A program made the translations under genes and the position numbers. DNA of 64,000 nucleotides. Source: an uncultured bacterium. GTDB taxonomy: Bacteria > Chloroflexota > UBA5177 > JANWHV01. The stretch is from positions 928,001 through 992,000 of the forward strand of contig CAVSOU010000008.1 in NCBI GenBank assembly GCA_963729625.1, in the 5' to 3' direction. Below the pieces are notes generated by a model. It ran no database searches. It was not told the origin of the DNA and saw only the letters and a list, made by a program, of their open reading frames with translations. Shown here piece after piece: positions 1 to 64,000 of this stretch. Numbering within the stretch: position 1 is the first letter of the stretch; each line of letters begins with the position of its first letter.

Positions 1-7
1 GCGTCCT

Positions 8-41
8 ATACTACGCGACCACCATTAGGCTGGCGTGAGCC
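8..41 (-). promoter_or_regulatory. Tandem-repeat promoter element, copy 1 (points off the left edge)
   Basis: Minus strand GGCTCACG-cca-GCCTAATG-gtggtc-gcg-TAGTAT; same spacing as the other copies, distal repeat degenerate. Confidence 0.65.
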
Positions 42-122
42 GGACAGCGCCAGCTGGACAGCTGGCGCTGTCCGCGTTCCCGCGGTCATCGATAACTCCA
101 ACGCCGGTGCGTAACCGCTGCC

Positions 123-1454
123 GTGCACTGCTATACTCACGAGCAACCAGCACAGCACGAGGTGAAAGCGACGAAAGAGCCGGCGCTGCCGTACCAACGG
201 AACATTGGCGAAGATGCCCAAACCCTTCTGGCCGGAAGCAGTACCGCCCCGCTGAGCAAACGGGCCATTGCTGGGTACTGTGCCGCCTCGGTCGGCTCTG
301 GATTTTACTTCGCCTTCAGCAGCGCTGCCCTGCCTCTGCTGATCCCCAGCAGCAACGTGCTTCTCCTCAATCTGATGAGCAACACGCGTTCGATCGAAGG
401 CACGGTGATCCAGCCGTTTATTGGCTCGTGGAGCGATCGCACCTGGACGCGCCTGGGCCGACGCAGGCCGTTCATGGCGGCTGCTCTGCCGCTCAGCGCG
501 TTCTTTCTCGCACTGACTCCGGCGGCACCCGGCCTGCTTGGCATAGTCATGTGCATTGTCCTCTTCTCACTGTTCTTCAATGTGGCCGCCGATCCATACG
601 CCGCGCTGGAGGCCGATATCGCGCCGCCTGCCCAGCGGCCCATCTTGAACGGCATGGCAACGACGGTCACATTCTTCGGCCAAGTCGGGCTCGGGCTGAT
701 CCTGGGATTTGGATCATTTAAGGATCGTCTGCCGTCGTGGACGTACGCGCTGGTGGCTGCGGCACTCATGCTCAGCTGGCTGATCACGATCGGCTCCGTG
801 CACGAGCGGCGAGAGTCGGCGCACATGCAGCAGCACTATAGCTTTCAGATCTATGTACGGGTGCTTCGTGCGCATCGCCAAGCGTTCCGCTGTCTATGCG
901 CATTCTTCTGCTACAGCACTGGCATCAACGTCATCCTGGTGAACCTCACGCCTTACGCGACCCATGTCCTGGGTGTCGGCAAAGGCGAAGCCATCCAGTT
1001 GTTCCTCCTGGTTGTCCTGATGATCGGTCTGGTCACTTTGCCCGCGAGCTGGCTTGCCACGCGGATCGGGATTCGGGCGGTGCTGGCGGCCGGCATGGTG
1101 GTCATGGCCTTCGGTGCGATCGGCGTGCTCATGGCGCATTCCGTTGCCACCGTCATTCCGTGGATCCTGGTTGCGGGGATCGGGTGCGGTGGTGTTTCCG
1201 CACTCACCTGGCCGCTCCTCATGCAGCTCATACCGACGGAGCATGCCGGCGTCTTCGCCGGGCTCAAGACAAGCGCCGAATCGATCTCCGCGTTCTTCTC
1301 GGCCTTCGTGGCCTTCGCCATGATCGGGCTGTGGGGATACAGAAGCATCTTCCTCGCCCTGCTGCTCGCGATTACCGCGAGTCTGGTCGTGCTCCGGACA
1401 ATTCGGGAAAGCGAAGCGGCTCAGGAAGTCGCCGCGGCACTGGCAATCGCCTGA
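123..1454 (+). CDS. MFS transporter (sugar/GPH-like, SLC45/MalT-like)
   Basis: About 12 hydrophobic segments; QPFIGSWSDRTWTRLGRRRPF motif typical of maltose/sucrose-type MFS. True start may be downstream (e.g. GTG 162) because TGCTATACT at 129-137 looks like a -10 box. Confidence 0.85.
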   Translation: MHCYTHEQPAQHEVKATKEPALPYQRNIGEDAQTLLAGSSTAPLSKRAIAGYCAASVGSGFYFAFSSAALPLLIPSSNVLLLNLMSNTRSIEGTVIQPFIGSWSDRTWTRLGRRRPFMAAALPLSAFFLALTPAAPGLLGIVMCIVLFSLFFNVAADPYAALEADIAPPAQRPILNGMATTVTFFGQVGLGLILGFGSFKDRLPSWTYALVAAALMLSWLITIGSVHERRESAHMQQHYSFQIYVRVLRAHRQAFRCLCAFFCYSTGINVILVNLTPYATHVLGVGKGEAIQLFLLVVLMIGLVTLPASWLATRIGIRAVLAAGMVVMAFGAIGVLMAHSVATVIPWILVAGIGCGGVSALTWPLLMQLIPTEHAGVFAGLKTSAESISAFFSAFVAFAMIGLWGYRSIFLALLLAITASLVVLRTIRESEAAQEVAAALAIA

Positions 1455-1554
1455 GCCGGCCAAGGCTATCCCTTGGACCCGCTCCGACCCCTTGTAGTGG
1501 GGGTGCATTCGCGCATGTTGACCGGCCCATGCCTTGCCCTGCAACATGTATCCC

Positions 1555-1588
1555 GCCTAACGCTCGCCTAATGCCTCCGTGCTAGGCT
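1555..1588 (+). promoter_or_regulatory. Tandem-repeat promoter element, copy 2
   Basis: GCCTAACG-ctc-GCCTAATG-cctccg-TGC-TAGGCT upstream of CDS 1728. Confidence 0.85.
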
Positions 1589-1727
1589 TGGCTTAAGTCT
1601 GAGGGCCGCTGTTGACGCACCGGGGGCACCAAGAGCGCGATGCTGCGTGCAGGTCAGTGCCGCCCCATCTTGTCTGCCGTCTGCAGCAGGCGAAGTCGGA
1701 CGAGTCATGCAGGAGGGGGATAGGACG

Positions 1728-3191
1728 ATGTACGGATCGAGCATAGGCAGCAGCGCAAGCTCGGCGCAAGGACCGGCCATCGGGGCGACGATCACGGCAA
1801 TGGTGGCGGGCGCAGGCGCCGCATTGAGCGCCTTCATGCCCTGGATCACGGCGAGCGCCAGCAACCAGAACGGATACTACAGCGCCACGAGCTACTCGTG
1901 GAGTGGCCTGGACGCGACAGTCCTGGACGGCTGGTTCGCGCTCGTGCTTGGCCTGGCAGTGGCGTTGATCGAGCTTGCGGTGCTGGTCCGTGGCCGTGAT
2001 GGAGGGCAAGCCCAGGGCATGGTGGAGGTCGCGCTGGCCGGCCTGCTCATTGCCGTCAGCGCGCGCTATATTGCCGCTGTGTCTGCCGTCAGCGGCGCGA
2101 TCGCCGGCTCTTCGCTGGCATGGCTGAAGAACTACCCATCAATCAGCGTCGGCGCCGGTTTGATTCTGGCACTGATCGCGGCGCTTGTCGTAGCGCTCGC
2201 AGGCTTCACGCGGATACTGGCCGGCGGGAGCGCCGAGGCCCTGCCGACGAGCACGACGTCGCTGGCGATAACGGGCAGGCCTCTGGTTTCAGAGCCGGGA
2301 TTCCTGTCGCAGGATTTCGTGACGGGTGACTTCAGTAGCGTGGCCTTCGCGGGCAATGAACATGGTGCGGCAGTGGGATCGCTCGGCACTCTGGCCTTCA
2401 CACACGACGGCGGCCGGACCTGGATGAGTCGGTTGACCGGTGACGTCACCAGCCTGCAGGCCATCGCCTTTACCGAGGACCAGGTGGGCTGGACGGTCGG
2501 CCGCTCCGGCACCATTCTGCACACCGGCGATGGTGGGAGAACGTGGCAACGCCAGGCAAGCAACGTACGCCAGGAACTGCGAGGTATCGCGTGTGCGAGC
2601 GCGATGGTCGCCTGGGCAGTAGGCGATCTTGGCACAATCGTGCGTACCGTCGACGGCGGAGCGACCTGGATCGTGGCTGAGAGTACGGGCCCAGGCGTGC
2701 TGCGTGCGGTGGCCTGTGCCGGGCCAAGGGTGGCGTGGATCGTGGGCGACGGTGGCACCATCCTCAAGTCAGCGGATGGCGGAGAGACGTGGGTCCCGCA
2801 GCGGAGCGACCTTGACCACAATCTCTGGGGCATAGCGTGCGTCGACGAGAATACGGCGTGGGCCGTGAGTCACCGGGGCACGATACTGTACAGCAGCGAC
2901 GGCGGCTCGACCTGGGTGGCACAGCGATCGGAGACCAGCCAGCCGCTGAACGCGGTGGCGTTCTACGACGCGCTCCACGGCCTGGCAGTCGGTCCCCGAG
3001 GCACGGTTCTCGTCACCACGGACGGCGGGCAGCGCTGGCAGCCGGCGCGGAGTGGCACAGACGTCGAGCTCTATGGCGCCCGCTGGGTAGGCGTCAAGGA
3101 GGCCTGGGTGGCCGGTTCCGCAGGTACGTTGTTGCACACCACCGATGGCGGTTTGACCTCGATGCAGGTACGGGTGCGCGAGTATCAGTGA
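1728..3191 (+). CDS. 4-TM membrane domain (PWITA...SWSG.D..LDGW family) fused to a YCF48/BNR-like beta-propeller
   Basis: ATG 1728 after GGAGGGGG; four hydrophobic helices, then repeated VG..GTIL.T.DGG.TW blades. Confidence 0.8.
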   Translation: MYGSSIGSSASSAQGPAIGATITAMVAGAGAALSAFMPWITASASNQNGYYSATSYSWSGLDATVLDGWFALVLGLAVALIELAVLVRGRDGGQAQGMVEVALAGLLIAVSARYIAAVSAVSGAIAGSSLAWLKNYPSISVGAGLILALIAALVVALAGFTRILAGGSAEALPTSTTSLAITGRPLVSEPGFLSQDFVTGDFSSVAFAGNEHGAAVGSLGTLAFTHDGGRTWMSRLTGDVTSLQAIAFTEDQVGWTVGRSGTILHTGDGGRTWQRQASNVRQELRGIACASAMVAWAVGDLGTIVRTVDGGATWIVAESTGPGVLRAVACAGPRVAWIVGDGGTILKSADGGETWVPQRSDLDHNLWGIACVDENTAWAVSHRGTILYSSDGGSTWVAQRSETSQPLNAVAFYDALHGLAVGPRGTVLVTTDGGQRWQPARSGTDVELYGARWVGVKEAWVAGSAGTLLHTTDGGLTSMQVRVREYQ

Positions 3192-3664
3192 CCTGCTCAC
3201 GTCCGAAGAGTGAAGTGACCCTTCTCGGCTTGCAGGGCCGACCACACAGTCGCTCTCGGAATCCCGGTTACATGGGTCGGGATGCCAGAGTGACTTTGTT
3301 GGCGGCAACGGCGCCAATCCGGGTGGGTGCTGGACCTGGATCCTGAAGGGCACCGCGGACTACTACGGCGCTGGCGGGCACGGCTTCGTCATTTGCGGCG
3401 GCTGAGCATCGGCATTCGCAGGGGAGCCGACGGAACGCCGGTCGTTACGCCGCTTGGCGATGCGCCGCGAGGCTAGAGTGGCGTGAGCGGGATTTGAAGG
3501 GCCGAGGGAGAGTGAGCGATGAGCTGCTGGAGAAGATGAGTGCTTCCGACGGGACTGGCTTTGGCATTGCTCGCCCCACTTGGCCGGACGGGCTGCGTAG
3601 CCTCGAGTCAGCTCACCGCATCAGAGCTTGCGGGCGTTGTTCAGCTTCAATGGGAGGACGTAGC

Positions 3665-4696
3665 GTGGGCACTTGGATTGCAGGCCTGGCAACTGCCGCG
3701 AGTCTATTGGTAACGAGCCTGGCTCCGCTGGGAAGCATTGCGGTGGTAGCAACTTCGGCCGCCGTCTCGCCTAACTTCACCTTCTTCTCTCTTCCAGGTC
3801 GCAGCTCCCCTCGATTCGTGGAGCGCGGAGCAGACGGGAGTATCTGGTTTGCCACGGACAGAGGTATGGGGCGCGTAACGCCTGCCGGCCGGATTATCGA
3901 ATACGCCGCACCAGCCGGCGAGCCGATCTTCGAGGTGGGTGGGATCACGGCAGGTCCGCTTGGCAGAATATGGTTCACAGACGATCGTCTCTCGATTGGC
4001 TGGATAGCGCCGTCCGGTGCGATGGGAGAGTTTCCACTGCCCCAAACTGTCGGGTATGGTCGGCTTGGCGGCATCGCTGCCGGGCGCGACGGCAATCTCT
4101 GGTTTACCGAGGTGGACCTCGGGCGTATTGGCCGGATGTCGCCGACAGGCACAATTCATGAGTTCTCGGTCCGCGGCACTCCACCGACGGACATTCAGGC
4201 GACATCCAACGGAACTGTCTGGTTCGCTAGCTCCTACGACAATATGGTGGGGACCATCGACGGCAACGGCCGCGTGCGCACGTACCGCCTGCCTAGGACA
4301 TTTGCGTGGGGAGGCGGGGGGCCGCAAGCCATAGCGGCCGATGCGAAAGGCAATCTGTGGTTTAGTATGCCCAACACCGGCGGCGAAGGCGGCGGGCCAG
4401 GAAGTCTGCCAGAGGGCGGAGGGATCGGAAGGATCGATTGGGCAGGCCATGTGCTACTGTTTCCGACGCAGGGCATGTATCCGTCCTGCATCGCCGTCGA
4501 CCACCAGGCCAATGTCTGGTTCGGGTCCTTCCGGCGCAACGTCTTGGGACGAATGACGGCTAACGGGACGCTCGAATCATACGCACTCCCGGGAAAGGAG
4601 AGTACCGTCACTGACCTCACAGTGGGCGGCGACGGCAGCATCTGGTTTGCCGATATGGAGAATAACCGCATAGGACGCTTCAGACCATCGCAGTGA
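3665..4696 (+). CDS. Secreted virginiamycin B lyase (Vgb)-like beta-propeller
   Basis: GGAGG then GTG 3665; signal-peptide-like N-terminus; repeated G.DG.(I/L)WFT...IGR blades. Confidence 0.75.
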   Translation: MGTWIAGLATAASLLVTSLAPLGSIAVVATSAAVSPNFTFFSLPGRSSPRFVERGADGSIWFATDRGMGRVTPAGRIIEYAAPAGEPIFEVGGITAGPLGRIWFTDDRLSIGWIAPSGAMGEFPLPQTVGYGRLGGIAAGRDGNLWFTEVDLGRIGRMSPTGTIHEFSVRGTPPTDIQATSNGTVWFASSYDNMVGTIDGNGRVRTYRLPRTFAWGGGGPQAIAADAKGNLWFSMPNTGGEGGGPGSLPEGGGIGRIDWAGHVLLFPTQGMYPSCIAVDHQANVWFGSFRRNVLGRMTANGTLESYALPGKESTVTDLTVGGDGSIWFADMENNRIGRFRPSQ

Positions 4697-4877
4697 TGGC
4701 CGCCTCCATCTGAACTGCGACACAGGTCTCAGTCGTAGCGACTGCGCTCCCCAACTATCGTCTGTGGTATGCAGAGCGGTTGCTGCGGACGCTCACGCGT
4801 GTCACAACCGCCTTCCGTTCCGTCCAGTAGTGGCAGCGGGGAGAGCCTCTGTAGCATCAACGTTGTGTGCGGATTCC

Positions 4878-4911
4878 AGCTAATGGCGGCCTAATGCTCA
4901 GGTGCTAGGAT
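4878..4911 (+). promoter_or_regulatory. Tandem-repeat promoter element, copy 3
   Basis: AGCTAATG-gcg-GCCTAATG-ctcagg-TGC-TAGGAT upstream of CDS 5157. Confidence 0.85.
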
Positions 4912-5156
4912 GCGCGTGTCGTCGTAGTCGCTTCCGACGCAGATGAGGCAGGAATCGCGTGCGAGGACAGGACTGAGAAGGCAGGAGATCATTGCTCCCG
5001 AAGAGTCATATGCCGGGCAGGCTGACAAGCCCAGTCCAGGAAACTTGTGGCTCGCGTCGGCCTCCTCAGTCCGAGGGCCGACCAAGCCTGCGAATCGCCG
5101 GATGGCGACAAGGGGTGCGAATTCCTCAAGATGTTTGAACAGAAAGGCTTGTCGCC

Positions 5157-8100
5157 GTGAATGTACTGAGCCGCCGATGCTGCTCTGCCGCACTGCTGTT
5201 GCTCACGCTGGTCCAACCGACCTTCGACTATGCGCACTCAGCCGTGGCAGCAAGCGGCAACGCAGCCAGCGACCTACGCGTCTCGCGCGGCTCACTCGTT
5301 GCTGGTGACTCGACCTGGTCTGTTCAGAACTCCGGGTCGCGAGAATCTCTGATGGGCGTGAGCTGCCGCACCAAGGGAGACTGCGTAGCCGTAGGCACGA
5401 ACGGTGCCATTCTGACCAGCTCCGATGGCGGAGCTTCATGGACCGGCAGGACGTCGGGCACAAGCCGTACGCTGCTTGGCGTGAGCTGCCCGACTCCCAG
5501 CACCTGTGTTGCCGTCGGTGACGCAGGCACCGTCTTGACCAGCTCCGATGGCGGACTACGCTGGGTGAGCCAGACCTCAGCCACCAGCAGGGCCCTGTTC
5601 GCCGTTAGCTGTCCTGACGCGAGTATCTGCGTCGCCGTGGGCAATAGCGGCGTCATCCTGACCAGCGCGAATGGAGGCGCCAGCTGGACAAGCCACGCCT
5701 CAGGCACGACCAATCAGTTCACTGGTGTCAGTTGCCCAAGCATCAACGACTGTGTGGCTGTGAGCGGGATCGGCACCATCGCAACGAGCCGAGACGGTGG
5801 CACGACCTGGGCGAGTCGGACGATCAGCGCCGGCTCGAGCGTGTTGGCCGTCAGTTGCATCAGTGTTAGCGCCTGCGTGGCGGTTGGTAATAGCGGAACG
5901 ATTCTGACAAGCAAAGATATTGGCGCAACCTGGACACGCCGGGCCTCAAGCACCACCGCGTTGCTCCGTGGGGTCACCTGCGCTAGCGACGGCGCCTGCG
6001 CCGCGGCAGGTTATGGCGGCACCCTGCTCCTCAGCATCGACGGTGGAGCGACCTGGACCCGCCGATTGTCGGGTACCGGCAACGATCTGGAAGCTGCCAG
6101 CTGCCTAAACAAGACTTCCTGCGTGATCGTGGGCGGCAAGGGCACCATCCTGCAAAGTCATGCTTCGGCTATCTCGCAGCCAAGTTCGCACAGCGTGGCA
6201 CGAGTTGCCAAGGGCATGGCCTGGATCGCGCGATCTTCAGGTACCCTGCATGGCCTACAGAACGTGGTCTGCCCGACTACCAAGCACTGTGTAGCAGTCG
6301 GCGGATGGGGAACCGTTATCAGTGACGATGGGGGTACCACTTGGGCAGCTGCTCGTGGCGGTGGCAACGCCAATGGCGTCAGTTGTCCGAGCATAGAGAT
6401 GTGCGTTGCCGTAGGCGGTAGCGGCCTGATCCATACCACTAACAATGGTGGCCGTACTTGGCACGAAAGCCGGATCAGGGAGGGAAGCAATCTGTACGGC
6501 GTAAGCTGTCCGACGGCCAGGGACTGTGTTGCCGTCGGCGAGATAGCTATGCAAGTTCTTGTCGAGACCAGCGGTGACGGCGGGAGCACCTGGACTCCGC
6601 AGCGACTCGCTCAGGGTGTCGGCGCTGTAGCGGTGAGCTGTGTCAGCACCGGCCTGTGCGTTGCGGTCGGCGGCGCCCCACACGGCAGTCCTGAACGACG
6701 AGCGATTCTTACCTCGGATGACCGAGGTAGCGCCTGGGCTATTCAGTATTTGGGCATCGGCTCCACGCTGTGGGGCGTCACATGCTTGAGTACCGGCTCG
6801 TGCATTGCGGTTGGTGACGGTGGCACCATTCTGACCAGCAGCGACCGCGGTAGGACTTGGACCAGCCGTGCTTCGGGCACGACCAAGTGGTTGCAAGGGG
6901 TAAGTTGTGGCAGCGCGACCTGGTGCGTCGCCGTTGGCGAAACTGGCTCGATTCTGAGCAGCGCCGATGGTGGAGCGACCTGGACGCACCAAAACTCGGG
7001 CTCAGGCCGCGATTTGTTCAGAGTCAGCTGCCCGAGCAGCAGCCTTTGTGTGGCCGTCGGCCAGAGCGACACGATTCTCCAAGGTCGCGCAGCGAGCAGT
7101 ATCACCACGCCCGCTCCCCTCACGTCTAACCAGCAACGTCTGGCCAAGGCGATCGGTCAGTACGCGACCATGCTCGATGCCGCCTTCGTCCAGATCGAGG
7201 GCGTCACCAAGGAGCTGGGACGCGAAGGACAGTATTACCGTGACCAGGTGCACGCTGACCAGTACAAGGTGTGGACCAGCATTGGCCAGGCCGCGATCGA
7301 CACGTGTATCGCCGGCTGGGGCGCGATCGACGGTCATACCAGCTCAGACATCCTCGCTCGGCTTACCAGCGTTTCCACGGACTTCGGCATGGGCTATGCC
7401 AAGAAAGCCAGTATAGAATCCCTCTCGACAGCGTTGGTTCGACGCCTGGCCGATCACTCGCTTGACGATCAAGCGGGAATCATCGCCAGTATTTTCGATC
7501 GATCGCTACGACCTGCCCTCGACAAGGACCTCGCGCAACTGAAGCACAACCCGCCCGATCTCTCCACCAGCGATACCGATGCCGCAATTCACGCTCTGCA
7601 GATGCGGGAGGACGCGCTCGGCTGGATCGGCATTCGGCAGCCCGATGGTAGCGCGGCGATCCTCCAGGAAGCATTCTATAAGCAAGGGAGCTCGCACGTC
7701 GGCGCGGACCTGGTCAGTGATCTCTGGCAGACGGCCGCGCCCCTCATGGCCGATGCGCTCGTGCCGGGTAGCGGCGTCGTGGCGTCCGCGCTGATCGGCT
7801 TATGGAACACGGCCGTAGCACAGCAGAAGCTTACGGCCGACGAGCAGGTGGTGGCAGAATATCAGCTAGCCCTGCTCTCCATGGAAACGTACGCTAGCCG
7901 CGTGCACGATGCGGCGACTCTGGTCATTGGCAGCCTGCGAGCAAAGCCGGTGGTCGTCGGCAAGCTGCTCTCAGGCACTTTGGGCAATCTGCAGATTACG
8001 GACAAGCGCACGGCGCCGACACGCACGAATCACGACGGCACGCTGCGCGAGCATCTGAACCTCACGGTTGAGAACGCCAGCCCAGCCACGCCGTTTCACC

Positions 8101-9338
8101 TGCTCATCACCTACAACACGGGATTTGATATCAACGGCACGCTGACCCTTCTGCCTCCCAAACAGGGAACGCTGCACCTGTCTGTCCTGGCCACGCTCGA
8201 CGCCTTCCAGGTGAGCGGCAAGGGGAAGCTCGTGTCAAGTGTGAATGTCTCAGGTAAATTGCCTGCATCCCTGGCCTTCACACTGGTAGATTCCAGCCAG
8301 CATGTGGATCTGGCGCCGGGAAAGGACGAGCAGATCAACGTCGCACTGCTGGCAGAGCCGAAGCCGGGCGACTTTGTGCTGGTAGACAGTAAGCGCTTTC
8401 CCAACGATCGTGCCGTGCACTTCCCGCTGAAGCCTTCCCCACGTCCAGTCGTGTCCCAATGGTCCTGGCACACTACCACGTCGAGCATCTCAACCATGTT
8501 GACCGACATCGCCTGTCTCAGTCCAAACCGTTGCCTGGTCGTTGGGAACAGCGGCACCATCTTGGTCAGCAACGATGGCGGAGACAGCTGGAGCGGTCGG
8601 CCCTCCGGAACCACCGACGACCTGGAGGGCATCGCTTGCCCCAGCAGCACCCGGTGCCTGGCGGTGGGGAACAATGGCAGGGTCCTGACAAGCTCAGACG
8701 GTGGTACAACCTGGAGCAAGCAATCGTCGGGCATCACCAACTATCTGCAGGCGATCACATGCCCGAGTCTCGACCAGTGCTTGGCGGTGGGCGACGGCGG
8801 TACGATCATACACAGCACCGACGGTGGAACAAGATGGAACACGCTGAGCTCAGGCACTACGACCCATCTGGCGGGCGTCACATGCTATGGCTCTCTCCGC
8901 TGCCTGGCCGTGGGATACAGTGGCACAATCCTCATCAGCGCGGACGCCGGGAGGAGCTGGAATAGCCCGTCGTCAGGGACTTCTCAGGTACTCGGTGGAA
9001 TTACCTGCACCAGTACCACACATTGCCTGGCTGTCGGCTGGGGCGGCACGATCCTTAGCAGCACGGACGGAGGCGCAGCGTGGAGAAGCCGACCCCCGCT
9101 GACCACGCGTTACCTTCAGCGCATACGCTGCCCAGGTGCCGGCAGTTGTCTGGCTGTGGGGGATGGCGGCACCATCCTGACCAGCCCCGACGGCGGCACG
9201 ACCTGGCATAGTCAGCTATCGGGCACCACAGAGGCGCTCTGGGGGATCGCCTGTCCCAGCCCTTCTCGATGCATTGTCGTCGGAGGCGATCCAGCTACGG
9301 GCAGAGCCGCCGGTACCATCCTGGCCGGGCATAGGTGA
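5157..9338 (+). CDS. Large secreted protein: three 7-blade BNR/YCF48-like propellers (C-x5-C per blade) with a central helical plus beta-sandwich domain
   Basis: 1393-aa ORF, signal peptide, 21 repeats of L.GVSC.....CVAVG..GTIL.S.DGG..W in three blocks of seven. Confidence 0.85.
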   Translation: MNVLSRRCCSAALLLLTLVQPTFDYAHSAVAASGNAASDLRVSRGSLVAGDSTWSVQNSGSRESLMGVSCRTKGDCVAVGTNGAILTSSDGGASWTGRTSGTSRTLLGVSCPTPSTCVAVGDAGTVLTSSDGGLRWVSQTSATSRALFAVSCPDASICVAVGNSGVILTSANGGASWTSHASGTTNQFTGVSCPSINDCVAVSGIGTIATSRDGGTTWASRTISAGSSVLAVSCISVSACVAVGNSGTILTSKDIGATWTRRASSTTALLRGVTCASDGACAAAGYGGTLLLSIDGGATWTRRLSGTGNDLEAASCLNKTSCVIVGGKGTILQSHASAISQPSSHSVARVAKGMAWIARSSGTLHGLQNVVCPTTKHCVAVGGWGTVISDDGGTTWAAARGGGNANGVSCPSIEMCVAVGGSGLIHTTNNGGRTWHESRIREGSNLYGVSCPTARDCVAVGEIAMQVLVETSGDGGSTWTPQRLAQGVGAVAVSCVSTGLCVAVGGAPHGSPERRAILTSDDRGSAWAIQYLGIGSTLWGVTCLSTGSCIAVGDGGTILTSSDRGRTWTSRASGTTKWLQGVSCGSATWCVAVGETGSILSSADGGATWTHQNSGSGRDLFRVSCPSSSLCVAVGQSDTILQGRAASSITTPAPLTSNQQRLAKAIGQYATMLDAAFVQIEGVTKELGREGQYYRDQVHADQYKVWTSIGQAAIDTCIAGWGAIDGHTSSDILARLTSVSTDFGMGYAKKASIESLSTALVRRLADHSLDDQAGIIASIFDRSLRPALDKDLAQLKHNPPDLSTSDTDAAIHALQMREDALGWIGIRQPDGSAAILQEAFYKQGSSHVGADLVSDLWQTAAPLMADALVPGSGVVASALIGLWNTAVAQQKLTADEQVVAEYQLALLSMETYASRVHDAATLVIGSLRAKPVVVGKLLSGTLGNLQITDKRTAPTRTNHDGTLREHLNLTVENASPATPFHLLITYNTGFDINGTLTLLPPKQGTLHLSVLATLDAFQVSGKGKLVSSVNVSGKLPASLAFTLVDSSQHVDLAPGKDEQINVALLAEPKPGDFVLVDSKRFPNDRAVHFPLKPSPRPVVSQWSWHTTTSSISTMLTDIACLSPNRCLVVGNSGTILVSNDGGDSWSGRPSGTTDDLEGIACPSSTRCLAVGNNGRVLTSSDGGTTWSKQSSGITNYLQAITCPSLDQCLAVGDGGTIIHSTDGGTRWNTLSSGTTTHLAGVTCYGSLRCLAVGYSGTILISADAGRSWNSPSSGTSQVLGGITCTSTTHCLAVGWGGTILSSTDGGAAWRSRPPLTTRYLQRIRCPGAGSCLAVGDGGTILTSPDGGTTWHSQLSGTTEALWGIACPSPSRCIVVGGDPATGRAAGTILAGHR

Positions 9339-9525
9339 ATTGTCGTCGCCACAGGAATCGGCGCTTGCGCCACGAATGAGGCACTGCGTATGGATGGGGC
9401 GCAGTCGAACGCAGATGCACTGATCAGACCGGGGGTTGGCATCGATCGGACGCGGGACGCCAGAAAGCCTGCGAGATCCTGGACAAACGTAAGTGAACGT
9501 TCAGTTGTGCTTGGAGAGATGGCAA

Positions 9526-9831
9526 ATGCTGCATAGTGCAACATCGCGTCGCTTCCCGCTTGCTTTGCTAGTACTGACGCTCGGCCTGTTCTCAGCTCCG
9601 CAGGTTCCAGTGTCTGCTCAGAACTCAGCCGCGCCGCTCCCTGCCTTTCACGGCCACTTCGCGGTGCTCATGGGCAGGCCGAATCTGCCGAGCTACACGA
9701 CCTATGCGCTCTACGTCGTCGATACGGTGGGCCGGGTGCAGGTATCCGTGAGGTCGACGGATCAGCGTACGGTTGGGCTGGGCAACAACACCTCAGCTAC
9801 ACCGCTGCCGTTGGTGAGCACCTCGGACTAG
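9526..9831 (+). pseudogene. Truncated secreted protein, N-terminal part resembling CDS 33192-34424
   Basis: Signal peptide; YVVDTVGRV and PLVSTSD resemble YLVDAHGRI and PTSVSATR of the 33-34 kb protein; ends abruptly. Confidence 0.5.
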
Positions 9832-9836
9832 CGAGC

Positions 9837-9974
9837 CTGACCAGCACAAACTCCGGTACCAGCTGGATCAGCCGGACGCCGGTCACGGGCAGCAACCTGG
9901 TCAGTGTGAACTGCCCGCTTGTAGGCGACTGTGTCGCAGTCGGCATGGACGGCAGCATTCTGCAGTGGAAGTGA
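9837..9974 (+). pseudogene. C-terminal fragment of a BNR/YCF48-like propeller gene
   Basis: Translates LTSTNSGTSWISRTPVTGSNLVSVNCPLVGDCVAVGMDGSILQWK*; one blade like those of CDS 5157; no start. Confidence 0.7.
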
Positions 9975-10021
9975 TCAATTGAGCCCTGAACGCCCGATGA
10001 CGCAGGGAAGAGGTGATAGGT

Positions 10022-10290
10022 GTGAATAGGCGATACGTGAACACAGTCGGTCTGGTCGTAATGTTGGCCCTGGTGGCGAGCGTCGCATTTACCTGCGGGC
10101 GGTCCGGCGCGACGAGCTCGTCCTTGGGAACACCGACGCCTTCATCGCGGCGCGAGCCTCGACGGCGATACCGGTTACGACTGGAAGTGCATCGAACAGA
10201 CCGACGTTCACGTAGGAATCGACATGGATGCGGCATGGAGACTCCTGGTGGTTGACCGCTCTGGGGAGCCAAGCTCGCCGTGGAGCAGCG
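10022..10290 (+). pseudogene. Degraded secreted-protein fragment, paralog of the C-terminal domain of CDS 50811-52307
   Basis: Signal-like MNRRYVNTVGLVVMLALVASVAF, then in another frame ASLDGDTGYDWKCI...IDMDAA versus ASLDGSTAYDWHCI...IDVNEA. Confidence 0.6.
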
Positions 10291-10561
10291 ACTCGCGGCT
10301 AGCGGACACTGCCGGCCGAAGAGTAAACCTGCCCACGATCGCTGGGCACTGCACAAGCCATAGTGGAGGAGACACGACCGTGGCACGCACTCAGCCGCGA
10401 GCCATCTCTCGAGGTACGAGGGTTCTTGAACGGCCGCGTGCGCGGTCCACCCCAGCGACTTGGTCAAGCCGGCTGTGGTGCCGAGGTATCATCATACTGC
10501 ACGAGCTCAGCATCACGATGGCACTATCGCTGAGTGATCGCAGCGAAGGAGAGACTCGCCG

Positions 10562-11617
10562 GTGTACGAGGAAGCGGAGCAGGTCCACAAGGCACATCGC
10601 GATTACTACCTTCGACTCGCCGAGCGGGCCAGCAAGTCGCTGCTGACCAGGGAACACGAGGCATGGCTCGCCCAGCTTGCCGCCGACGACGGTAACCTGC
10701 GCGCGGCACTGGAGTGGAGCAAGGATCAGCCTGACAGTGGCGATACCCTCACGCGGCTTTCCACTGCCTTGACGACCTACTGGGAGTTCACGGGCCGCAT
10801 GAGCGAAGGCCGGAAGTGGAGTGAAGAGGCCCTCGCAAGGTCGTCGGCGTCCGAAGAGCGTGTCCGATCGCTCGTAGCCGCGTCACGGCTTGTGATGGCA
10901 GTTGAAGATTTCGAGACCGCCGGCGCTATGCTCGACGAGAGCATGGCCTTGGCGCTGGCAAACGACGATGCATACGGCGAAGCGGAGACGTACTCGCATC
11001 GGGGGTATCTCGCCCTTACGAGACACGATCTGCCGGCATCGATAGAAGCCCATACGTCCGGCCTCGCGCGATGGCGGGCATTGGGTCTCGACGACCACGT
11101 CGCCGACTCGCTCACCTGTCTTGGCATGAACACGCTTCTCCTGGGCGACGTCCCACGGGCGATTGCGTATCTCGAAGAGAGCCTCGCGCTCTGCCGTCGA
11201 AGCAGCACGCGATTCTACCTCGCGGATGCGCTCCTCGCGCTCGGGTTTGCCCGGTTCCTGAGCGGGGATCCAGCGGCCGGGGTGCACCTGCTGGCTGAAG
11301 GCATGCAGGTGGCACAGGCCCTGAGCGCGGTGCAGCTTGTCGCCCGGGCTCTGGAAGAGTTTGCCTTTGTCGCGGGGATGACCGGCGACGCGGGGCGAGC
11401 GGCCCAACTGCTGGGTGCCGCACAGGCATATCGCGAACGGATCAACGTGCCGATGCCGCGCGCGTACCACGACCTTTATCAGCAACTGCTCGGCACACTG
11501 CAGGCGCAGATGGGGGCCGCCGCGCTTGACGAGGCGATCGCGCACGGACGGACGCTCACTATTGAGCAGGCAATGACCCTGGCGCTGGCATTCGGCGGAG
11601 CAAGCGACCAGGCGTGA
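10562..11617 (+). pseudogene. Orphan C-terminal TPR half of an AfsR-like NB-ARC (STAND) regulator
   Basis: Begins at HRDYYLRLAE...WLAQLAADDGNLRAALEW, the segment that normally follows NB-ARC/winged helix; TPR helices; ends RAAQLLGAA...GRTLTIEQAM; no N-terminal domains upstream. Confidence 0.75.
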
Positions 11618-11661
11618 AAGTGCACATTCCGAACGCGCCCGCACGTGCCGAAGCACACGCC

Positions 11662-11695
11662 AACTAATGGCCGGCTAATGGCTGCCTGCTAGAAT
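11662..11695 (+). promoter_or_regulatory. Tandem-repeat promoter element, copy 4
   Basis: AACTAATG-gcc-GGCTAATG-gctgcc-TGC-TAGAAT upstream of CDS 11868. Confidence 0.8.
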
Positions 11696-11867
11696 TGTGA
11701 GCGTCGGGCTCAACAGCGTGGCTCGAGACCCGGCGCGCCGGATCTCTAGTTATTAAGTGGGGCGCCTGGCGCATACGGCGAGTACTGTGAGTTCGCTGCC
11801 TAAGCAGCGGGTTCAAACATTAGGAGACGCCAACCCTGCCGACGAACCGGATGAACGAGTGGAGGCC

Positions 11868-12839
11868 TTGATGGGCGCTGCGATTGCCCCGGCACGCATA
11901 ACAGTGCTGGTGTTGCTGGTATTCGTGGCTTCAGTAACTTCATGTGGGGCGTCGAGTGCGGCGACGCCTCAGGTCAGGTTTGGTGCCACGGCAGGACTTA
12001 CCCTGGAACGTCGCCTTGCCAGCGCATCCGATATGACTGAGGCGGCGCCTGCCCAAGCTCAGTCTATGACCCTCTCAACGTATTCGGTTGTGGTAAATCA
12101 GACGGTTACGTTTACGGCCACGGGCTTTCTTGCCAGCACCGCCGATGCGCCTCAATTTACCACACAGAGGGTCGTTGACATCGCCAACTCCTCGACGCAC
12201 GATCTTCCGTCAATTCTCATCGACATCTTCGGCGAAGCGATTGGGACTTTCACGATAGATCCTGAATGGGGCTTTTCACGCGGTGACTTTCTGTCTTTAA
12301 CCCTCACGGGACCTGATCCGGGCGGTGGCACGGCGTCCGTGAGCACGGCTTTGACTATTCGACAGTCAACCGTCACGGGAAGCGCCAATGGCGCGATAGT
12401 CACGTACTCCGGGACCGGGTTCGCGGCGGCTGAGAACGTGGTTGTGAGCCTTGTTCCGGTCCCAATCGGCAGCGCAATGGATGTTCCGCTAAGTACGACA
12501 CAGGCAGACTGGACGGGCAGTTTTTCCGGCGTAGCTGCAGTGCCAATCGGCGCGACTCTCGCACCTGGCGTCTTTCAGGTGTCAGCCACAGGTGCCAGAA
12601 GCGGCTACATCGCTCAGTCTGAGCTTGTTATCGCTGTTCCGATGCCGACTGCCACTTCAACGCCAGCGCCGACAAACACGTTCACCCCTATCCTAATAGC
12701 CGCCGATGGCCCGCACCTCTGCCCTCACGCCGGTCACGTAAGCATGGGCATCATCGCGGTTCGTGCTGGTGACCCACACTTCCGCGGTCATCCTGTGATT
12801 GTTGCCGATGGGTTGCCATCCGGAGTCATAGTTGGCTGA
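11868..12839 (+). CDS. Secreted Ig-like-domain protein with Pro/Thr linker, probably 3'-truncated near 12690
   Basis: GGAGG then TTG/ATG 11868/11871; signal peptide; two GF...E.V beta-rich domains; PTATSTPAPTNTFTP linker, then run-on sequence overlapping an opposite-strand ORF. Confidence 0.6.
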   Translation: MMGAAIAPARITVLVLLVFVASVTSCGASSAATPQVRFGATAGLTLERRLASASDMTEAAPAQAQSMTLSTYSVVVNQTVTFTATGFLASTADAPQFTTQRVVDIANSSTHDLPSILIDIFGEAIGTFTIDPEWGFSRGDFLSLTLTGPDPGGGTASVSTALTIRQSTVTGSANGAIVTYSGTGFAAAENVVVSLVPVPIGSAMDVPLSTTQADWTGSFSGVAAVPIGATLAPGVFQVSATGARSGYIAQSELVIAVPMPTATSTPAPTNTFTPILIAADGPHLCPHAGHVSMGIIAVRAGDPHFRGHPVIVADGLPSGVIVG

Positions 12840-13010
12840 GGCAGGGCGAGGCACGCCTGCCAGTGCCAGCAGGCACGCTAGAACTCCCACTACACGGAGG
12901 CTTCGAGGGAGGCGATGCCGCGCCGGCGCCTTTGCAGGCCCGAGCAGGACCACGTCGCCAAAGGCCGCCGGGCCGCTGTGGTGTCTGGATCTGATTCGAA
13001 GACGCTTCAT
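12693..13010 (-). pseudogene. N-terminal fragment of a secreted protein
   Basis: GAGGAAAAGGCT-ATG; signal-like RLPRSLRVVGVLACLLALAGVPRPASA; only about 45 mature residues before a stop. Confidence 0.45.
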
Positions 13011-13240
13011 AGCCTTTTCCTCATTGCGCCGAGATTACCTTTGCCCGGCCCGGAAAACCCATTCGCCATCGATCCGCTTTGCTCGCACGCACGCAGCGGA
13101 TCACCGCGCGCCGCCGGTGGTCTGCCAGCACGGTAATCGAGACGAGAAGACCTCCAGCCAAGGCGTGACGCCAACCATTCCGATTCCCTTTCAACCCGCC
13201 AGGCCGTGATGGCTATGCGCGCAGCCGAATATCGGCGCTC

Positions 13241-16200
13241 TCAGTGCGTGGCGATCGTGTAGAGCCTCCCGCTGCTGTGCCCGGATACATCCGGGAAGTA
13301 CATCATCTTCGCCTGGGTTGGGATGGCGTGATAGGTGCCCGCGGTTGTCAGGTGGATCTGGTAGCTGTACTGGTATGTCCCCGCCGGCAGATAGTCTGCG
13401 AACAGTACGGCTCGATCGTCGCGCAGGTCGACGTGCGAGATGTACCAGCTGAGATCTGTCGTTCCCTTCGGGATTGAGGTGAGGGTCGTGATGCTGCTCA
13501 ACAGGCTGGTGGTGCGCAGCGACGGATCGACCGGCTCCGCGCCGGCCGGCAGAGGATCCTCGATTTGCAGGTAATACAGGTCTTCCGGCGCCGTAATGCT
13601 CAGCACCACGCGGACATCGGACCCTGCCCGACCGTTGCCGCCCACTATGGCCTCATAGCGGCGATTCACCACGATGCCGTGCTCTACCGGTGCAGCGTTG
13701 ACCGCCGACTTGTAGGCGTGCAGTGTGACCGTATAGGCGATCTGTCCCCCGCCTTGCTGCTCGAGCGTCACAGGCACCCTGGCCACGCCGGCAAGAGCCG
13801 CCAGCGGCACGACGAAGGTATGGTCTTTGCCGCGATTGGCATCGTCGATGGTGCCCTCGCCGATGGTCTTTCCGTTGACCAGAACGCTGAACTTGCTGGT
13901 GCCGCCAGGAGACTGGTTCCGAGCCGCGTAGTCTGCGAGGGCGCGCATCGTCACGGCCGTGCTCTGTGTGCTGACCCAGGCTCCGTCGAGCTGCCGCGAC
14001 TTGATCCAGCGGAGGGCCGCGTCCGTCAACGGGGTGCCCGGGTCGAGCTGCATCAGGGCGTCCAGGACGATGGAGGTCGCAGAGGCATCGCTTTCCATCA
14101 TCAGCCAGTCGGGCGACTTATCCGACCAGTGCGCCTGATTGTCGTACTGTTGTACCGTGCTTAGAATGCTTTCCAGCAGTGTCTGGACTCGAGGATCGCT
14201 CACGCCAGACAGCTGGGCAATCGCTTGCGCGAGGTAGGCCCGCGCAAACGGCAGGATGTTCTGATAGCTGTAGTAGAGATTGCTGGCAAAGCCGGGATCC
14301 GAGAAGCCGGCCCGAATCAGCAGGTACGCAACGTAGGCCTGCAGATCGTACAGATACGTCGACGATGGCGTGTAGGTGAAGTAGCCCGATCCTGTCGATG
14401 CCGGGTTGACTGCCCAGTTTCGCACGAAGACGGCAGCCTTGTTCAGGACGCCAACGTCGACGGTGTAGCCCAGGTCCCTGAGCGTCAGCAGACCGTCGAG
14501 CACCCAGGCGCTGGCGGACGGCTGGCTCATATCCTCAGGCCACCAGCCCCAACCTCCGTCGCTGTTCTGCATGCCATACAGTCGCTGGAGACCGGCGCTT
14601 ACCACGAGCGGCACGCCGGCGGCGACACTGGGAGCGACGCCACTCAGGGACGACGGCAAACGAGCCGCTTCCGCCAGTCCCACAATCCTGCTGGTGGTCT
14701 GTTCCGAACAGTCGTACGGGTAGTTGACGAGATAGCTCGCGGCGCGGCCGAGCCCTGACACCGGCGATGGCGACAGCGTCACGGTGAGGTCACCTTCGCC
14801 GGGCATCATGTCCGATGTGATGTCCACCAACTGTGTGACTTTTGTAGAGAATACCCCGCTGGTGGCCGTGGTGCTCAGCATGGTATTGGCCTCTACGGGC
14901 AGACTCACCTGCAGGCTATCGGAGAGGCTCGGACTGCCAAATGCGTTGGCCGCAAAGAGGAAAGTCTGAGCGCCGATGGCGTTGGCCCGCACGGGCCACT
15001 GTACCACGCGCGAGCCGCCGGCCGGCACTTTGACGGTGCTGGTGTAGTCCTGCGGCGGCACTGCTGCGCCGGCACTGGACCCGCTCGTGCTCACGTGCAG
15101 CCTGACGGCGACCATCTGGGTTTTGCCAGTCAGGTTATCCACGACCGCGCCGGCAAGCGCGGAGTCGCCGAGGGTCAGGAAGCGAGGCAGCGCGGGCTCC
15201 AGCAGCAGATCCTTGCTGCTGATCAGATCCAAGCTGCTTTCACCCAGCTGGGTTGACGCCGTGCTGCCGATCGCGCTGAAGGTCCAGGTGGTGAGATTGT
15301 CGGGCAGGACCACCGTGACCGATGCATTGCCATGAGCATCTGTGACCACCGACGGGTTCCAATAGGCCGTATCCGGGAACTTGGCGCGCGGAGCCGGCCC
15401 TTCGCCTGCGCCTCCGCCACCACCGCCCTTTGTGCCAAGCTGCTGGTCGAGGTTCAACCGATCGATGTACTGGGTAAGCGAGCCGGCGCTCTCGACGCCG
15501 AGGTCGCGCTCTCGGTAGAACGTATCCAGCAGCGTGGGATTGCTGCTCGACGCCAGTGCCAGCACCGCCTTGTCCACCAGCGCTACGGCGAGCTCTGCCC
15601 GTACTCCGCGGCCCAAGGCGTTAAGCGTGTGTATGGCGAAGGTGACTTTCTGGCCGGGCTTTGCCTTGGGCGGATAGGCGTGGATCGACACATGAAGCTT
15701 CTGGGACGAAATGTCCACCGGCAGGGTCACATATCCGAGCTTCCACTCCGGCAGATTGGTATCGGCACCCGGCCCCTTGACGAGGGTGACGCTCACATAC
15801 ACGTCCGGCGCGTAGAGCCCCACTATCGGCACGCTGACGGTCGAGCTGTTCGTCCGCAGGGTGAGAACCTGGTGGCTGAGCACGCCGCCGCGCTCGACCG
15901 TGACCAGCGCCGTCACGCCCGCCAACGGCGCGGTCACCAGGATGTGCGCCACGTTGCCGGGCTTGTAGCTCTGCTTGTCCGGCACCAGCCGGATGCGGTC
16001 GTTGTTCGGCGGCTGCCAGGCCACGTATGGCGCACCCGCGGACGCGCACCACAGCGATAACCTGGCGACGGATGGCCGGCGAGCACTGTCGCTGGCCGTC
16101 GCCACCACGACATATTCACCGCCGGTATTAGGCCGGACCAGTACGGAGGCCGTGCCCGACCTCCCGCTCCGCGTCAAGTAGGTGGCCACGAGCGTGTCTT

Positions 16201-18928
16201 TGTGCGTGGATTGCCAGTAGTAGAAGCCACTGCTGTCCCGCACGTAGCGGCTCATCCAGACCCGCTTATACAGCTTCACGGTAATGGGCACAGCGGAAAC
16301 GGTCCGCGAATCGTCGTCGGCAACGGCCACGAGCCTGATGGAAGTTGCCTTGCCCGCGGTCAGCACATAGCCTGCCGGCTTTAGCCCGACGTACACCGCC
16401 GACTTGTGCACCGCGACTTGGGCCTGCTGCGCGACTTGCTGGTTGTCGGGCCCCGTGACGATGGCTTCCAGCGTGAACTGCTGGCTCGTGGCGTTGCCTT
16501 TGATGCTTGCCGGTACGGCGAAGTGAAAGTCGCCGTTGGCGTACGTCATTCCGGCGCCCTGCGTAACCCTCTGGCCACCAGAGCTCTGCTGACTGCTGTC
16601 GACCCAGTCGTAATCGCCAAAGCTGTAGTCCGGGAACAGCGCGCTGCTGAAATAGAAGGAGTTTCGCGTGAGATTCCAGGCAACCGACGCCTGCGCGACC
16701 GGCGCGCCAAAGTAGTAGCGGGCGCGCACCTGCACGCCGATCTTCTCGCCCTGAACGTAATCTGCGTTCGCGCCGCGGTCGCTAATCACCGACAGCGCGT
16801 AGGTGGGCGCCTCATAGGCCGCCACTTCGAAGCTGGCAGCGGTCGAGCTGTTGCCGAGAACGGCTGCCATGTAGTAGGTGCCCAGCGACGCGCCGGTGCC
16901 CAGCAGCACCTTGCCGCTGAAGCCGCCAAATCTATCGAGAGACAGCCAGCCCTGGTACACCACGAGATAGCGCGCATCGCGCACGGTCACCTTGACCGGC
17001 TTGCCGGCGGGCGGAGTGCTGTATCGCCCGTCGTTATCCTGGCGCGCGATCCCCTTGAAGTAGACCGGCTGCCCCGGCCGATAGATGGGCCGCTCAGTTG
17101 TCAGATGCATGCGCACCGGTTGCAAGTAGGTGGTGAACCGGAGGTTGAAGTCCCATGGACTCACGCCGTTATTCCAGTCAAGCGAGCAGGCCGCGACGTC
17201 GCCTGAGCGCGTGAGCTCGGCCAGCACGGCGTGCTGCAAGACCGAATCGTTGCTTCGCAGGACCTTGACCGTCGCTTGGAAGACACCGGTCCGGTCGGTT
17301 CGCCCTGTGGCCAGCACGCTGCTCTTGTCGGCAAGCACGCGGACCGACTCGCCGCGGACCGGCTTGCCGGTCCGGAGATCGGTAGCCCAGACGAACACTT
17401 GGTGCTGCCCCACCTTGAGCGTGACCGATGTGCGGGTGATCAAGACCAACAAGTGGTCGGCCGGCGTGAACTGATTGGCCGGATTCCAGGCGTCTACGAG
17501 GTAGTAGCCGGGCGCCAGCGGCCGCCCGCCAACCATCAACGGCTGCTTCACCAGGTTGGCCTTGCTGAGCGCCGCCTGCGAAGGCACCTGCCAGATAGCG
17601 AGCGGGCGCAGGCCCGCGGGAGGCTCTCCATGCCAGTTGCTGGGCGAACTCGACAGCAAGCTCTGGAACTGACCGCCGTTCAAATGGTAGAGGCTCAGCA
17701 GAATGCTGGGCAGATTGACGACACGGGCGTAGATGCTGGCGCTTCTGTAGGCGTCGTAGGCGGCGACAGGTCCCTGGCTAACGAGTGTAATGCTCGGCGG
17801 CGCCGGCTGGGTGGTGAATGACATCGTGTAGCGCCGCGGCAGCGATTGCCCGGCGATGCCGATACGGGCAGGGTCGATTACGATCCTGTACGTGACGGAC
17901 GGCAGGAAATCGGCGTTCACGATGAGGGCTGTGCCGGTCTGGTCGGTATATACGCTCGCGTAGTCTACCTTCGGGATAATGTGGACGGCTTTGTGCGCCA
18001 GGGCTTGATCGATCGGAGCCGACAGCCTGATCCTGATGCCGTTGCTCGTATCGACGCCGGTCGCACCGGGGAAGGGCGTCGTGTCGACGACGCTAAGCGG
18101 TCCGGCCACGCTGTACTGCCACACGTAGGTTTGCGTCATGGGCAGCGGCCCGGCCGTGCTGCGGACCCCCGGCCCTTCGATCGCTTCTGCTCGAGCACCA
18201 AGAGGCAGAGCCCTGGCCGGGTGAAAGGTCATGATCGTATCTCTGGCCAGCGGGGGCGTTTGGCTGGAGCCGCCAGACGCCTGCTGCCGTGGCACGACCG
18301 CTTCGGAGCCGTCCGGCTGTGTGGCAAGCACGGGGCCGTTCCAGGCAAAACGCCCAGGCACTCTTGCCCTATTGGCGAGCAAGGTGAACCCAGCCTCAGC
18401 AGAAGCATGCTGCACGGGCTGGTTGAACACCACTTGCACGGCGTCGCGCGGCAGGGCAAATGCCGTTCCGTTCACGGGTACCGTGCTGAGGACACCGGGG
18501 CGAAGGGTTGAGAACCCAAACGAGTAGGGCTCGACGAGCTGGGAGCCATCTGTGGCCGTGAGACCCGGCTTGGTGGCTACCAGATACTGCGTGGCAGGCG
18601 CCAGCCCTTTGGGAACCTGATATGACCAGATGCTCGTGTTGATCCAGCGTCCCTGTCCGGCTACGGGCGGCGCGATCGTCGCCGGGGCATGTGCGCCGGC
18701 CACGCCGACGTCGCCCAGGGTCACCACCGGCCTGTCGAACGTGATGGAAATGAAACCTGAAGCAGGAACCTCCATGCTACCGGCGGGAGGCGTGGTGCTC
18801 ACGACCTGCAGTGCCGCCGCCGCCGCGCTACCATGGCGGGGTTCCTGCAATGTTGCCGAGAGCAGCGCAACCACAACAGCCAGGCGGGCCGCGACCCGCA
18901 AACTACCGGAAAGAATCGCCTTACACAT
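13241..18928 (-). CDS. Bacterial alpha-2-macroglobulin family protein with N-terminal Ig-like domains
   Basis: TERPIYRPGQ (MG2), FPDTAYW, LPDNLTTW, thioester motif YPYDCSEQ, EDPLPAGAE, RDDRAVLFADYL; likely start ATG 18928 after GGGGAGGG. Confidence 0.93.
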   Translation of the reverse strand: MCKAILSGSLRVAARLAVVVALLSATLQEPRHGSAAAAALQVVSTTPPAGSMEVPASGFISITFDRPVVTLGDVGVAGAHAPATIAPPVAGQGRWINTSIWSYQVPKGLAPATQYLVATKPGLTATDGSQLVEPYSFGFSTLRPGVLSTVPVNGTAFALPRDAVQVVFNQPVQHASAEAGFTLLANRARVPGRFAWNGPVLATQPDGSEAVVPRQQASGGSSQTPPLARDTIMTFHPARALPLGARAEAIEGPGVRSTAGPLPMTQTYVWQYSVAGPLSVVDTTPFPGATGVDTSNGIRIRLSAPIDQALAHKAVHIIPKVDYASVYTDQTGTALIVNADFLPSVTYRIVIDPARIGIAGQSLPRRYTMSFTTQPAPPSITLVSQGPVAAYDAYRSASIYARVVNLPSILLSLYHLNGGQFQSLLSSSPSNWHGEPPAGLRPLAIWQVPSQAALSKANLVKQPLMVGGRPLAPGYYLVDAWNPANQFTPADHLLVLITRTSVTLKVGQHQVFVWATDLRTGKPVRGESVRVLADKSSVLATGRTDRTGVFQATVKVLRSNDSVLQHAVLAELTRSGDVAACSLDWNNGVSPWDFNLRFTTYLQPVRMHLTTERPIYRPGQPVYFKGIARQDNDGRYSTPPAGKPVKVTVRDARYLVVYQGWLSLDRFGGFSGKVLLGTGASLGTYYMAAVLGNSSTAASFEVAAYEAPTYALSVISDRGANADYVQGEKIGVQVRARYYFGAPVAQASVAWNLTRNSFYFSSALFPDYSFGDYDWVDSSQQSSGGQRVTQGAGMTYANGDFHFAVPASIKGNATSQQFTLEAIVTGPDNQQVAQQAQVAVHKSAVYVGLKPAGYVLTAGKATSIRLVAVADDDSRTVSAVPITVKLYKRVWMSRYVRDSSGFYYWQSTHKDTLVATYLTRSGRSGTASVLVRPNTGGEYVVVATASDSARRPSVARLSLWCASAGAPYVAWQPPNNDRIRLVPDKQSYKPGNVAHILVTAPLAGVTALVTVERGGVLSHQVLTLRTNSSTVSVPIVGLYAPDVYVSVTLVKGPGADTNLPEWKLGYVTLPVDISSQKLHVSIHAYPPKAKPGQKVTFAIHTLNALGRGVRAELAVALVDKAVLALASSSNPTLLDTFYRERDLGVESAGSLTQYIDRLNLDQQLGTKGGGGGGAGEGPAPRAKFPDTAYWNPSVVTDAHGNASVTVVLPDNLTTWTFSAIGSTASTQLGESSLDLISSKDLLLEPALPRFLTLGDSALAGAVVDNLTGKTQMVAVRLHVSTSGSSAGAAVPPQDYTSTVKVPAGGSRVVQWPVRANAIGAQTFLFAANAFGSPSLSDSLQVSLPVEANTMLSTTATSGVFSTKVTQLVDITSDMMPGEGDLTVTLSPSPVSGLGRAASYLVNYPYDCSEQTTSRIVGLAEAARLPSSLSGVAPSVAAGVPLVVSAGLQRLYGMQNSDGGWGWWPEDMSQPSASAWVLDGLLTLRDLGYTVDVGVLNKAAVFVRNWAVNPASTGSGYFTYTPSSTYLYDLQAYVAYLLIRAGFSDPGFASNLYYSYQNILPFARAYLAQAIAQLSGVSDPRVQTLLESILSTVQQYDNQAHWSDKSPDWLMMESDASATSIVLDALMQLDPGTPLTDAALRWIKSRQLDGAWVSTQSTAVTMRALADYAARNQSPGGTSKFSVLVNGKTIGEGTIDDANRGKDHTFVVPLAALAGVARVPVTLEQQGGGQIAYTVTLHAYKSAVNAAPVEHGIVVNRRYEAIVGGNGRAGSDVRVVLSITAPEDLYYLQIEDPLPAGAEPVDPSLRTTSLLSSITTLTSIPKGTTDLSWYISHVDLRDDRAVLFADYLPAGTYQYSYQIHLTTAGTYHAIPTQAKMMYFPDVSGHSSGRLYTIATH

Positions 18929-19088
18929 ACCGAGTCCCTCCCCTTTCAACAAGCCGCGCACCAGCTCTCCGCGTGGTTGCCTTCGAGTCGTTGGCGGAAC
19001 GACTCCATCTCTATGCCCCGATACCTGCCGCTGGCCTTGCGTCGCATCGTCCGTCCGGTCTCCCCATCACCATGCATCCCACAAACAT

Positions 19089-21461
19089 CTACATCGGCGG
19101 CTGCGGGTTGATCACGCGCACCGTGGCTACAGCGCTGCTGACGAGCCGGCCCGAGGCATCGCGGCCCACGGCCTGGATGCGATGCGTGCCCGTCTTCATC
19201 GGCCACATCCACTCGCCGCCGCTTCCGCTCAGAACGGTCACCACGCGGCCGTCAACCAGGATCTCCAGGCTCCCGGGTTTGACCGCCACCGACTGTGCGT
19301 CGACCGGCACGGCCTGGTAGACATGCGGAATGGAGGGGCTCAACTGGTACTGCGACCCGGTGGGTGGCGCGTTCAGTGTCACTACAGGTTGCTGCGGCGC
19401 GCAGCAGAGTGCGCGATGCGGCTGCGTTCCCGCGATAAAGACTTCGTCCTGGCTTTCCTGGCACTTGCTGTCCGGGGGCAGTCCCGTGCCGGGGCAGATG
19501 GATTCGTGCACGATGCCGGGCGGCACGGCGAAATCTCGCGCCGGCACGTGGACGAGCGCGGACTCCATGAAATCGTGCCAGATAGGCGCTGCACCGGCGA
19601 TACCGCTGACATCGCGCATGGGCGTGTTGTCGGCATTCCCAACCCAGACGCCCGCGGCCAGATCGGGCGTGTAGCCAACCGTCCAGTTATCGTGGAAATC
19701 CGTTGTCGTACCGGTCTTGGCGGCGGCCGGCCGGTCGAGCAAGAGCGGGCTGTCCGGACCGAACTCGGGCGTCCGTGCGGTGTTGTCGGAGAGAATGCTG
19801 GTGATCAGGTAGGCGACCTGCGGCGAGACGGCGCGCCGACCGCTGTCCGGCTGCCAGGCATAGAGCACCGTGCCCCGGCTATTGGTCACACGCAGGATCG
19901 CCACGGGATCGTGGTGGACGCCCGCAGCGGCGAAGCTGGCGTAGGCATCGGTCAGGTCGAGCAGCCTCACTTCACCGCCGCCCAGCGTCAGCGCAAGACC
20001 GTAGCGATGCGCGTCGTTCATCGTCGTAATGCCCGCGGCATGCGCGACGTCGAGCATAGCCGCCAGACCTACATGGTTCAGTACTTTGACCGCCGGCACG
20101 TTGTAGGAATTGGCCAGTGCCGTGCGCAACGTGACCAAGCCGTGGAACTGCAGGTCATAGTTCTGGGGCTCGAACGGTATGCCCTCCCTGGTGGGAAACG
20201 CACTTGGCACATCGTTCACGAGCGTAGCCGGCGTCATCGGCAGCACGCTCCGTGACGATGCCGGGCGGGAGAACGCGGCCGCATAGGTGAAGGGTTTGAT
20301 GGCCGAGCCGGGTTGCCGCGGGGCAAGCGCGACGTTGACCGCGCCGTCGATGCGGCTGTCGGCGTAGTCGGCGCTGCCGACCATGGCCAGAATCTGGCCC
20401 GTATGGGGGTCTATTGCCACCAACGCGCCATCGTTGACATCGTGATCCTTCTGCAGCAGCTGCACGTGCAGCTGTACCGCTGCCTCGGCTTGTCGCTGCA
20501 GGTTCAAGTCAAGGCTCGTGGTGACCTGCAGTCCTCCCTGCTCAAGGGCGTCGTGGCCGTACTGCTGCTCGAGCAGCGAAACCACGTAGTAGACGAAGTG
20601 CGGGGCGAGGGGGCCGTGACCGGCTATCGCCAGTCCGAGTGGCTCCGCGCCCGCCAGCTGCTGCTGACCGGTCGTGATATACCCGTCCTTGCGCATGAGC
20701 CGCAGCACATCTGCTCGGCGTGCGCGAGCCGCCTCGGGCGAAGTGAGCGGGTTGTAGAGGGTGGGCGAGCGCGGGATACCGGCGAGCAGCGCGCACTGCG
20801 CCAGGTCGAGAATCGAAACCGGCTTCCCGAAATATGCCTCCGCGGCGGCCTCGGCGCCGTACGCAAGGTTCCCGTAGTAGACGTTATTGAGGTAGAGCGC
20901 CAACACGTCATTCTTCGACATGCGCGAGGACAGCTGCAACGCGAGCGCCACCTCGTGCAGTTTCCTGCTCAGTGTCCGCTGGTAGCGTTCGTTCGCAGGC
21001 AGCAGGATGGTGCGCACGAGTTGTTGCGTGATCGTGCTTCCTCCGAATGCCGGGCTCTCCAGGCGCGCGTCGAGAAACAGGGAACGCGCCATGGCGCCCA
21101 AGTCGATGCCAGGGTTGCTGTAGAAGGAAGCGTCCTCGGCCGCTATGGTTCCCTCTCGCAGAGCGACTGGGATACTGGTCAAAGGGACGGTCATGCGACG
21201 GCCGCCAGGCCCGATGATCTCGTAGAGCAGGTTGCCGTGGCGATCCAGGATACGGGTGCTGGGGGCCGGCACAAACGCGTTCAGATTGCCGGGCAGGGGA
21301 TAGATGCAGAAGAGTGCGATCACGCCGGCGACCAGCATCAGGAGGACGGCAGCCACGCAGACGCACATCCACCGAAGCAGTCGCCAGAGCCGGCGTCGCT
21401 GTCTCGGCTTGCCAGCGGTATCGGGCTGGCCCGGCCCTGTAGGTGCGGACGGAGGAGTCAT
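19089..21461 (-). CDS. pbpC: Penicillin-binding protein 1C (class A PBP)
   Basis: Transglycosylase motifs EDASF, GGSTITQQL, RKLHE; transpeptidase SAIK (SxxK), SYN, KTGT; C-terminal PBP1C-type extension; adjacent to alpha-2-macroglobulin. Confidence 0.88.
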   Translation of the reverse strand: MTPPSAPTGPGQPDTAGKPRQRRRLWRLLRWMCVCVAAVLLMLVAGVIALFCIYPLPGNLNAFVPAPSTRILDRHGNLLYEIIGPGGRRMTVPLTSIPVALREGTIAAEDASFYSNPGIDLGAMARSLFLDARLESPAFGGSTITQQLVRTILLPANERYQRTLSRKLHEVALALQLSSRMSKNDVLALYLNNVYYGNLAYGAEAAAEAYFGKPVSILDLAQCALLAGIPRSPTLYNPLTSPEAARARRADVLRLMRKDGYITTGQQQLAGAEPLGLAIAGHGPLAPHFVYYVVSLLEQQYGHDALEQGGLQVTTSLDLNLQRQAEAAVQLHVQLLQKDHDVNDGALVAIDPHTGQILAMVGSADYADSRIDGAVNVALAPRQPGSAIKPFTYAAAFSRPASSRSVLPMTPATLVNDVPSAFPTREGIPFEPQNYDLQFHGLVTLRTALANSYNVPAVKVLNHVGLAAMLDVAHAAGITTMNDAHRYGLALTLGGGEVRLLDLTDAYASFAAAGVHHDPVAILRVTNSRGTVLYAWQPDSGRRAVSPQVAYLITSILSDNTARTPEFGPDSPLLLDRPAAAKTGTTTDFHDNWTVGYTPDLAAGVWVGNADNTPMRDVSGIAGAAPIWHDFMESALVHVPARDFAVPPGIVHESICPGTGLPPDSKCQESQDEVFIAGTQPHRALCCAPQQPVVTLNAPPTGSQYQLSPSIPHVYQAVPVDAQSVAVKPGSLEILVDGRVVTVLSGSGGEWMWPMKTGTHRIQAVGRDASGRLVSSAVATVRVINPQPPM

Positions 21462-21683
21462 CGGTGTCGCGCCAATTGCTGTCGATCGACTGCCCCTTCT
21501 CCGGTTGGGACGGATTGATGTGCACTCTCCGCACATGTGCCGTACGTGCACGGCGCGGTCCCTGCCCTCCGCGTGATCGCCGCAGTATACCGCCGGCGAC
21601 GTGCCGCAGTTTTCGACGGGCACCTTTGGTCCTTCCTCCGGCGAATCGCCGCTCCTCGGCTTCGGGAGACCCTACGCGAACGC

Positions 21684-21717
21684 AGCATAACACGATGCCA
21701 TTAGGTGACCATTAGGC
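21684..21717 (-). promoter_or_regulatory. Tandem-repeat promoter element, copy 5
   Basis: Minus strand GCCTAATG-gtc-ACCTAATG-gcatcg-TGT-TATGCT upstream of pbpC-A2M. Confidence 0.85.
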
Positions 21718-22059
21718 GGCTACGCCACATATAGGCCGCCATCTGCGGTCGCTACCGGACGCACGCACGCTCGTCTGATTCCGCCTGTTCGTGGGGCGTG
21801 AGCTGTTCACGCAGGTCACACCCACCGGTGACGGCCTCTGCGGCACCTCAGACCATAGGCACAGTCGAGCTGGTCGAGCAAATACGATCTGCATCATGAC
21901 AAGCGTGGCCAGCCGACGACGCGCTCGGCGTGCAACCCGGAGCGTCGGTGCGGTGACTCCGTACCAACGGCGGTTGCGGGGCACGGAGCACTGCGGCGAT
22001 CGGCCATCAGCGCCTTGAGATATCTCGGAGTCGGCGCGCGCGGTCCGGTATGCTGGTGG

Positions 22060-22799
22060 CTACCCCCACACCGGCCCGTGAGGCGTGATTCCGGTCGCCT
22101 GGGCGCTCGCTCGGTCGCCGCTCTTACCGACGACTACCACCATGACCGCGTACTTGTTGGAGGATGCTTGGATATCGAACGTGAGCGTCGGACGCTCGAA
22201 CGCGCCAGCACTGTCGGTTGTCCCTTGCCGGCGATAGACGTTCGTCTGCGTCACCCCAGTCGTGTCTGGAGCGATTACGGTGTACGCCACGGTGATGCCT
22301 TCCATGGGTACGAAGCCCTTGCCAGACAGCTGGCAGGCGATCTCACTCGCGCTACTATGCGCGCAGGCAAAGAACAGCCGTGGGCGTGCCGAGGGTATGC
22401 TGGCACTGGCAAAGTCGCCGTCGTCCCCGGCCACCGTGGCGGTAATGCGGTAGCCCGGATAGGAAGCGTCGAGCATGAAGTAGAATGCGGGCCGCAGGAA
22501 GCTGCCCTGCGTGTCGACCACACCGCGGCGCTGATAGGTGGGTCTTCTGCGCGCTCGGTCCACCAACACCCACGGTGACGATGTACGTGATCGAGATCCC
22601 TTCTGCGGCGACGAACCCGCTCCCCGAGATCTGGCAGGCAGCCGACGTGCCAGCCCGAGACGGCGCACGCGAGGGTGACATGCGGGCCGGCTGCCGCGGC
22701 GCCGGCAACGCCAATAAGGGATGGCAGTAGTACAACCGCGGAGAGCGCCGCGCATACCTGGAGCGCGAGCCTGCGTGCCGCACAACGCGATTTGACCAT
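22060..22799 (-). CDS. Secreted protein with two tandem beta-rich repeats; two apparent +1 frameshifts
   Basis: GGAGG-ATG 22799, signal peptide; repeats ACQ(I/L)SG.GFV..EGI...Y...Y.R.G..D..G.F.RP spread over three frames. Confidence 0.65.
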
Positions 22800-23172
22800 A
22801 GCGCACCTCCATGTACCTGGACCTGACAGGGTGAAGACGGACCTTCGACTTGCCTTACATGCAACCTCCAGCTTCGGCATGATGGCGGCGTGCGGGAGCC
22901 GGCTCCGGCCGGGTGTAGCGGCTTGCGTTCCATCCGCCAGCATGACCGAGCCGTGGCGAGGCCATTCGGGATTGCAGTCGTATGGAAGAGACGAGGCCCC
23001 CCGCGGCCGAATGGGTGGGCGGATGACTCCGCCGCATCGTCGCCGGCATGCCCCGCGAATCATCGCGCGTCGGCTCGGGGTTCCGCCGCAGCGGGTCGGC
23101 GCCAAGCGCGGGACCTATCCTGCCGCTGCGGGATCCGATGCCTGCCGGGCCGTGAGCCGGGCTGGCGCGTGC

Positions 23173-23868
23173 TCACGGCGAGCCGCCCACGTGCCAGGCG
23201 CCGGCAAGGACCGCGACCGCCCCTGCCACGGCTACCAGCCAGAGCCCCGCGCCCGTGCTCACCGACACGTAGCTCGCCAGCCAGCTAAAGCCCGAGCTCT
23301 TGAGCGCCATGGCCGTGGCGTTGACCGCAGCGATGTCGCGTGCCGAGACCGCCAGCAGCCCTGCCCCGAGCACGATCTCGGCCATTCCCAGCCCCACCCT
23401 GCCCTCCTTCCGGCGAGTCCAGGCGAGCAACGGGACCAAAACGAGGGCGCAGCCGAGCATCACCGCATACCAGCCGTCGAGCACCTGCGGGTCGAATCCA
23501 CTCCACGACACCGACGTGGTGGATGTATAGCTGTTGCCGGTGGAATCCTGAGTGTAACTGTTCTTCGCCGCGGTAATCCACGGCGTGAACGCCGCGATCG
23601 CGGCCGTGGCACCGGCCGCCAGGGCGAGCCAGCTTGCCACGGACGCCAGATCGGACCCGGGCACCTCCTCAGTCTGGCCGGGCACGCGGGGCAGCTCGCT
23701 CCTCACCGTCGGCTCCTGGATCTGCCGCCCGTCGGCACGAGGAATATCGACCGTCGTCGTCGCGCCGAGTGGATAGCCGCATGCCCAGCATCGCTGGCGA
23801 TCGCTCCTGTTCAGGTTCGGCGTGCTACAGCGCGGACAGCGCACCTCTTCGTCCATAGCAGCCTCCAT
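23173..23868 (-). CDS. Zinc ribbon plus 4-TM membrane protein (PWITA...LDGWY family)
   Basis: CPRC...CWACG N-terminus; membrane domain aligns by eye with CDS 1728, 52392 and 62557. Confidence 0.8.
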   Translation of the reverse strand: MEAAMDEEVRCPRCSTPNLNRSDRQRCWACGYPLGATTTVDIPRADGRQIQEPTVRSELPRVPGQTEEVPGSDLASVASWLALAAGATAAIAAFTPWITAAKNSYTQDSTGNSYTSTTSVSWSGFDPQVLDGWYAVMLGCALVLVPLLAWTRRKEGRVGLGMAEIVLGAGLLAVSARDIAAVNATAMALKSSGFSWLASYVSVSTGAGLWLVAVAGAVAVLAGAWHVGGSP

Positions 23869-23895
23869 AGAGCCCGGCGTCAGCCTGCTCTTCTC

Positions 23896-24330
23896 CTACG
23901 ACCAACCCTGCCGGTTCATATTCTCGGCCGATTTGTAGGCGTCCACGATGTTCCAGATCCAGAGGATCGGCGTGGTGATGAAGCCGATAACGGCGAGAAT
24001 CAGGATGCAGGAGATCACGCTGAACACGAAGAACAGGATCGCTTTGCCGAATTGCCCGTTGTAGATCTGGCCGAGCCCGGGGATGAAGAATGAGAGCACC
24101 GCTGCCAACCCGGCGCTCTTCTCGTTCCGGACGTAGACCGTTTGGGGCTGGCTCATCGGGGGCGCATAGTACATCGGCGGCGGCGGCGCGCCCCACGATG
24201 GCGCCGGACTCCCCTGCACCGCGTTGGCTGCGACCGCGATCGGCGCGCCGCACTTCTGGCAGAACCTCGCGTCAGCCTGCAGCCTGACGCCGCATTTAGC
24301 GCAGAATTCCGCGCGCGAGTCCTCGTACAC
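23896..24330 (-). CDS. Zinc ribbon plus TM2-like membrane protein
   Basis: AAGGAG then GTG 24330; FCAKCG...FCQKCG; KSAGLAAVLSFFIPGLGQIYNGQFGK TM2-like motif. Confidence 0.85.
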   Translation of the reverse strand: MYEDSRAEFCAKCGVRLQADARFCQKCGAPIAVAANAVQGSPAPSWGAPPPPMYYAPPMSQPQTVYVRNEKSAGLAAVLSFFIPGLGQIYNGQFGKAILFFVFSVISCILILAVIGFITTPILWIWNIVDAYKSAENMNRQGWS

Positions 24331-24421
24331 TGTCGATCTCCTTCCGCCACAGATCTCAGATCCCGGGCCACCGCGTCGCGGCTCCGTTCTGCCGTGCCTG
24401 AAGTGCCCGCTACCGGCACAC

Positions 24422-24455
24422 AGCATAGCAGCCAAGCATTAGGCGGGCATTAGGC
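24422..24455 (-). promoter_or_regulatory. Tandem-repeat promoter element, copy 6
   Basis: Minus strand GCCTAATG-ccc-GCCTAATG-cttggc-TGC-TATGCT upstream of CDS 24330. Confidence 0.88.
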
Positions 24456-24720
24456 GGCGAGCCGCTCGCGGCGGGCGTTGCTTCCATGATCCGGAACGGG
24501 ATGCTGTGCCTCACCACTCCGCAGCGATATCAGCAGGCACGACCGCGGCGACGCTGGTGGCGGGTGTACGGCAGCGCGACGCGATGCGGCCGGGTGCGCC
24601 GGCCACTGGAGATCGCTAGCAGGCATGGCGCGGGCCCCAGAGCGCCGCGCTACTCCGTGGTGCACACAGCAGCCGCGCTACCGGCCTCGGCGCGTGGGGA
24701 CGGTTGAAGCGCGAGACTCT

Positions 24721-25179
24721 TCACGGGGCCGACTTCGACGCCCATGGGGCGCCGGCGGAGGGAGGAATAACGACCTCAAGATCGGGGAGCATGCGCCCAA
24801 GATCCAGCGCGTCGAAGGTCAGCAGGAGGTCGACGCGCAGTTGGGCGTGGGCGCCGATGAGGAAGTCTGCCAGGATACACCGGGGCCAGCCTACCCCGCT
24901 CGCCTGGCGGCGACCCGCATAGCTGCGATAGGATGCCGCCGCAAAGAGCCAGACGTCGCGCGCGAGATCCACCTCCACACCGATCTCGGCGGCTAGGAAG
25001 CGATCGAGCGAGGCCACCTGCATACCCGGCGCGTCCGCGAGCTCCGCGTAAACGGGACCGCTAACCACCAAGCCTACCGAGCCGATGAAACGATCCAGAA
25101 AGGGAACGAGAACCGACGCGCTCGCGCCGTCGCCACGCAGGACCGGCAGGAGCACGTTCGTATCCACGGCAGCAGACAT
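24721..25179 (-). CDS. PIN-domain (VapC-like) toxin
   Basis: AVDTNVLL, VYAEL, LADFLIGAHA, LLTFD motifs. Confidence 0.85.
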   Translation of the reverse strand: MSAAVDTNVLLPVLRGDGASASVLVPFLDRFIGSVGLVVSGPVYAELADAPGMQVASLDRFLAAEIGVEVDLARDVWLFAAASYRSYAGRRQASGVGWPRCILADFLIGAHAQLRVDLLLTFDALDLGRMLPDLEVVIPPSAGAPWASKSAP

Positions 25180-25201
25180 ACGTGTCTATGCCCCCGGCAC
25201 G

Positions 25202-25477
25202 TCAGGGCACGTCATCGCCGGAGCGGATCGCACGCAGGAACGCCGCGTCGTCCGCGGGACCCGTGCCGGCCGGGTGCGGGGCGATCCCGACCACCGTGCG
25301 GAGAGAGGGCCCGGCCGCCGTGCGCCCAGCAGGCAGGACCAGAAGCGAGCCGCGCGTCGTGCGCGCGAACGCGACGCGATCTCCGGGCTGGATGCCGGCC
25401 GCGCGCAGCGTCTCGGCGGGAATCACCACCCCCCGCTCGGACACGGTCACTTCCGGCAGGTTGCTCGCTTGCTGCAT
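25202..25477 (-). CDS. AbrB/MazE-like antitoxin
   Basis: VTVSERGVVIPAETLRAAGIQPGDRVAF swapped-hairpin signature, directly upstream of the PIN gene. Confidence 0.75.
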   Translation of the reverse strand: MQQASNLPEVTVSERGVVIPAETLRAAGIQPGDRVAFARTTRGSLLVLPAGRTAAGPSLRTVVGIAPHPAGTGPADDAAFLRAIRSGDDVP

Positions 25478-25690
25478 CGGCACCCTCTGGACGCGCCCCT
25501 CGGTCCCGGGCGGCGGACACCGACCTGCTGTCAATCCTGCAGCACCGCTGCTCCACGACGGCGTGCGCCTCGCTCGCCTCGAGTATAGCCCAGACAACCA
25601 CTGCAAGATACTATTGCTTATCCTGCACGCATGTGAGGCGTACAGCATAGTGATGCGGCACGCTGTGGTCGAGCTTGCCCCTGCGCCGTC

Positions 25691-25724
25691 GCCTAACGCC
25701 GGCCTAATGGCACGGTGCTATAGT
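25691..25724 (+). promoter_or_regulatory. Tandem-repeat promoter element, copy 7
   Basis: GCCTAACG-ccg-GCCTAATG-gcacgg-TGC-TATAGT upstream of CDS 25824. Confidence 0.88.
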
Positions 25725-25823
25725 GCGCGTGGGGCCACGCCACTCGCCGGTTGCCCCGTGCCAGGCATCGCACCTTGCCGCCCGTTGGACGGCGGCAGAC
25801 GATAGACGGAACAGGAGGCCGCA

Positions 25824-26790
25824 ATGTCTCGAGCCGTGTCAACCTGTCTCTTCATCGCGCTTCTCACGCTCATGGCTCCGTGCTCCCGGGCCGAGGCTGG
25901 CCCGTCAGGGGCGAGCATCGCGGGCGTGCGCGTTTGCACTGCCGGCCATTACGATCACGCTGCATTCTTCTGCAGTCTCTCCGACACCGCGATAAGCGTC
26001 GATGCGTACCCGGCGGCGCGCCTCTCTATCTCGGGGCTGGCCGGGGGCACATTCACGAGCAATACGCTCACGCTTCATGCTGGAGCAGCGCACGGCGGAC
26101 GGGTTCGCAGAGTTGGGGCGGTTGAGCCTGGACGTCGGCCTCGCCGACACCGTCACCACGCTGCAACTGCGCACCGCGTTTACGCGGCTCGGCGTGCAGC
26201 CGCTCGTCGGCACCACGTATCGCGTCGAGGCAGACGAGACGAACGGCAGCCAGCAGCTCCTGCTTGGGGTGGCAGTCTTCGCCCTGCGCGCGGCCGCGCC
26301 GGCCGTCGTCACGTCGGGCGGAACGCAGGCGCTTGTGATCATCAAGCAGTACGGCGCCGCTCTCCGCTCCTATCCATCCAGCGACGCGCCAATCCAGACG
26401 ACGCTCTCCTGCGGCGCCAGGGTGGCGTCATTCGACCTGCAGAACGGCTGGTACCACGTGAGGACCGCCGCCGGTTCCGTGGGCTGGGTGGGCGGCGCGC
26501 GTGCCGCACCGGTCGCCGGCGCCCCGACCTACAACTGCAGCAACGCGATCACCTATCAGGTCGGCACGCGCGTGGTGACGCATGTGGCCAGCGGCTGTCT
26601 GAGCCTGCGGGCCACCCCGTCGCGCCAGGCGACCTACGCCCACTGCGTGCCAAACGGGCACGTCTACGTGATCATCAATGGGCCGATCAGCGTGGCCGGC
26701 GAGGACTGGTTCGGCGTGTTCAGCTCGTCGACCGGAAGCGGGTGGTCCCTGGCGAACTACCTTCTTCTTTACGACACATCCGGTGAGTGA
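25824..26790 (+). CDS. Secreted protein with two C-terminal bacterial SH3-like domains; +1 frameshift near 26075
   Basis: AGGAGG-ATG, signal peptide; LRSYPS...NGWYHVRT...GWV and LSLRATPS...WFGV...GWS SH3b-like patterns in the downstream frame. Confidence 0.7.
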
Positions 26791-26926
26791 GTAGGTAACG
26801 GCCTTCCGCGGGAACGGGAAGCGCGGGAATGGCGATGACCCGCAAGCCCCCGGCGCGCGGTCGGTCCGGCACGTACGTGACCGCCCGTGGCATTCGACAT
26901 ATGTCGCGGCATAAGGCATCAATTCG

Positions 26927-27017
26927 GCAGGAAGCAGGAAGCAGGAAGCAGGAAGCAGGAAGCAGGAAGCAGGAAGCAGGAAGCAGGAAGCAGGAAGCAG
27001 GAAGCAGGGAGCAGGGA
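26927..27017. repeat. 7-bp tandem repeat (GCAGGAA)x11 + (GCAGGGA)x2
   Basis: Directly visible perfect heptamer array in the intergenic region. Confidence 0.97.
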
Positions 27018-27089
27018 GCAGCTCTGGATCGCCCAAAACCCTTAGTGGCAGGCATGGGAACCGGCTGATTGGAGGTGGAATAGGCCGAG

Positions 27090-27417
27090 TCGAGCCACCA
27101 TGCGCCCGCTCTTGCGCCTGTCGCCGCAACCACTCGGGAATGGTAGTCCTCATGCGCTTGGAAGCTTGCTGCCGCAGTTGACGCTGTGCTTCCAGCTTGA
27201 CGAGCTCCATGAGGTCTTCGATAGCCGCGTAGCTCTCGAGTTCATTGCGCTCATCGTCGGTCAGGGTGCCGTCGCGCTCGCCGGCGATCAACGCGTACGC
27301 GCGATCAGCCACGTCCGCGGACGGACGGAAAGCGATGAGTTGCTCAGGCGCTGGATGCTGTGCCAGGAATCGGGCGATCTCCAGCGCGGCCTGTGTCCTC
27401 AGCAGCAACGTCGCAAT
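27090..27417 (-). pseudogene. Small helical hypothetical protein (stop lost) followed by the stub of a probable HNH endonuclease
   Basis: EIARFLAQHPAPEQLIAFRPS...LTDDERNELESY..IEDLMELVK, then MRTTIPEWLRRQAQERAHG, the usual start of HNH genes in this pair, with no CxxC/HNH core following. Confidence 0.55.
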
Positions 27418-27576
27418 CCCCTCTGTGACTGAACCGTTCTCATGGCACCACGCATGACCTGGGTGACGAAGGCCAAGAGTCCTCTGGGAAGGACGTGCGC
27501 CGGCATCAGCCCGGCGTTGGTCGGCTCCCACTTCAATGCCATTCGTGGCTAATCACAGCTACCACCCAAGCAGGCG

Positions 27577-28203
27577 TCAGCGCGCCGGAGCTGCAATGCC
27601 GTACACCTCTCGCACCCGGTTGTTGCGCGCGCTGTCGTGGGACCACGCGAGCGTTAGCATACCGAGCGCCACGTCGGAAACTATCTTATGGACCCTATCG
27701 GTGTGCCTATCCCAGATCCACAGGTTCGCAGTGTCGCTGCTCGTCATCCCGTTTGAGAATGCCAGGAAGCGGCCGTTCGGCGACCAGGCATTGTAGCCCG
27801 ACCTAGGGGCGTCCCCAAGAGGAGGGTAGTAGGGGCTGGATGACCACGCCCCAGCCAGTATCCGAATCGCGCCGCTCAGGACGTTGATGACCGCAAGCTG
27901 TACGTGGGCGGCCTCGATGGCGATCATCGATCCATCCGGAGACCACTGCAGCGCCTGCACACGCCACGGCGTCCGGAGCGCGCGTGCTCGTCCGCCATCA
28001 ATGGACTTGACGTACAGTTTCCCGCCCGTCACGTATGCCAGCAACTGACCAGTTGAAGTTGCCTGCGCTCGAAATTCAGCGCGGGCGATGCCGGCGCCGC
28101 CCATATTGCTCCGGCTCGAGGCTTGGCAAGGCGAGGTATTGACCGCAAGGGCCAACAGCATCGTCACCCACCACCGTGACGACATGCTACACATTTCCAT
28201 CAC
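27577..28203 (-). pseudogene. Truncated secreted TolB/PD40-like propeller protein
   Basis: Signal peptide; WSPDG, WSPNGRFLAF, LWIWD, AWSHDS match the 39-40 kb domain and CDS 43952-45400; stops after about three blades. Confidence 0.7.
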
Positions 28204-28277
28204 TCCTCAACATCCGCCCGGGCGTCGACACCGCAGCGACCTGCCCGCACTCTGCGTCGTGTACGTCACCGCCGCAC

Positions 28278-28311
28278 AGCATAGCAGCACGCCATTAGGC
28301 CGGCATTAGGC
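28278..28311 (-). promoter_or_regulatory. Tandem-repeat promoter element, copy 8
   Basis: Minus strand GCCTAATG-ccg-GCCTAATG-gcgtgc-TGC-TATGCT upstream of CDS 28203. Confidence 0.88.
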
Positions 28312-28366
28312 GGCGCACCCTGCCGCTCCCGCCGACCCCGGCGCACACCCGCCGGATACTTCGCCC

Positions 28367-30325
28367 CTACGGTGTGCTTGCCACGACGGCCACCGCGCGA
28401 TCGTTGCCCCGGTCGAGCTCCGCGATCGCGCCGTCGGGATTGACTACGGCACTGGCTCGCAGCAGGCCGCCGGCCAGGCCACCTGGCACGGTCAGCGTCA
28501 GAACCGCGTCTTCGTAGATTCCCAGCTCGCCCCTGCAGCGCACGACCATGCTGCCGGCGCACGACATGCCGGTTGCGTGCCGCGTCCCGGCATCGCCCGC
28601 GCCCGAGATCCTGCTCTCCAGCAGCACGCCTCCGGCCGGACGGGCGCCGATGTTGCGCACCACGATCGTGAAGCGCGCCCCAACGGCATTCTCCAGCCGT
28701 TGCGCGGTGACCGTCACCGCAAGGTCGGCATACGGCGGCTGCAGCAGGTCCGGGCGCGCTCCCGCGATAACCTGCGCCGCCGCGGCCGGTGTGCGCGTGG
28801 TGCGGCCAAGGGCGAGACCGTGGTTGGCCCCCACGTCGGCAAGTGGGTTGAGGCAGGTGTCTTTGCCGAGCGCGATCGCGCGCGCGAACGGACTCGTACC
28901 CGGCAGGTCCGAGGGCGCCAGCCACTGCGTGTCGATATTCACCGACGAAAGCGCGGGCACGGATGGGCACGGCGCAAACACGTAGTCGCGCGGATTACCT
29001 ATCGTGAGTAAGCGGATCCCGTGGCCGCGAGCTTCCGCGGCGAGCGCCTGGTTGGTAACCTTCGCCCCATACAACACCCGCGAGACGCTCGCCTGCCCGC
29101 CGCGGGGATGCACGTGCGCGGGAATGGTATGGGCGATGGCGTACATCTGCTTCAGATCGCGGAACGGCGGCAGTCCGCCAACCGGCACTTGCGGCAGCAG
29201 CATGGCAGGGCAGTGCGGGCGGTAGTACTTGCTGCTCAGCCACAGCCCGGCCGCGTCGGGTATGCCGCCCAGCGGCGAGTCGATCGTGATAACACCGCCG
29301 AGTCGCCCGCCGTTCGGCAGCTTCCAGCCGAGCTGCTGGCGGAGGAACGCCACGTAGGCCAAGGCGATCAGGCCGCCCTGACTGTGCCCGACCAGGTAGA
29401 CTGTGCCTCCGTGGTGCGTCCGCAGGTAGCCCGAGATCATCTCATCCAGGCGCACCACATCGTCGTCGATAGTATTGGTGAACGTGTCCTGGCAGGCGAA
29501 GCGCGCGGGGTGCCAGCGCCCCTTACCGTCGAAGCTGCCACCGTTGTAGCTGAAAGGAATGAACGCCGGCGCGCGCGCGTGGAGCTTCGAGAGCTCGGCC
29601 TTCACACCCTTCTGGAAGCCGTCGAAATAGCCGTCGCCGCTCCTCGAGAGCACCCCGGGAATTAGGATCACGGCGCGGGGGGCCGGCGCGGGCGGCGCAC
29701 CGACCTGGATCGTGGTGCGGACCCAGCCGCGGTTGTCGCTTGTGTTGTCGCTGTACGCGTCGTCGTTGAAATTGAGCCACAGCGGACCGCTGCGCGGCGC
29801 CGCATGGCGGTAGCGCGAGCCGACGAGGAACACCTTGCGCGCCTCCGGCAGCACGCGCCGCGAGACGTAGCTGCCCGGCCCTGGTGGGTTGTAGCCGATG
29901 TACCCGATCAGCGCCGCCCAATGAGCGACGGCAGTTCGCGCGCACCAACTGCAGACGCCGATGTCGCGCAGATTGAGAAAGTTGTCCTGCGATTTCGACT
30001 GCAGCACCCGGTAGCCATCCGGGCCGGCGCTCGGGCGACCGGTATCGGGCGACCAGGAACCCGCCGCGGTGATCGCGATCCGTTCTCCTTGCCGCACCAT
30101 GAGCCCGGTGTACGCCCAGTGGGCGGAGGCGGTCACCACCATCTGGCGGCGACCGTAGGCGGACGCCGGCGCATCGGCGACGCTCCGGGCGACCTGACTC
30201 TCCACGGTCCTGACGGACGCCGTCGCCGCCGCCGCCGCGGGCAAGCTGGCCGGCGCGAGCGGCGCGATCGCCGTGCCCAGCAGCGCCAGCACGGCAAGCC
30301 AGTGACTGATACTGGTGCTACGCAT
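28367..30325 (-). CDS. Secreted alpha/beta hydrolase (GHSQG) with N-terminal lectin-like and C-terminal CARDB-like domains
   Basis: Signal peptide; W..TG..V..G..I.I.A.G.W...LIG.IG...F.VG...G.LWL.FND (PA-IL-like pattern); VILIPG, LVGHSQGG, ITIDSPLGG; DLAV...VRNIG...VNPDGAIAELDRGND. Confidence 0.78.
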   Translation of the reverse strand: MRSTSISHWLAVLALLGTAIAPLAPASLPAAAAATASVRTVESQVARSVADAPASAYGRRQMVVTASAHWAYTGLMVRQGERIAITAAGSWSPDTGRPSAGPDGYRVLQSKSQDNFLNLRDIGVCSWCARTAVAHWAALIGYIGYNPPGPGSYVSRRVLPEARKVFLVGSRYRHAAPRSGPLWLNFNDDAYSDNTSDNRGWVRTTIQVGAPPAPAPRAVILIPGVLSRSGDGYFDGFQKGVKAELSKLHARAPAFIPFSYNGGSFDGKGRWHPARFACQDTFTNTIDDDVVRLDEMISGYLRTHHGGTVYLVGHSQGGLIALAYVAFLRQQLGWKLPNGGRLGGVITIDSPLGGIPDAAGLWLSSKYYRPHCPAMLLPQVPVGGLPPFRDLKQMYAIAHTIPAHVHPRGGQASVSRVLYGAKVTNQALAAEARGHGIRLLTIGNPRDYVFAPCPSVPALSSVNIDTQWLAPSDLPGTSPFARAIALGKDTCLNPLADVGANHGLALGRTTRTPAAAAQVIAGARPDLLQPPYADLAVTVTAQRLENAVGARFTIVVRNIGARPAGGVLLESRISGAGDAGTRHATGMSCAGSMVVRCRGELGIYEDAVLTLTVPGGLAGGLLRASAVVNPDGAIAELDRGNDRAVAVVASTP

Positions 30326-31547
30326 AGTACTGATCCTTTCGCCGGCCAGGAAGGTGCGCGTCGGGCAGCACGAGCCTGGCCACGCGATCGAGGACCAGCC
30401 CCACCACGATCACGATGCCAATCGCGAGCTGCTGCCAGAATTGGCTGACGCCCGCGAGCAGCAGCTCGTTGGTGAGCGCGGCGACGAGGATGGCCCCAAA
30501 CGCGGCGCCGGCAATGCTCAGCGCGTCTCCGCACAAGAGACCACCGCCTCCGACGACGGCGGCTGCCGCAGCCGGCACGAGATACTCGGAGCCCATACCC
30601 GGATCGAATGCCTGAACCCTGCCGAGCAGCAAAATGCCGGCCACCGCGGCGAGCGTGCCCGCAACCACGTGCGACAGCATAGCCACGGCAGGCGTGCCCG
30701 GTCTTGCGGTGGTCGGCCCGGGCGCTCCACCGGGGCCGGATCCAGGCAGCGCGAGCACTACCGCGGTCAGCACCACCCCTGCCACTAGGGCGGCGCCGAT
30801 CTCCACGAAGCCCGCGTTGTCCCAGGAGAGTGCATCCACTAGGTCCTCGACGAATCTAATAGGATAATCGCTAATCAGTAACGTGATACTGGTGATGGCG
30901 GCCATGCTGCCAAGAGTGATGGTGACCGACGGCAGGCCGAGCACCCCGACCAGCGCTCCGTTCGCGATGCCGCAGGCAACTCCCGCCAGTATCCCGGCGG
31001 CAACCGCGGTGACGCCGGGCTGGCCGTTCGCGGCCATCCACGCGCAGAATCACGCGCTCAGCCCCATGGTGGCGCCGACCGAGAGATCGATGCCGCCGGT
31101 AAACATCACCAGCGCAAGCCCGACGGCCGGCAGGCCGATGATCCCGGCGTCGAAGCCCAGCACTTGCAGGTTGGTCGAGCTAAAGAACAGGTCCGGCTTT
31201 GCGAACGCCAGCAAGACCACGAGCGCGGCGGCCATCGCGCCAAAGCGAAGCGCCATGGCCAGAAGGCTCGCGGGGCTCAACTCCAGCGCGGACGCCCGGT
31301 TGGGCGCGCCGGCTCGCGGAGGCGCGTACTGCCTTGGACCGGTCGGGCGGAGCGCGGCACTCAGGATGGCCGGAGGCTCCGGTCGCCGGCCGGAGGAGGA
31401 TCCTTGTACGTCGCCGCCCGCGGTTCCGCCGTCCGCGGGGTGTCCGGCGGAAATCGCGCGTCCACAGCGCGGGCAGAAGCTCGCCCGAGTCGCGGGAAGC
31501 GGCGACCCGCATCGCCCGCAGAACAGGGCTCTCTCCTCGGTCGTCAT
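30318..31547 (-). CDS. Zinc ribbon plus RbsC-like sugar ABC permease-derived membrane protein; internal TGA at 31050-31052
   Basis: FCGRCG...FCPRCG; GGIDLSVGA, GIANGALVG..GLPS..TLG, AAAVVGG, GVSQFWQ motifs; both halves are in the same frame across the stop. Confidence 0.7.
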
Positions 31548-31594
31548 CGTGCACCATCCCCTCGCAGATGGCTGGCCGACCAGCCGACGACCCA

Positions 31595-31628
31595 AGGCTA
31601 ACAGACCGCCATTAGGCCGGCATTAGGC
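31595..31628 (-). promoter_or_regulatory. Tandem-repeat promoter element, copy 9
   Basis: Minus strand GCCTAATG-ccg-GCCTAATG-gcggtc-TGT-TAGCCT, starting 2 bp after the stop of CDS 31631. Confidence 0.88.
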
Positions 31629-31630
31629 GC

Positions 31631-33133
31631 TCAGCTCGGCTTGAGATGCCACTCCTTCCGGACGATTGCCAGCACCGTCGCTGCCACGCGTTGGGCGCCT
31701 CCACGGCTGAGATGGATGCCGTCAGCCTCCCGCACGTACATCCACTGCCCGCCCACCTGCAGCGCGTCGGCGTAGGCGCCGTGGTCGGTCACCAGCGGCA
31801 GTATGTCCACGTACTCGGCGCCCGGTATGCCGGCGGCCGCCTGGCGCAGCGCGAGATCGATCTGGAGGTCCGTGGCCGCCATGCTGCTGCTCCGCGCCGG
31901 TGGCATGGCGAGCCAGTAGACGCGCCGCACGCCGCCTTCGAGCCAGGTGCGCATGCAGATACGCGCCCGGCGGCGGTATTCCTGCAGCCACTGCTTCGTG
32001 CCCTGGTAGACGATCTGCCCGTTGGCCAGCACCATGTTCTGCGCGTCGTTGCCGCCGAGCAGCACCACCACCGCATCGGGATGGTAGTTCTCCGCTTGCT
32101 GCTTCGCAACGAGCGACCAATCCACGAAGTCCGGACGGACCAGGCCCGTGCCGTAGTGAATGTCCACGGAGCCCCTGACCATCCCGTTCGAGCCGGCTAG
32201 GTCCACCAGGTCGGGACCGAAGTACTCGCTCAGCGAGTCGCCGGTGACCAGGAGACGCAACGGCCGGTCTGCAGTGATGCGGGGCAGTGGCGGCCCGGGC
32301 GGCGTCGCGGTGGCCGTGGGCGTGCGGGTAGCCTTGCGAGTATGGATAGGCTCGGGCGTGCTGGTAGCCGTGCGAGTAGCGGTGACCCTGGGCGCGTGCG
32401 CAGCTCTGGCTGTGCGGGTCGCACCGTACGTGCGGGTCGCGTTGAGGGCTCTGGTGGTCGCATAGACACCTGCGGAATCCGGCGCGTCCGGCGGCGTGCC
32501 GGCCGAGTGCGCTCGCCTGAGCGGTGCAGGGACGAGCCCGGTGGCGCGCGAGGGCGATTGGCTTCCGCCGGAAGGGTCACACGGGTGAGCGGGTCCGGCA
32601 CAATCCGAGAGCCCCGAGCTGAGCGGATTCCGCGCGACCGCGACGGAGCCGCGGCCAGGCGGCGCGGCATGAGTGGGAGTGCTCGCAGCCGCCCTCGAGG
32701 CGTTCTTCACGACATCCTGCCGCGTGGGATGACGTGCAAGGCTCGTGGCGCGAGCGGTGGGCGCCTGGCCCGTGGAGACCACCTGCCGTGAGGAAACCAT
32801 GACCACTCGCCGCAGCACGCGAGCCGGTTCCGTGGCCGGCGCCGTGGTTGCGCCGGACGTGTCATCTGCGCTCGCCAGCAGCAGCGGTGCAGTCGCCGGC
32901 TGCGGCTCGTTGCCAAGAGCGGCGTCGATCCGATCGCGCGGCCAGGTGAGGCCTGTCGGCTCCGCGACCCAGACTGCCGCGCGACCGATGACAAGCGTCG
33001 AGTCGTGCATGAAGCCGGCGGGCATCTCGCTCGCGTCGTGCACGACGGAGTGGGCGCAGAGCAGCAGCGCCAGGCTCAGTGCCAGGTAGACGGTCACCAG
33101 CACCTGGCGAATGGAGCTCAGCGGCGACGGCAC
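31631..33133 (-). CDS. SGNH/GDSL hydrolase (DUF459-like) with a long Ala/Thr/Pro-rich stalk
   Basis: LLVTGDSLS, GTGLVRPDFVDW, LGGND, DGIH catalytic blocks; N-terminal TM. Confidence 0.8.
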   Translation of the reverse strand: MPSPLSSIRQVLVTVYLALSLALLLCAHSVVHDASEMPAGFMHDSTLVIGRAAVWVAEPTGLTWPRDRIDAALGNEPQPATAPLLLASADDTSGATTAPATEPARVLRRVVMVSSRQVVSTGQAPTARATSLARHPTRQDVVKNASRAAASTPTHAAPPGRGSVAVARNPLSSGLSDCAGPAHPCDPSGGSQSPSRATGLVPAPLRRAHSAGTPPDAPDSAGVYATTRALNATRTYGATRTARAAHAPRVTATRTATSTPEPIHTRKATRTPTATATPPGPPLPRITADRPLRLLVTGDSLSEYFGPDLVDLAGSNGMVRGSVDIHYGTGLVRPDFVDWSLVAKQQAENYHPDAVVVLLGGNDAQNMVLANGQIVYQGTKQWLQEYRRRARICMRTWLEGGVRRVYWLAMPPARSSSMAATDLQIDLALRQAAAGIPGAEYVDILPLVTDHGAYADALQVGGQWMYVREADGIHLSRGGAQRVAATVLAIVRKEWHLKPS

Positions 33134-33191
33134 GGCTACGAAGTCCCTTCCGTGCCTCTACACGAGCAGGTCGCCGTAGCCACGCGATCCG

Positions 33192-34424
33192 TCATGGTAA
33201 CTGGCTTGGAAACGGGCCAAGATAGGCGAACGCCGTGATGTTACGGACGGGCAGCGCGATCGGCGCCAGGGTGCCGCCGGCCAGATCGAGCACCGCCAGA
33301 CCCGTGGCATCGGTCGACGACTTGGCCACGATCAGATGGCGGCTATCCAGCCAGCCCCACGGCTCGAGGTTCAGCGGCACGCTCGTCATCGCACCTCCGG
33401 GCTGCACCAGGCGCAGCTCGCTGCCATCGCTCAGAGCGATGGTCTTCCCATCGGGCGACGCAACGCCCTCCACAAAACCGTACGCGACGCGCAGCTCATC
33501 AGAGAACGGCGTCGAGCTCCCATCCCAATGCGCGACAGAGAGGGAACCCGGCCCGCCGTTCGTGTCGCGTTGCCAGCACGCCGTGCCGGCGGCCGACAGC
33601 GGTCCTGAGGGAGAGATCCCGGTAATATAGTCGCCGGCGCATATCGTGGCCAGGCGCCGGCCGGTGTCCGGATTGACCAGATGATAGCCGTTCGCCGCGG
33701 CGTAGGGGTTTTGCCACGCGTACTGCTGGGTTCCGACCGGGCCGACCGCCACCACCAGGTTGCCCCGGTACCAGCCGACAGGCCATTCGCTCGTATTGGA
33801 ATCGAAGGTCTGCTCGAAGATCTCTTGATGATGCGCACCGCTCCCGAGATCCTCGACATAGAGGCGGAGATCGTTGCGAGCATCCACGTAGTTCGGATGG
33901 CCCGCCAACGGCAGATAAGTTCTCTCGGCCACCGCGATTCGCCGATCATCCGGGCTTACGGCGAATCCGACGAGCGTGGCAGGGCCGCCGTGTACGGTCG
34001 CCGCCAGGCGGGTGCGTCCATCTGAGCTCAGCGAGATGACGCGTGTGTCGCCGTCCAGGTAGTACACACGGTTGCGCGTGGCGCTGACCGATGTGGGATA
34101 CACCGGCACGGCGCCCGGAAAGACGCAACAGGTCTTGGCGGCGGCGCCCGGTGGAATATAGTCGCCCCCGGGCAGGCAGCACGATACCCCGCGGCCGGCG
34201 GCATGCGCGACGATACGGCCGTGCGCATCCACCAGGTAGACGGCGTTGCCCACGCCAAAGACCGCGTACGTCTGGCGAGGCACGGCAGCAGTCGAGCGTG
34301 CCACGGGCCCGGCCGCGCGCGCGGCATATGCAGCTCCAGCCGGGGCCGACGCGATCAGAGCCAGCGCGACGCCCAGGAACAGACAGCGCCGCCCAACAGT
34401 CGACAGCCGATTCAGGCTTGCCAT
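33192..34424 (-). CDS. Secreted TolB-like beta-propeller protein
   Basis: GAGGAGG then ATG 34424; signal peptide; VSPDDRRIAV, ASPDGKTIA, WGWLD blades. Confidence 0.7.
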   Translation of the reverse strand: MASLNRLSTVGRRCLFLGVALALIASAPAGAAYAARAAGPVARSTAAVPRQTYAVFGVGNAVYLVDAHGRIVAHAAGRGVSCCLPGGDYIPPGAAAKTCCVFPGAVPVYPTSVSATRNRVYYLDGDTRVISLSSDGRTRLAATVHGGPATLVGFAVSPDDRRIAVAERTYLPLAGHPNYVDARNDLRLYVEDLGSGAHHQEIFEQTFDSNTSEWPVGWYRGNLVVAVGPVGTQQYAWQNPYAAANGYHLVNPDTGRRLATICAGDYITGISPSGPLSAAGTACWQRDTNGGPGSLSVAHWDGSSTPFSDELRVAYGFVEGVASPDGKTIALSDGSELRLVQPGGAMTSVPLNLEPWGWLDSRHLIVAKSSTDATGLAVLDLAGGTLAPIALPVRNITAFAYLGPFPSQLP

Positions 34425-34672
34425 GTGTCGATCCACCTCCTCACAGGTGCAGACGCCTCTACGATCATTGACACGCGGCCAAGGTTGGCCGTTGGTTGGC
34501 CCCAGGGCCATTCAGTGTGCGCCTTTCCACAGCGGAGGCCGGCTTGACAAGCAGGAGATGAGGTTTTGGGGACACCCCAAGCCGCCGGGGTCCTGCGGTC
34601 CCCTGCAACCCAGGTCCTACCGCCTACCCATGCTTCAACACGTTGTGACTCTGTTTCAGTCTCTCCTGTCGT

Positions 34673-36589
34673 TTATAGTCCCGGCACGTACGGAAGCTTC
34701 AGTGCCGGATCGTTCCAGTGCGTCACCACGCCGTCCACCGTTGCCTTGGCCCCCGACGAGGAATCCGTCGTGCTCGCGGTCTCCTCCACGAGGCGACTCG
34801 TCGCCGGATCCACCCAGAACGTGCCGGATCCGTTTGTGGTGGAGAACTCATAGCCCTGCACGCGCTGGCCGCCGATGGTCGAGGCGCCGATGGGCGTCAG
34901 CGGGCCGGACACGCTCCCACTGTTGAGCGCCACCTGGGGCAGGAGCTGGCCGAGGTTGATCGTGCCGCCCATCCAGCTCACGGTGTCGATGCGTCCGCAC
35001 GACCACGCGCCGCCGTTGACGCGCAGGCAACCCCTGTCACCGCGGCCGGCGGCGTCGATGGTCTCCACGGAAGTGCTTCCCAGCATATTGATGGGCACGG
35101 TGCCGGTCAGGTAGAAGGCGCCGTTCGGCGCTGCCCCGACCACCACATAGTGCAGGTGCATGCTCACGCTGCCCGCCCAGGTCGAGCCGCTGGCGTCGAT
35201 GGTCAGCTCGAAGCTCCTGCCGGCGAGCAGGGCGGCGATGATGCGCTGCACGGTCATCGGCCCGACCGGGGTGGGCAAGGGAGGTGGGGGCGGCACGCGG
35301 GTGGGAACTGTGGTCGGCGTTGCCGCGACGTCAATATAGAACGTGGTCTCGTCCGAGCCGAATCGGCCGCCTGCCAGCGAGTAGGCGTCCAGCATCAGTT
35401 TCGCCAAGCCGCTAGGCCCAGTCAGGCGGACAGTGCGGCACTGCTGGCCGCTGGCCTTCTGATTGACCAGCACGCGTGAAGCCTCTCCGACCACAACGAG
35501 CCGCACCTGGAGCCATGCCGGACTCGTCACGTTAGTACAGTAACCCACGTTCTCGCCAATTCGCGTTTCGTAATTGTTCAGACTGACCGTGGCCTGAAAG
35601 GAAGTGCCTGAGGTAGTTGACAACCGGATCCGGACGATGGGAGCAATCGTACCACTGAGCTGTGCCTGTGCGCGTTCGACGGCCATCTTGGCGAAGTCGT
35701 AGAACATCGCCGTGATCCGTAGGGCGAGCTTGGCCAGTGAGTAAGCGTCTGCTATCGCTCCCAGCTGTTTCATGGCAGCCTGGACTGCCGATGTTGTGAC
35801 GGCGACATGCCCGGCGACGCTGATGCCTTTCGCAATGAGTGGTGCCAATCGCGCCAAAGCCCACGGCTTGGCAAGCACTTTGCCGAGCGATGTGGTCAGG
35901 TCGGCGCTGGCCCAGACGATGTCAGGCAAGGACGTAGCATTGGCGTACTTGTACAGTGCAGCGAACGGAGCGGTGTAGTCATTCACGCTCATCAGTTCCG
36001 CTGCTGCCGCGAAGATGTCGGGCGCGGCGTTGAGCACGGCCGCTGGGTCCACGTCGATAGCCGGCACCGTACCGCCCGTTTGAAGGCTCTGTGCCACCAC
36101 GTAGACCTCGACCAAACTGATTCCCATCTCAAGCTCGTCGGCAAGCACTGCATTCGAATCGCAGGGATTCAGATCAACACTGGCATACTGGTCGGCGCCG
36201 CTGAAAGCCAGGTCAAGGGTCAGGTGCTGCTTGGGGCCGAAATAGCCGTATTTCCATAGCGTGGATCGGGTGCCGACGACGGCCCCGGCCCGAGAGGCGT
36301 CTACGGCGTAGAAGAGAGCCAGGTTGTTAGTAATCGGTAACGTGAAGCGGGCTGCACCACCCTGGATGGGCGCGGTCGTCACGTCTTGCGACGGGTTGTC
36401 GATAGCGATCTGCCAGTGGGCTGCCAGGGCGGTCCGCTCGTAGGACAGATCACGGCCGTGGGCGTGGGCAGCGTTGCCGCCACCGGATAGACCGGTCGTG
36501 AGCAGCAAGAAAGGCAAGGTGAGGCAGCACCAGAACATGTGACGATTGGGCCGATCCCTAAGCACTGCACCGAGTGACCTTCGCATCAC
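34673..36589 (-). CDS. Secreted multidomain protein: helical region, Ig-like domain, Pro linker and C-terminal LppX/LolA-like domain
   Basis: Signal-like N-terminus; C-terminal G..TIGG....GY......TFWVD..T.RL...T pattern of LolA-fold lipoprotein-like domains (inferred by eye). Confidence 0.6.
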   Translation of the reverse strand: MMRRSLGAVLRDRPNRHMFWCCLTLPFLLLTTGLSGGGNAAHAHGRDLSYERTALAAHWQIAIDNPSQDVTTAPIQGGAARFTLPITNNLALFYAVDASRAGAVVGTRSTLWKYGYFGPKQHLTLDLAFSGADQYASVDLNPCDSNAVLADELEMGISLVEVYVVAQSLQTGGTVPAIDVDPAAVLNAAPDIFAAAAELMSVNDYTAPFAALYKYANATSLPDIVWASADLTTSLGKVLAKPWALARLAPLIAKGISVAGHVAVTTSAVQAAMKQLGAIADAYSLAKLALRITAMFYDFAKMAVERAQAQLSGTIAPIVRIRLSTTSGTSFQATVSLNNYETRIGENVGYCTNVTSPAWLQVRLVVVGEASRVLVNQKASGQQCRTVRLTGPSGLAKLMLDAYSLAGGRFGSDETTFYIDVAATPTTVPTRVPPPPPLPTPVGPMTVQRIIAALLAGRSFELTIDASGSTWAGSVSMHLHYVVVGAAPNGAFYLTGTVPINMLGSTSVETIDAAGRGDRGCLRVNGGAWSCGRIDTVSWMGGTINLGQLLPQVALNSGSVSGPLTPIGASTIGGQRVQGYEFSTTNGSGTFWVDPATSRLVEETASTTDSSSGAKATVDGVVTHWNDPALKLPYVPGL

Positions 36590-36804
36590 GCCCTCATTTC
36601 TGCCGTGGTTGGCAATCTTCAGACGGGCTGCCGCGTCGCCTGTTCGCGATGCCGACGGTATGGCTTATGCAGCCTGTCATTGGGATGCCTTCTTCCCCGA
36701 CAGCGCCCGTAACCACACCGGCTGGCGCGCGCTCGTCGCCATCTGTTGTCGTCTATTCAGGTCGACGCGGCCTGCCCGAGCGTGAAACTCGCGCGGTTGT
36801 AGCA

Positions 36805-36838
36805 ATCCTAGCACCCGAGCATTAGGCCGGCGTTAGGC
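36805..36838 (-). promoter_or_regulatory. Tandem-repeat promoter element, copy 10
   Basis: Minus strand GCCTAACG-ccg-GCCTAATG-ctcggg-TGC-TAGGAT upstream of CDS 36589. Confidence 0.88.
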
Positions 36839-36894
36839 GCCGCCGCCCTGCTCGAAGCTTGGCCGGCGCCCGCTCCGCGCCCCCGATGGGCACG

Positions 36895-37485
36895 CTATCG
36901 CGTTCCCGCCTTGCAGGCAGGCTGGAACCACTGCGAGTTCCTCGCTCTGGACGGCACCCCCGCACTGGGCCCAAACTCGGTGCTCAGAGAATCGTACACG
37001 TAAGCACGTTGCAGACGTGACGCAAACATGCGCGCGTCGATCATTCGCACGTTGCAGACCATCGGGTGCGAGGCGACCAATGTGACCGGCGCCTGGCGCA
37101 TCGGCCCTCCAGCGCAGCTCTTGGTGCACAGGTCGTAGTTATACGTGCCGACCGCCGATGCCATCGCCAGGGAGTGTCGCGTCCAGCGCAGGTTGGTAAA
37201 GCCGTCGTGGTTGTCGATCGCTATCGTCGCCGGGAAGTGCGGCCAGCTCCAGAGCCTGCCCAGCATCACACCATTGAGAACGTACAGCTCCGGCTGCTGG
37301 ACGGCCACATGCGTGGCCGGCGAACTGGACCATATTGGCCCGCTGGATGTGATACCATCGGCGGACCATCGGGCAGGAGCCACCCGTGCTGCTACCTGTC
37401 CCGCTCCGTCGCCCTGATAAAGTGCAACGCCCATGATCGCCAGGCCGAGCACGGCCAGCCGCTGAGCTCCTCTGGCAGTTCTCAT
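36895..37485 (-). CDS. Small secreted hypothetical protein
   Basis: GGGAGG...ATG; signal peptide; LRW...A.G....DLC..SCAGG...PVTL motif. Confidence 0.65.
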   Translation of the reverse strand: MRTARGAQRLAVLGLAIMGVALYQGDGAGQVAARVAPARWSADGITSSGPIWSSSPATHVAVQQPELYVLNGVMLGRLWSWPHFPATIAIDNHDGFTNLRWTRHSLAMASAVGTYNYDLCTKSCAGGPMRQAPVTLVASHPMVCNVRMIDARMFASRLQRAYVYDSLSTEFGPSAGVPSRARNSQWFQPACKAGTR

Positions 37486-37564
37486 CGTCGGGTATCCTCC
37501 CTAATCTACTGGCGTTCGGATCCAGGTGGACGGGCGCGGCGCATTCGCGCCGGTCATCGCGCAC

Positions 37565-37597
37565 ATACTGGCACGCGAGCATAGGCCGGCGTTAGCC
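37565..37597 (-). promoter_or_regulatory. Tandem-repeat promoter element, copy 11 (degenerate, 1-nt deletion)
   Basis: Minus strand GGCTAACG-ccg-GCCTATG-ctcgcg-TGC-CAGTAT upstream of CDS 37485. Confidence 0.65.
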
Positions 37598-37608
37598 GGC
37601 ACCGACGC

Positions 37609-40600
37609 CTATACAGGACGCCAGTCCATGCTGGTCTGACCGACGTAGTACACGCGGTTCCCCTCCAGCGCCAGCACGGTGATGGTCATGGGAGTGCCTG
37701 CTGATGGCGGCGTGCCGCTGCCTCCCGGCAGGAAGTCCACGTGAAGTGTGGCCGCCTTACCGGCCTGCACCACGACCGGCGCGCTCTTGGCCAGATAGGT
37801 GACCGGGTACGCACCCTGGGGTACCGGCAGGGTGTGCTGCGCGTGCTGGTACGTGACGACAGCCTGGAAGATGGCCCCAACTTTCCCCGCGCGCACCGGT
37901 ACGTCGAGCGTCGCCGTGTGCGTCTGCAGCAGGGCCGCCTGCTCCTGCATCACCAGCTTGCCGAGACTGCCGGTCGGCGCCGGCGGCACCTTGCCCCTCT
38001 CAAAGCCCGCGAGCACAAGCTTCGCATTCGTCGTGATCGACGCCGCCAGCGGGATGCCGGAGAGGGAGGTGGCAGTCGCCGTGCTCACCAGCTGCGCGTC
38101 CTCCGCCTCCTTCCCCAGCGCCTGCAGCGCCTGGAACGCCAGCTTGGTCCCCTTGTAGGCCAGTCCACCCCAGCCTCCCACGGGTAGCGAGAGCGCCGTC
38201 AGGCTCCAGCAGAGCGCCGTATCCGCGAAGAAGTTGTCGAACACGGTCGTGTCTTTGTCGGAACTCGATCGCAGGGTGTAGGCCGTGGTGAGCAGATTGG
38301 AGAGGGCTTCGAGCTCGCCGGCAAGGCGGTTGTTGGCGCTGGTCACCGACGCCAGCGCCGCCTCCATCGCTCTAGCCTGGCTCGTCGAAGGGGGATGGGC
38401 ACGCACGGCTGCCTCGGCCGCTTTCGCCGCCGCATCGACCTGCTGCTTATCGGCCTGGATCTGCGTGCTCAACGCCGCGCCGGCGCGCGGATCTCCGGTG
38501 ATGAGCCAATCGACCAGCCCGGCCACGCCTGCGTCGTAGCCCGCCTTGGCCAGGTGCTTGGCCGCGTCCTTGCCCAGGTGCCGGGCGGCATCGGCAACGA
38601 GCGCCTTGGTGTTGGTGAGCGACATCTGCCCGATGAAATCGTGCAGGCTGCCCTGCCAGAGGTCCTTGGCCGCACTCCCGGCGGAGAGCGCATCGAGGAT
38701 GATCGTGGCTGCTCCCTGCAGGGCATCGCTCTTCAAATGCTGGCGAAAGTAGAGTACCGCTTGCCGTCGCGCCGCCTCTCCCTGCTGCAGTTGGTCCAGC
38801 CCCTTGTCGCTGGTGGCGCGCAGGTGCTCGATCGCCGCGAGGAGGCTGTCCAGCTGCTGGGGCGGGGGCGCGACGGGTTGGAGGGCGAAGGAGCTATAAG
38901 TAGCGCCTTGCTCGGTGCCGACGCCAGATGCGATCATGCTTGGGCGATGGGACTGCAGGCTGTACAGATAGAGCGTCGACGTTCTATTAGGATATGCACC
39001 TAGCGGTTGCTGCAAGATGAGGCCGCGGTCACCATCCACGAACGCAGTAGGATAACCTGGGAATGCCAGGCGCTGTAAAGAACCGGAGCCGATAGTGAAC
39101 ACGAAACACGCCGGTTCCTGGAGACCGCGATACGCGTCCAGGAGATCAGCAAACGCGAATCCGGAACTATCTGGCTGCCAAACTACGAGGGACGGCAGCG
39201 TGCCGTAGTAAGCCCAGTACGGCATCTGCGCGTTGCCAGTGTAGACCTCGCGTGTCACGCTACCCACTGCGACAAGCTTGAGCACGTAGTGCTGGGAATT
39301 GCTGGTATATGCGCTGGCAAGGACGTGCCGCCCGTTCGGCGCCCACGCTAGAACCAAGTCAGCTGGAGGCACAACCGTCCGAAGGATGTGCCCTGACCGA
39401 TCGAGCAGCCAGCGATCAAAGACGTAGCCGCCCGGGAGAGACACCCACTGATTGTTGTTTGCCATCCACTCCGCCGCAGGGTCAAGCAAGGTCGCCCGGC
39501 CCCCACCGGCTGGCATGACCATCTTGCGACCACTGCAACTGGTGTTGGTGCAACTTGAATACACCGAGTACGCTATGAGGCGGTCATCCGGCGACCACGA
39601 TGGAATGGCGCCCTGCCCAATGCGTGCCAGGACATCACCTTTGAGCGAGAGCACGACCAGCTCGGGGTCACTGGCAGGCATGCCCGCTCGGAAACTCGTG
39701 GCACCCTCGGCAACTACCAGGCGAGTGCTGTCATGCGACCATGCAAGGGAAGACCACGCGGGGAGTGCGAATCTAGAAGCCATACGTTGCGCCTGGCCAG
39801 TCATACGGTCCCAGATCCACAGGTCTGCCGTGTCCGCGCTCGTGACCTCCTTTGGAAACGCCAGATACCGCCCGTTAGGCGACCAGGTATCGTCATGCCA
39901 CCAGGCCCTTTCAAATGAGCGTGCCTCCGACAGCACGACCTTCGTCCCGTCTAGAGGGTCAACCACGGCGAGCTGGCCGGCCGTACCCATGACGGCAATT
40001 CGTGATCCGTCGGGGGCCCACTGAAGACCTTGAGCCGGCCACGGCGTGCCGAGCACTCGTGCGGGGCCGCCACTAATCGGCTTAACGTACGGGACGCCGC
40101 TGGCTACATAGGCCACCAACTGGCCGGGCGAAGCCTGGATCGGTCTGCCAGGGCTGGCGCCGGCCGCCTGAGGCGCCTTATAGATCTCAGCGTCGGTCGT
40201 CGGCACGGAGTGCGCTCCCCCCGTCCACCCACCTGTAATCAGCTCGCACCCGTCATTTAGCGAGACGAGCTGCGCTCCTGTATGCGGCGCCAGCAGCGGG
40301 GCGTCGAGCGACCACTTCCCCGTAGACGGGTCATAGATCTCGCTCTGCAGTATCGGATTGCCTCGCGCGTCAGTGCCGCCTGCCACGAGCACGCGTCCGT
40401 CTGCGAGAGTTGCAACGCCGAATCCCACGCGGCCGACGTGCAGCGAGCCAGTGCGCGACCACTGGCCGGTAGAGGGATCATAGACCTGCGCGTCGGGGTA
40501 GGCAGTGTTGTTGGCGGAGCCGCCTATCAACAGCACCCGACCGTCATCCAGCAGGGACAGCTCGAAGCTCCAGCGCGGATTTGCATAGCTGCCAGTGATC

Positions 40601-41368
40601 GACCAACGGCCGGTCGCCGGGTCGTAAAGCTCGGCCTGTGGACTGGTCTTGTTCCACGGGCCTTCGCCTCCAACCATCAACACACGACCGTCGTGCAGAA
40701 GCACGCCTGTGAGGTTGCCCTCGCGCGCTATGTTGACGTCGCCGGTGAAAGTCCAGCGGCCGGTGGCGGGATCGTAGAATCTCGGAGCTGTACTGGAAGC
40801 GGTTCCCGTCGGGAACGCCATGCCCGCCGGTGGCAACCAGTACGTTCCCATCTTGAAGAGCGACGACGAGCGAATTGCGACGCGGGACGTTCAGGCTTCC
40901 GGTGCTCGACCACGTTCCCGTAGCCGGATTGTAGAGCTCGGCGGATGCGAGGTCGCCACTGCCATCCCACGCCGTGGCTCCGCCGACCAGGAGGATTCGT
41001 CCGTCCTTGAGCGGCACAGCCGAGTTCGTCCAGGTAGACCGCGGTTGATTCACCCTACCTGTTGGCGTCCATCGTCCGGTTGCGGGATTGTACAGATCGG
41101 TAGCACCGGTGAGCACACTGTTGCGGCTGTCGGAGTACCCGCTGATCGCGAGCACCCGGCCATCCCGGAGCTTGACAAGCGAGCCCGCCGAGTGTGCCGC
41201 GAGCATGGACCCGGTCTCCGACCATGCGCCGGCGTAGGTCATGGGCGCTGCCGTGCGCATCGGGGCGCTCGCGAGCGTGGACCGGTTCGGGGCCAGAAGG
41301 CCGGACACGAGTACGGCCGCGGAACAGAGGGCTGCGCCATTCGGATGCCACCAGCGTTTCACGTCCAA
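37609..41368 (-). CDS. Large secreted protein: Kelch propeller, TolB/PD40-like propeller, helical domain and beta-sandwich; +1 frameshift near 40779
   Basis: Signal peptide; repeats L.DGRVL..GG...AE.YDP.TG.W..TG; WAPDG/WSPNG/WSHDS blades; ORFs 40544-41368 and 37609-40851 join at SEI/YDP. Confidence 0.8.
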
Positions 41369-41424
41369 TTCCCTTCTACCCCGACAGGGCCCGGATCCAC
41401 GCCAGCTGGCGCGGGGGGTTAGGA

Positions 41425-43938
41425 CTATTCAGAAACTGCCGCCACTGCGCGTCCGAGTAGCGCAGCTCCGCCTGTCGTAAACTCGTAGTAGCTGTACACC
41501 TGGCCGCGGGCTAGCCACTGCCAGCCGTCGATCGGCACCAGTACCCAGATGTCGTGCACGCGCCCTTCGCCGACTTCTAACACGCTCCCGTCCACGGGAC
41601 TGGTCGCTACGTCGGCGATCTCCGCCGCCTGTTGCGCCTCAGGACCCGTCAGTGGATCCGGCGTCCTGGTGAAGAACACACCCATCGGCCGGCCAAGCAC
41701 GGGCGAGGGATCGTGCAACAGGCGCTTCTGCGCCGCAGTCGGTCCCTTGCCCTGCAGCTCCTCCGTGGAAATGGCCGCGAAGGACTGCAGGCCGTCGCGG
41801 TAGACGCGCGCCGCCGCCGTCAGGGCACCGCGGTCGGAGCCCGGGAGGTGGCTGAGCAGACCGGCGGAGCGACTGACCGCCAGCAACCGATCGGTCAGCG
41901 CCAGCAAGTCCTTCCACGCGGCGGGAATCGGCTCGACGTAGCCGGTGCGGTAGATTGGCGCGGCGCAGGGGCCGCCTGCGCCATACCCGCCGTTCTGCGC
42001 GGCGTAGAGAATAGTGTCGTGCCGCAGCTCGGACCACGAGGCGAGTGCCGTCTGCAGCTCCTTATCGGCCCAGGCCGCCGTGTGCATCGCCGGCGGCGCC
42101 GCCTTCGGCATAGGCTGCGCCAGCGGCTTGAGCGCCGCCAGCCACTGCGCGTAGATCGTCGGCGCCTTCACGGCCTTCGCGAACGCCGGCGTCGCCTTCT
42201 TGAGCGCCGTCGCGTAGCGCGCCGAGGGTCCGGACTTCTCCGCGATCTGGGCGGCCCGCGGCGAGCCCAGCGCCGCCATCACGTCGAGTCCGCTCGGAAG
42301 ACCACGCGGATTGGACTTGGTGCCCACGTTCGGCCAGGTGAGCGCCGCCGCCAGGCTGCCGTCCGGCGTCTTGCGGGCCGGGAACAGCGACAGGGCACGG
42401 ACCCTGCTGAAGCCGGCCGTGTTCAGGTACGCAGGCGAGGCAAGCATGTGCACACGGCGCTGGAAGGCGGAGAGCTTCGACGCACTCCCCAGCGCGGCCG
42501 CCGAGGGCGCTTTGCCGTAGACCTGCTGCACGAGTCGAGCGAGATCGGGCATGGAGCTTCCCACCGGCTGGCCGATCAGCGTAGTGATCGGGTCGGCGAG
42601 CTGGTGCCAGCGCTGCAGCAGCGTCTGGCCGCCGGATTTCTTGCCGAGGAGCGCCGCCAGCAGTACCGCACGCTGCGCACCGGCCCGCGCCTGGGCGGGG
42701 GTTGCAACGTCTTTCTTCGCCTCCAGGGGCGCCTGCACCAGCGCCAGCCAGTTCATCGCTTCGAAGTAGGTCGAGAGATCCTGGGCGTAGGCGTAGTGGC
42801 CGCGCGGGGTGAACAGTCGGTAGTCAAGCGGGGCGCCCATAAAGGGGGATTGTGCCCGCCCACCGTGCCGGCTCACGAGCGCCACTTCCCGGGCCACTGC
42901 GCCGGTCTCTGCGCCCGGCACCGATCCCGAGGGAGGCGCAACGCCGAGGAGCTCGAGCGCCACGGCGAGGTAGGCAGCGTTCGACGCGTTGGCGGCAAGC
43001 GGGCCGGTTCCGCGCAGAGCTGACCGCTGGGCCTTGTTGGCCAGCAGCAGATCGCTCAACAGATTGGCCAGGCGAGGTCGCAGGCTGGACGACTCCGCAG
43101 CCAGCAGCGTGCGGTCGAACAGCACGTGGAAGGTATGCAGGCCGGCATCGATGGTGACGAACGAGGGAACGCTCCCACCTATATTCGCCCCATTGTTGTA
43201 ACTGCCACCGTCAAGGTAGAAATTGAGCGCACCGTAGCCCCGTGCATCGATGACGAAGCCGTTCCTGGCGAGGGCTTGCGGACGCGATCGCGTGGACGGC
43301 GGGTAAGAGCCAGTTACCTCTACGGTGCTCCGATCCACGGTGGAGGCGAGCGAGGCGGCGAACGGGCCGCCGATTCCCGCCTCCAGCGGTTGCGGTTTGG
43401 CGATCTCATCCGCGGAGGCCAGGTAAACGGGAACACGAGCATAGGGAGTGGCCGTATTGTCCAGCGTGTAGGTGCGCACGGTCGTGAAGCGGTTGGCGGC
43501 CGGCGCGGGTCCGCCCGAGCGCGGCGCGAAGGCAACACGGACGAATACCGTGGGCTGCAAGATAGCGCACGGGGCGCTCTCCTGACCGCTGGGAGGGAAG
43601 ATCACTTCACCCACCGTGGTGGAAATTTGCAGCACCGTGCCCGGATACTCGGCACGCTGCTGCGCGAGCCGCTGGGCGATGGCCGCCGCCTCCGCCGGCG
43701 TGGCAAGGACCGACAAGCACGCGGTCGACCCCGTGTCGAAGGTCTGCACCTCCGCCCGATCCAGCGAGGCGAAGAAGGCGCTGAGCGGGTCGAGAGTGGA
43801 CGTTGCCGGGATCCGGCAACTGCTCGCCGCCCAGGCTGCCGGCAGCGCGTGACTGCCGTCGAACGGGACCAGGCTCGTAAGTATGAGACTCGCACAGACT
43901 GCCGACTTCACAAGTCGCCGCATATCAGGCATTGCCAT
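41425..43938 (-). CDS. DUF3160 family secreted protein (C-terminal frameshift likely near 41470)
   Basis: FVTIDAGLHTFH, DY..FTPRGHY, YFEAMNW, LPSGLDVMAALG, WSELRHDTILYA, GYVEP, SYYEF; the expected RYSDAQW tail lies in another frame. Confidence 0.85.
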   Translation of the reverse strand: MAMPDMRRLVKSAVCASLILTSLVPFDGSHALPAAWAASSCRIPATSTLDPLSAFFASLDRAEVQTFDTGSTACLSVLATPAEAAAIAQRLAQQRAEYPGTVLQISTTVGEVIFPPSGQESAPCAILQPTVFVRVAFAPRSGGPAPAANRFTTVRTYTLDNTATPYARVPVYLASADEIAKPQPLEAGIGGPFAASLASTVDRSTVEVTGSYPPSTRSRPQALARNGFVIDARGYGALNFYLDGGSYNNGANIGGSVPSFVTIDAGLHTFHVLFDRTLLAAESSSLRPRLANLLSDLLLANKAQRSALRGTGPLAANASNAAYLAVALELLGVAPPSGSVPGAETGAVAREVALVSRHGGRAQSPFMGAPLDYRLFTPRGHYAYAQDLSTYFEAMNWLALVQAPLEAKKDVATPAQARAGAQRAVLLAALLGKKSGGQTLLQRWHQLADPITTLIGQPVGSSMPDLARLVQQVYGKAPSAAALGSASKLSAFQRRVHMLASPAYLNTAGFSRVRALSLFPARKTPDGSLAAALTWPNVGTKSNPRGLPSGLDVMAALGSPRAAQIAEKSGPSARYATALKKATPAFAKAVKAPTIYAQWLAALKPLAQPMPKAAPPAMHTAAWADKELQTALASWSELRHDTILYAAQNGGYGAGGPCAAPIYRTGYVEPIPAAWKDLLALTDRLLAVSRSAGLLSHLPGSDRGALTAAARVYRDGLQSFAAISTEELQGKGPTAAQKRLLHDPSPVLGRPMGVFFTRTPDPLTGPEAQQAAEIADVATSPVDGSVLEVGEGRVHDIWVLVPIDGWQWLARGQVYSYYEFTTGGAALLGRAVAAVSE

Positions 43939-43951
43939 TCCTCGCTTTCAA

Positions 43952-45400
43952 TTACCGCGCGCCGGCGGGCTGGACGGCGGCTGCCGCGACGCCCCTGGCG
44001 AGCGGCGTCAGCGTGTGCCCTGCCAGCGAGTAGCGGTACACGTCGGCGGTGTCACTGCCCCTGGGCTTGGGCGCCACGATCAGGTAGCGATTGTCCGCCG
44101 TGAACTGCAGCGACATCATGGGCCAGCCGCTCAGGCTCACCGCCCTTAGCCGCCCTGCTCCCCTCGATCCTATGCTGCCGATTTGCACCGTCGTCGTGGC
44201 CGGAAACGGCGACGCAAAGGCGAAGGTGGCACCGCTCGCACTCCAGGCTGTGATGTAGCGCCCCACATACACGCCCATGTACTCCGCGTGTATCTGTTCG
44301 GTCTCGAGCACGGTCCGCTTGCCACTCGCCGACTCCAGCGCGATTCGCGCGGGCGAGGTGTCTTTCGTTCCCATGGCTGCCTCTCCCGGTGTCTCGCTCT
44401 GCACGAGCGCATATCTGCCGGTCGGCGCGACGGAGAGAAGCGGCAGCGCGCCGGATTTGGCCGCGCCTTCGCCGATCGCGTGCGTTACCTTGCCTTGCGC
44501 GTTCAGCAGCCAGCGGTCGTACAGGTAGCCGCTGCCGGCCGGGTTCTTCGCCCACGTGCTATTGTCATAGGTATCCTCGTAGTCACCCAGAGGGGTCACG
44601 GCGCGCGTCCGCATCGAGTACAAAGCGGCCTGCCCGAAGCAGCCCTGGTCGTGGAGGCAGTTCCCGTAGCGATGCAGGGCAATGTAGCGGTCGTCGGGAG
44701 ACCAGCTATCGGGAGGGCCGTAGTAGGACACTGCAACGGTCCGGCCCGTGGCAATATCGAAGACGGCGGTGGATGAGTTGACCGGAGGCGTATCCCGGCT
44801 ACTGTAGTTGGAGGCGCCGGCGGCGATCGCCAGGCGGTTGCTGTCGTGTGCCCACACCGCGACAGCATCCCCCATGGAGAGATCGTTCGCGAGTAACCGG
44901 ATGTGCCCGGACTGCTGGTCCCATAGCCAGAGGCTTGTGGTGGGCACCTTGGTGAATATCTCACCCCGGCTATAGGCGAGATAGCGCCCGTTCGGCGACC
45001 ACTCGAGCGGCCATAGGCACGGCCCGGTCCCATCCGGACACGAATCCGAGAACAGAGAGTGAAGCCTGCCTGTCGCGACGTCAAGCACGGCGAGCCGGTA
45101 CGTCTGCCCCAAGATCGTGTCACTCTCAGCGCTGATCGCCAGGTCACGGCCGTCCGGCGACCACGCGATCGACGTCACAGGCCAGGGCGTCGCGAACACT
45201 CGCGCCTTGCCGCCGGCGATCGGCTGCAGGTAAAGCCCCCGGCCCTTAGCATAGGCCAGCACCTGGCTCTTCGTGTCACCTCGCACCGGTCCGGCACTCG
45301 CCGCCAGGCCTTCGGCATGCACGTGCCATTGCGGCGCGGCAATGGTCGCGAGGATCCAGAGCAGAGTCGTCCGCCACCGCCATCGTCTTCCCATCTTCAT
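43952..45400 (-). CDS. Secreted TolB/PD40-like beta-propeller protein
   Basis: Signal peptide; WSPDG, WSPNGRYLAY, WAHDSNRLA, WSPDDRYIA blades; paralog of the 39-40 kb domain. Confidence 0.8.
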   Translation of the reverse strand: MKMGRRWRWRTTLLWILATIAAPQWHVHAEGLAASAGPVRGDTKSQVLAYAKGRGLYLQPIAGGKARVFATPWPVTSIAWSPDGRDLAISAESDTILGQTYRLAVLDVATGRLHSLFSDSCPDGTGPCLWPLEWSPNGRYLAYSRGEIFTKVPTTSLWLWDQQSGHIRLLANDLSMGDAVAVWAHDSNRLAIAAGASNYSSRDTPPVNSSTAVFDIATGRTVAVSYYGPPDSWSPDDRYIALHRYGNCLHDQGCFGQAALYSMRTRAVTPLGDYEDTYDNSTWAKNPAGSGYLYDRWLLNAQGKVTHAIGEGAAKSGALPLLSVAPTGRYALVQSETPGEAAMGTKDTSPARIALESASGKRTVLETEQIHAEYMGVYVGRYITAWSASGATFAFASPFPATTTVQIGSIGSRGAGRLRAVSLSGWPMMSLQFTADNRYLIVAPKPRGSDTADVYRYSLAGHTLTPLARGVAAAAVQPAGAR

Positions 45401-45483
45401 CTCCAGTTGTCACTTTGCTTAGCCGAAGTAGCTGTATCGGTGATTGCTGCACCGTGAACGCGTCCTGCGCTCCAATCGGGCAC

Positions 45484-45517
45484 AGCATAGCAGCCTAGCA
45501 TTAGGCGAGCGTTAGGC
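45484..45517 (-). promoter_or_regulatory. Tandem-repeat promoter element, copy 12
   Basis: Minus strand GCCTAACG-ctc-GCCTAATG-ctaggc-TGC-TATGCT upstream of CDS 45400. Confidence 0.88.
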
Positions 45518-45857
45518 GGCTTCGATAATCGAACGTCTCCAAGCAGGGCACGACTGGGCAAGTGCCGCCCGCGACGATTACTCTGGCGTGCACAGCCCGT
45601 TGACAGGTGATGGCCGGGCACTCGCACGGTATCTGTTACCCGCGTCGGCGCCGCGATCTGCGGCTCACGCGCAGCCTGGCTTGTCGCTCGCCATGACGGG
45701 CTCCGGATCTTGCCAACCCTTGGCGGAGCTGTGCGCGACCCGCGCTACCGCAGGCACATGCTGATAGCCGAGCGCTACACCGGCACAAACTGCCAGATCT
45801 GCCCGCTCGCTCAACGCGTGTACGCGGCTCCGTCGATTGGGCCAAGGCCAGCGCCGC

Positions 45858-45891
45858 GCCTAACGGCTGCCTAATGCCTCCGCGCTATAGT
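45858..45891 (+). promoter_or_regulatory. Tandem-repeat promoter element, copy 13
   Basis: GCCTAACG-gct-GCCTAATG-cctccg-CGC-TATAGT upstream of CDS 45953. Confidence 0.88.
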
Positions 45892-45952
45892 AGTCTTCAG
45901 CTTGGTCGTACGGACCAAGGTTGGGCTGTAGTGTCGAGCAAGGAAACTGAGC

Positions 45953-47813
45953 ATGATCAATTCGCTGAGCACGAGATCACTGTGCCGCGCCGCCTCGCTA
46001 TTGCTTCAACGTGTCCACTCCGCAGCGTTGCATCCGGATGTGCGCACACCTGCTGCGTGGCAACGCGAGCACCCGTGTTACGCGGCAACAAGACGAGGCT
46101 TGGCCGTCGCGGCAGTAGTCAGTGTAGTATCGATTGCGTCTGCTTCAGCACCTACCGGCGCAGCATTCTCCAGCACCGCCGATGCCAGCGCGGGCCAGGC
46201 ACGGAGTAAAGCGCCCTCGGTCACTGTCATTTCAATCAGCACGAGAACCAAGAGCTTCGATTTGCTGGGCAGCACGCAACTGCCACCGAATTGGACGTTA
46301 CCCGCCTACAACGACGCCGCGTGGGATGGGATGACGCCGGTGTCCGCAGATGTCCGCACATGCGTGAGCCAGAACATCGGCGCCTGGCACAACCTTCCCA
46401 CATATTGGGGCGCGTCACCGACTGAAACGTATCTGCTGCGGCAGAGCTTCATCCTCCCGGCGGCCAAGAGCTACTCGGGCAGCCGGATTACGGTAGGGAT
46501 TGACACCTACGTTTTCAGCGGGTCGACCGACACGATTTACGTCAACGGCACGCAAGTGGATCAGCCGAGTCACGAGTTCCTGCAGTCGTACGACATCGGC
46601 CAGCTGCTAGTGGCCGGCAGGAACGTGCTCGCCATCTACGCCAACCCCGCGAGGGACAGCCACACGCGTTTCAACGCACCCTGCAGTGCGGCTACCTTCC
46701 GCATCAATGTCGTTACTGGCAGCGCACGCGGGCACGTGATCGTTCCAAGTACCGCTGGCAAGGTACTCCGCTTCAGCATCAACTCCTCGACCAGAAGCTT
46801 CGATCTCTTGGCAGGAAGTCAACCCCCCCCAAACTGGACTAGCCCGATCTACAATGACGCCGCTTGGCAGAGCATGAGGCCGGTAACCGCAGACGTGCAA
46901 GCGTGCGTGAATCAGAACGTGGGTGCTTGGAACACTTACCCGAGTTACTGGGGCCAGATGCCCACAGAACCCTACCTACTCCGCCATACGTTCTATTTGC
47001 CAAGAGCCAAAGGCTACGGCGGCAGCTTCATCGTCGTAGGTGTGGACACCTACAACTTCAACGGCGCAGCCAATACCATATTCGTCAACGGCACGCAGGT
47101 TGACCAGCCGGGTCACGAGTTCCTGCGAGCTTACGATATCGGCCAACTGCTTTTGCCGGGCAAGAATGTGCTGGCCGTCTATGCAAGCCCATCCGCCGAC
47201 AGTCACTCACGGTTCGGCGTGCCTTGCAGTGCTGCCACGTTCCGGATCAATGCCGTGGCTGTCCAGCCTGGACCAGCGCCAACCGTGCCAACGTCGACGA
47301 GCCGCGTGGTTCGCATCGCAATCGGCCCCAGAACAAAGAGCCTTGACCTTGCGCCGGGCACGCAGCTACCAACCAACTGGATGGAAGTGCGCTACGACGA
47401 CTCCGCCTGGACGGGACTGCAGCACGTCACGGCGGACGTCCAGTCCTGTGTTCCAGCAGAACATCGGTGCATGGCAGCCGCTGCCGGGATACTGGGGCTC
47501 GGCTCCAACTGACGCATATTTGCTGCGCCAGTCGTTCAACTTGCCGGCTGCGAAGAGCTACGGAGGGAGCTTCCTCGTGGTCGGCATCGACACCTATAAC
47601 TTCAATGGCGCGGCAGACCCCATCTTCGTCAACGGTGCACCGGTGGACCAGCCGGGCCACGAGTTTCTACGGGCCTACGACATCGCCCAGCTTCTTGCAC
47701 CTGGCAAGAACGTTGTGGCTATCGACGCCAATCCAGCTTCCGACAGTCATTCGCGCTTCAACGTGCCGTGCAGTGCGGCCACGTTCATGCTGGATGCGGT
47801 CGTGACGCACTAG
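45953..47813 (+). CDS. Secreted protein with three tandem galactose-binding-like (GH2 sugar-binding-like) beta-sandwich repeats; +1 frameshift near 47451
   Basis: Three ~180-aa repeats: NW....YNDAAW...YW...YLLR..F.LP...D...IFVNG..VDQP.HEFL..YDI..LL..G.NV.A. Confidence 0.72.
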
Positions 47814-48090
47814 GAGCGGGGCACGGCTGTGCAGGCTGCGCCGTTTAGCGACAGCGAACATAGCGTCGCCTTGGGCCGTTGCGCGACTCCGCGTTGACGG
47901 GCTCTCGATACATCGCCCTACAAGAGCCTTGACATAGAGAGAGTCGGATCAGGTCCAGACGCGCCGGCGTGGAAGTAGCTGGACCAGCTACAAGCAGGCA
48001 ACGAGGTGGACGGCTATGCGAGCGATGTGCGAGCCGTACTTCCTCGCCCCGGCATCGACGCCAGCGCCGCGATGCAAGGCGGGCTCACCG

Positions 48091-48210
48091 CCGGCCAGCG
48101 ATTCAGCATGCTCATATGGTTCACCGACTGGCATCTCTCGGGGGAGCCGTCCACCACGTTCAGGGTCTGAGAACGGCAAGCCGACCCCAGGGATACTCGA
48201 CGGCCCGCGA
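48091..48210 (+). repeat. Diverged dispersed repeat, copy A (copy B at 50052-50172)
   Basis: Shared core CACCGACTGGCATCTCTCGGG...TCCACCACGT; colinear over about 120 bp. Confidence 0.75.
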
Positions 48211-48212
48211 TG

Positions 48213-49525
48213 CAATCGCCATCTCCCACGGCCAGGCAGCGGTCGGCGCTGAGGCAGGCGATGCCACGCAGAGCGTTGCCGGTGCCGGAAGACTGGGTGC
48301 TCCAGGACCTGCCGCCGTCGCTGCTCGCCAGGATGCTGCCATTTCTTTCCACAACCAGGCAGCGGTCGGCGCTGGGGCAGGCAATGCCAGACAGATCATT
48401 CGCGGCGAGGTAAGGCTGGCTGCTCCAGGACCTGCCGCCGTCGCTGCTCGCCAGGATGCTGCCATTTCTTTCCACAACCAGGCAGCGGTCGGCGCTGGGG
48501 CAGGCAATGCCAGACAGATCATTCGCGGCGAGGTAAGGCTGGCTGCTCCAGGACCTGCCGCCGTCGCTGCTGGCCAGGATGGTGCCGCGATCTCCCACAA
48601 CCAGGCAGCGGTCGGCGCTGGGGCAGGCAATGCCACGCAGACTGTTTCCTTGAGGTAGGGGGTTGCGCCATGCCCACAAGGCGCTTGTCCACACAATCGC
48701 CACCCGTGCGGAGCTCGCGGCAAGCGCGCCGCCGTCACGCACCTGCGCTGCGAGACTGGCCTGCTTGTCGGTTTTCAGGGACAGGTGAGCACTGCAGGAC
48801 GCTGTGTGCCCGCAATCCTTGATCGCTTGGCCGGAGGCCGTGTCCACGATCGCAAGCGTGTAGCGAGAGAAGTCGATGGCCTCATTGGCGCGCGCGACGA
48901 GTGTGACCGTGCCCCCCGGGCGGACCTGAGTCCTGTCGGTTGTAAGCTGCAAGTTCCAGTCCCGCCATGCCACGGGAACCGTGTCCGAGCGCGCCTGGTC
49001 GCCGATGGTCACGACGAAGCTCTCACTGGTCGGCTTGACGCGCATCGCGGTAGCGATGCATGTGCTGCCTTGCTGGCATACGGCCACCTGGGCGCCGGTA
49101 TCGAGGTCCTTGATCGTCATGAAGTGGGCGGAGCCGTCCACGCGCTTGTTCGCCTGAGCCGTCAGGCGCACTGCCGATCCGGTGCCGACGGACGACCAGT
49201 CTGCCTTCAGCGAGATCTGCCAGCCGGCATTCCGGTTTTGCACGACGAAGTACGCTCCCACGGCTAACAACGTAACGACTACCAGGGCAATCATCAGTGT
49301 GCGAGAACCGAGCTTTGGTGGGGTCGCGACAGGGCCTGCGGCGATACCGGGCTCGGCCGGCGCGCCTTCACTAGTTGCGGCGCCGGCAGCCTGGAGCCCC
49401 GTGCTCGCCGCGCCCTGCTGCTGCACCGCTGGTCTTTCTGGCCCGGCGTTCGCCACTTGCCGGCCACACGACCCACAGAAGAGGGCGGCTTCAGGCAGCC
49501 GTGCTCCACAGTTGCTGCAAATCAT
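48213..49525 (-). pseudogene. Zinc ribbon, TM, two Ig-like domains and BNR/YCF48-like blades; truncated at the 3' end
   Basis: CSNCG...FCGSCG; TM helix; two W...L..D...V..G..V.L.A.AN...D domains; only four blades before running into the dispersed repeat (ORF stop at 48014). Confidence 0.75.
48300..48635. repeat. 123-bp intragenic tandem repeat (41-aa blade), about 2.7 nearly identical units
   Basis: TCCAGGACCTGCCGCCGTCGCTGCT starts at 48301, 48424 and 48547. Confidence 0.92.
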
Positions 49526-50051
49526 GTCTGGTCCCTTGCCCGGTTACGGCTCGGCGCGGTGACCTCACCGGACCTGGCGTGCGCCCGACTCGATTGCCCA
49601 AGTGACGCCGACCGCATCGCCGAGACGGTGATGCCTCGGTCCGCTGCCCGCGCGATGTGCCCAACGTGACATCGCTGGGCCGCCCCCCAGCCGCAGCACG
49701 AACTGGCCGCGAGAGCGTCCTCCAGCCCGCATTGTGCACTTCGAGCGGTCGGCGTTGCTGAGATTTGCGGCCCCCCGGGCCAGGCCATGCGCATGCAGCT
49801 ACGTGCCGGTACGAAGCCAAGCAGCACGCGCAGCCGGCCGAAAGAGGCATTGGTCACATGTGTCGGGAGCAACGGACTCGAATGTTTGCCCGCGCATCAT
49901 TCTCAACTCCGAATCTCTATCGAGGCTGAAGCTATGCAGAATCTTCCCGAGCGCGGCCGGTCGCTTCCTGCCCGCGTGGTCGTCGCCCCCGCCCGCGGCC
50001 CGGTTCAGCTCGAGCGCTCCGGCAACGATCCGGCCCAGCGACTCGTCCGCT

Positions 50052-50172
50052 CCGGCCAGCGCTTCAACGTGCACGTCTGATCCACCGACTGGCATCTCTC
50101 GGGCGTCTTGTCCACCACGTACGGTGTCCGAAAACGGCAGGCCAGCCTGCAGGGGCGAACGGCGGCCCGCAA
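50052..50172 (+). repeat. Diverged dispersed repeat, copy B
   Basis: See copy A; both read on + as stop-interrupted GQRF....(W/*).TDWHLSG..STT..V. Confidence 0.75.
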
Positions 50173-50395
50173 CGAAGTCGCGCATGCCTTACTCGGACAG
50201 GCAATCGGTGGTGGGCTGGCCCGCGTGGCACCCGGAGCATGCCGCTGGGCGTCGTCTCGAGCTTGACGCAGTTCCCCGCGCGGCCGCATCCTCGAGTCTG
50301 ACGCGACCAATGCGCAATGAAGCCGATGCCGCGCTCCGGCGATCGACGTCACCCACGACTTCGGGACGTCGGTGCGGCGGGTGACCGGAGCGCAG

Positions 50396-50743
50396 ATGAC
50401 TTCCACCCAGGATCCCATCGCCGCCGGAAGGCCATTGCTGCACGACGGCAACCTGATCGCCCGCGCGGGCGCGGATCTCGCTGCCCGCTTCCAGCTCGCA
50501 GACCGGCTGATCGTCGTGTCCGGCAGTGGCGACATCCTGCACCTGCCTCGGGCGGTCTGCGATCTCGCCGGGCAGGCCGTAGACAGGGCATGCGAAGCAT
50601 TCCAGCGCATGAGCCTGGTGAGCAACGAGCAGATCACGCGCTACTACGAGTGCTTCGCCGCGCACCTCGCACCGGACGACATCTGGACGGCGATCGCCGC
50701 GCTATGTCGTTGTCGCTTCGGGGATGAATCGGCGGCTACCTAG
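50396..50743 (+). pseudogene. Possible N-terminal fragment of a variant gamma-glutamyl phosphate reductase (ProA-like)
   Basis: LAARFQLADRLIVVSGSGDILHLP...AFQRM..VSNEQI..YY..FAAHL..DDIW..I recalls the extended N-terminus of some ProA proteins; recognised from memory only. Confidence 0.4.
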
Positions 50744-50810
50744 CTACGCCGCTCAGCCATTGCTGCCTGACGCGTACTGTCACAACCACGCCACGTGGAG
50801 TCCTGCTGCT

Positions 50811-52307
50811 TCAACTGGTCGTCGTGTCCTGGCAGCTCCAGCTATAGGGATCGTTGATGTCGCCCACCACGGCCGTCGCGTTCATGTCCGCGAACTGCCA
50901 CTGGCAGGCCTCGTTCACATCGATATCCTCCCGATCGCCGTTGCTGTCGATGCAATGCCAGTCGTAGGCCGTCGAGCCGTCGAGACTGGCGCCCTGTCCG
51001 CCCAGATACTGGCAGTAGCCGTTGAGGTCCAGCGTTCCCAGGTTCGTGCCGGACGTCCCGCTGGATTGGCCCGAGGATGAACCGTCCTCCCATGTCACCT
51101 GCACCGGGTCCGACTGGGCGACCACGTTGCCGTCCACATCCGCGATCTGCGCCACGAAGCTGTCCGTGCCGGCGGCGTCGGCCTCCGCCGGGCCGGAACA
51201 GCTTTCGCCGCTACCGCACCCCGCGATCTGCATGCCGGTGCCCTGGTCGAGGATGACGATGTAGTACGGTGTCGGCCAGACGTCCTGGCTCGCCTGCGCC
51301 GTGAAATTGACGGTGTCACCGGCCTGCACGTCCGTCTGGTCCGCGCTCAGCGTCACGGTCCAGTCCCCGCCATCGTTGCCCTCGTCCGAGCTGCCTACCC
51401 AGGTGATCTGTTGCGGCGAGGACTGGGCCACGACGTTCCCCGACAAATCGGAGACCTCGGCCACATACGATGCGGAGTCCGTGCCGTCGAACGGAATCTC
51501 GGCGGTGCACGCGCTGCCATCCCCGCAGGTCTCCACGGCTTCGCCGCTCGACTGGTCGGTAATCACGATATAGAACGGGGTGAATGCCACATCCAGGCTC
51601 GCATCGGCTGTGAGGTTCACGGTTGTCCCCGCCGGCACGTTGGATGGATCGGAGGCATCCGTGGTGAGGCTGACGGACCAGAGATACGCCGTGTCGTCGA
51701 AGCCAGGTAAGTGGTTGTCAAAGTAGTCGTTAGGACGGCCAAGCGACAGGCTGGCCACCGGATCGTCCGGCAGAACGGCGCCGTAGGTTTGCAAGATCTT
51801 AACTGCTTTCGTCAAGCAGTCGTTCGCGGCCACAGTCGGATGGTGGAGCAGGTCCAGTATCCAGAACCCGCTCGTAGCTTGCTTGCCGACCTCCGTCTCC
51901 GCGTCAGTTACGTCCGCCTTCGGCGGTTTACCGCAGCGGTACTGAAGGTACGCGATACTGGCCGGCCTGCCGTAGGGACTTCCATTCGCGAACGTCTGCA
52001 AAAGGTCATTCCACGAGCCGTGCCTCTCCCAACTGTGTGTCCAGTCCCAACTTGGGTTCGGCTCATACTGCTTAGGATTGTTGTTGTTGGCCTCGGTGCT
52101 GCCGAAAGCCCAATCATTCTCGCCGTCAGCAAAGGCCCAGCCGACGTGCCCAAGGTCGTACACGTCATTCGGCGCATCGATCATGCAGACTCTGGCCCAT
52201 GAAGGGGCGGAACTCGCTGCTCGCGCACGATGGCTGGAAGGGGTTGTGAGCCCGACCAGCCCGGCAAGCACGAGCGCCCACCGGATGCACGCCAATATCC
52301 TTGCCAT
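50811..52307 (-). CDS. Secreted acidic protein with two Ig-like domains and a C-terminal Cys-containing domain
   Basis: GGGAGGGAG then ATG 52307; signal peptide; two W.V.L..D...V.AG.TV..TA.AS.DV..TP.YIVI.DQ..G.....CG.G..C repeats. Confidence 0.75.
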   Translation of the reverse strand: MARILACIRWALVLAGLVGLTTPSSHRARAASSAPSWARVCMIDAPNDVYDLGHVGWAFADGENDWAFGSTEANNNNPKQYEPNPSWDWTHSWERHGSWNDLLQTFANGSPYGRPASIAYLQYRCGKPPKADVTDAETEVGKQATSGFWILDLLHHPTVAANDCLTKAVKILQTYGAVLPDDPVASLSLGRPNDYFDNHLPGFDDTAYLWSVSLTTDASDPSNVPAGTTVNLTADASLDVAFTPFYIVITDQSSGEAVETCGDGSACTAEIPFDGTDSASYVAEVSDLSGNVVAQSSPQQITWVGSSDEGNDGGDWTVTLSADQTDVQAGDTVNFTAQASQDVWPTPYYIVILDQGTGMQIAGCGSGESCSGPAEADAAGTDSFVAQIADVDGNVVAQSDPVQVTWEDGSSSGQSSGTSGTNLGTLDLNGYCQYLGGQGASLDGSTAYDWHCIDSNGDREDIDVNEACQWQFADMNATAVVGDINDPYSWSCQDTTTS

Positions 52308-52391
52308 GCGTTTGCTCCCTCCCAGCCTGACGAGTGATGTTGCTGCCACGTTTTTCTTCGTCTGGACCCCTTCTGGCACGGCAGTGGGCAA

Positions 52392-53147
52392 TTACTGCTC
52401 CTTCGGCGGCGCCGGCCAGCTACTGCTCTGATCTGAGCTCGCCCGCCCAGATCCGACGGAGCGCGGATGCAGCAGGTGCTCCATCTCATCCTGGCTGAGG
52501 GCGCCGCTCGGTCTGCCCATCCATGGCTGCATGGGGCCCGACGCTGAGCCGCCGGCATCCTCGGGCGGCCGTGGCCAGCCGGCCGTGCCTCCCCAAGACT
52601 GCGCGGAGCCGCTCGGCTGCCACGCATGTGCCTGCTGTAGCACCCACGCGTCGCCCGTGACGAGACGCGCGAAGCCAGCCACGGCGAGCACGATGGCCGC
52701 TGCCAGCATCAGCCACAGCCCGGCGCCTGCGCCGATCGACACGTAGCCGCGCAGCCACTGCAGCGCCGAGCTGCTACTCACCGCGGACACGGCGGCGATG
52801 TTGCGCGCGCTGACGGCGATCAGCACCGCCGCTGCCAGGATATCGCCGATGCCCTGGGCCTGGCGGACCTCGCTGCAACGTATGAGAGCCGCCAGCCCGA
52901 TCAGCGCCACGGCGCCGCCCAGTGCGGGGGCATACCAGCCGTCGAGGATCTGACCGTCGAAGCCGCTCCACGAGAAGCTGGTGGTGGTGGTATAGCCATT
53001 GGCGTCCTGGTAGCTGGTCTGCGCGGTGATCCAGGGCAGGAATGCGCAGATCGCCGCGATCACACCTGCCGCCAACGCCGTGATCGTCGGCAACAACGCT
53101 ACCTCCGTCTGGGTGGACGGGACATCGTACGCGCTGCGTGCCTCCAT
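52392..53147 (-). CDS. 4-TM membrane protein (PWITA...LDGWY family) with a low-complexity tail
   Basis: GGAGGAGGGGG then ATG 53147; aligns by eye with three paralogs in the window. Confidence 0.8.
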   Translation of the reverse strand: MEARSAYDVPSTQTEVALLPTITALAAGVIAAICAFLPWITAQTSYQDANGYTTTTSFSWSGFDGQILDGWYAPALGGAVALIGLAALIRCSEVRQAQGIGDILAAAVLIAVSARNIAAVSAVSSSSALQWLRGYVSIGAGAGLWLMLAAAIVLAVAGFARLVTGDAWVLQQAHAWQPSGSAQSWGGTAGWPRPPEDAGGSASGPMQPWMGRPSGALSQDEMEHLLHPRSVGSGRASSDQSSSWPAPPKEQ

Positions 53148-53290
53148 TGTCTTTCCCCCTCCTCCCGCCGCGCGCGGCAGGCGCATCGCTACCGCCGGCT
53201 CGCCAGAGCCCCGGTCCATGCATGCGGCCAACCGACCCAGCTTGGGCAAAGTACGGCGTGTCCGCGCGCCGGGTCACTGATGACACGCCC

Positions 53291-53324
53291 ATCCTAGCAG
53301 CCGAACATTAGGCGGACATTAGGC
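53291..53324 (-). promoter_or_regulatory. Tandem-repeat promoter element, copy 14
   Basis: Minus strand GCCTAATG-tcc-GCCTAATG-ttcggc-TGC-TAGGAT upstream of CDS 53147, divergent from the SARP regulator. Confidence 0.88.
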
Positions 53325-53346
53325 GTACCAAGATAGCCGCACTAGC

Positions 53347-53380
53347 CTCATATGCGCGCCGTACGGACCTCTGCTACACT
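53347..53380 (+). promoter_or_regulatory. Degenerate copy of the element facing the SARP regulator gene
   Basis: CTCATATG-cgc-GCCGTACG-gacctc-TGC-TACACT: same spacing and extended -10; proximal repeat 6/8 and distal repeat 4/8 match. Confidence 0.4.
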
Positions 53381-53416
53381 GTCCCGCAGCAAGCCCGATG
53401 CGCCTGGAGGCGGGTA

Positions 53417-55894
53417 GTGTCGAGGGGTCAGGAGCCACGAGCACGTGTCCACGGGAAGCAACGCCGGGCCGATCCGGCGCGCGGATCCGGTCGCGACACA
53501 TCGAAGCTTGCCGTGGGCGCGGATCCGATTTCCGCGCAGCATGCCCTGCCCGTGCTCCACGTGCGGACGCTCGGCGGGTTTTCGCTACTGCGTGGTGAAG
53601 AGTCGCTCATAACCGAGGCGTGGCGCGGTGATCGGCTCTGGCCGCTCTTCACCGGCCTGCTCAGTGCAAGCAACCACCGGCTCAGCCGGGACCAGGCAAT
53701 CGAGCTTCTCTGGCCGGATAAGGAGCTGGCGGACCCGGCGAACAGCCTGCGCGAAGTACTGAGCAAGCTTCGTCGGCTGCTGGCCGGCGGCTCCTCGGCG
53801 CCAACTCAGGCCTATGTGCGGAGCGACGGTGCATTCCTGGTCCTGGTGTCCGGTGCGGTGCTGATCGATGCCGATATGTTTCTTGCGGAGGCGCAAAGGG
53901 CATCGGCTACCCGGGACCTGACGGCATGCCAGACAGCGATCGATCTGTATGCCGGCGAGTACCTGCCGCAGGGGACAGTCGAACCGCTCTCCCGGCACGC
54001 CGCACTCGTGCGCGGACGTCGGAGTGCCTTGCGCCATGCCGCGAGCGACGTGCTCGCCCTGGCCGCCGAGCTCTGCGATGGAACGGACCTACGTCGTGCC
54101 GCCGCGTATTTGCAACGTGCATTCGGGCTGAATCCCAGCGCCGAGGAGAAGGCGCGCCGGCTCATGACCACGTATGCGCGCATTGGCGAGCTCGCGGCCG
54201 CGCAGGAGGTGTTCGGCACGCTGACACGCACGCTCGCGCACCAGGGCGTGCCGCCGAGCCTGGAGACAACCCGGCTGCGCGACTCGCTGCTGGAAAAAAG
54301 CGCACCTCGCGGCACCTTGCCCCAGGAGGGCCAGGCCCCGGCAGGCTTGCTCACCTGCCTGGTCGTGCTCGGAGACGGAGCGACTCCCGCCCCTGTGGAA
54401 GCCGTCGTAGCTGCGCACCACGGGAGCAGCGCCGATGCGGACCCCACGGATCGGTGCTGGCGCTTCAGCTTCTCCGATCCACATGAGGCCCTCGCCGCCG
54501 CCTTGACGCTCACCTCGCCCCCGCCCTCCGCTGCCATTCCCCGTGGCATGCGCGCCGCTGTCCATACCGGGCAAACCGGATATCGGCCTGAGCACGATGC
54601 GGGCTTCGCGCTGGCCAAGATGCTTGCCGAGATTGCACACGCCGGACAGGCATTGGTGTCGCACGTGACGTATGCGGTCGCAGGCGCCTCGCTGCCGGCA
54701 CACATGGCACTGCCCAGGCTTGATTCCTATGAGCTGCCCTACAGCTCGGAGCCGGTTGCCGTCTACCAGCTCAGCAAAGCGAACTCGGTCGTCACCTACC
54801 CGCCGCTGCGAGCACGTCGTCACCGGCCGCATAATCTGCCGGCTCCGATCACGGCCTACGTGGCGCGGCCGCGACTTCAGGCAAGGCTCGGCGCGCTGAT
54901 CGCTCCCGCCGCGGGACGCAGCACCCGACTGTTAACGCTGACCGGCGTGGGCGGCGGCGGCAAGACGCGCCTGGCAGTGGAGCTGGCGCGTGACCTGCTG
55001 CCGCGGTTTCCCGACGGCGTCTGGCTGGTCGAGCTCGCCTCGCTGTCCGAGCCGCGCGATGTGCCGGCACAGATCGCGCGCGTGCTCGGCCTGCGTGAGG
55101 AGCGCGGCGTTCCGATAATGGATTCCGTTGCCGCCTATCTGCGCGCCCGCGAGCAGCCCTTGCTGCTGGTGCTCGACAACTGCGAGCATCTGGTGGACGC
55201 ATGCGCTCAAGCCACGGCGGTGTTGCTCCAGGCCGGCGAGCTGGTCCACGTGCTGGCCACCAGTCGCGAACGGCTGCGCATGCAAGGTGAGCGCGCCGAA
55301 GAGGTGCCGCTTCTGTCGACGCCAATCCCGCGCGACGGCGGCTTTCCGCTCGCGGATATCGGCGGGGCGGAGTCCGTCCGGCTATTCTGCACGCGCTCCA
55401 CGGAAAGCGTGCCCGACTTTGCGCTGTCCGCCGCGAACGCGCAGGCTACTGCCCGCATCTGTGCACGGCTCGATGGGATCCCGCTGGCTATCGAGCTCGC
55501 GGCGGCGCAGCTTGTCCGCCTGCCCCTCACGGAGATTGTGGATGGCCTTGACCGCTCCATCGGGCTGTTGGCCGGCGGCAATACCGGCGCCTTGCCCCGG
55601 CACCAGACGCTTCACGCGGCGATCGACTGGAGCTATCGGCTGCTCAGTGCGGACGCGCAAACCTTATTCCGGAGACTCGCGGTCTTCGCCGGAGGCTGGA
55701 CGGCCCCCGCCGCTCAGGAAGTGTGCGGACTGAGAGGCCTCCATCCGGACGACGTCGGGCCGCTACTGCAGGAGCTCCTCCTGGCGTCGCTCGCGATCCG
55801 CTACAAGGCCGGTGACCAGCATCGCTACCGTATGCTCGAGCCCGTGCGACAATATGCCCTGGGTCAGCTCCATGGTCAGCTCGACACCGCTTGA
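53417..55894 (+). CDS. AfsR/SARP-family regulator: winged-helix, BTAD, degenerate cyclase-like domain and NB-ARC ATPase; C-terminal TPRs missing
   Basis: VRTLGGF, LSRDQAIELLWPD, LREVLSKLRRLL, AIDLYAGEYL; MRAAVHTG; HNLPAPIT, TLTGVGGGGKTRLA, LVLDNCEHL, LATSRE, LDGIPLAIELAA, YRMLEPVRQYA. Confidence 0.9.
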   Translation: MSRGQEPRARVHGKQRRADPARGSGRDTSKLAVGADPISAQHALPVLHVRTLGGFSLLRGEESLITEAWRGDRLWPLFTGLLSASNHRLSRDQAIELLWPDKELADPANSLREVLSKLRRLLAGGSSAPTQAYVRSDGAFLVLVSGAVLIDADMFLAEAQRASATRDLTACQTAIDLYAGEYLPQGTVEPLSRHAALVRGRRSALRHAASDVLALAAELCDGTDLRRAAAYLQRAFGLNPSAEEKARRLMTTYARIGELAAAQEVFGTLTRTLAHQGVPPSLETTRLRDSLLEKSAPRGTLPQEGQAPAGLLTCLVVLGDGATPAPVEAVVAAHHGSSADADPTDRCWRFSFSDPHEALAAALTLTSPPPSAAIPRGMRAAVHTGQTGYRPEHDAGFALAKMLAEIAHAGQALVSHVTYAVAGASLPAHMALPRLDSYELPYSSEPVAVYQLSKANSVVTYPPLRARRHRPHNLPAPITAYVARPRLQARLGALIAPAAGRSTRLLTLTGVGGGGKTRLAVELARDLLPRFPDGVWLVELASLSEPRDVPAQIARVLGLREERGVPIMDSVAAYLRAREQPLLLVLDNCEHLVDACAQATAVLLQAGELVHVLATSRERLRMQGERAEEVPLLSTPIPRDGGFPLADIGGAESVRLFCTRSTESVPDFALSAANAQATARICARLDGIPLAIELAAAQLVRLPLTEIVDGLDRSIGLLAGGNTGALPRHQTLHAAIDWSYRLLSADAQTLFRRLAVFAGGWTAPAAQEVCGLRGLHPDDVGPLLQELLLASLAIRYKAGDQHRYRMLEPVRQYALGQLHGQLDTA

Positions 55895-56039
55895 TGCCCA
55901 CGAGTTGCATGCGCCCAGTGGCGCCTACGATCGGCTCTCCGGAAGACGCGAAGAAAGGAGCGCACGCAAGACCGGCCGTGTTCCATAGCGCGCTGGCGGC
56001 GACCATGCGCGAGCGGGTCGCAAATGAGCAGAGGTTCGG

Positions 56040-56190
56040 GTGGTACGGCGTGAGCAGTGAAGCGCGACAGGTGCACGTGGCGCACCGCGACTACTACCTC
56101 CGGCCCGCCGAGGAGGCCCTCGCGGCGAGGCAAAGCGAGCTGCAGGAGCAATGGCTGGCACCGCTCGCGGCAGAAGACGGCATCATGAAG
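56040..56190 (+). pseudogene. Detached short continuation of the SARP/NB-ARC regulator
   Basis: EARQVHVAHRDYYLRPAEEA...EQWLAPLAAEDG, homologous to the start of 10562-11617, then breaks off. Confidence 0.7.
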
Positions 56191-56212
56191 GACGTGCCGG
56201 CCTGTGGGTTCC

Positions 56213-56246
56213 GCCTAACGCCCACCTAACGTCCCGCTGCTATAAT
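56213..56246 (+). promoter_or_regulatory. Tandem-repeat promoter element, copy 15
   Basis: GCCTAACG-ccc-ACCTAACG-tcccgc-TGC-TATAAT (perfect -10) upstream of the kinase. Confidence 0.9.
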
Positions 56247-56335
56247 TGGGCTGTCTCATGGGGCATAATACCCTGTCCAGCACTCCTGCGCGAGTTTGCG
56301 ACTTGCGGCCGGGCCGCGGGACTGGAGCCTGATCG

Positions 56336-58780
56336 GTGAGCCTGCCTACTGGCACCATGGTAAGCGGCTACCGCATCCTCTACGAGGCTGGGCGGGGCGG
56401 CATGGCCGTGGTCTACCGTGCTCGGCAGGAGAACCTCGGCCGCGATGTGGCTCTCAAGATGCTGTCGAGCACACTGGCCTTCGACCCTGGCTTCCTAGCC
56501 CGCTTTCATCAAGAGGCCCATTCAGTGGCCAGCCTACAGCACCCTGCCATTCTGGTCATCCATGACGTAGGGGCCTTCCAAGAGCAGCCGTACCTGGTGA
56601 CCGAGTTCATCGAGGGCGGCACACTGGTGAAGTACCTTGGAACGCCGCAGCCCCTCGGAACGGTTGTCCAGCTTCTGGGTCCCATCGCCTCAGCCCTCGA
56701 CCACGCCCACGCGAGGGGAATCCTGCATCGCGACGTCAAGCCCGCGAACATCCTGCTTCGCCAGGACGGCGGCCCGGTGCTGGCAGACTTTGGCCTGGCG
56801 GTGGCGGCTGAAGCCAATCGGCGCCTGACCCGTACCGGACTTACCATGGGCACACCCGAGTACATGGCGCCCGAGCAGGCGACGCAGCCCTCGAGTAGTC
56901 TCACACCCGCCGTTGACCGCTACTCCCTTGCCGTGATCGCTTATGAACTGCTCACCGGACGAGTGCCGTTCGAAGGGCCGACGCCGGTAGCAGTGGTCAT
57001 GGCGCAGGTCACCCAGGCGCCTCCCCCGCCGCGTGCCCTTAACCCTGCGCTCGCGCTCGGCTTGGATGCCGTTCTGCTCAGTGGTTTGGCCAAGGAGCCG
57101 GATCACCGTTACCCCAGCGCCACGGCCTATATCCAGGCCCTCGTTGCGACTGCTAACGCCGATGCACCGGAGGCTATGAATGCAGCCCTCCCACCCACGG
57201 TCGCCGTCGCCGCAAACGCGATCCCTCGAGCCGCCGGTGCCATGGCGGGCCCGCCCGCGCCAGCCGGAGCTGCGATCGTCAGCGCGCTGCGGGCGCCGGG
57301 GTCGGGGCCGGCCGACCCAATCCTCATCAACTGGCAGCCGACGCAGGTGGCCGGACGGCTGCCGCGACGGCACAGGCGCGTGTACGCTCTGATGGCAGCG
57401 ATTTTCGTGGCCACACTGGCCGTTGCGGTGGCTGGTGTGTTCGCCTGGCACGGCGGCATTCGCCTGGCCGGCAACACACCTGCGTCGGTAACGCGAAGTG
57501 CGAGACCGCCCACATCCACTGGCCAGACGACGCGGATCGCAATCGTAGTTCCGGCTGGGTCCGGTACGGCCAGCCCTGGGCCGACGGATGTTCCCACCGC
57601 GTCCGCGAGGCCCTTGCCATCGACAACTCTTCTGGCACAGCCATTGTGGGTGGCGGCATTGTCCCCGGGTGAGATCACGACTGTCGCAGGCAACAGCCGA
57701 ACGCGAATCGACAGCAACGGTGTCGATGTGGGTACGTACACGGGCAATGGTGGCCTCGCCAAGGATGCCGGTTTTTCTCGCCCGTTCAGCGTGGCCGTTG
57801 ACGCCCTGGGTAATCTCATTGTCGCTGACACTTTCAACAATCGCATTCGGAAGATCGCGTTGGACTCGGGCATCGTCACTAACATCGCCGACAATGGCGA
57901 CTACCATTTCAGTGGTGACGGCGGGCTAGCTATAGATGCGGGGATAAGTCCCAACGACGTAGCACTCGATCAGTTAGGAAACCTGTATATCGCAGACGCC
58001 GCCAATCATCGTGTGCGGAAGGTGAGCGCAAGCACCGGCATCGTCACTACCGTTGCCGGTACGGGCACGTACGGCGACAGCGGTGACGGGGGCCTAGCCA
58101 CGCAGGCGGAGATCAGCTTTCCCAATTACGTGGCTTTCGACAATGAAGGGAACATCTACTTCGTTGATTTCGGTGCGGAGCGCGTGCGGAAGATAGACGT
58201 GAATACCGGCTACATCTCCACGGTTGCCGGCGACGGCGTTGTTCGGAAGGATACCTACGGAATCTGGATCGGCAGCTACAGCGGCGACGGCGGCCCGGCC
58301 TAGGAGGCGGGACTCAATCGCCCAAGCGGTGTGGCTGTTGACCAAGCAGGGAATATCTATATCGCGGATCGCGACAACAATCGCATCCGTATGGTCCAGG
58401 CAGCAACGGGGGCTATTTCGACGGTAGCTGGCACCGGGGTCGCAGGCTTCAGTGGCGACGGTGGCCCGGCGGCGGCAGCCGAACTGTCGCAGCCAAGCTG
58501 TGTGATACTCGACACGCGCGGCGATCTCTACATATCGGACACAGGTAATCAGCGGGTCCGCATGGTGGATGCAGCAACCGGCGCAATCACGACGATCGCC
58601 GGTGCCAGGCCGATCGACAGTAGTGGCGACGGCGGATATGGCGGCGATTATGGTGCCGCCACCGACGCGCAGTTGAATCAACCTCTCGGCCTTGCGATGG
58701 ATCGGATGGGGAATCTCTACATAGCAGACAGTCTCAACAACCGAGTGCGCGTGGTGCGCGGAGTAGCGTCGGCCAACTGA
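56336..58780 (+). CDS. Membrane Ser/Thr protein kinase with extracellular NHL-repeat propeller; in-frame TAG at 58301-58303
   Basis: GRGGMAVVY, VALK, HRDVKPANIL, DFG, GTPEYMAPE; TM helix; SGDGG.A...P..VA.D..GN.YIAD..N.R.R repeats continue in frame after the stop. Confidence 0.88.
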
Positions 58781-58972
58781 CTTTGTTCAGCCCCGGCAAG
58801 TGCCCGCGAAGCTATCGGCCGGGCGGCGCGACCGCCTGTGTCCGCGGATCGGATCGGCGAACGGTGCTGTAAGCGGCCAACTCGCGGGGCCGGCTAGGGC
58901 AGGTGGCTTGATAGTAAATATGGCCGCATCAGTAGTTACCGTGGTTGGCCCCGTGGCCCGGTCCGGCTCACT

Positions 58973-61420
58973 ATGACCGGCCCAATCCTCTGCCCCCAGT
59001 GCGGCACGCCGGTTGCTGCCGCGTCTTGCTTCTGCGGCTCGTGCGGCTGCCGCATTGCAAGGCCAGCCGCGTCGACAGCGGGTTTTCACCGCGCCCTCTC
59101 GCCCATCGATGTGCCGCAGCTCGTGGTGAGACAACCGGGCAAACAAGAGGTTGCATTTCCGCTCGTCAGCCAAAGCATGCGGCTCGGGCGGGCGGACGAT
59201 TGCGATATCCGCGTTGCCTCCCCGGGCGTCTCGCGCCTACACGCACTTATCTTCCAGCGGCAGGGCCAGTACGTACTCGTGGATCAGGGCAGCGTGAACG
59301 GCATCTACGTGGGCGGCGCGCGCGTCAAGGAGGCCGTGCTCCACCAGGGCGACCGGGTGCGTATCCCCGATCCGGTAGGTGATGCGATTGTGTTGACGTT
59401 CGAGGCGCCCGTGCCCCCAGGTGCGTTGGCAGTCGCGGCCAGCGGCCCACTCGGGTTTGATCTCGATCCCGCCAGGCCGCGGTTCACTATCGGCCGCGAT
59501 CCCGGTAGCGACTTGGTCATTGACCAGCCGTTGGTGTCACGCCGCCACGCACGGTTCGAGCGGGAAGGCCTGCAGCTCACGCTATACGATCTTGGCAGCA
59601 CCAACGGCACCTACGTGAACGGCAATTGCATCCCTGGCCACGCACAGATCGCGCCGGGCGACGAAATCCGGATCGGGCCGGCGTCGTTCATCTTCGACGG
59701 CCGGCGCCTCGTGCCGTCCACCCAGCAGCAGGGCGTGCGCCTGGACGCACTCAATCTCGTGCGCCGTGTCGGGACAAACCACTCGGATGTAATCCTGAAC
59801 AACGTGTCCCTCAGCATCCTGCCACGGGAGTTCGTAGCCCTCATCGGGGGCAGCGGCGCGGGGAAAACCACGCTCATGTACGCACTCTCCGGCGCCCATC
59901 CTGCCCAGCAAGGTACGATGCTGTATAACGGCCAGGACTTCTACCGCCAGCCGGGTCCCTACAGCGGCGCCATAGGATACGTCCCGCAAGATGACATTCT
60001 GCACCGCGATCTCCCGGTGGAACGGGCCCTCGAGTTCGCGGCGGAGCTACGTTTGCCCCACGATACGACACGCGCCGAACGCGAGCGGCGTGTCACAGAC
60101 GTCTTGCGCGACGTAGAAATGGAGGCGCACCGGTATAAGCGCATTTGCGAGCTGAGCGGTGGCCAGCGCAAGCGCGTAAGCATCGCGCTCGAGCTACTGG
60201 CCAATCCAAAGGTGCTGTTCCTGGATGAGCCGACCTCGGGTCTGGACCCTGGGCTGGACAAGGCGATCATGACACAGCTCCAGCTCCTGAGCGATCGAGG
60301 GCGCACAGTGGTCCTGGTAACCCACGCGACCGAGAACATCCAGATGTGCGATCTGGTAGCGATCATGGCCGGCGGCCGGCTGGTGTACTACGGTCCGCCC
60401 GCCGATGCGCCAGCCTTCTTCGGGGTAGGAACCTACCCCGACGCGTACCGGTACTGCGCACAGCACGCCAGCTCAATCGCGGCTATCGAGGCTGCATTCA
60501 GCCAGTCGAAGTACTTCAGGATGTACGTCGAGGACCGGTTGAAGCAACGGCGGCCGGGGCCGGTTCATGCAGCGGGAGCGCTGCCAGGAAGGGCAAGCCA
60601 GAAACGTGCTGGTGGCCTGCGCCAGTGGAAGATTCTCGGTCGCCGCTACAGCGAGATTCTCCTGCGTGACCGACTAAATCTGGCGCTTCTGCTCGGGCAG
60701 GCTCCGGTAATTGGCGTGCTCCTGCTGCTGGTCGCCGACGGCGATAGCTTTACCCTGGACAACGTCGGCTCGTCCCAGCAGATCCTGCTCATGCTTACGC
60801 TGGCGGCGATATGGTTTGGCACGATCAACGCAGCGCGCGAGATCGTCAAGGAGCGCCCGATTTACCAGCGCGAGCGCATGGTGAACCTGCGCCTCTGGCC
60901 GTACATCCTCTCCAAGTTCGGCATACTCGCCGTGCTCTCGCTGGTCCAGTCGCTCGTTCTGCTGGCACTGGTGGCGCTCAAGGCCAGCCACATCCTGGAC
61001 ACCAGCATTCTGCTGCCGGCATTCCCCGAGATATGGCTCACGCTGCTGCTGACGTCGATGGCAGGTCTCGCCTCCGGCTTGCTGATCTCGAGTCTGGTCA
61101 CATCCGCGGACAGGGCGATGAGTCTGATCCCGGTCGTGCTGCTGGCCCAGGCTATCTTCTGTGGTGGGATCTTTGCGCTGCATGGCGCCATCACCTGCGT
61201 GTCGTACCTTTTCTTCAGCCGCTGGTGCCTAGCCGCACTCGGGTCCACCGTGCACATGAACGACTTGGTTCGCGCGCCGTTGCCCGACTGGCCGAAGGAA
61301 ATGTATGCCTCACCCGACTCCATACACCTTATTGCCTACTGGCTCGTGCTCACCGGGTTCATAGTGGTATTTCTGATGGGAACGCGAGTGTCATTGCGCC
61401 GGCAGGACGCGAGGGGCTAA
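58973..61420 (+). CDS. Zinc ribbon-FHA-FHA-ABC transporter (ATPase plus ABC-2 permease), Rv1747-like
   Basis: Two FHA domains (GR...D...VSR.HA...D.GS.NG.YV), GGSGAGKT, LSGGQ, LFLDEP, REIVKERPIYQRER, six TM segments. Confidence 0.92.
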   Translation: MTGPILCPQCGTPVAAASCFCGSCGCRIARPAASTAGFHRALSPIDVPQLVVRQPGKQEVAFPLVSQSMRLGRADDCDIRVASPGVSRLHALIFQRQGQYVLVDQGSVNGIYVGGARVKEAVLHQGDRVRIPDPVGDAIVLTFEAPVPPGALAVAASGPLGFDLDPARPRFTIGRDPGSDLVIDQPLVSRRHARFEREGLQLTLYDLGSTNGTYVNGNCIPGHAQIAPGDEIRIGPASFIFDGRRLVPSTQQQGVRLDALNLVRRVGTNHSDVILNNVSLSILPREFVALIGGSGAGKTTLMYALSGAHPAQQGTMLYNGQDFYRQPGPYSGAIGYVPQDDILHRDLPVERALEFAAELRLPHDTTRAERERRVTDVLRDVEMEAHRYKRICELSGGQRKRVSIALELLANPKVLFLDEPTSGLDPGLDKAIMTQLQLLSDRGRTVVLVTHATENIQMCDLVAIMAGGRLVYYGPPADAPAFFGVGTYPDAYRYCAQHASSIAAIEAAFSQSKYFRMYVEDRLKQRRPGPVHAAGALPGRASQKRAGGLRQWKILGRRYSEILLRDRLNLALLLGQAPVIGVLLLLVADGDSFTLDNVGSSQQILLMLTLAAIWFGTINAAREIVKERPIYQRERMVNLRLWPYILSKFGILAVLSLVQSLVLLALVALKASHILDTSILLPAFPEIWLTLLLTSMAGLASGLLISSLVTSADRAMSLIPVVLLAQAIFCGGIFALHGAITCVSYLFFSRWCLAALGSTVHMNDLVRAPLPDWPKEMYASPDSIHLIAYWLVLTGFIVVFLMGTRVSLRRQDARG

Positions 61421-61922
61421 CGCGGAGTGCCACGAAACCTAGTAGAGCTGGTGCGACCGGCACTGATCACGATCACCGGTAGAAGGGACGCTCGTCATCG
61501 ATGGCGCGCCCGCCATTCGCGTAACGGAGGTTGCCCACCAGGGAACCCGTGATTTATCCCCGAAGCGATAGCGATGTTGATAGCCGCCCAAGGGTGCACC
61601 AGCGAGTGTGACACTGCGGAATTGACGTTGAGCCAGTTCTCGCCGATATCAATACCAGCGCGATGTGCGATATGATGCGGCTTGGGCGCCGGAGTTAGCG
61701 AGCCGCGCACGACCTCCACGCGGACACAATCGGGTGATCGGCGCAGGTGGAGCGATGGACCGCTCTCAGGTTCGCGAGGCGGTCACGCGCAACGCGCCAT
61801 AGCTGGCCGTCGATATCCGTGGCCGGAAGTGTGGCGCCTGGCCATGGCGGAAGACGCGCCCGGTGCGTTCGGTACCGGTGTCTGTGGCCTCCCAATGCGG
61901 TCGCGTTCACACCAAAATCCGT

Positions 61923-62210
61923 TCAGTGGAACGACTCCGGCCACTGACGTCTTGCGTGGGTGGCGGCGAGGAGTTGTCCCGCGCTCATGCGACAGCGATA
62001 GGGCACGATATACGGGGTATGCGGTACGACAAGCTCGCGCGTACCGTCCACGCGTCCCGGCCGCCCCAGCGCCGGTTGCTCGAGCAGCAGCGCGGTGGCT
62101 GCGAAGATGCGCTTATACGCTCGCTCCGCGGCGTCGGGATCGTCACGCGCGATGTATGCGACAATCTCTGCCAGATCCGCTCGCGCTTGCGGCATCCAGC
62201 GAAGACGCAC
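61923..62210 (-). CDS. RelE/ParE-family toxin
   Basis: LRW...ARADL..I..YIA.DDP.AA...LL.QP.LGRPGRV.GTRELV...PYIVPYR. Confidence 0.85.
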   Translation of the reverse strand: MRLRWMPQARADLAEIVAYIARDDPDAAERAYKRIFAATALLLEQPALGRPGRVDGTRELVVPHTPYIVPYRCRMSAGQLLAATHARRQWPESFH

Positions 62211-62492
62211 TTAGGCCTGCGCCTCGGTGCCGATGCTGCCGGGTCGGGCGCGCGCGTCGGTCACGATTTGCCGCATCTCCGCTTCGATCTCGTCCTGCTC
62301 ATAGCCCAAGCCGGCGTCACCTTCGGCCAGTCCCTGGCGGATCTTGGCTACTTGCCAGCGCTCTTCTGCCAGGTAACGCCGCACAGCTTCTGCTACGCGG
62401 TGATTGCGGCCACGTCCTGTAGCGGCAGCGAGTTCATCGAGTTGTGCCTTATACTCTTCCGCCATGCGGACCGCGATGTTTGTCGTTGCCAT
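62211..62492 (-). CDS. CopG/RHH-family antitoxin
   Basis: IAVRM.E..K..LD.LA..TGR.RN..V.EAV..YL..E.WQV..I..GL.E; abuts the toxin. Confidence 0.85.
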   Translation of the reverse strand: MATTNIAVRMAEEYKAQLDELAAATGRGRNHRVAEAVRRYLAEERWQVAKIRQGLAEGDAGLGYEQDEIEAEMRQIVTDARARPGSIGTEAQA

Positions 62493-62556
62493 CGGGTAGT
62501 CTGCTCCTCACAGAAAGTGAGACAGGTGTAGAGATCTGTGGACATGTCGTCCACAA

Positions 62557-64000
62557 CTAGGTCCGGTTCGGCAACACCGTCCGCGTCCAGGTCGTGCCTC
62601 CGTCCATCGTGTGGAGCAGCACGCCGCCCGAGCCTGCGGTCCAACCCTGCCTGGCATCCACGAACGTGATACTGTACAGACCCTCGTCGCAACCGCTCGC
62701 CTGCCGCGACCAGTGCCGGCCGCCGTCGACGGTGGCGAGGATCGCACCGCTGGTGCACGCGACCCAACCATGCAGCGCATCCGCGAACGCGACTGCGTTG
62801 AATGCCTGGCTTGCCTCCGACAATTGGATCTCCCAGGTCGATCCGCCGTTCGAGGTGAGGAGAATGGCGCCGCGCCGGCTGACTATCCACGCCCTCGCTT
62901 CATCGATGCAAGCCACGCCGGACAAGTCACGGTCTGTGCCGCCGCTTTGCAGTACCCAGGTCTCTCCGCCATCGGTGGTGTGGAGGATCGTTCCTGCATT
63001 GCCAACCACCCGAAAGCGCGGCTCACGCCGCTGGCCTGCACGCTCCAGGTAACTCCGCCGTCGGTGGTGTGCACGATCGTCCCGCCGGCACCGACGGCCC
63101 ACGCGGTCAGCGAGCTGGTGCAGGCGACCGCGTGAAGCTCCTGGCGAGTAGGGCTGAGGTCCTGTTCCCACGTTCGTCCACCGTCCGAAGTGCGCAGGAT
63201 CACACCCTGACTGCCGACCGTCCAGCCATCCAGGTTGTTGGCCATCGCCACGGCGTTGTGGTCGAGCCAGTCCGGCTCCACCAAGGCCGTCCACGTGCGC
63301 CCGCCGTCCTCGCTGTGAGCCAGCCTGCCCAGCGGGCCGACTGCCACGCTGTTATTGACCCCGCCGAATGCCACGCCGAGCAAGCTGGTAGCGCGTGCCA
63401 CCCCCGCCGGTCGCCGCTGCTCTGGAGGGTTAGCTTGCGCCGGCGGAGACCATCGCGGCGCCAGGGATGGCACAGCCAGCTCCGGCCGGGACCATACACG
63501 AGCCGGTTCTATGTCAGCAAACCCTGCAACTATGCGCGTGATGCCGGCCACCGCGATGACCACCGCGGCCGTCTCCATCAGCCACAGTCCGGCGCCGGCG
63601 CCTACCGAGACGTAATTGTGCAGCCACGACAGCGCGGTGTCGGCCGCGCTTAAGGCGGCGATGTAGCGCGCACCCAGCGCGAGCAGCACCGCCGCCAGCG
63701 CCATTTCCACCATCCCCTGGGCCTGGCGCCCGTCTCGCTGGCGCAGGAGCACGGTCAGCTCGATGACCGCAGCCATGCCGCCCAGCATCAGCGCGTACCA
63801 GCCGTCGAGGACCTGCGAATCCACACCGCTCCACGAGATGCTGGTGGTGGTGGTCGAGCCGTTGGCGTCCTGGTAGCTGGACTGCGCGGTGATCCAGGGC
63901 AGAAAAGCGCAGACCGCCGCCACGGTCCCGGCGATCAGTGCTGTGACGGTAGGGCCAACCGCCAGGTCCGAGGTCGTGCTGCCGTTCCTTGCCGCTCCAG
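62557..64000 (-). pseudogene. 4-TM membrane domain plus YCF48/BNR-like propeller (paralog of CDS 1728); start beyond the window; frameshifting deletion near 63010
   Basis: PWITAQ...SWSGVDSQVLDGWY; blades continue in another frame (VVGNAGTILHTTDGG) with about 10 codons missing relative to CDS 1728. Confidence 0.75.

Follow-up and report, generated by a model that had tools for sequence, protein, structure and literature searches.

The island and its direct-repeat elements

The window, i.e. the whole stretch of 64,000 nucleotides analysed here, lies on contig C8 of an uncultured Chloroflexota bacterium, the genome assembly of which is 87% complete. No WhiB and no Omp85 matches were obtained in this assembly, and a 1.5-Mb single-contig genome of the same phylum has 27 reductive-dehalogenase matches, a Dehalococcoides-like trait which points to Chloroflexota. 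It is part of an island of about 108 kb which is bounded by a tRNA-Gly(CCC) gene (C8:920,041-920,114) and by a repeat of the 3' part of that tRNA: about 75 nt, from the anticodon loop to the 3' end plus about 32 nt, recur with one mismatch at C8:~1,027,950. The island has a coding fraction of 84% and carries several IS elements; no match to PF00589 or PF00239 (tyrosine and serine recombinases) was found in it. Same-genus relatives are without the island. Its left flank is syntenic in four out of four same-genus genomes, where the right flank is on another contig or was not found.

The features of the window are listed below. The direct-repeat (DR) elements are candidate promoters, and scores are those of the 38-nt weight matrix (PWM) presented in the next sections.

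8..41, minus strand: degenerate copy (PWM 12.8), GGCTCACG-CCA-GCCTAATG..GCG-TAGTAT, pointing out of the window to a 301-aa ORF
1555..1588, plus strand: DR element (PWM 49.1), GCCTAACG-CTC-GCCTAATG-N6-TGC-TAGGCT, 58 nt from the ORF; followed by a 514-aa 4-TM/BNR propeller protein (1647-3191) and a Vgb-lyase-like propeller (3494-4696)
4878..4911, plus strand: DR element (PWM 44.1); downstream lie a BNR/Ycf48-like protein of 1393 aa (5157-9338), a short ORF and the orphan TPR tail (10562-11617)
10562..11617, plus strand: orphan TPR tail ORF, starting at ..VH.AHRDYYL.., the linker motif at which the activator gene breaks off
11662..11695, plus strand: DR element with weaker repeats (ACTAATG / GGCTAATG) and hexamer TAGAAT (PWM 39.3); followed by a 360-aa membrane or secreted protein assigned to no family (11757-12839)
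21684..21717, minus strand: DR element (PWM 47.7); followed by PBP1C (19089-21623) and a bacterial alpha-2-macroglobulin (13241-18961)
24422..24455, minus strand: DR element with the top score (PWM 57.0); downstream lie a membrane protein with a Zn-ribbon (23896-24435, later start) and a 4-TM module protein of 231 aa (23173-23868)
25691..25724, plus strand: DR element (PWM 47.6); followed by an unnamed protein of 262-320 aa (ends 26786/26790)
28278..28311, minus strand: DR element (PWM 53.3); followed by a 208-aa PD40/WD40-like secreted protein (27577-28203)
31595..31628, minus strand: DR element (PWM 43.5); downstream lie a Zn-ribbon protein (31050-31595, with a later start), a 7-TM protein resembling permeases (30318-31037) and a secreted protein of 652 aa (28367-30325)
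36805..36838, minus strand: DR element (PWM 50.3); followed by unnamed secreted proteins of 638 and 439 aa and a DUF459/GDSL protein (31631-36589)
37565..37597, minus strand: degenerate copy with a 1-nt deletion in repeat 2 and hexamer CAGTAT, missed by the PWM; followed by a 196-aa secreted protein (36895-37485)
45484..45517, minus strand: DR element (PWM 55.3); followed by a 482-aa PD40-like protein, a DUF3160 protein (837 aa) and a Kelch protein (1080 aa) (37609-45400)
45858..45891, plus strand: DR element divergent from the one at 45484 (PWM 37.8); followed by a 519-aa secreted protein (45953-47512)
53291..53324, minus strand: DR element divergent from the SARP gene (PWM 49.1); downstream lie a 4-TM module protein of 285 aa, a secreted protein of 526 aa, more ORFs and a Zn-ribbon/BNR protein (48014-53249)
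53417..55894, plus strand: candidate activator P0001, 825 aa, with a SARP domain, a cyclase-like middle and an NB-ARC/STAND ATPase
55891..56229, plus strand: frameshifted relic of the activator's STAND-to-TPR linker, ending at the next DR element
56213..56246, plus strand: DR element with hexamer TATAAT (PWM 44.6); downstream lie an NHL-repeat Ser/Thr kinase (56336-58303), an NHL fragment and a transporter of the FHA-ABC type (58973-61420)

Most of the motif-headed genes code for secreted or membrane beta-propeller, Zn-ribbon and envelope proteins. The PBP1C/alpha-2-macroglobulin pair is a second copy, the other pair being on contig C7. Almost none of the 20 unnamed island proteins submitted to NCBIfam got a name, and Rfam gave nothing at gathering score within the window.

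Sequence and geometry of the element

The consensus of the 22 strong sites present in the genome is GCCTAAYG-N3-GCCTAATG-N6-TG(C/T)-TAnnnT. When the window was searched for GCCTAAYG-N3-GCCTAATG with up to two mismatches, 13 matches were obtained against 0.05 expected, and none of 100 shuffles gave 13 or more. The geometry does not vary: in all 22 strong sites the two repeats start exactly 11 bp apart, with N3 between them, and 9 nt separate the end of GCCTAATG from the hexamer. The information profile shows a conserved GCCTAAYG and a variable N3 in both repeat units; across sites, the repeats and the -10 are conserved, the spacers and flanks variable.

All 22 hexamers fit TAnnnT. The most frequent is TATGCT (eight sites), followed by TAGGAT (four), then TATACT, TAGGCT and TATAGT (two each); TATAAT, TAGAAT, TAGCCT and TATGGT were seen once each. 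A TG is found at the extended -10 position in 21 sites, the exception being the plus-strand element at 45858 of the window (CG). If the hexamer is placed at -12..-7, the box covers -40..-19; counted as 11-bp units, it ends 6 nt before the hexamer. The place of a -35, 17 nt before the hexamer, is taken by AYGNNN, i.e. a weak or absent -35. Canonical -35/-10 promoters were searched for between positions 44000 and 58000 of the window (14 kb), and 0 were found versus 1.9 expected.

The preliminary description had reported 15 intergenic copies with an 11-bp period and a constant 9-nt spacing to a hexamer that always looked like a -10 box. Period and spacing hold for every strong site, but the copies are of two kinds, 13 strong (PWM from 37.8 to 57) and two degenerate (those at 8 and 37565, both on the minus strand). 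The 1-nt deletion noted in one copy is indeed there, in repeat 2 of the element at 37565, and it is also at this element that the hexamer, CAGTAT, departs from the rule. CCTAAT had not been recognised there as a described SARP box, and GCCTAAYG was met in none of the papers searched.

Distribution in the genome and orientation towards genes

The PWM was run over both strands of the 5.41-Mb genome, as the preliminary description had advised for the genome and its relatives. The ranking is clear-cut: 22 sites scored from 37.8 to 57, the next one 12.8, and none of the rest was above 8. Twenty-one of the strong sites lie within C8:926,856-1,020,260, among them the 13 of the window, and one at C13:1925. 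The latter is a near-duplicate, since C13:1-4963 is a 94.4% variant of C8:1,018,336-1,023,309; the two copies are 99% identical around the promoter and are therefore uninformative on constraint. No promoter-bearing segments were found among the DNA self-matches of the island, so the likeness of the sites does not come from recent duplication.

None of the strong sites is inside a confidently called gene. The only overlaps with ORFs concern a 112-aa relic ORF, or the 5' ends of ORFs taken at their maximal length, in which start codons are available further on. Each of the 13 strong sites of the window faces a same-strand ORF which starts within 277 nt, in line with the earlier observation that the copies point into the 5' ends of genes. 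On C8 as a whole, a same-strand ORF starts at most 300 nt ahead for 18 of the 21 sites; of the other three, two are split from their gene by an IS element. Over the whole island about 46 co-directional genes, in putative operons, follow the 21 strong sites, and the initial estimate of about 25 genes was too low.

Elsewhere the motif was not encountered: there were 0 matches in 40 relatives (four of the same genus, and including the unpublished genome G018), and 0 in two large public collections, genome_contigs and metagenome_contigs. A search of sequencing runs for the locus led to no RNA run and to a single DNA run, in which 6% of the words sampled were present. A generic scan, i.e. a 7/8-mer, N and the same 7/8-mer at an 11-bp period, then 7-10 nt and TAnnnT, gave 149 register matches, of which 56 in the island, and revealed no other recurrent family in the rest of the genome. 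Nothing recurrent emerged either from a same-genus genome, of which 90 kb close to partial copies of tRNA-Gly were scanned.

Two SARP-domain proteins are encoded on the island

There are two SARP-domain genes in the island, that of P0001 and, outside the window, that of a 474-aa paralogue (C8:1,025,481-1,026,905). In P0001 the BTAD domain (PF03704, aa 161-292) scores 37.9 bits for a cut-off of 22.1; the Pfam Trans_reg_C match taken alone has an E value of 0.036. The AF2 model of the N-terminal 271 aa (aa 40-310) has a pLDDT of 90.6, and its top Foldseek matches are AfsR in the transcription complex (8HVR_I and 8K60; E 7.5e-9, TM 0.65-0.70), then EmbR. Against the AfsR SARP domain and EmbR, 254-269 columns were aligned with TM values of 0.62-0.70. 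The family profile of P0001 matches AfsR at E 8.9e-46. Model and profile together predict an OmpR-type winged-helix DNA-binding domain at the N-terminus of P0001.

The ATPase part is recognized as AAA_22 (33.8 bits) and, weakly, as NB-ARC; the model of aa 295-825 (pLDDT 85.6) best matches Apaf-1, plant NLRs and MalT. The cyclase-like character of the middle is suggested by one Foldseek match, adenylyl cyclase MA1120 (4wp9_A, 168 columns, target TM 0.72, rank 45), and there is no Pfam cyclase match in P0001. The protein has no TPR: it ends at aa 825, where its paralogues run on into TPRs, and downstream of its stop codon comes the frameshifted linker relic. Upstream of the gene TGCTACACT is present and the repeats are absent.

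The 474-aa paralogue consists of a wHTH, a BTAD and the middle domain, and is 31% identical to aa 44-467 of P0001. It is the last gene of a string headed by the strong site at C8:1,020,260. The recognition helices of the two proteins differ; in a hand-made alignment the positions of AfsR T88/R92 are E113/K117 in P0001 and Y113/R117 in the paralogue.

Homologues of P0001 are scarce. The sole close one, P0003, also has 825 aa, is 63% identical in the SARP region and has an identical recognition helix; a search of metagenome_contigs did not recover its DNA. None of the 40 relatives has a homologue of the P0001 N-terminus. Since both this N-terminus and the motif are absent from them, regulator and sites appear to travel together. 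When 16 distant homologues were aligned, conservation was nowhere high enough over a stretch that could be used for scanning. A search with a two-sequence alignment returned only relatives at 27-39%, in Ktedonobacteraceae, Chloroflexia, Solirubrobacterales and others. The generic repeat scan of 13 distant-homologue and eight paralogue loci gave singletons only, e.g. a pair right after the SARP-like gene in L035.

Other regulators were looked for. No sigma70_r2 gene is present in the island; the genome has 15, the nearest at C8:764,783. There is no full OmpR-type response regulator in the island either, all nine strong Trans_reg_C genes being outside C8:920-1,034 kb.

A probable SARP-type promoter family and its candidate activator

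The preliminary description had proposed an activator of the OmpR/SARP type, bound to 11-bp repeats that replace a -35. This proposal is supported by the match in geometry to AfsR, by the SARP fold of P0001 and by the lack of a sigma-70 or OmpR-type regulator on the island. In our opinion the 34-bp elements are probably activator-dependent sigma-A promoters of the SARP type, activated by a SARP protein which the island itself encodes, most likely P0001. Two SARP protomers would bind the two 11-bp units side by side on one helix face, each contacting the eight bases GCCTAAYG and leaving three free. Once bound, they would stand in for the missing -35 by recruiting or adapting RNA polymerase, which itself would read the extended -10 (TG-n-TAnnnT). 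A single regulator could in this manner turn on about 21 transcription units and about 46 genes. The strong extended -10 could also give activator-independent transcription, in which case the repeats might modulate rather than enable.

The identity of the binder is the point on which the nearest alternative differs. With the same mechanism, the sites could be bound by the 474-aa paralogue in a positive feedback loop, P0001 having another target or an upstream role. The P0001 gene is not preceded by the motif, which counts against P0001 as the binder, whereas the paralogue, with its wHTH, BTAD and middle domain, ends a motif-headed string, the FHA-ABC, Zn-ribbon and kinase genes of which run in its direction. 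Sequence alone does not tell which of the two binds. The coding score of the paralogue is however low for its length (52.5 versus 149.6 for P0001), it was missed by the first, GC3-based gene call, and it lies at the island edge; we find it rather unlikely to be the binder. It is also improbable that the elements act as pho-box-like sites for a regulator of the OmpR/PhoB family, or for some other DNA-binding protein, whose gene is elsewhere on the chromosome. PhoB/PhoP boxes do consist of 11-bp direct-repeat units in place of the -35, bound head-to-tail by winged-helix domains, and the nine full Trans_reg_C proteins encoded outside the island have E values below 1e-23. Yet none of them is within 180 kb of it, and a regulator belonging to the core genome should have sites there too, whereas the sites are confined to the island. 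An OmpR-type regulator of the island itself was rejected as binder, no full one being encoded there.

A different role for the repeats, that of an operator at -40..-19 through which a tandem-binding protein (SARP or other) represses constitutive extended -10 promoters, would suit the TG-n-TAnnnT of 21 of the 22 sites and the promoter region of P0001, with TGCTACACT and no repeats. Extended -10 promoters can function without a -35. The invariant phase to the -10 in all 22 sites speaks against repression, for it is needed for recruitment while occlusion would tolerate variable spacing; moreover, in the excerpted literature SARPs act as activators from exactly this position. We regard repression as quite unlikely. 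A promoter type restricted to the island is also compatible with a dedicated alternative sigma factor using CCTAAT as its -35. But the distance from the CCTAAT copies to the hexamer is 10 or 21 nt, neither of which fits a -35/-10 spacing, and the -10 with its TG extension looks housekeeping; as the island has no sigma-70-family gene, an island sigma factor was rejected, and the likelihood of this explanation is very small. That the elements are junctions of recombination or of mobile elements, such as cassette sites or miniature repeats, is hardly credible, even on an island that looks like a mobile element, with several IS elements and a repeat of tRNA-Gly at its flank. Their repeats are direct ones instead of inverted ones, each site points to the start of a gene, whichever strand this is on, and their flanks share no similarity. 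With neither PF00589 nor PF00239 matched on the island, junctions were rejected.

The activator-dependent promoters could be part of a larger whole. We tentatively put forward, as a possibility that we would not yet bet on, that the tRNA-Gly locus has acquired a self-contained ‘regulatory island’ of about 108 kb in a Chloroflexota host, with its own TPR-less SARP-cyclase-STAND switch, Ser/Thr kinases, FHA transporters and about 21 wired promoters, through which one signal would bring out about 46 surface or secreted proteins; its cargo includes the spare alpha-2-macroglobulin/PBP1C pair. If so, no SARP regulon would have been described outside Actinomycetota before it, none situated in a cluster would be larger, and its function would have nothing to do with antibiotic synthesis. 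SARP activators have been studied almost solely as antibiotic-cluster switches in Streptomyces, and their promoter grammar is unusually pure here, with 22 sites, invariant spacing and zero background elsewhere in the genome. Should binding prove true, ‘sigma adaptation’ of the AfsR type would work with a non-actinobacterial RNA polymerase, a mobile island could bring a private regulon and leave the host network untouched, and an orthogonal activator/promoter pair with a new box, GCCTAAYG, would be ready for use.

Comparison with known systems

With the pho boxes of PhoB/PhoP the elements share 11-bp direct-repeat units in the place of the -35. Unlike PhoB/PhoP, the island has no receiver-domain regulator, and P0001 has BTAD and STAND domains.

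As described in excerpts of PMC3367932 and PMC5930380, PimR/SARP-LAL of Streptomyces natalensis combines a SARP domain, a cyclase-like region and a large ATPase, and binds heptameric direct repeats. P0001 seems to have the same order of SARP domain, cyclase-like region (from one Foldseek match only) and ATPase; compared with PimR, about 21 promoters here carry two repeats each, at -40..-19.

SARP-dependent promoters as a class have direct repeats with a period of 11 or 22 bp and a -35 that is weak or missing, and their transcription depends on a bound SARP dimer. The closest parallels are with AfsR and the afs box of afsS in Streptomyces coelicolor. According to an excerpt of the cryo-EM paper on AfsR (PMC10936776), the afs box and SARP promoters generally have an 11-bp period, of which the first 8 bp are contacted and the last 3 are not, a box at -40..-19, and a 3' repeat placed 8 bp from the -10; SARP-dependent promoters are also treated in PMC11301090. 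The elements of the island likewise have two direct repeats with an 11-bp period and 8 + 3 bases, and, if the hexamer is at -12..-7, lie over the -35/spacer region (-40..-19) beside the -10. The hexamer follows after 9 nt instead of 8 bp, a difference the weight of which depends on how the repeat units are delimited. The -10 is strong and extended here, whereas that of afsS is poor. P0001 resembles AfsR in combining a predicted OmpR-type DNA-binding domain, a BTAD and a STAND/NOD ATPase, and differs from it by the lack of TPR and by a cyclase-like insert. Ser/Thr kinases are encoded nearby on the island and might control P0001 as AfsK does AfsR. In contrast to the AfsR system, the target promoters number 21-22, and the genes behind them code for secreted or envelope proteins, not for a biosynthetic cluster. 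The host belongs to the Chloroflexota, whereas a 2024 review, as excerpted, states that SARPs are exclusive to actinobacteria (PMC10972967). To conclude, this would be a regulon of a known mechanistic kind, new in its repeat sequence, its size, its cargo and its host.

A promoter motif confined to one segment of the genome

The proposed repeat pattern is real: with up to two mismatches allowed, GCCTAAYG-N3-GCCTAATG has 13 matches in the window versus 0.05 expected. A 38-nt weight matrix made from the sites was used to scan both strands of the whole assembly (5.41 Mb, 21 contigs). Twenty-two sites scored from 37.8 to 57.0, one scored 12.8 and no other exceeded 8. The strong sites were confined to C8:926,856-1,020,260 (21 sites) and to a single copy on contig C13. 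The window corresponds to C8:928,001-992,000 and includes thirteen of them, at the coordinates given in the preliminary description; the two remaining copies of its 15 are degenerate, 8- (position 8, minus strand) being the site that scored 12.8 and 37565- lacking one nucleotide of repeat 2 and having CAGTAT as hexamer.

The fixed geometry reported for the window extends genome-wide: in 22/22 strong sites the repeat period is 11 bp and a hexamer of the -10-like form TAnnnT follows repeat 2 after 9 nt. The TG of an extended -10 is present in 21 (TGC 18 times, TGT three times; CGC once). The spacers do vary freely, as had been noted, since the matrix holds no information there, nor in the flanks. 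When the DNA of the island (the acquired C8 segment holding the sites) was compared with itself, the promoter-bearing segments were without mutual similarity, which argues that the likeness of the motifs is maintained and not inherited from recent duplication. The C13 site does not count as independent: the whole of C13:1-4963, promoter included, is 94.4% identical to C8:1,018,336-1,023,309 and represents either a true duplication or a strain variant that was co-assembled.

Genes headed by the motif and their products

Genes were predicted from codon-usage log-odds, with long ORFs of other contigs as the training set. The coding fraction of the island is 84%, and no strong site is inside a called gene; where overlaps occur, they involve a 112-aa relic ORF or, in maximal ORFs for which later start codons are available, the 5' end alone. 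Every copy with a visible downstream gene had been said to point into its 5' end; of the 21 C8 strong sites, 18 have a same-strand ORF start at most 300 nt ahead. Among the other three, a transposase stands between site and same-strand gene at 926,856(-) (DDE type) and at 1,016,396(+) (IS4-like), and downstream of site 997,264(+) come a short ORF and an ISAZ013-type element, in this order. Counting co-directional genes until the next site or strand switch, we infer about 46 genes in 21 motif-headed units. Island units without motif are few: an MFS gene, a SARP gene, two toxin-antitoxin-like pairs and IS elements. A RelE/RelB-like pair at window 61923-62492 (-) has no motif, nor does a second small two-gene unit, unnamed and at a guess PIN-like, at window 24721-25648 (-).

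Signal peptides or transmembrane (TM) segments occur in most unit products, in line with the secreted or envelope nature attributed to them. They comprise:

Propeller proteins: BNR/Ycf48-like, NHL, Kelch, PD40 and Vgb-lyase-like
Signalling and transport: two Ser/Thr kinases, two FHA-ABC transporters
Others: Zn-ribbon membrane proteins; an alpha-2-macroglobulin/PBP1C pair; DUF3160, DUF459/GDSL and GH3 proteins

For 20 island proteins of unknown family NCBIfam gave almost no names. The 285-aa protein downstream of site 53291- has four paralogues, all within the island, and none in four same-genus genomes. An N-terminal module of about 200 aa with about four TM segments is common to five island proteins (37-55% identity); a search of the four same-genus genomes did not find it, and it matches no Pfam or NCBIfam family. 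Its carriers are:

window 52392-53249
window 1647-3191 (N-terminus)
window 23173-23868
window 62883-64010
L002:1065-1976 (sequence extract)

The alpha-2-macroglobulin/PBP1C pair (window 13241-21623) is a second copy, with 67-71% DNA identity to a pair at C7:470,577-478,511. This core pair, present in 4/4 same-genus genomes, is without motif; only the island pair has the promoter.

An island at a tRNA-Gly gene

A stretch of about 108 kb, within which all C8 sites and the two SARP genes fall, is enclosed by two features:

C8:920,041-920,114 (L001:12041-12114): intact tRNA-Gly(CCC)
C8:~1,027,950-1,028,025 (L003:~15950-16025): repeat of ~75 nt of it, anticodon loop to 3' end plus ~32 nt, one mismatch

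Such a pair is, as far as sequence can tell, the signature of tRNA-gene integration, i.e. an att-like island boundary. No tyrosine or serine recombinase/integrase was found inside. The left flank is syntenic in 4/4 same-genus genomes, among which no empty integration site could be demonstrated. Island genes are mostly missing from these genomes: the DUF3160 gene has no real counterpart there, and window 32000-51999 matches them only in short repeat-domain pieces. Four IS elements are present, all outside the window:

C8:925,366-926,403
C8:998,947-1,001,318
C8:1,009,462-1,010,630
C8:1,016,850-1,018,202

Two of them lie between a promoter and its gene; one, of IS3 type, interrupts an NHL/Zn-ribbon gene string. 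A Ser/Thr kinase pseudogene, with fragments in different frames, is found just inside the left end (C8:920,604-921,540 (-); L001:12604-13540).

The same-genus genome G001 also has partial 3' tRNA-Gly copies (C16:1,188,570-1,188,693 and 1,194,281-1,194,323), which suggests that tRNA-Gly is a recurrent integration site. No repeat-promoter family was seen in 70 kb of C16 surrounding the copies or in 20 kb next to the tRNA-Gly locus on C5.

Candidate regulators

The island encodes two SARP-domain proteins:

window 53417-55894 (+): P0001, 825 aa, candidate activator
C8:1,025,481-1,026,905: second SARP-domain ORF, 474 aa

P0001 matches the Pfam families BTAD (37.9 bits, cut-off 22.1) and AAA_22 and, weakly, NB-ARC and Trans_reg_C. 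A structure model of aa 40-310 built from 16 homologues (pLDDT 90.6) is closest in the PDB to the SARP domain of AfsR as seen in its transcription initiation complex (8HVR_I, 8K60; E 7.5e-9 to 1e-8, TM 0.65-0.70) and to EmbR; the family profile hits full-length AfsR (E 8.9e-46) and EmbR (E 8.7e-20). In the model of aa 295-825 (pLDDT 85.6) the ATPase resembles Apaf-1, plant NLRs and MalT, and the first ~170 residues match an adenylyl cyclase at rank 45.

P0001 ends where many paralogues run on into TPRs. Beyond its stop, a remnant of the STAND-to-TPR linker, now frameshifted (window 55891-56229), reaches the next promoter, and an orphan TPR-tail ORF 45 kb off (window 10562-11617) begins at the P0001 linker motif, with 77% identity over 60 nt. 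Loss of the TPR sensor from the regulator seems likely, and the free TPR fragment, being in a motif-headed unit, may be co-expressed. P0003, the sole close homologue, likewise has 825 aa and an identical recognition helix. Upstream of P0001, window 53372-53380 reads TGCTACACT, the extended -10 form of the regulon promoters, and the repeats are absent.

The 474-aa protein is 31% identical to P0001, has no ATPase and is encoded last in a motif-headed gene string. BTAD matches number 11 genome-wide. Neither a sigma-70-family gene nor an OmpR-type response regulator was found in the island, and a generic genome search returned no second recurrent promoter family of like architecture.

Distribution

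The full motif has no match in 40 relatives (unpublished G018 included), nor in the GTDB set (one genome per species) or in JGI metagenome contigs. A Ktedonobacteraceae MAG contig (DATGGW010000371.1; L035:7800-7845 (+)) has one GTTTTGC-N4-ATTTTGC pair, with an 11-bp period and 10 nt from TAAGAT, directly after a distant SARP-like gene. This singleton is possibly a SARP box in another Chloroflexota lineage.

SARPs are described as exclusive to actinobacteria in a 2024 review (PMC10972967), and literature searches returned no title on a SARP regulon in Chloroflexota. The host genome (87% complete) gave no match to WhiB, for which the positive control matched Corynebacterium only, or to Omp85; one same-phylum genome gave 27 reductive-dehalogenase matches, as is typical of Dehalococcoides. 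On these grounds the host is probably a member of Chloroflexota.

Comparison with AfsR and other SARP promoters

The island regulon is real and exceptionally clean. The mechanism is most likely SARP-type activation by an island-encoded regulator, i.e. a known kind of system. According to PMC10936776, SARP targets carry direct repeats at a distance of 11 or 22 bp, and 8 bp lie between the 3' repeat and the -10. Of each 11-bp unit, a protomer touches the first 8 bp but not the last 3. The afs box extends from -40 to -19, and the AfsR dimer stands in for -35 recognition by region 4 of sigma. The island sites likewise have 8 conserved and 3 free bases per 11-bp unit, and their box falls exactly at -40 to -19 if the hexamer is placed at -12 to -7. 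AYGNNN occupies the -35 position, and a consensus scan of 14 kb of the island found no canonical promoter.

There are differences too. The gap is 9 nt versus the 8 of that account, depending on how the repeats are delimited, and the -10, unlike the poor one of afsS, is strong and extended. The repeat sequence is new; a full-text literature search for GCCTAATG as a direct repeat matched 12 papers, and the 10 listed had titles on other subjects. The novelty lies in the box itself, in the scale, in a cargo that is not biosynthetic, in the mobile context and in the phylum of the host.
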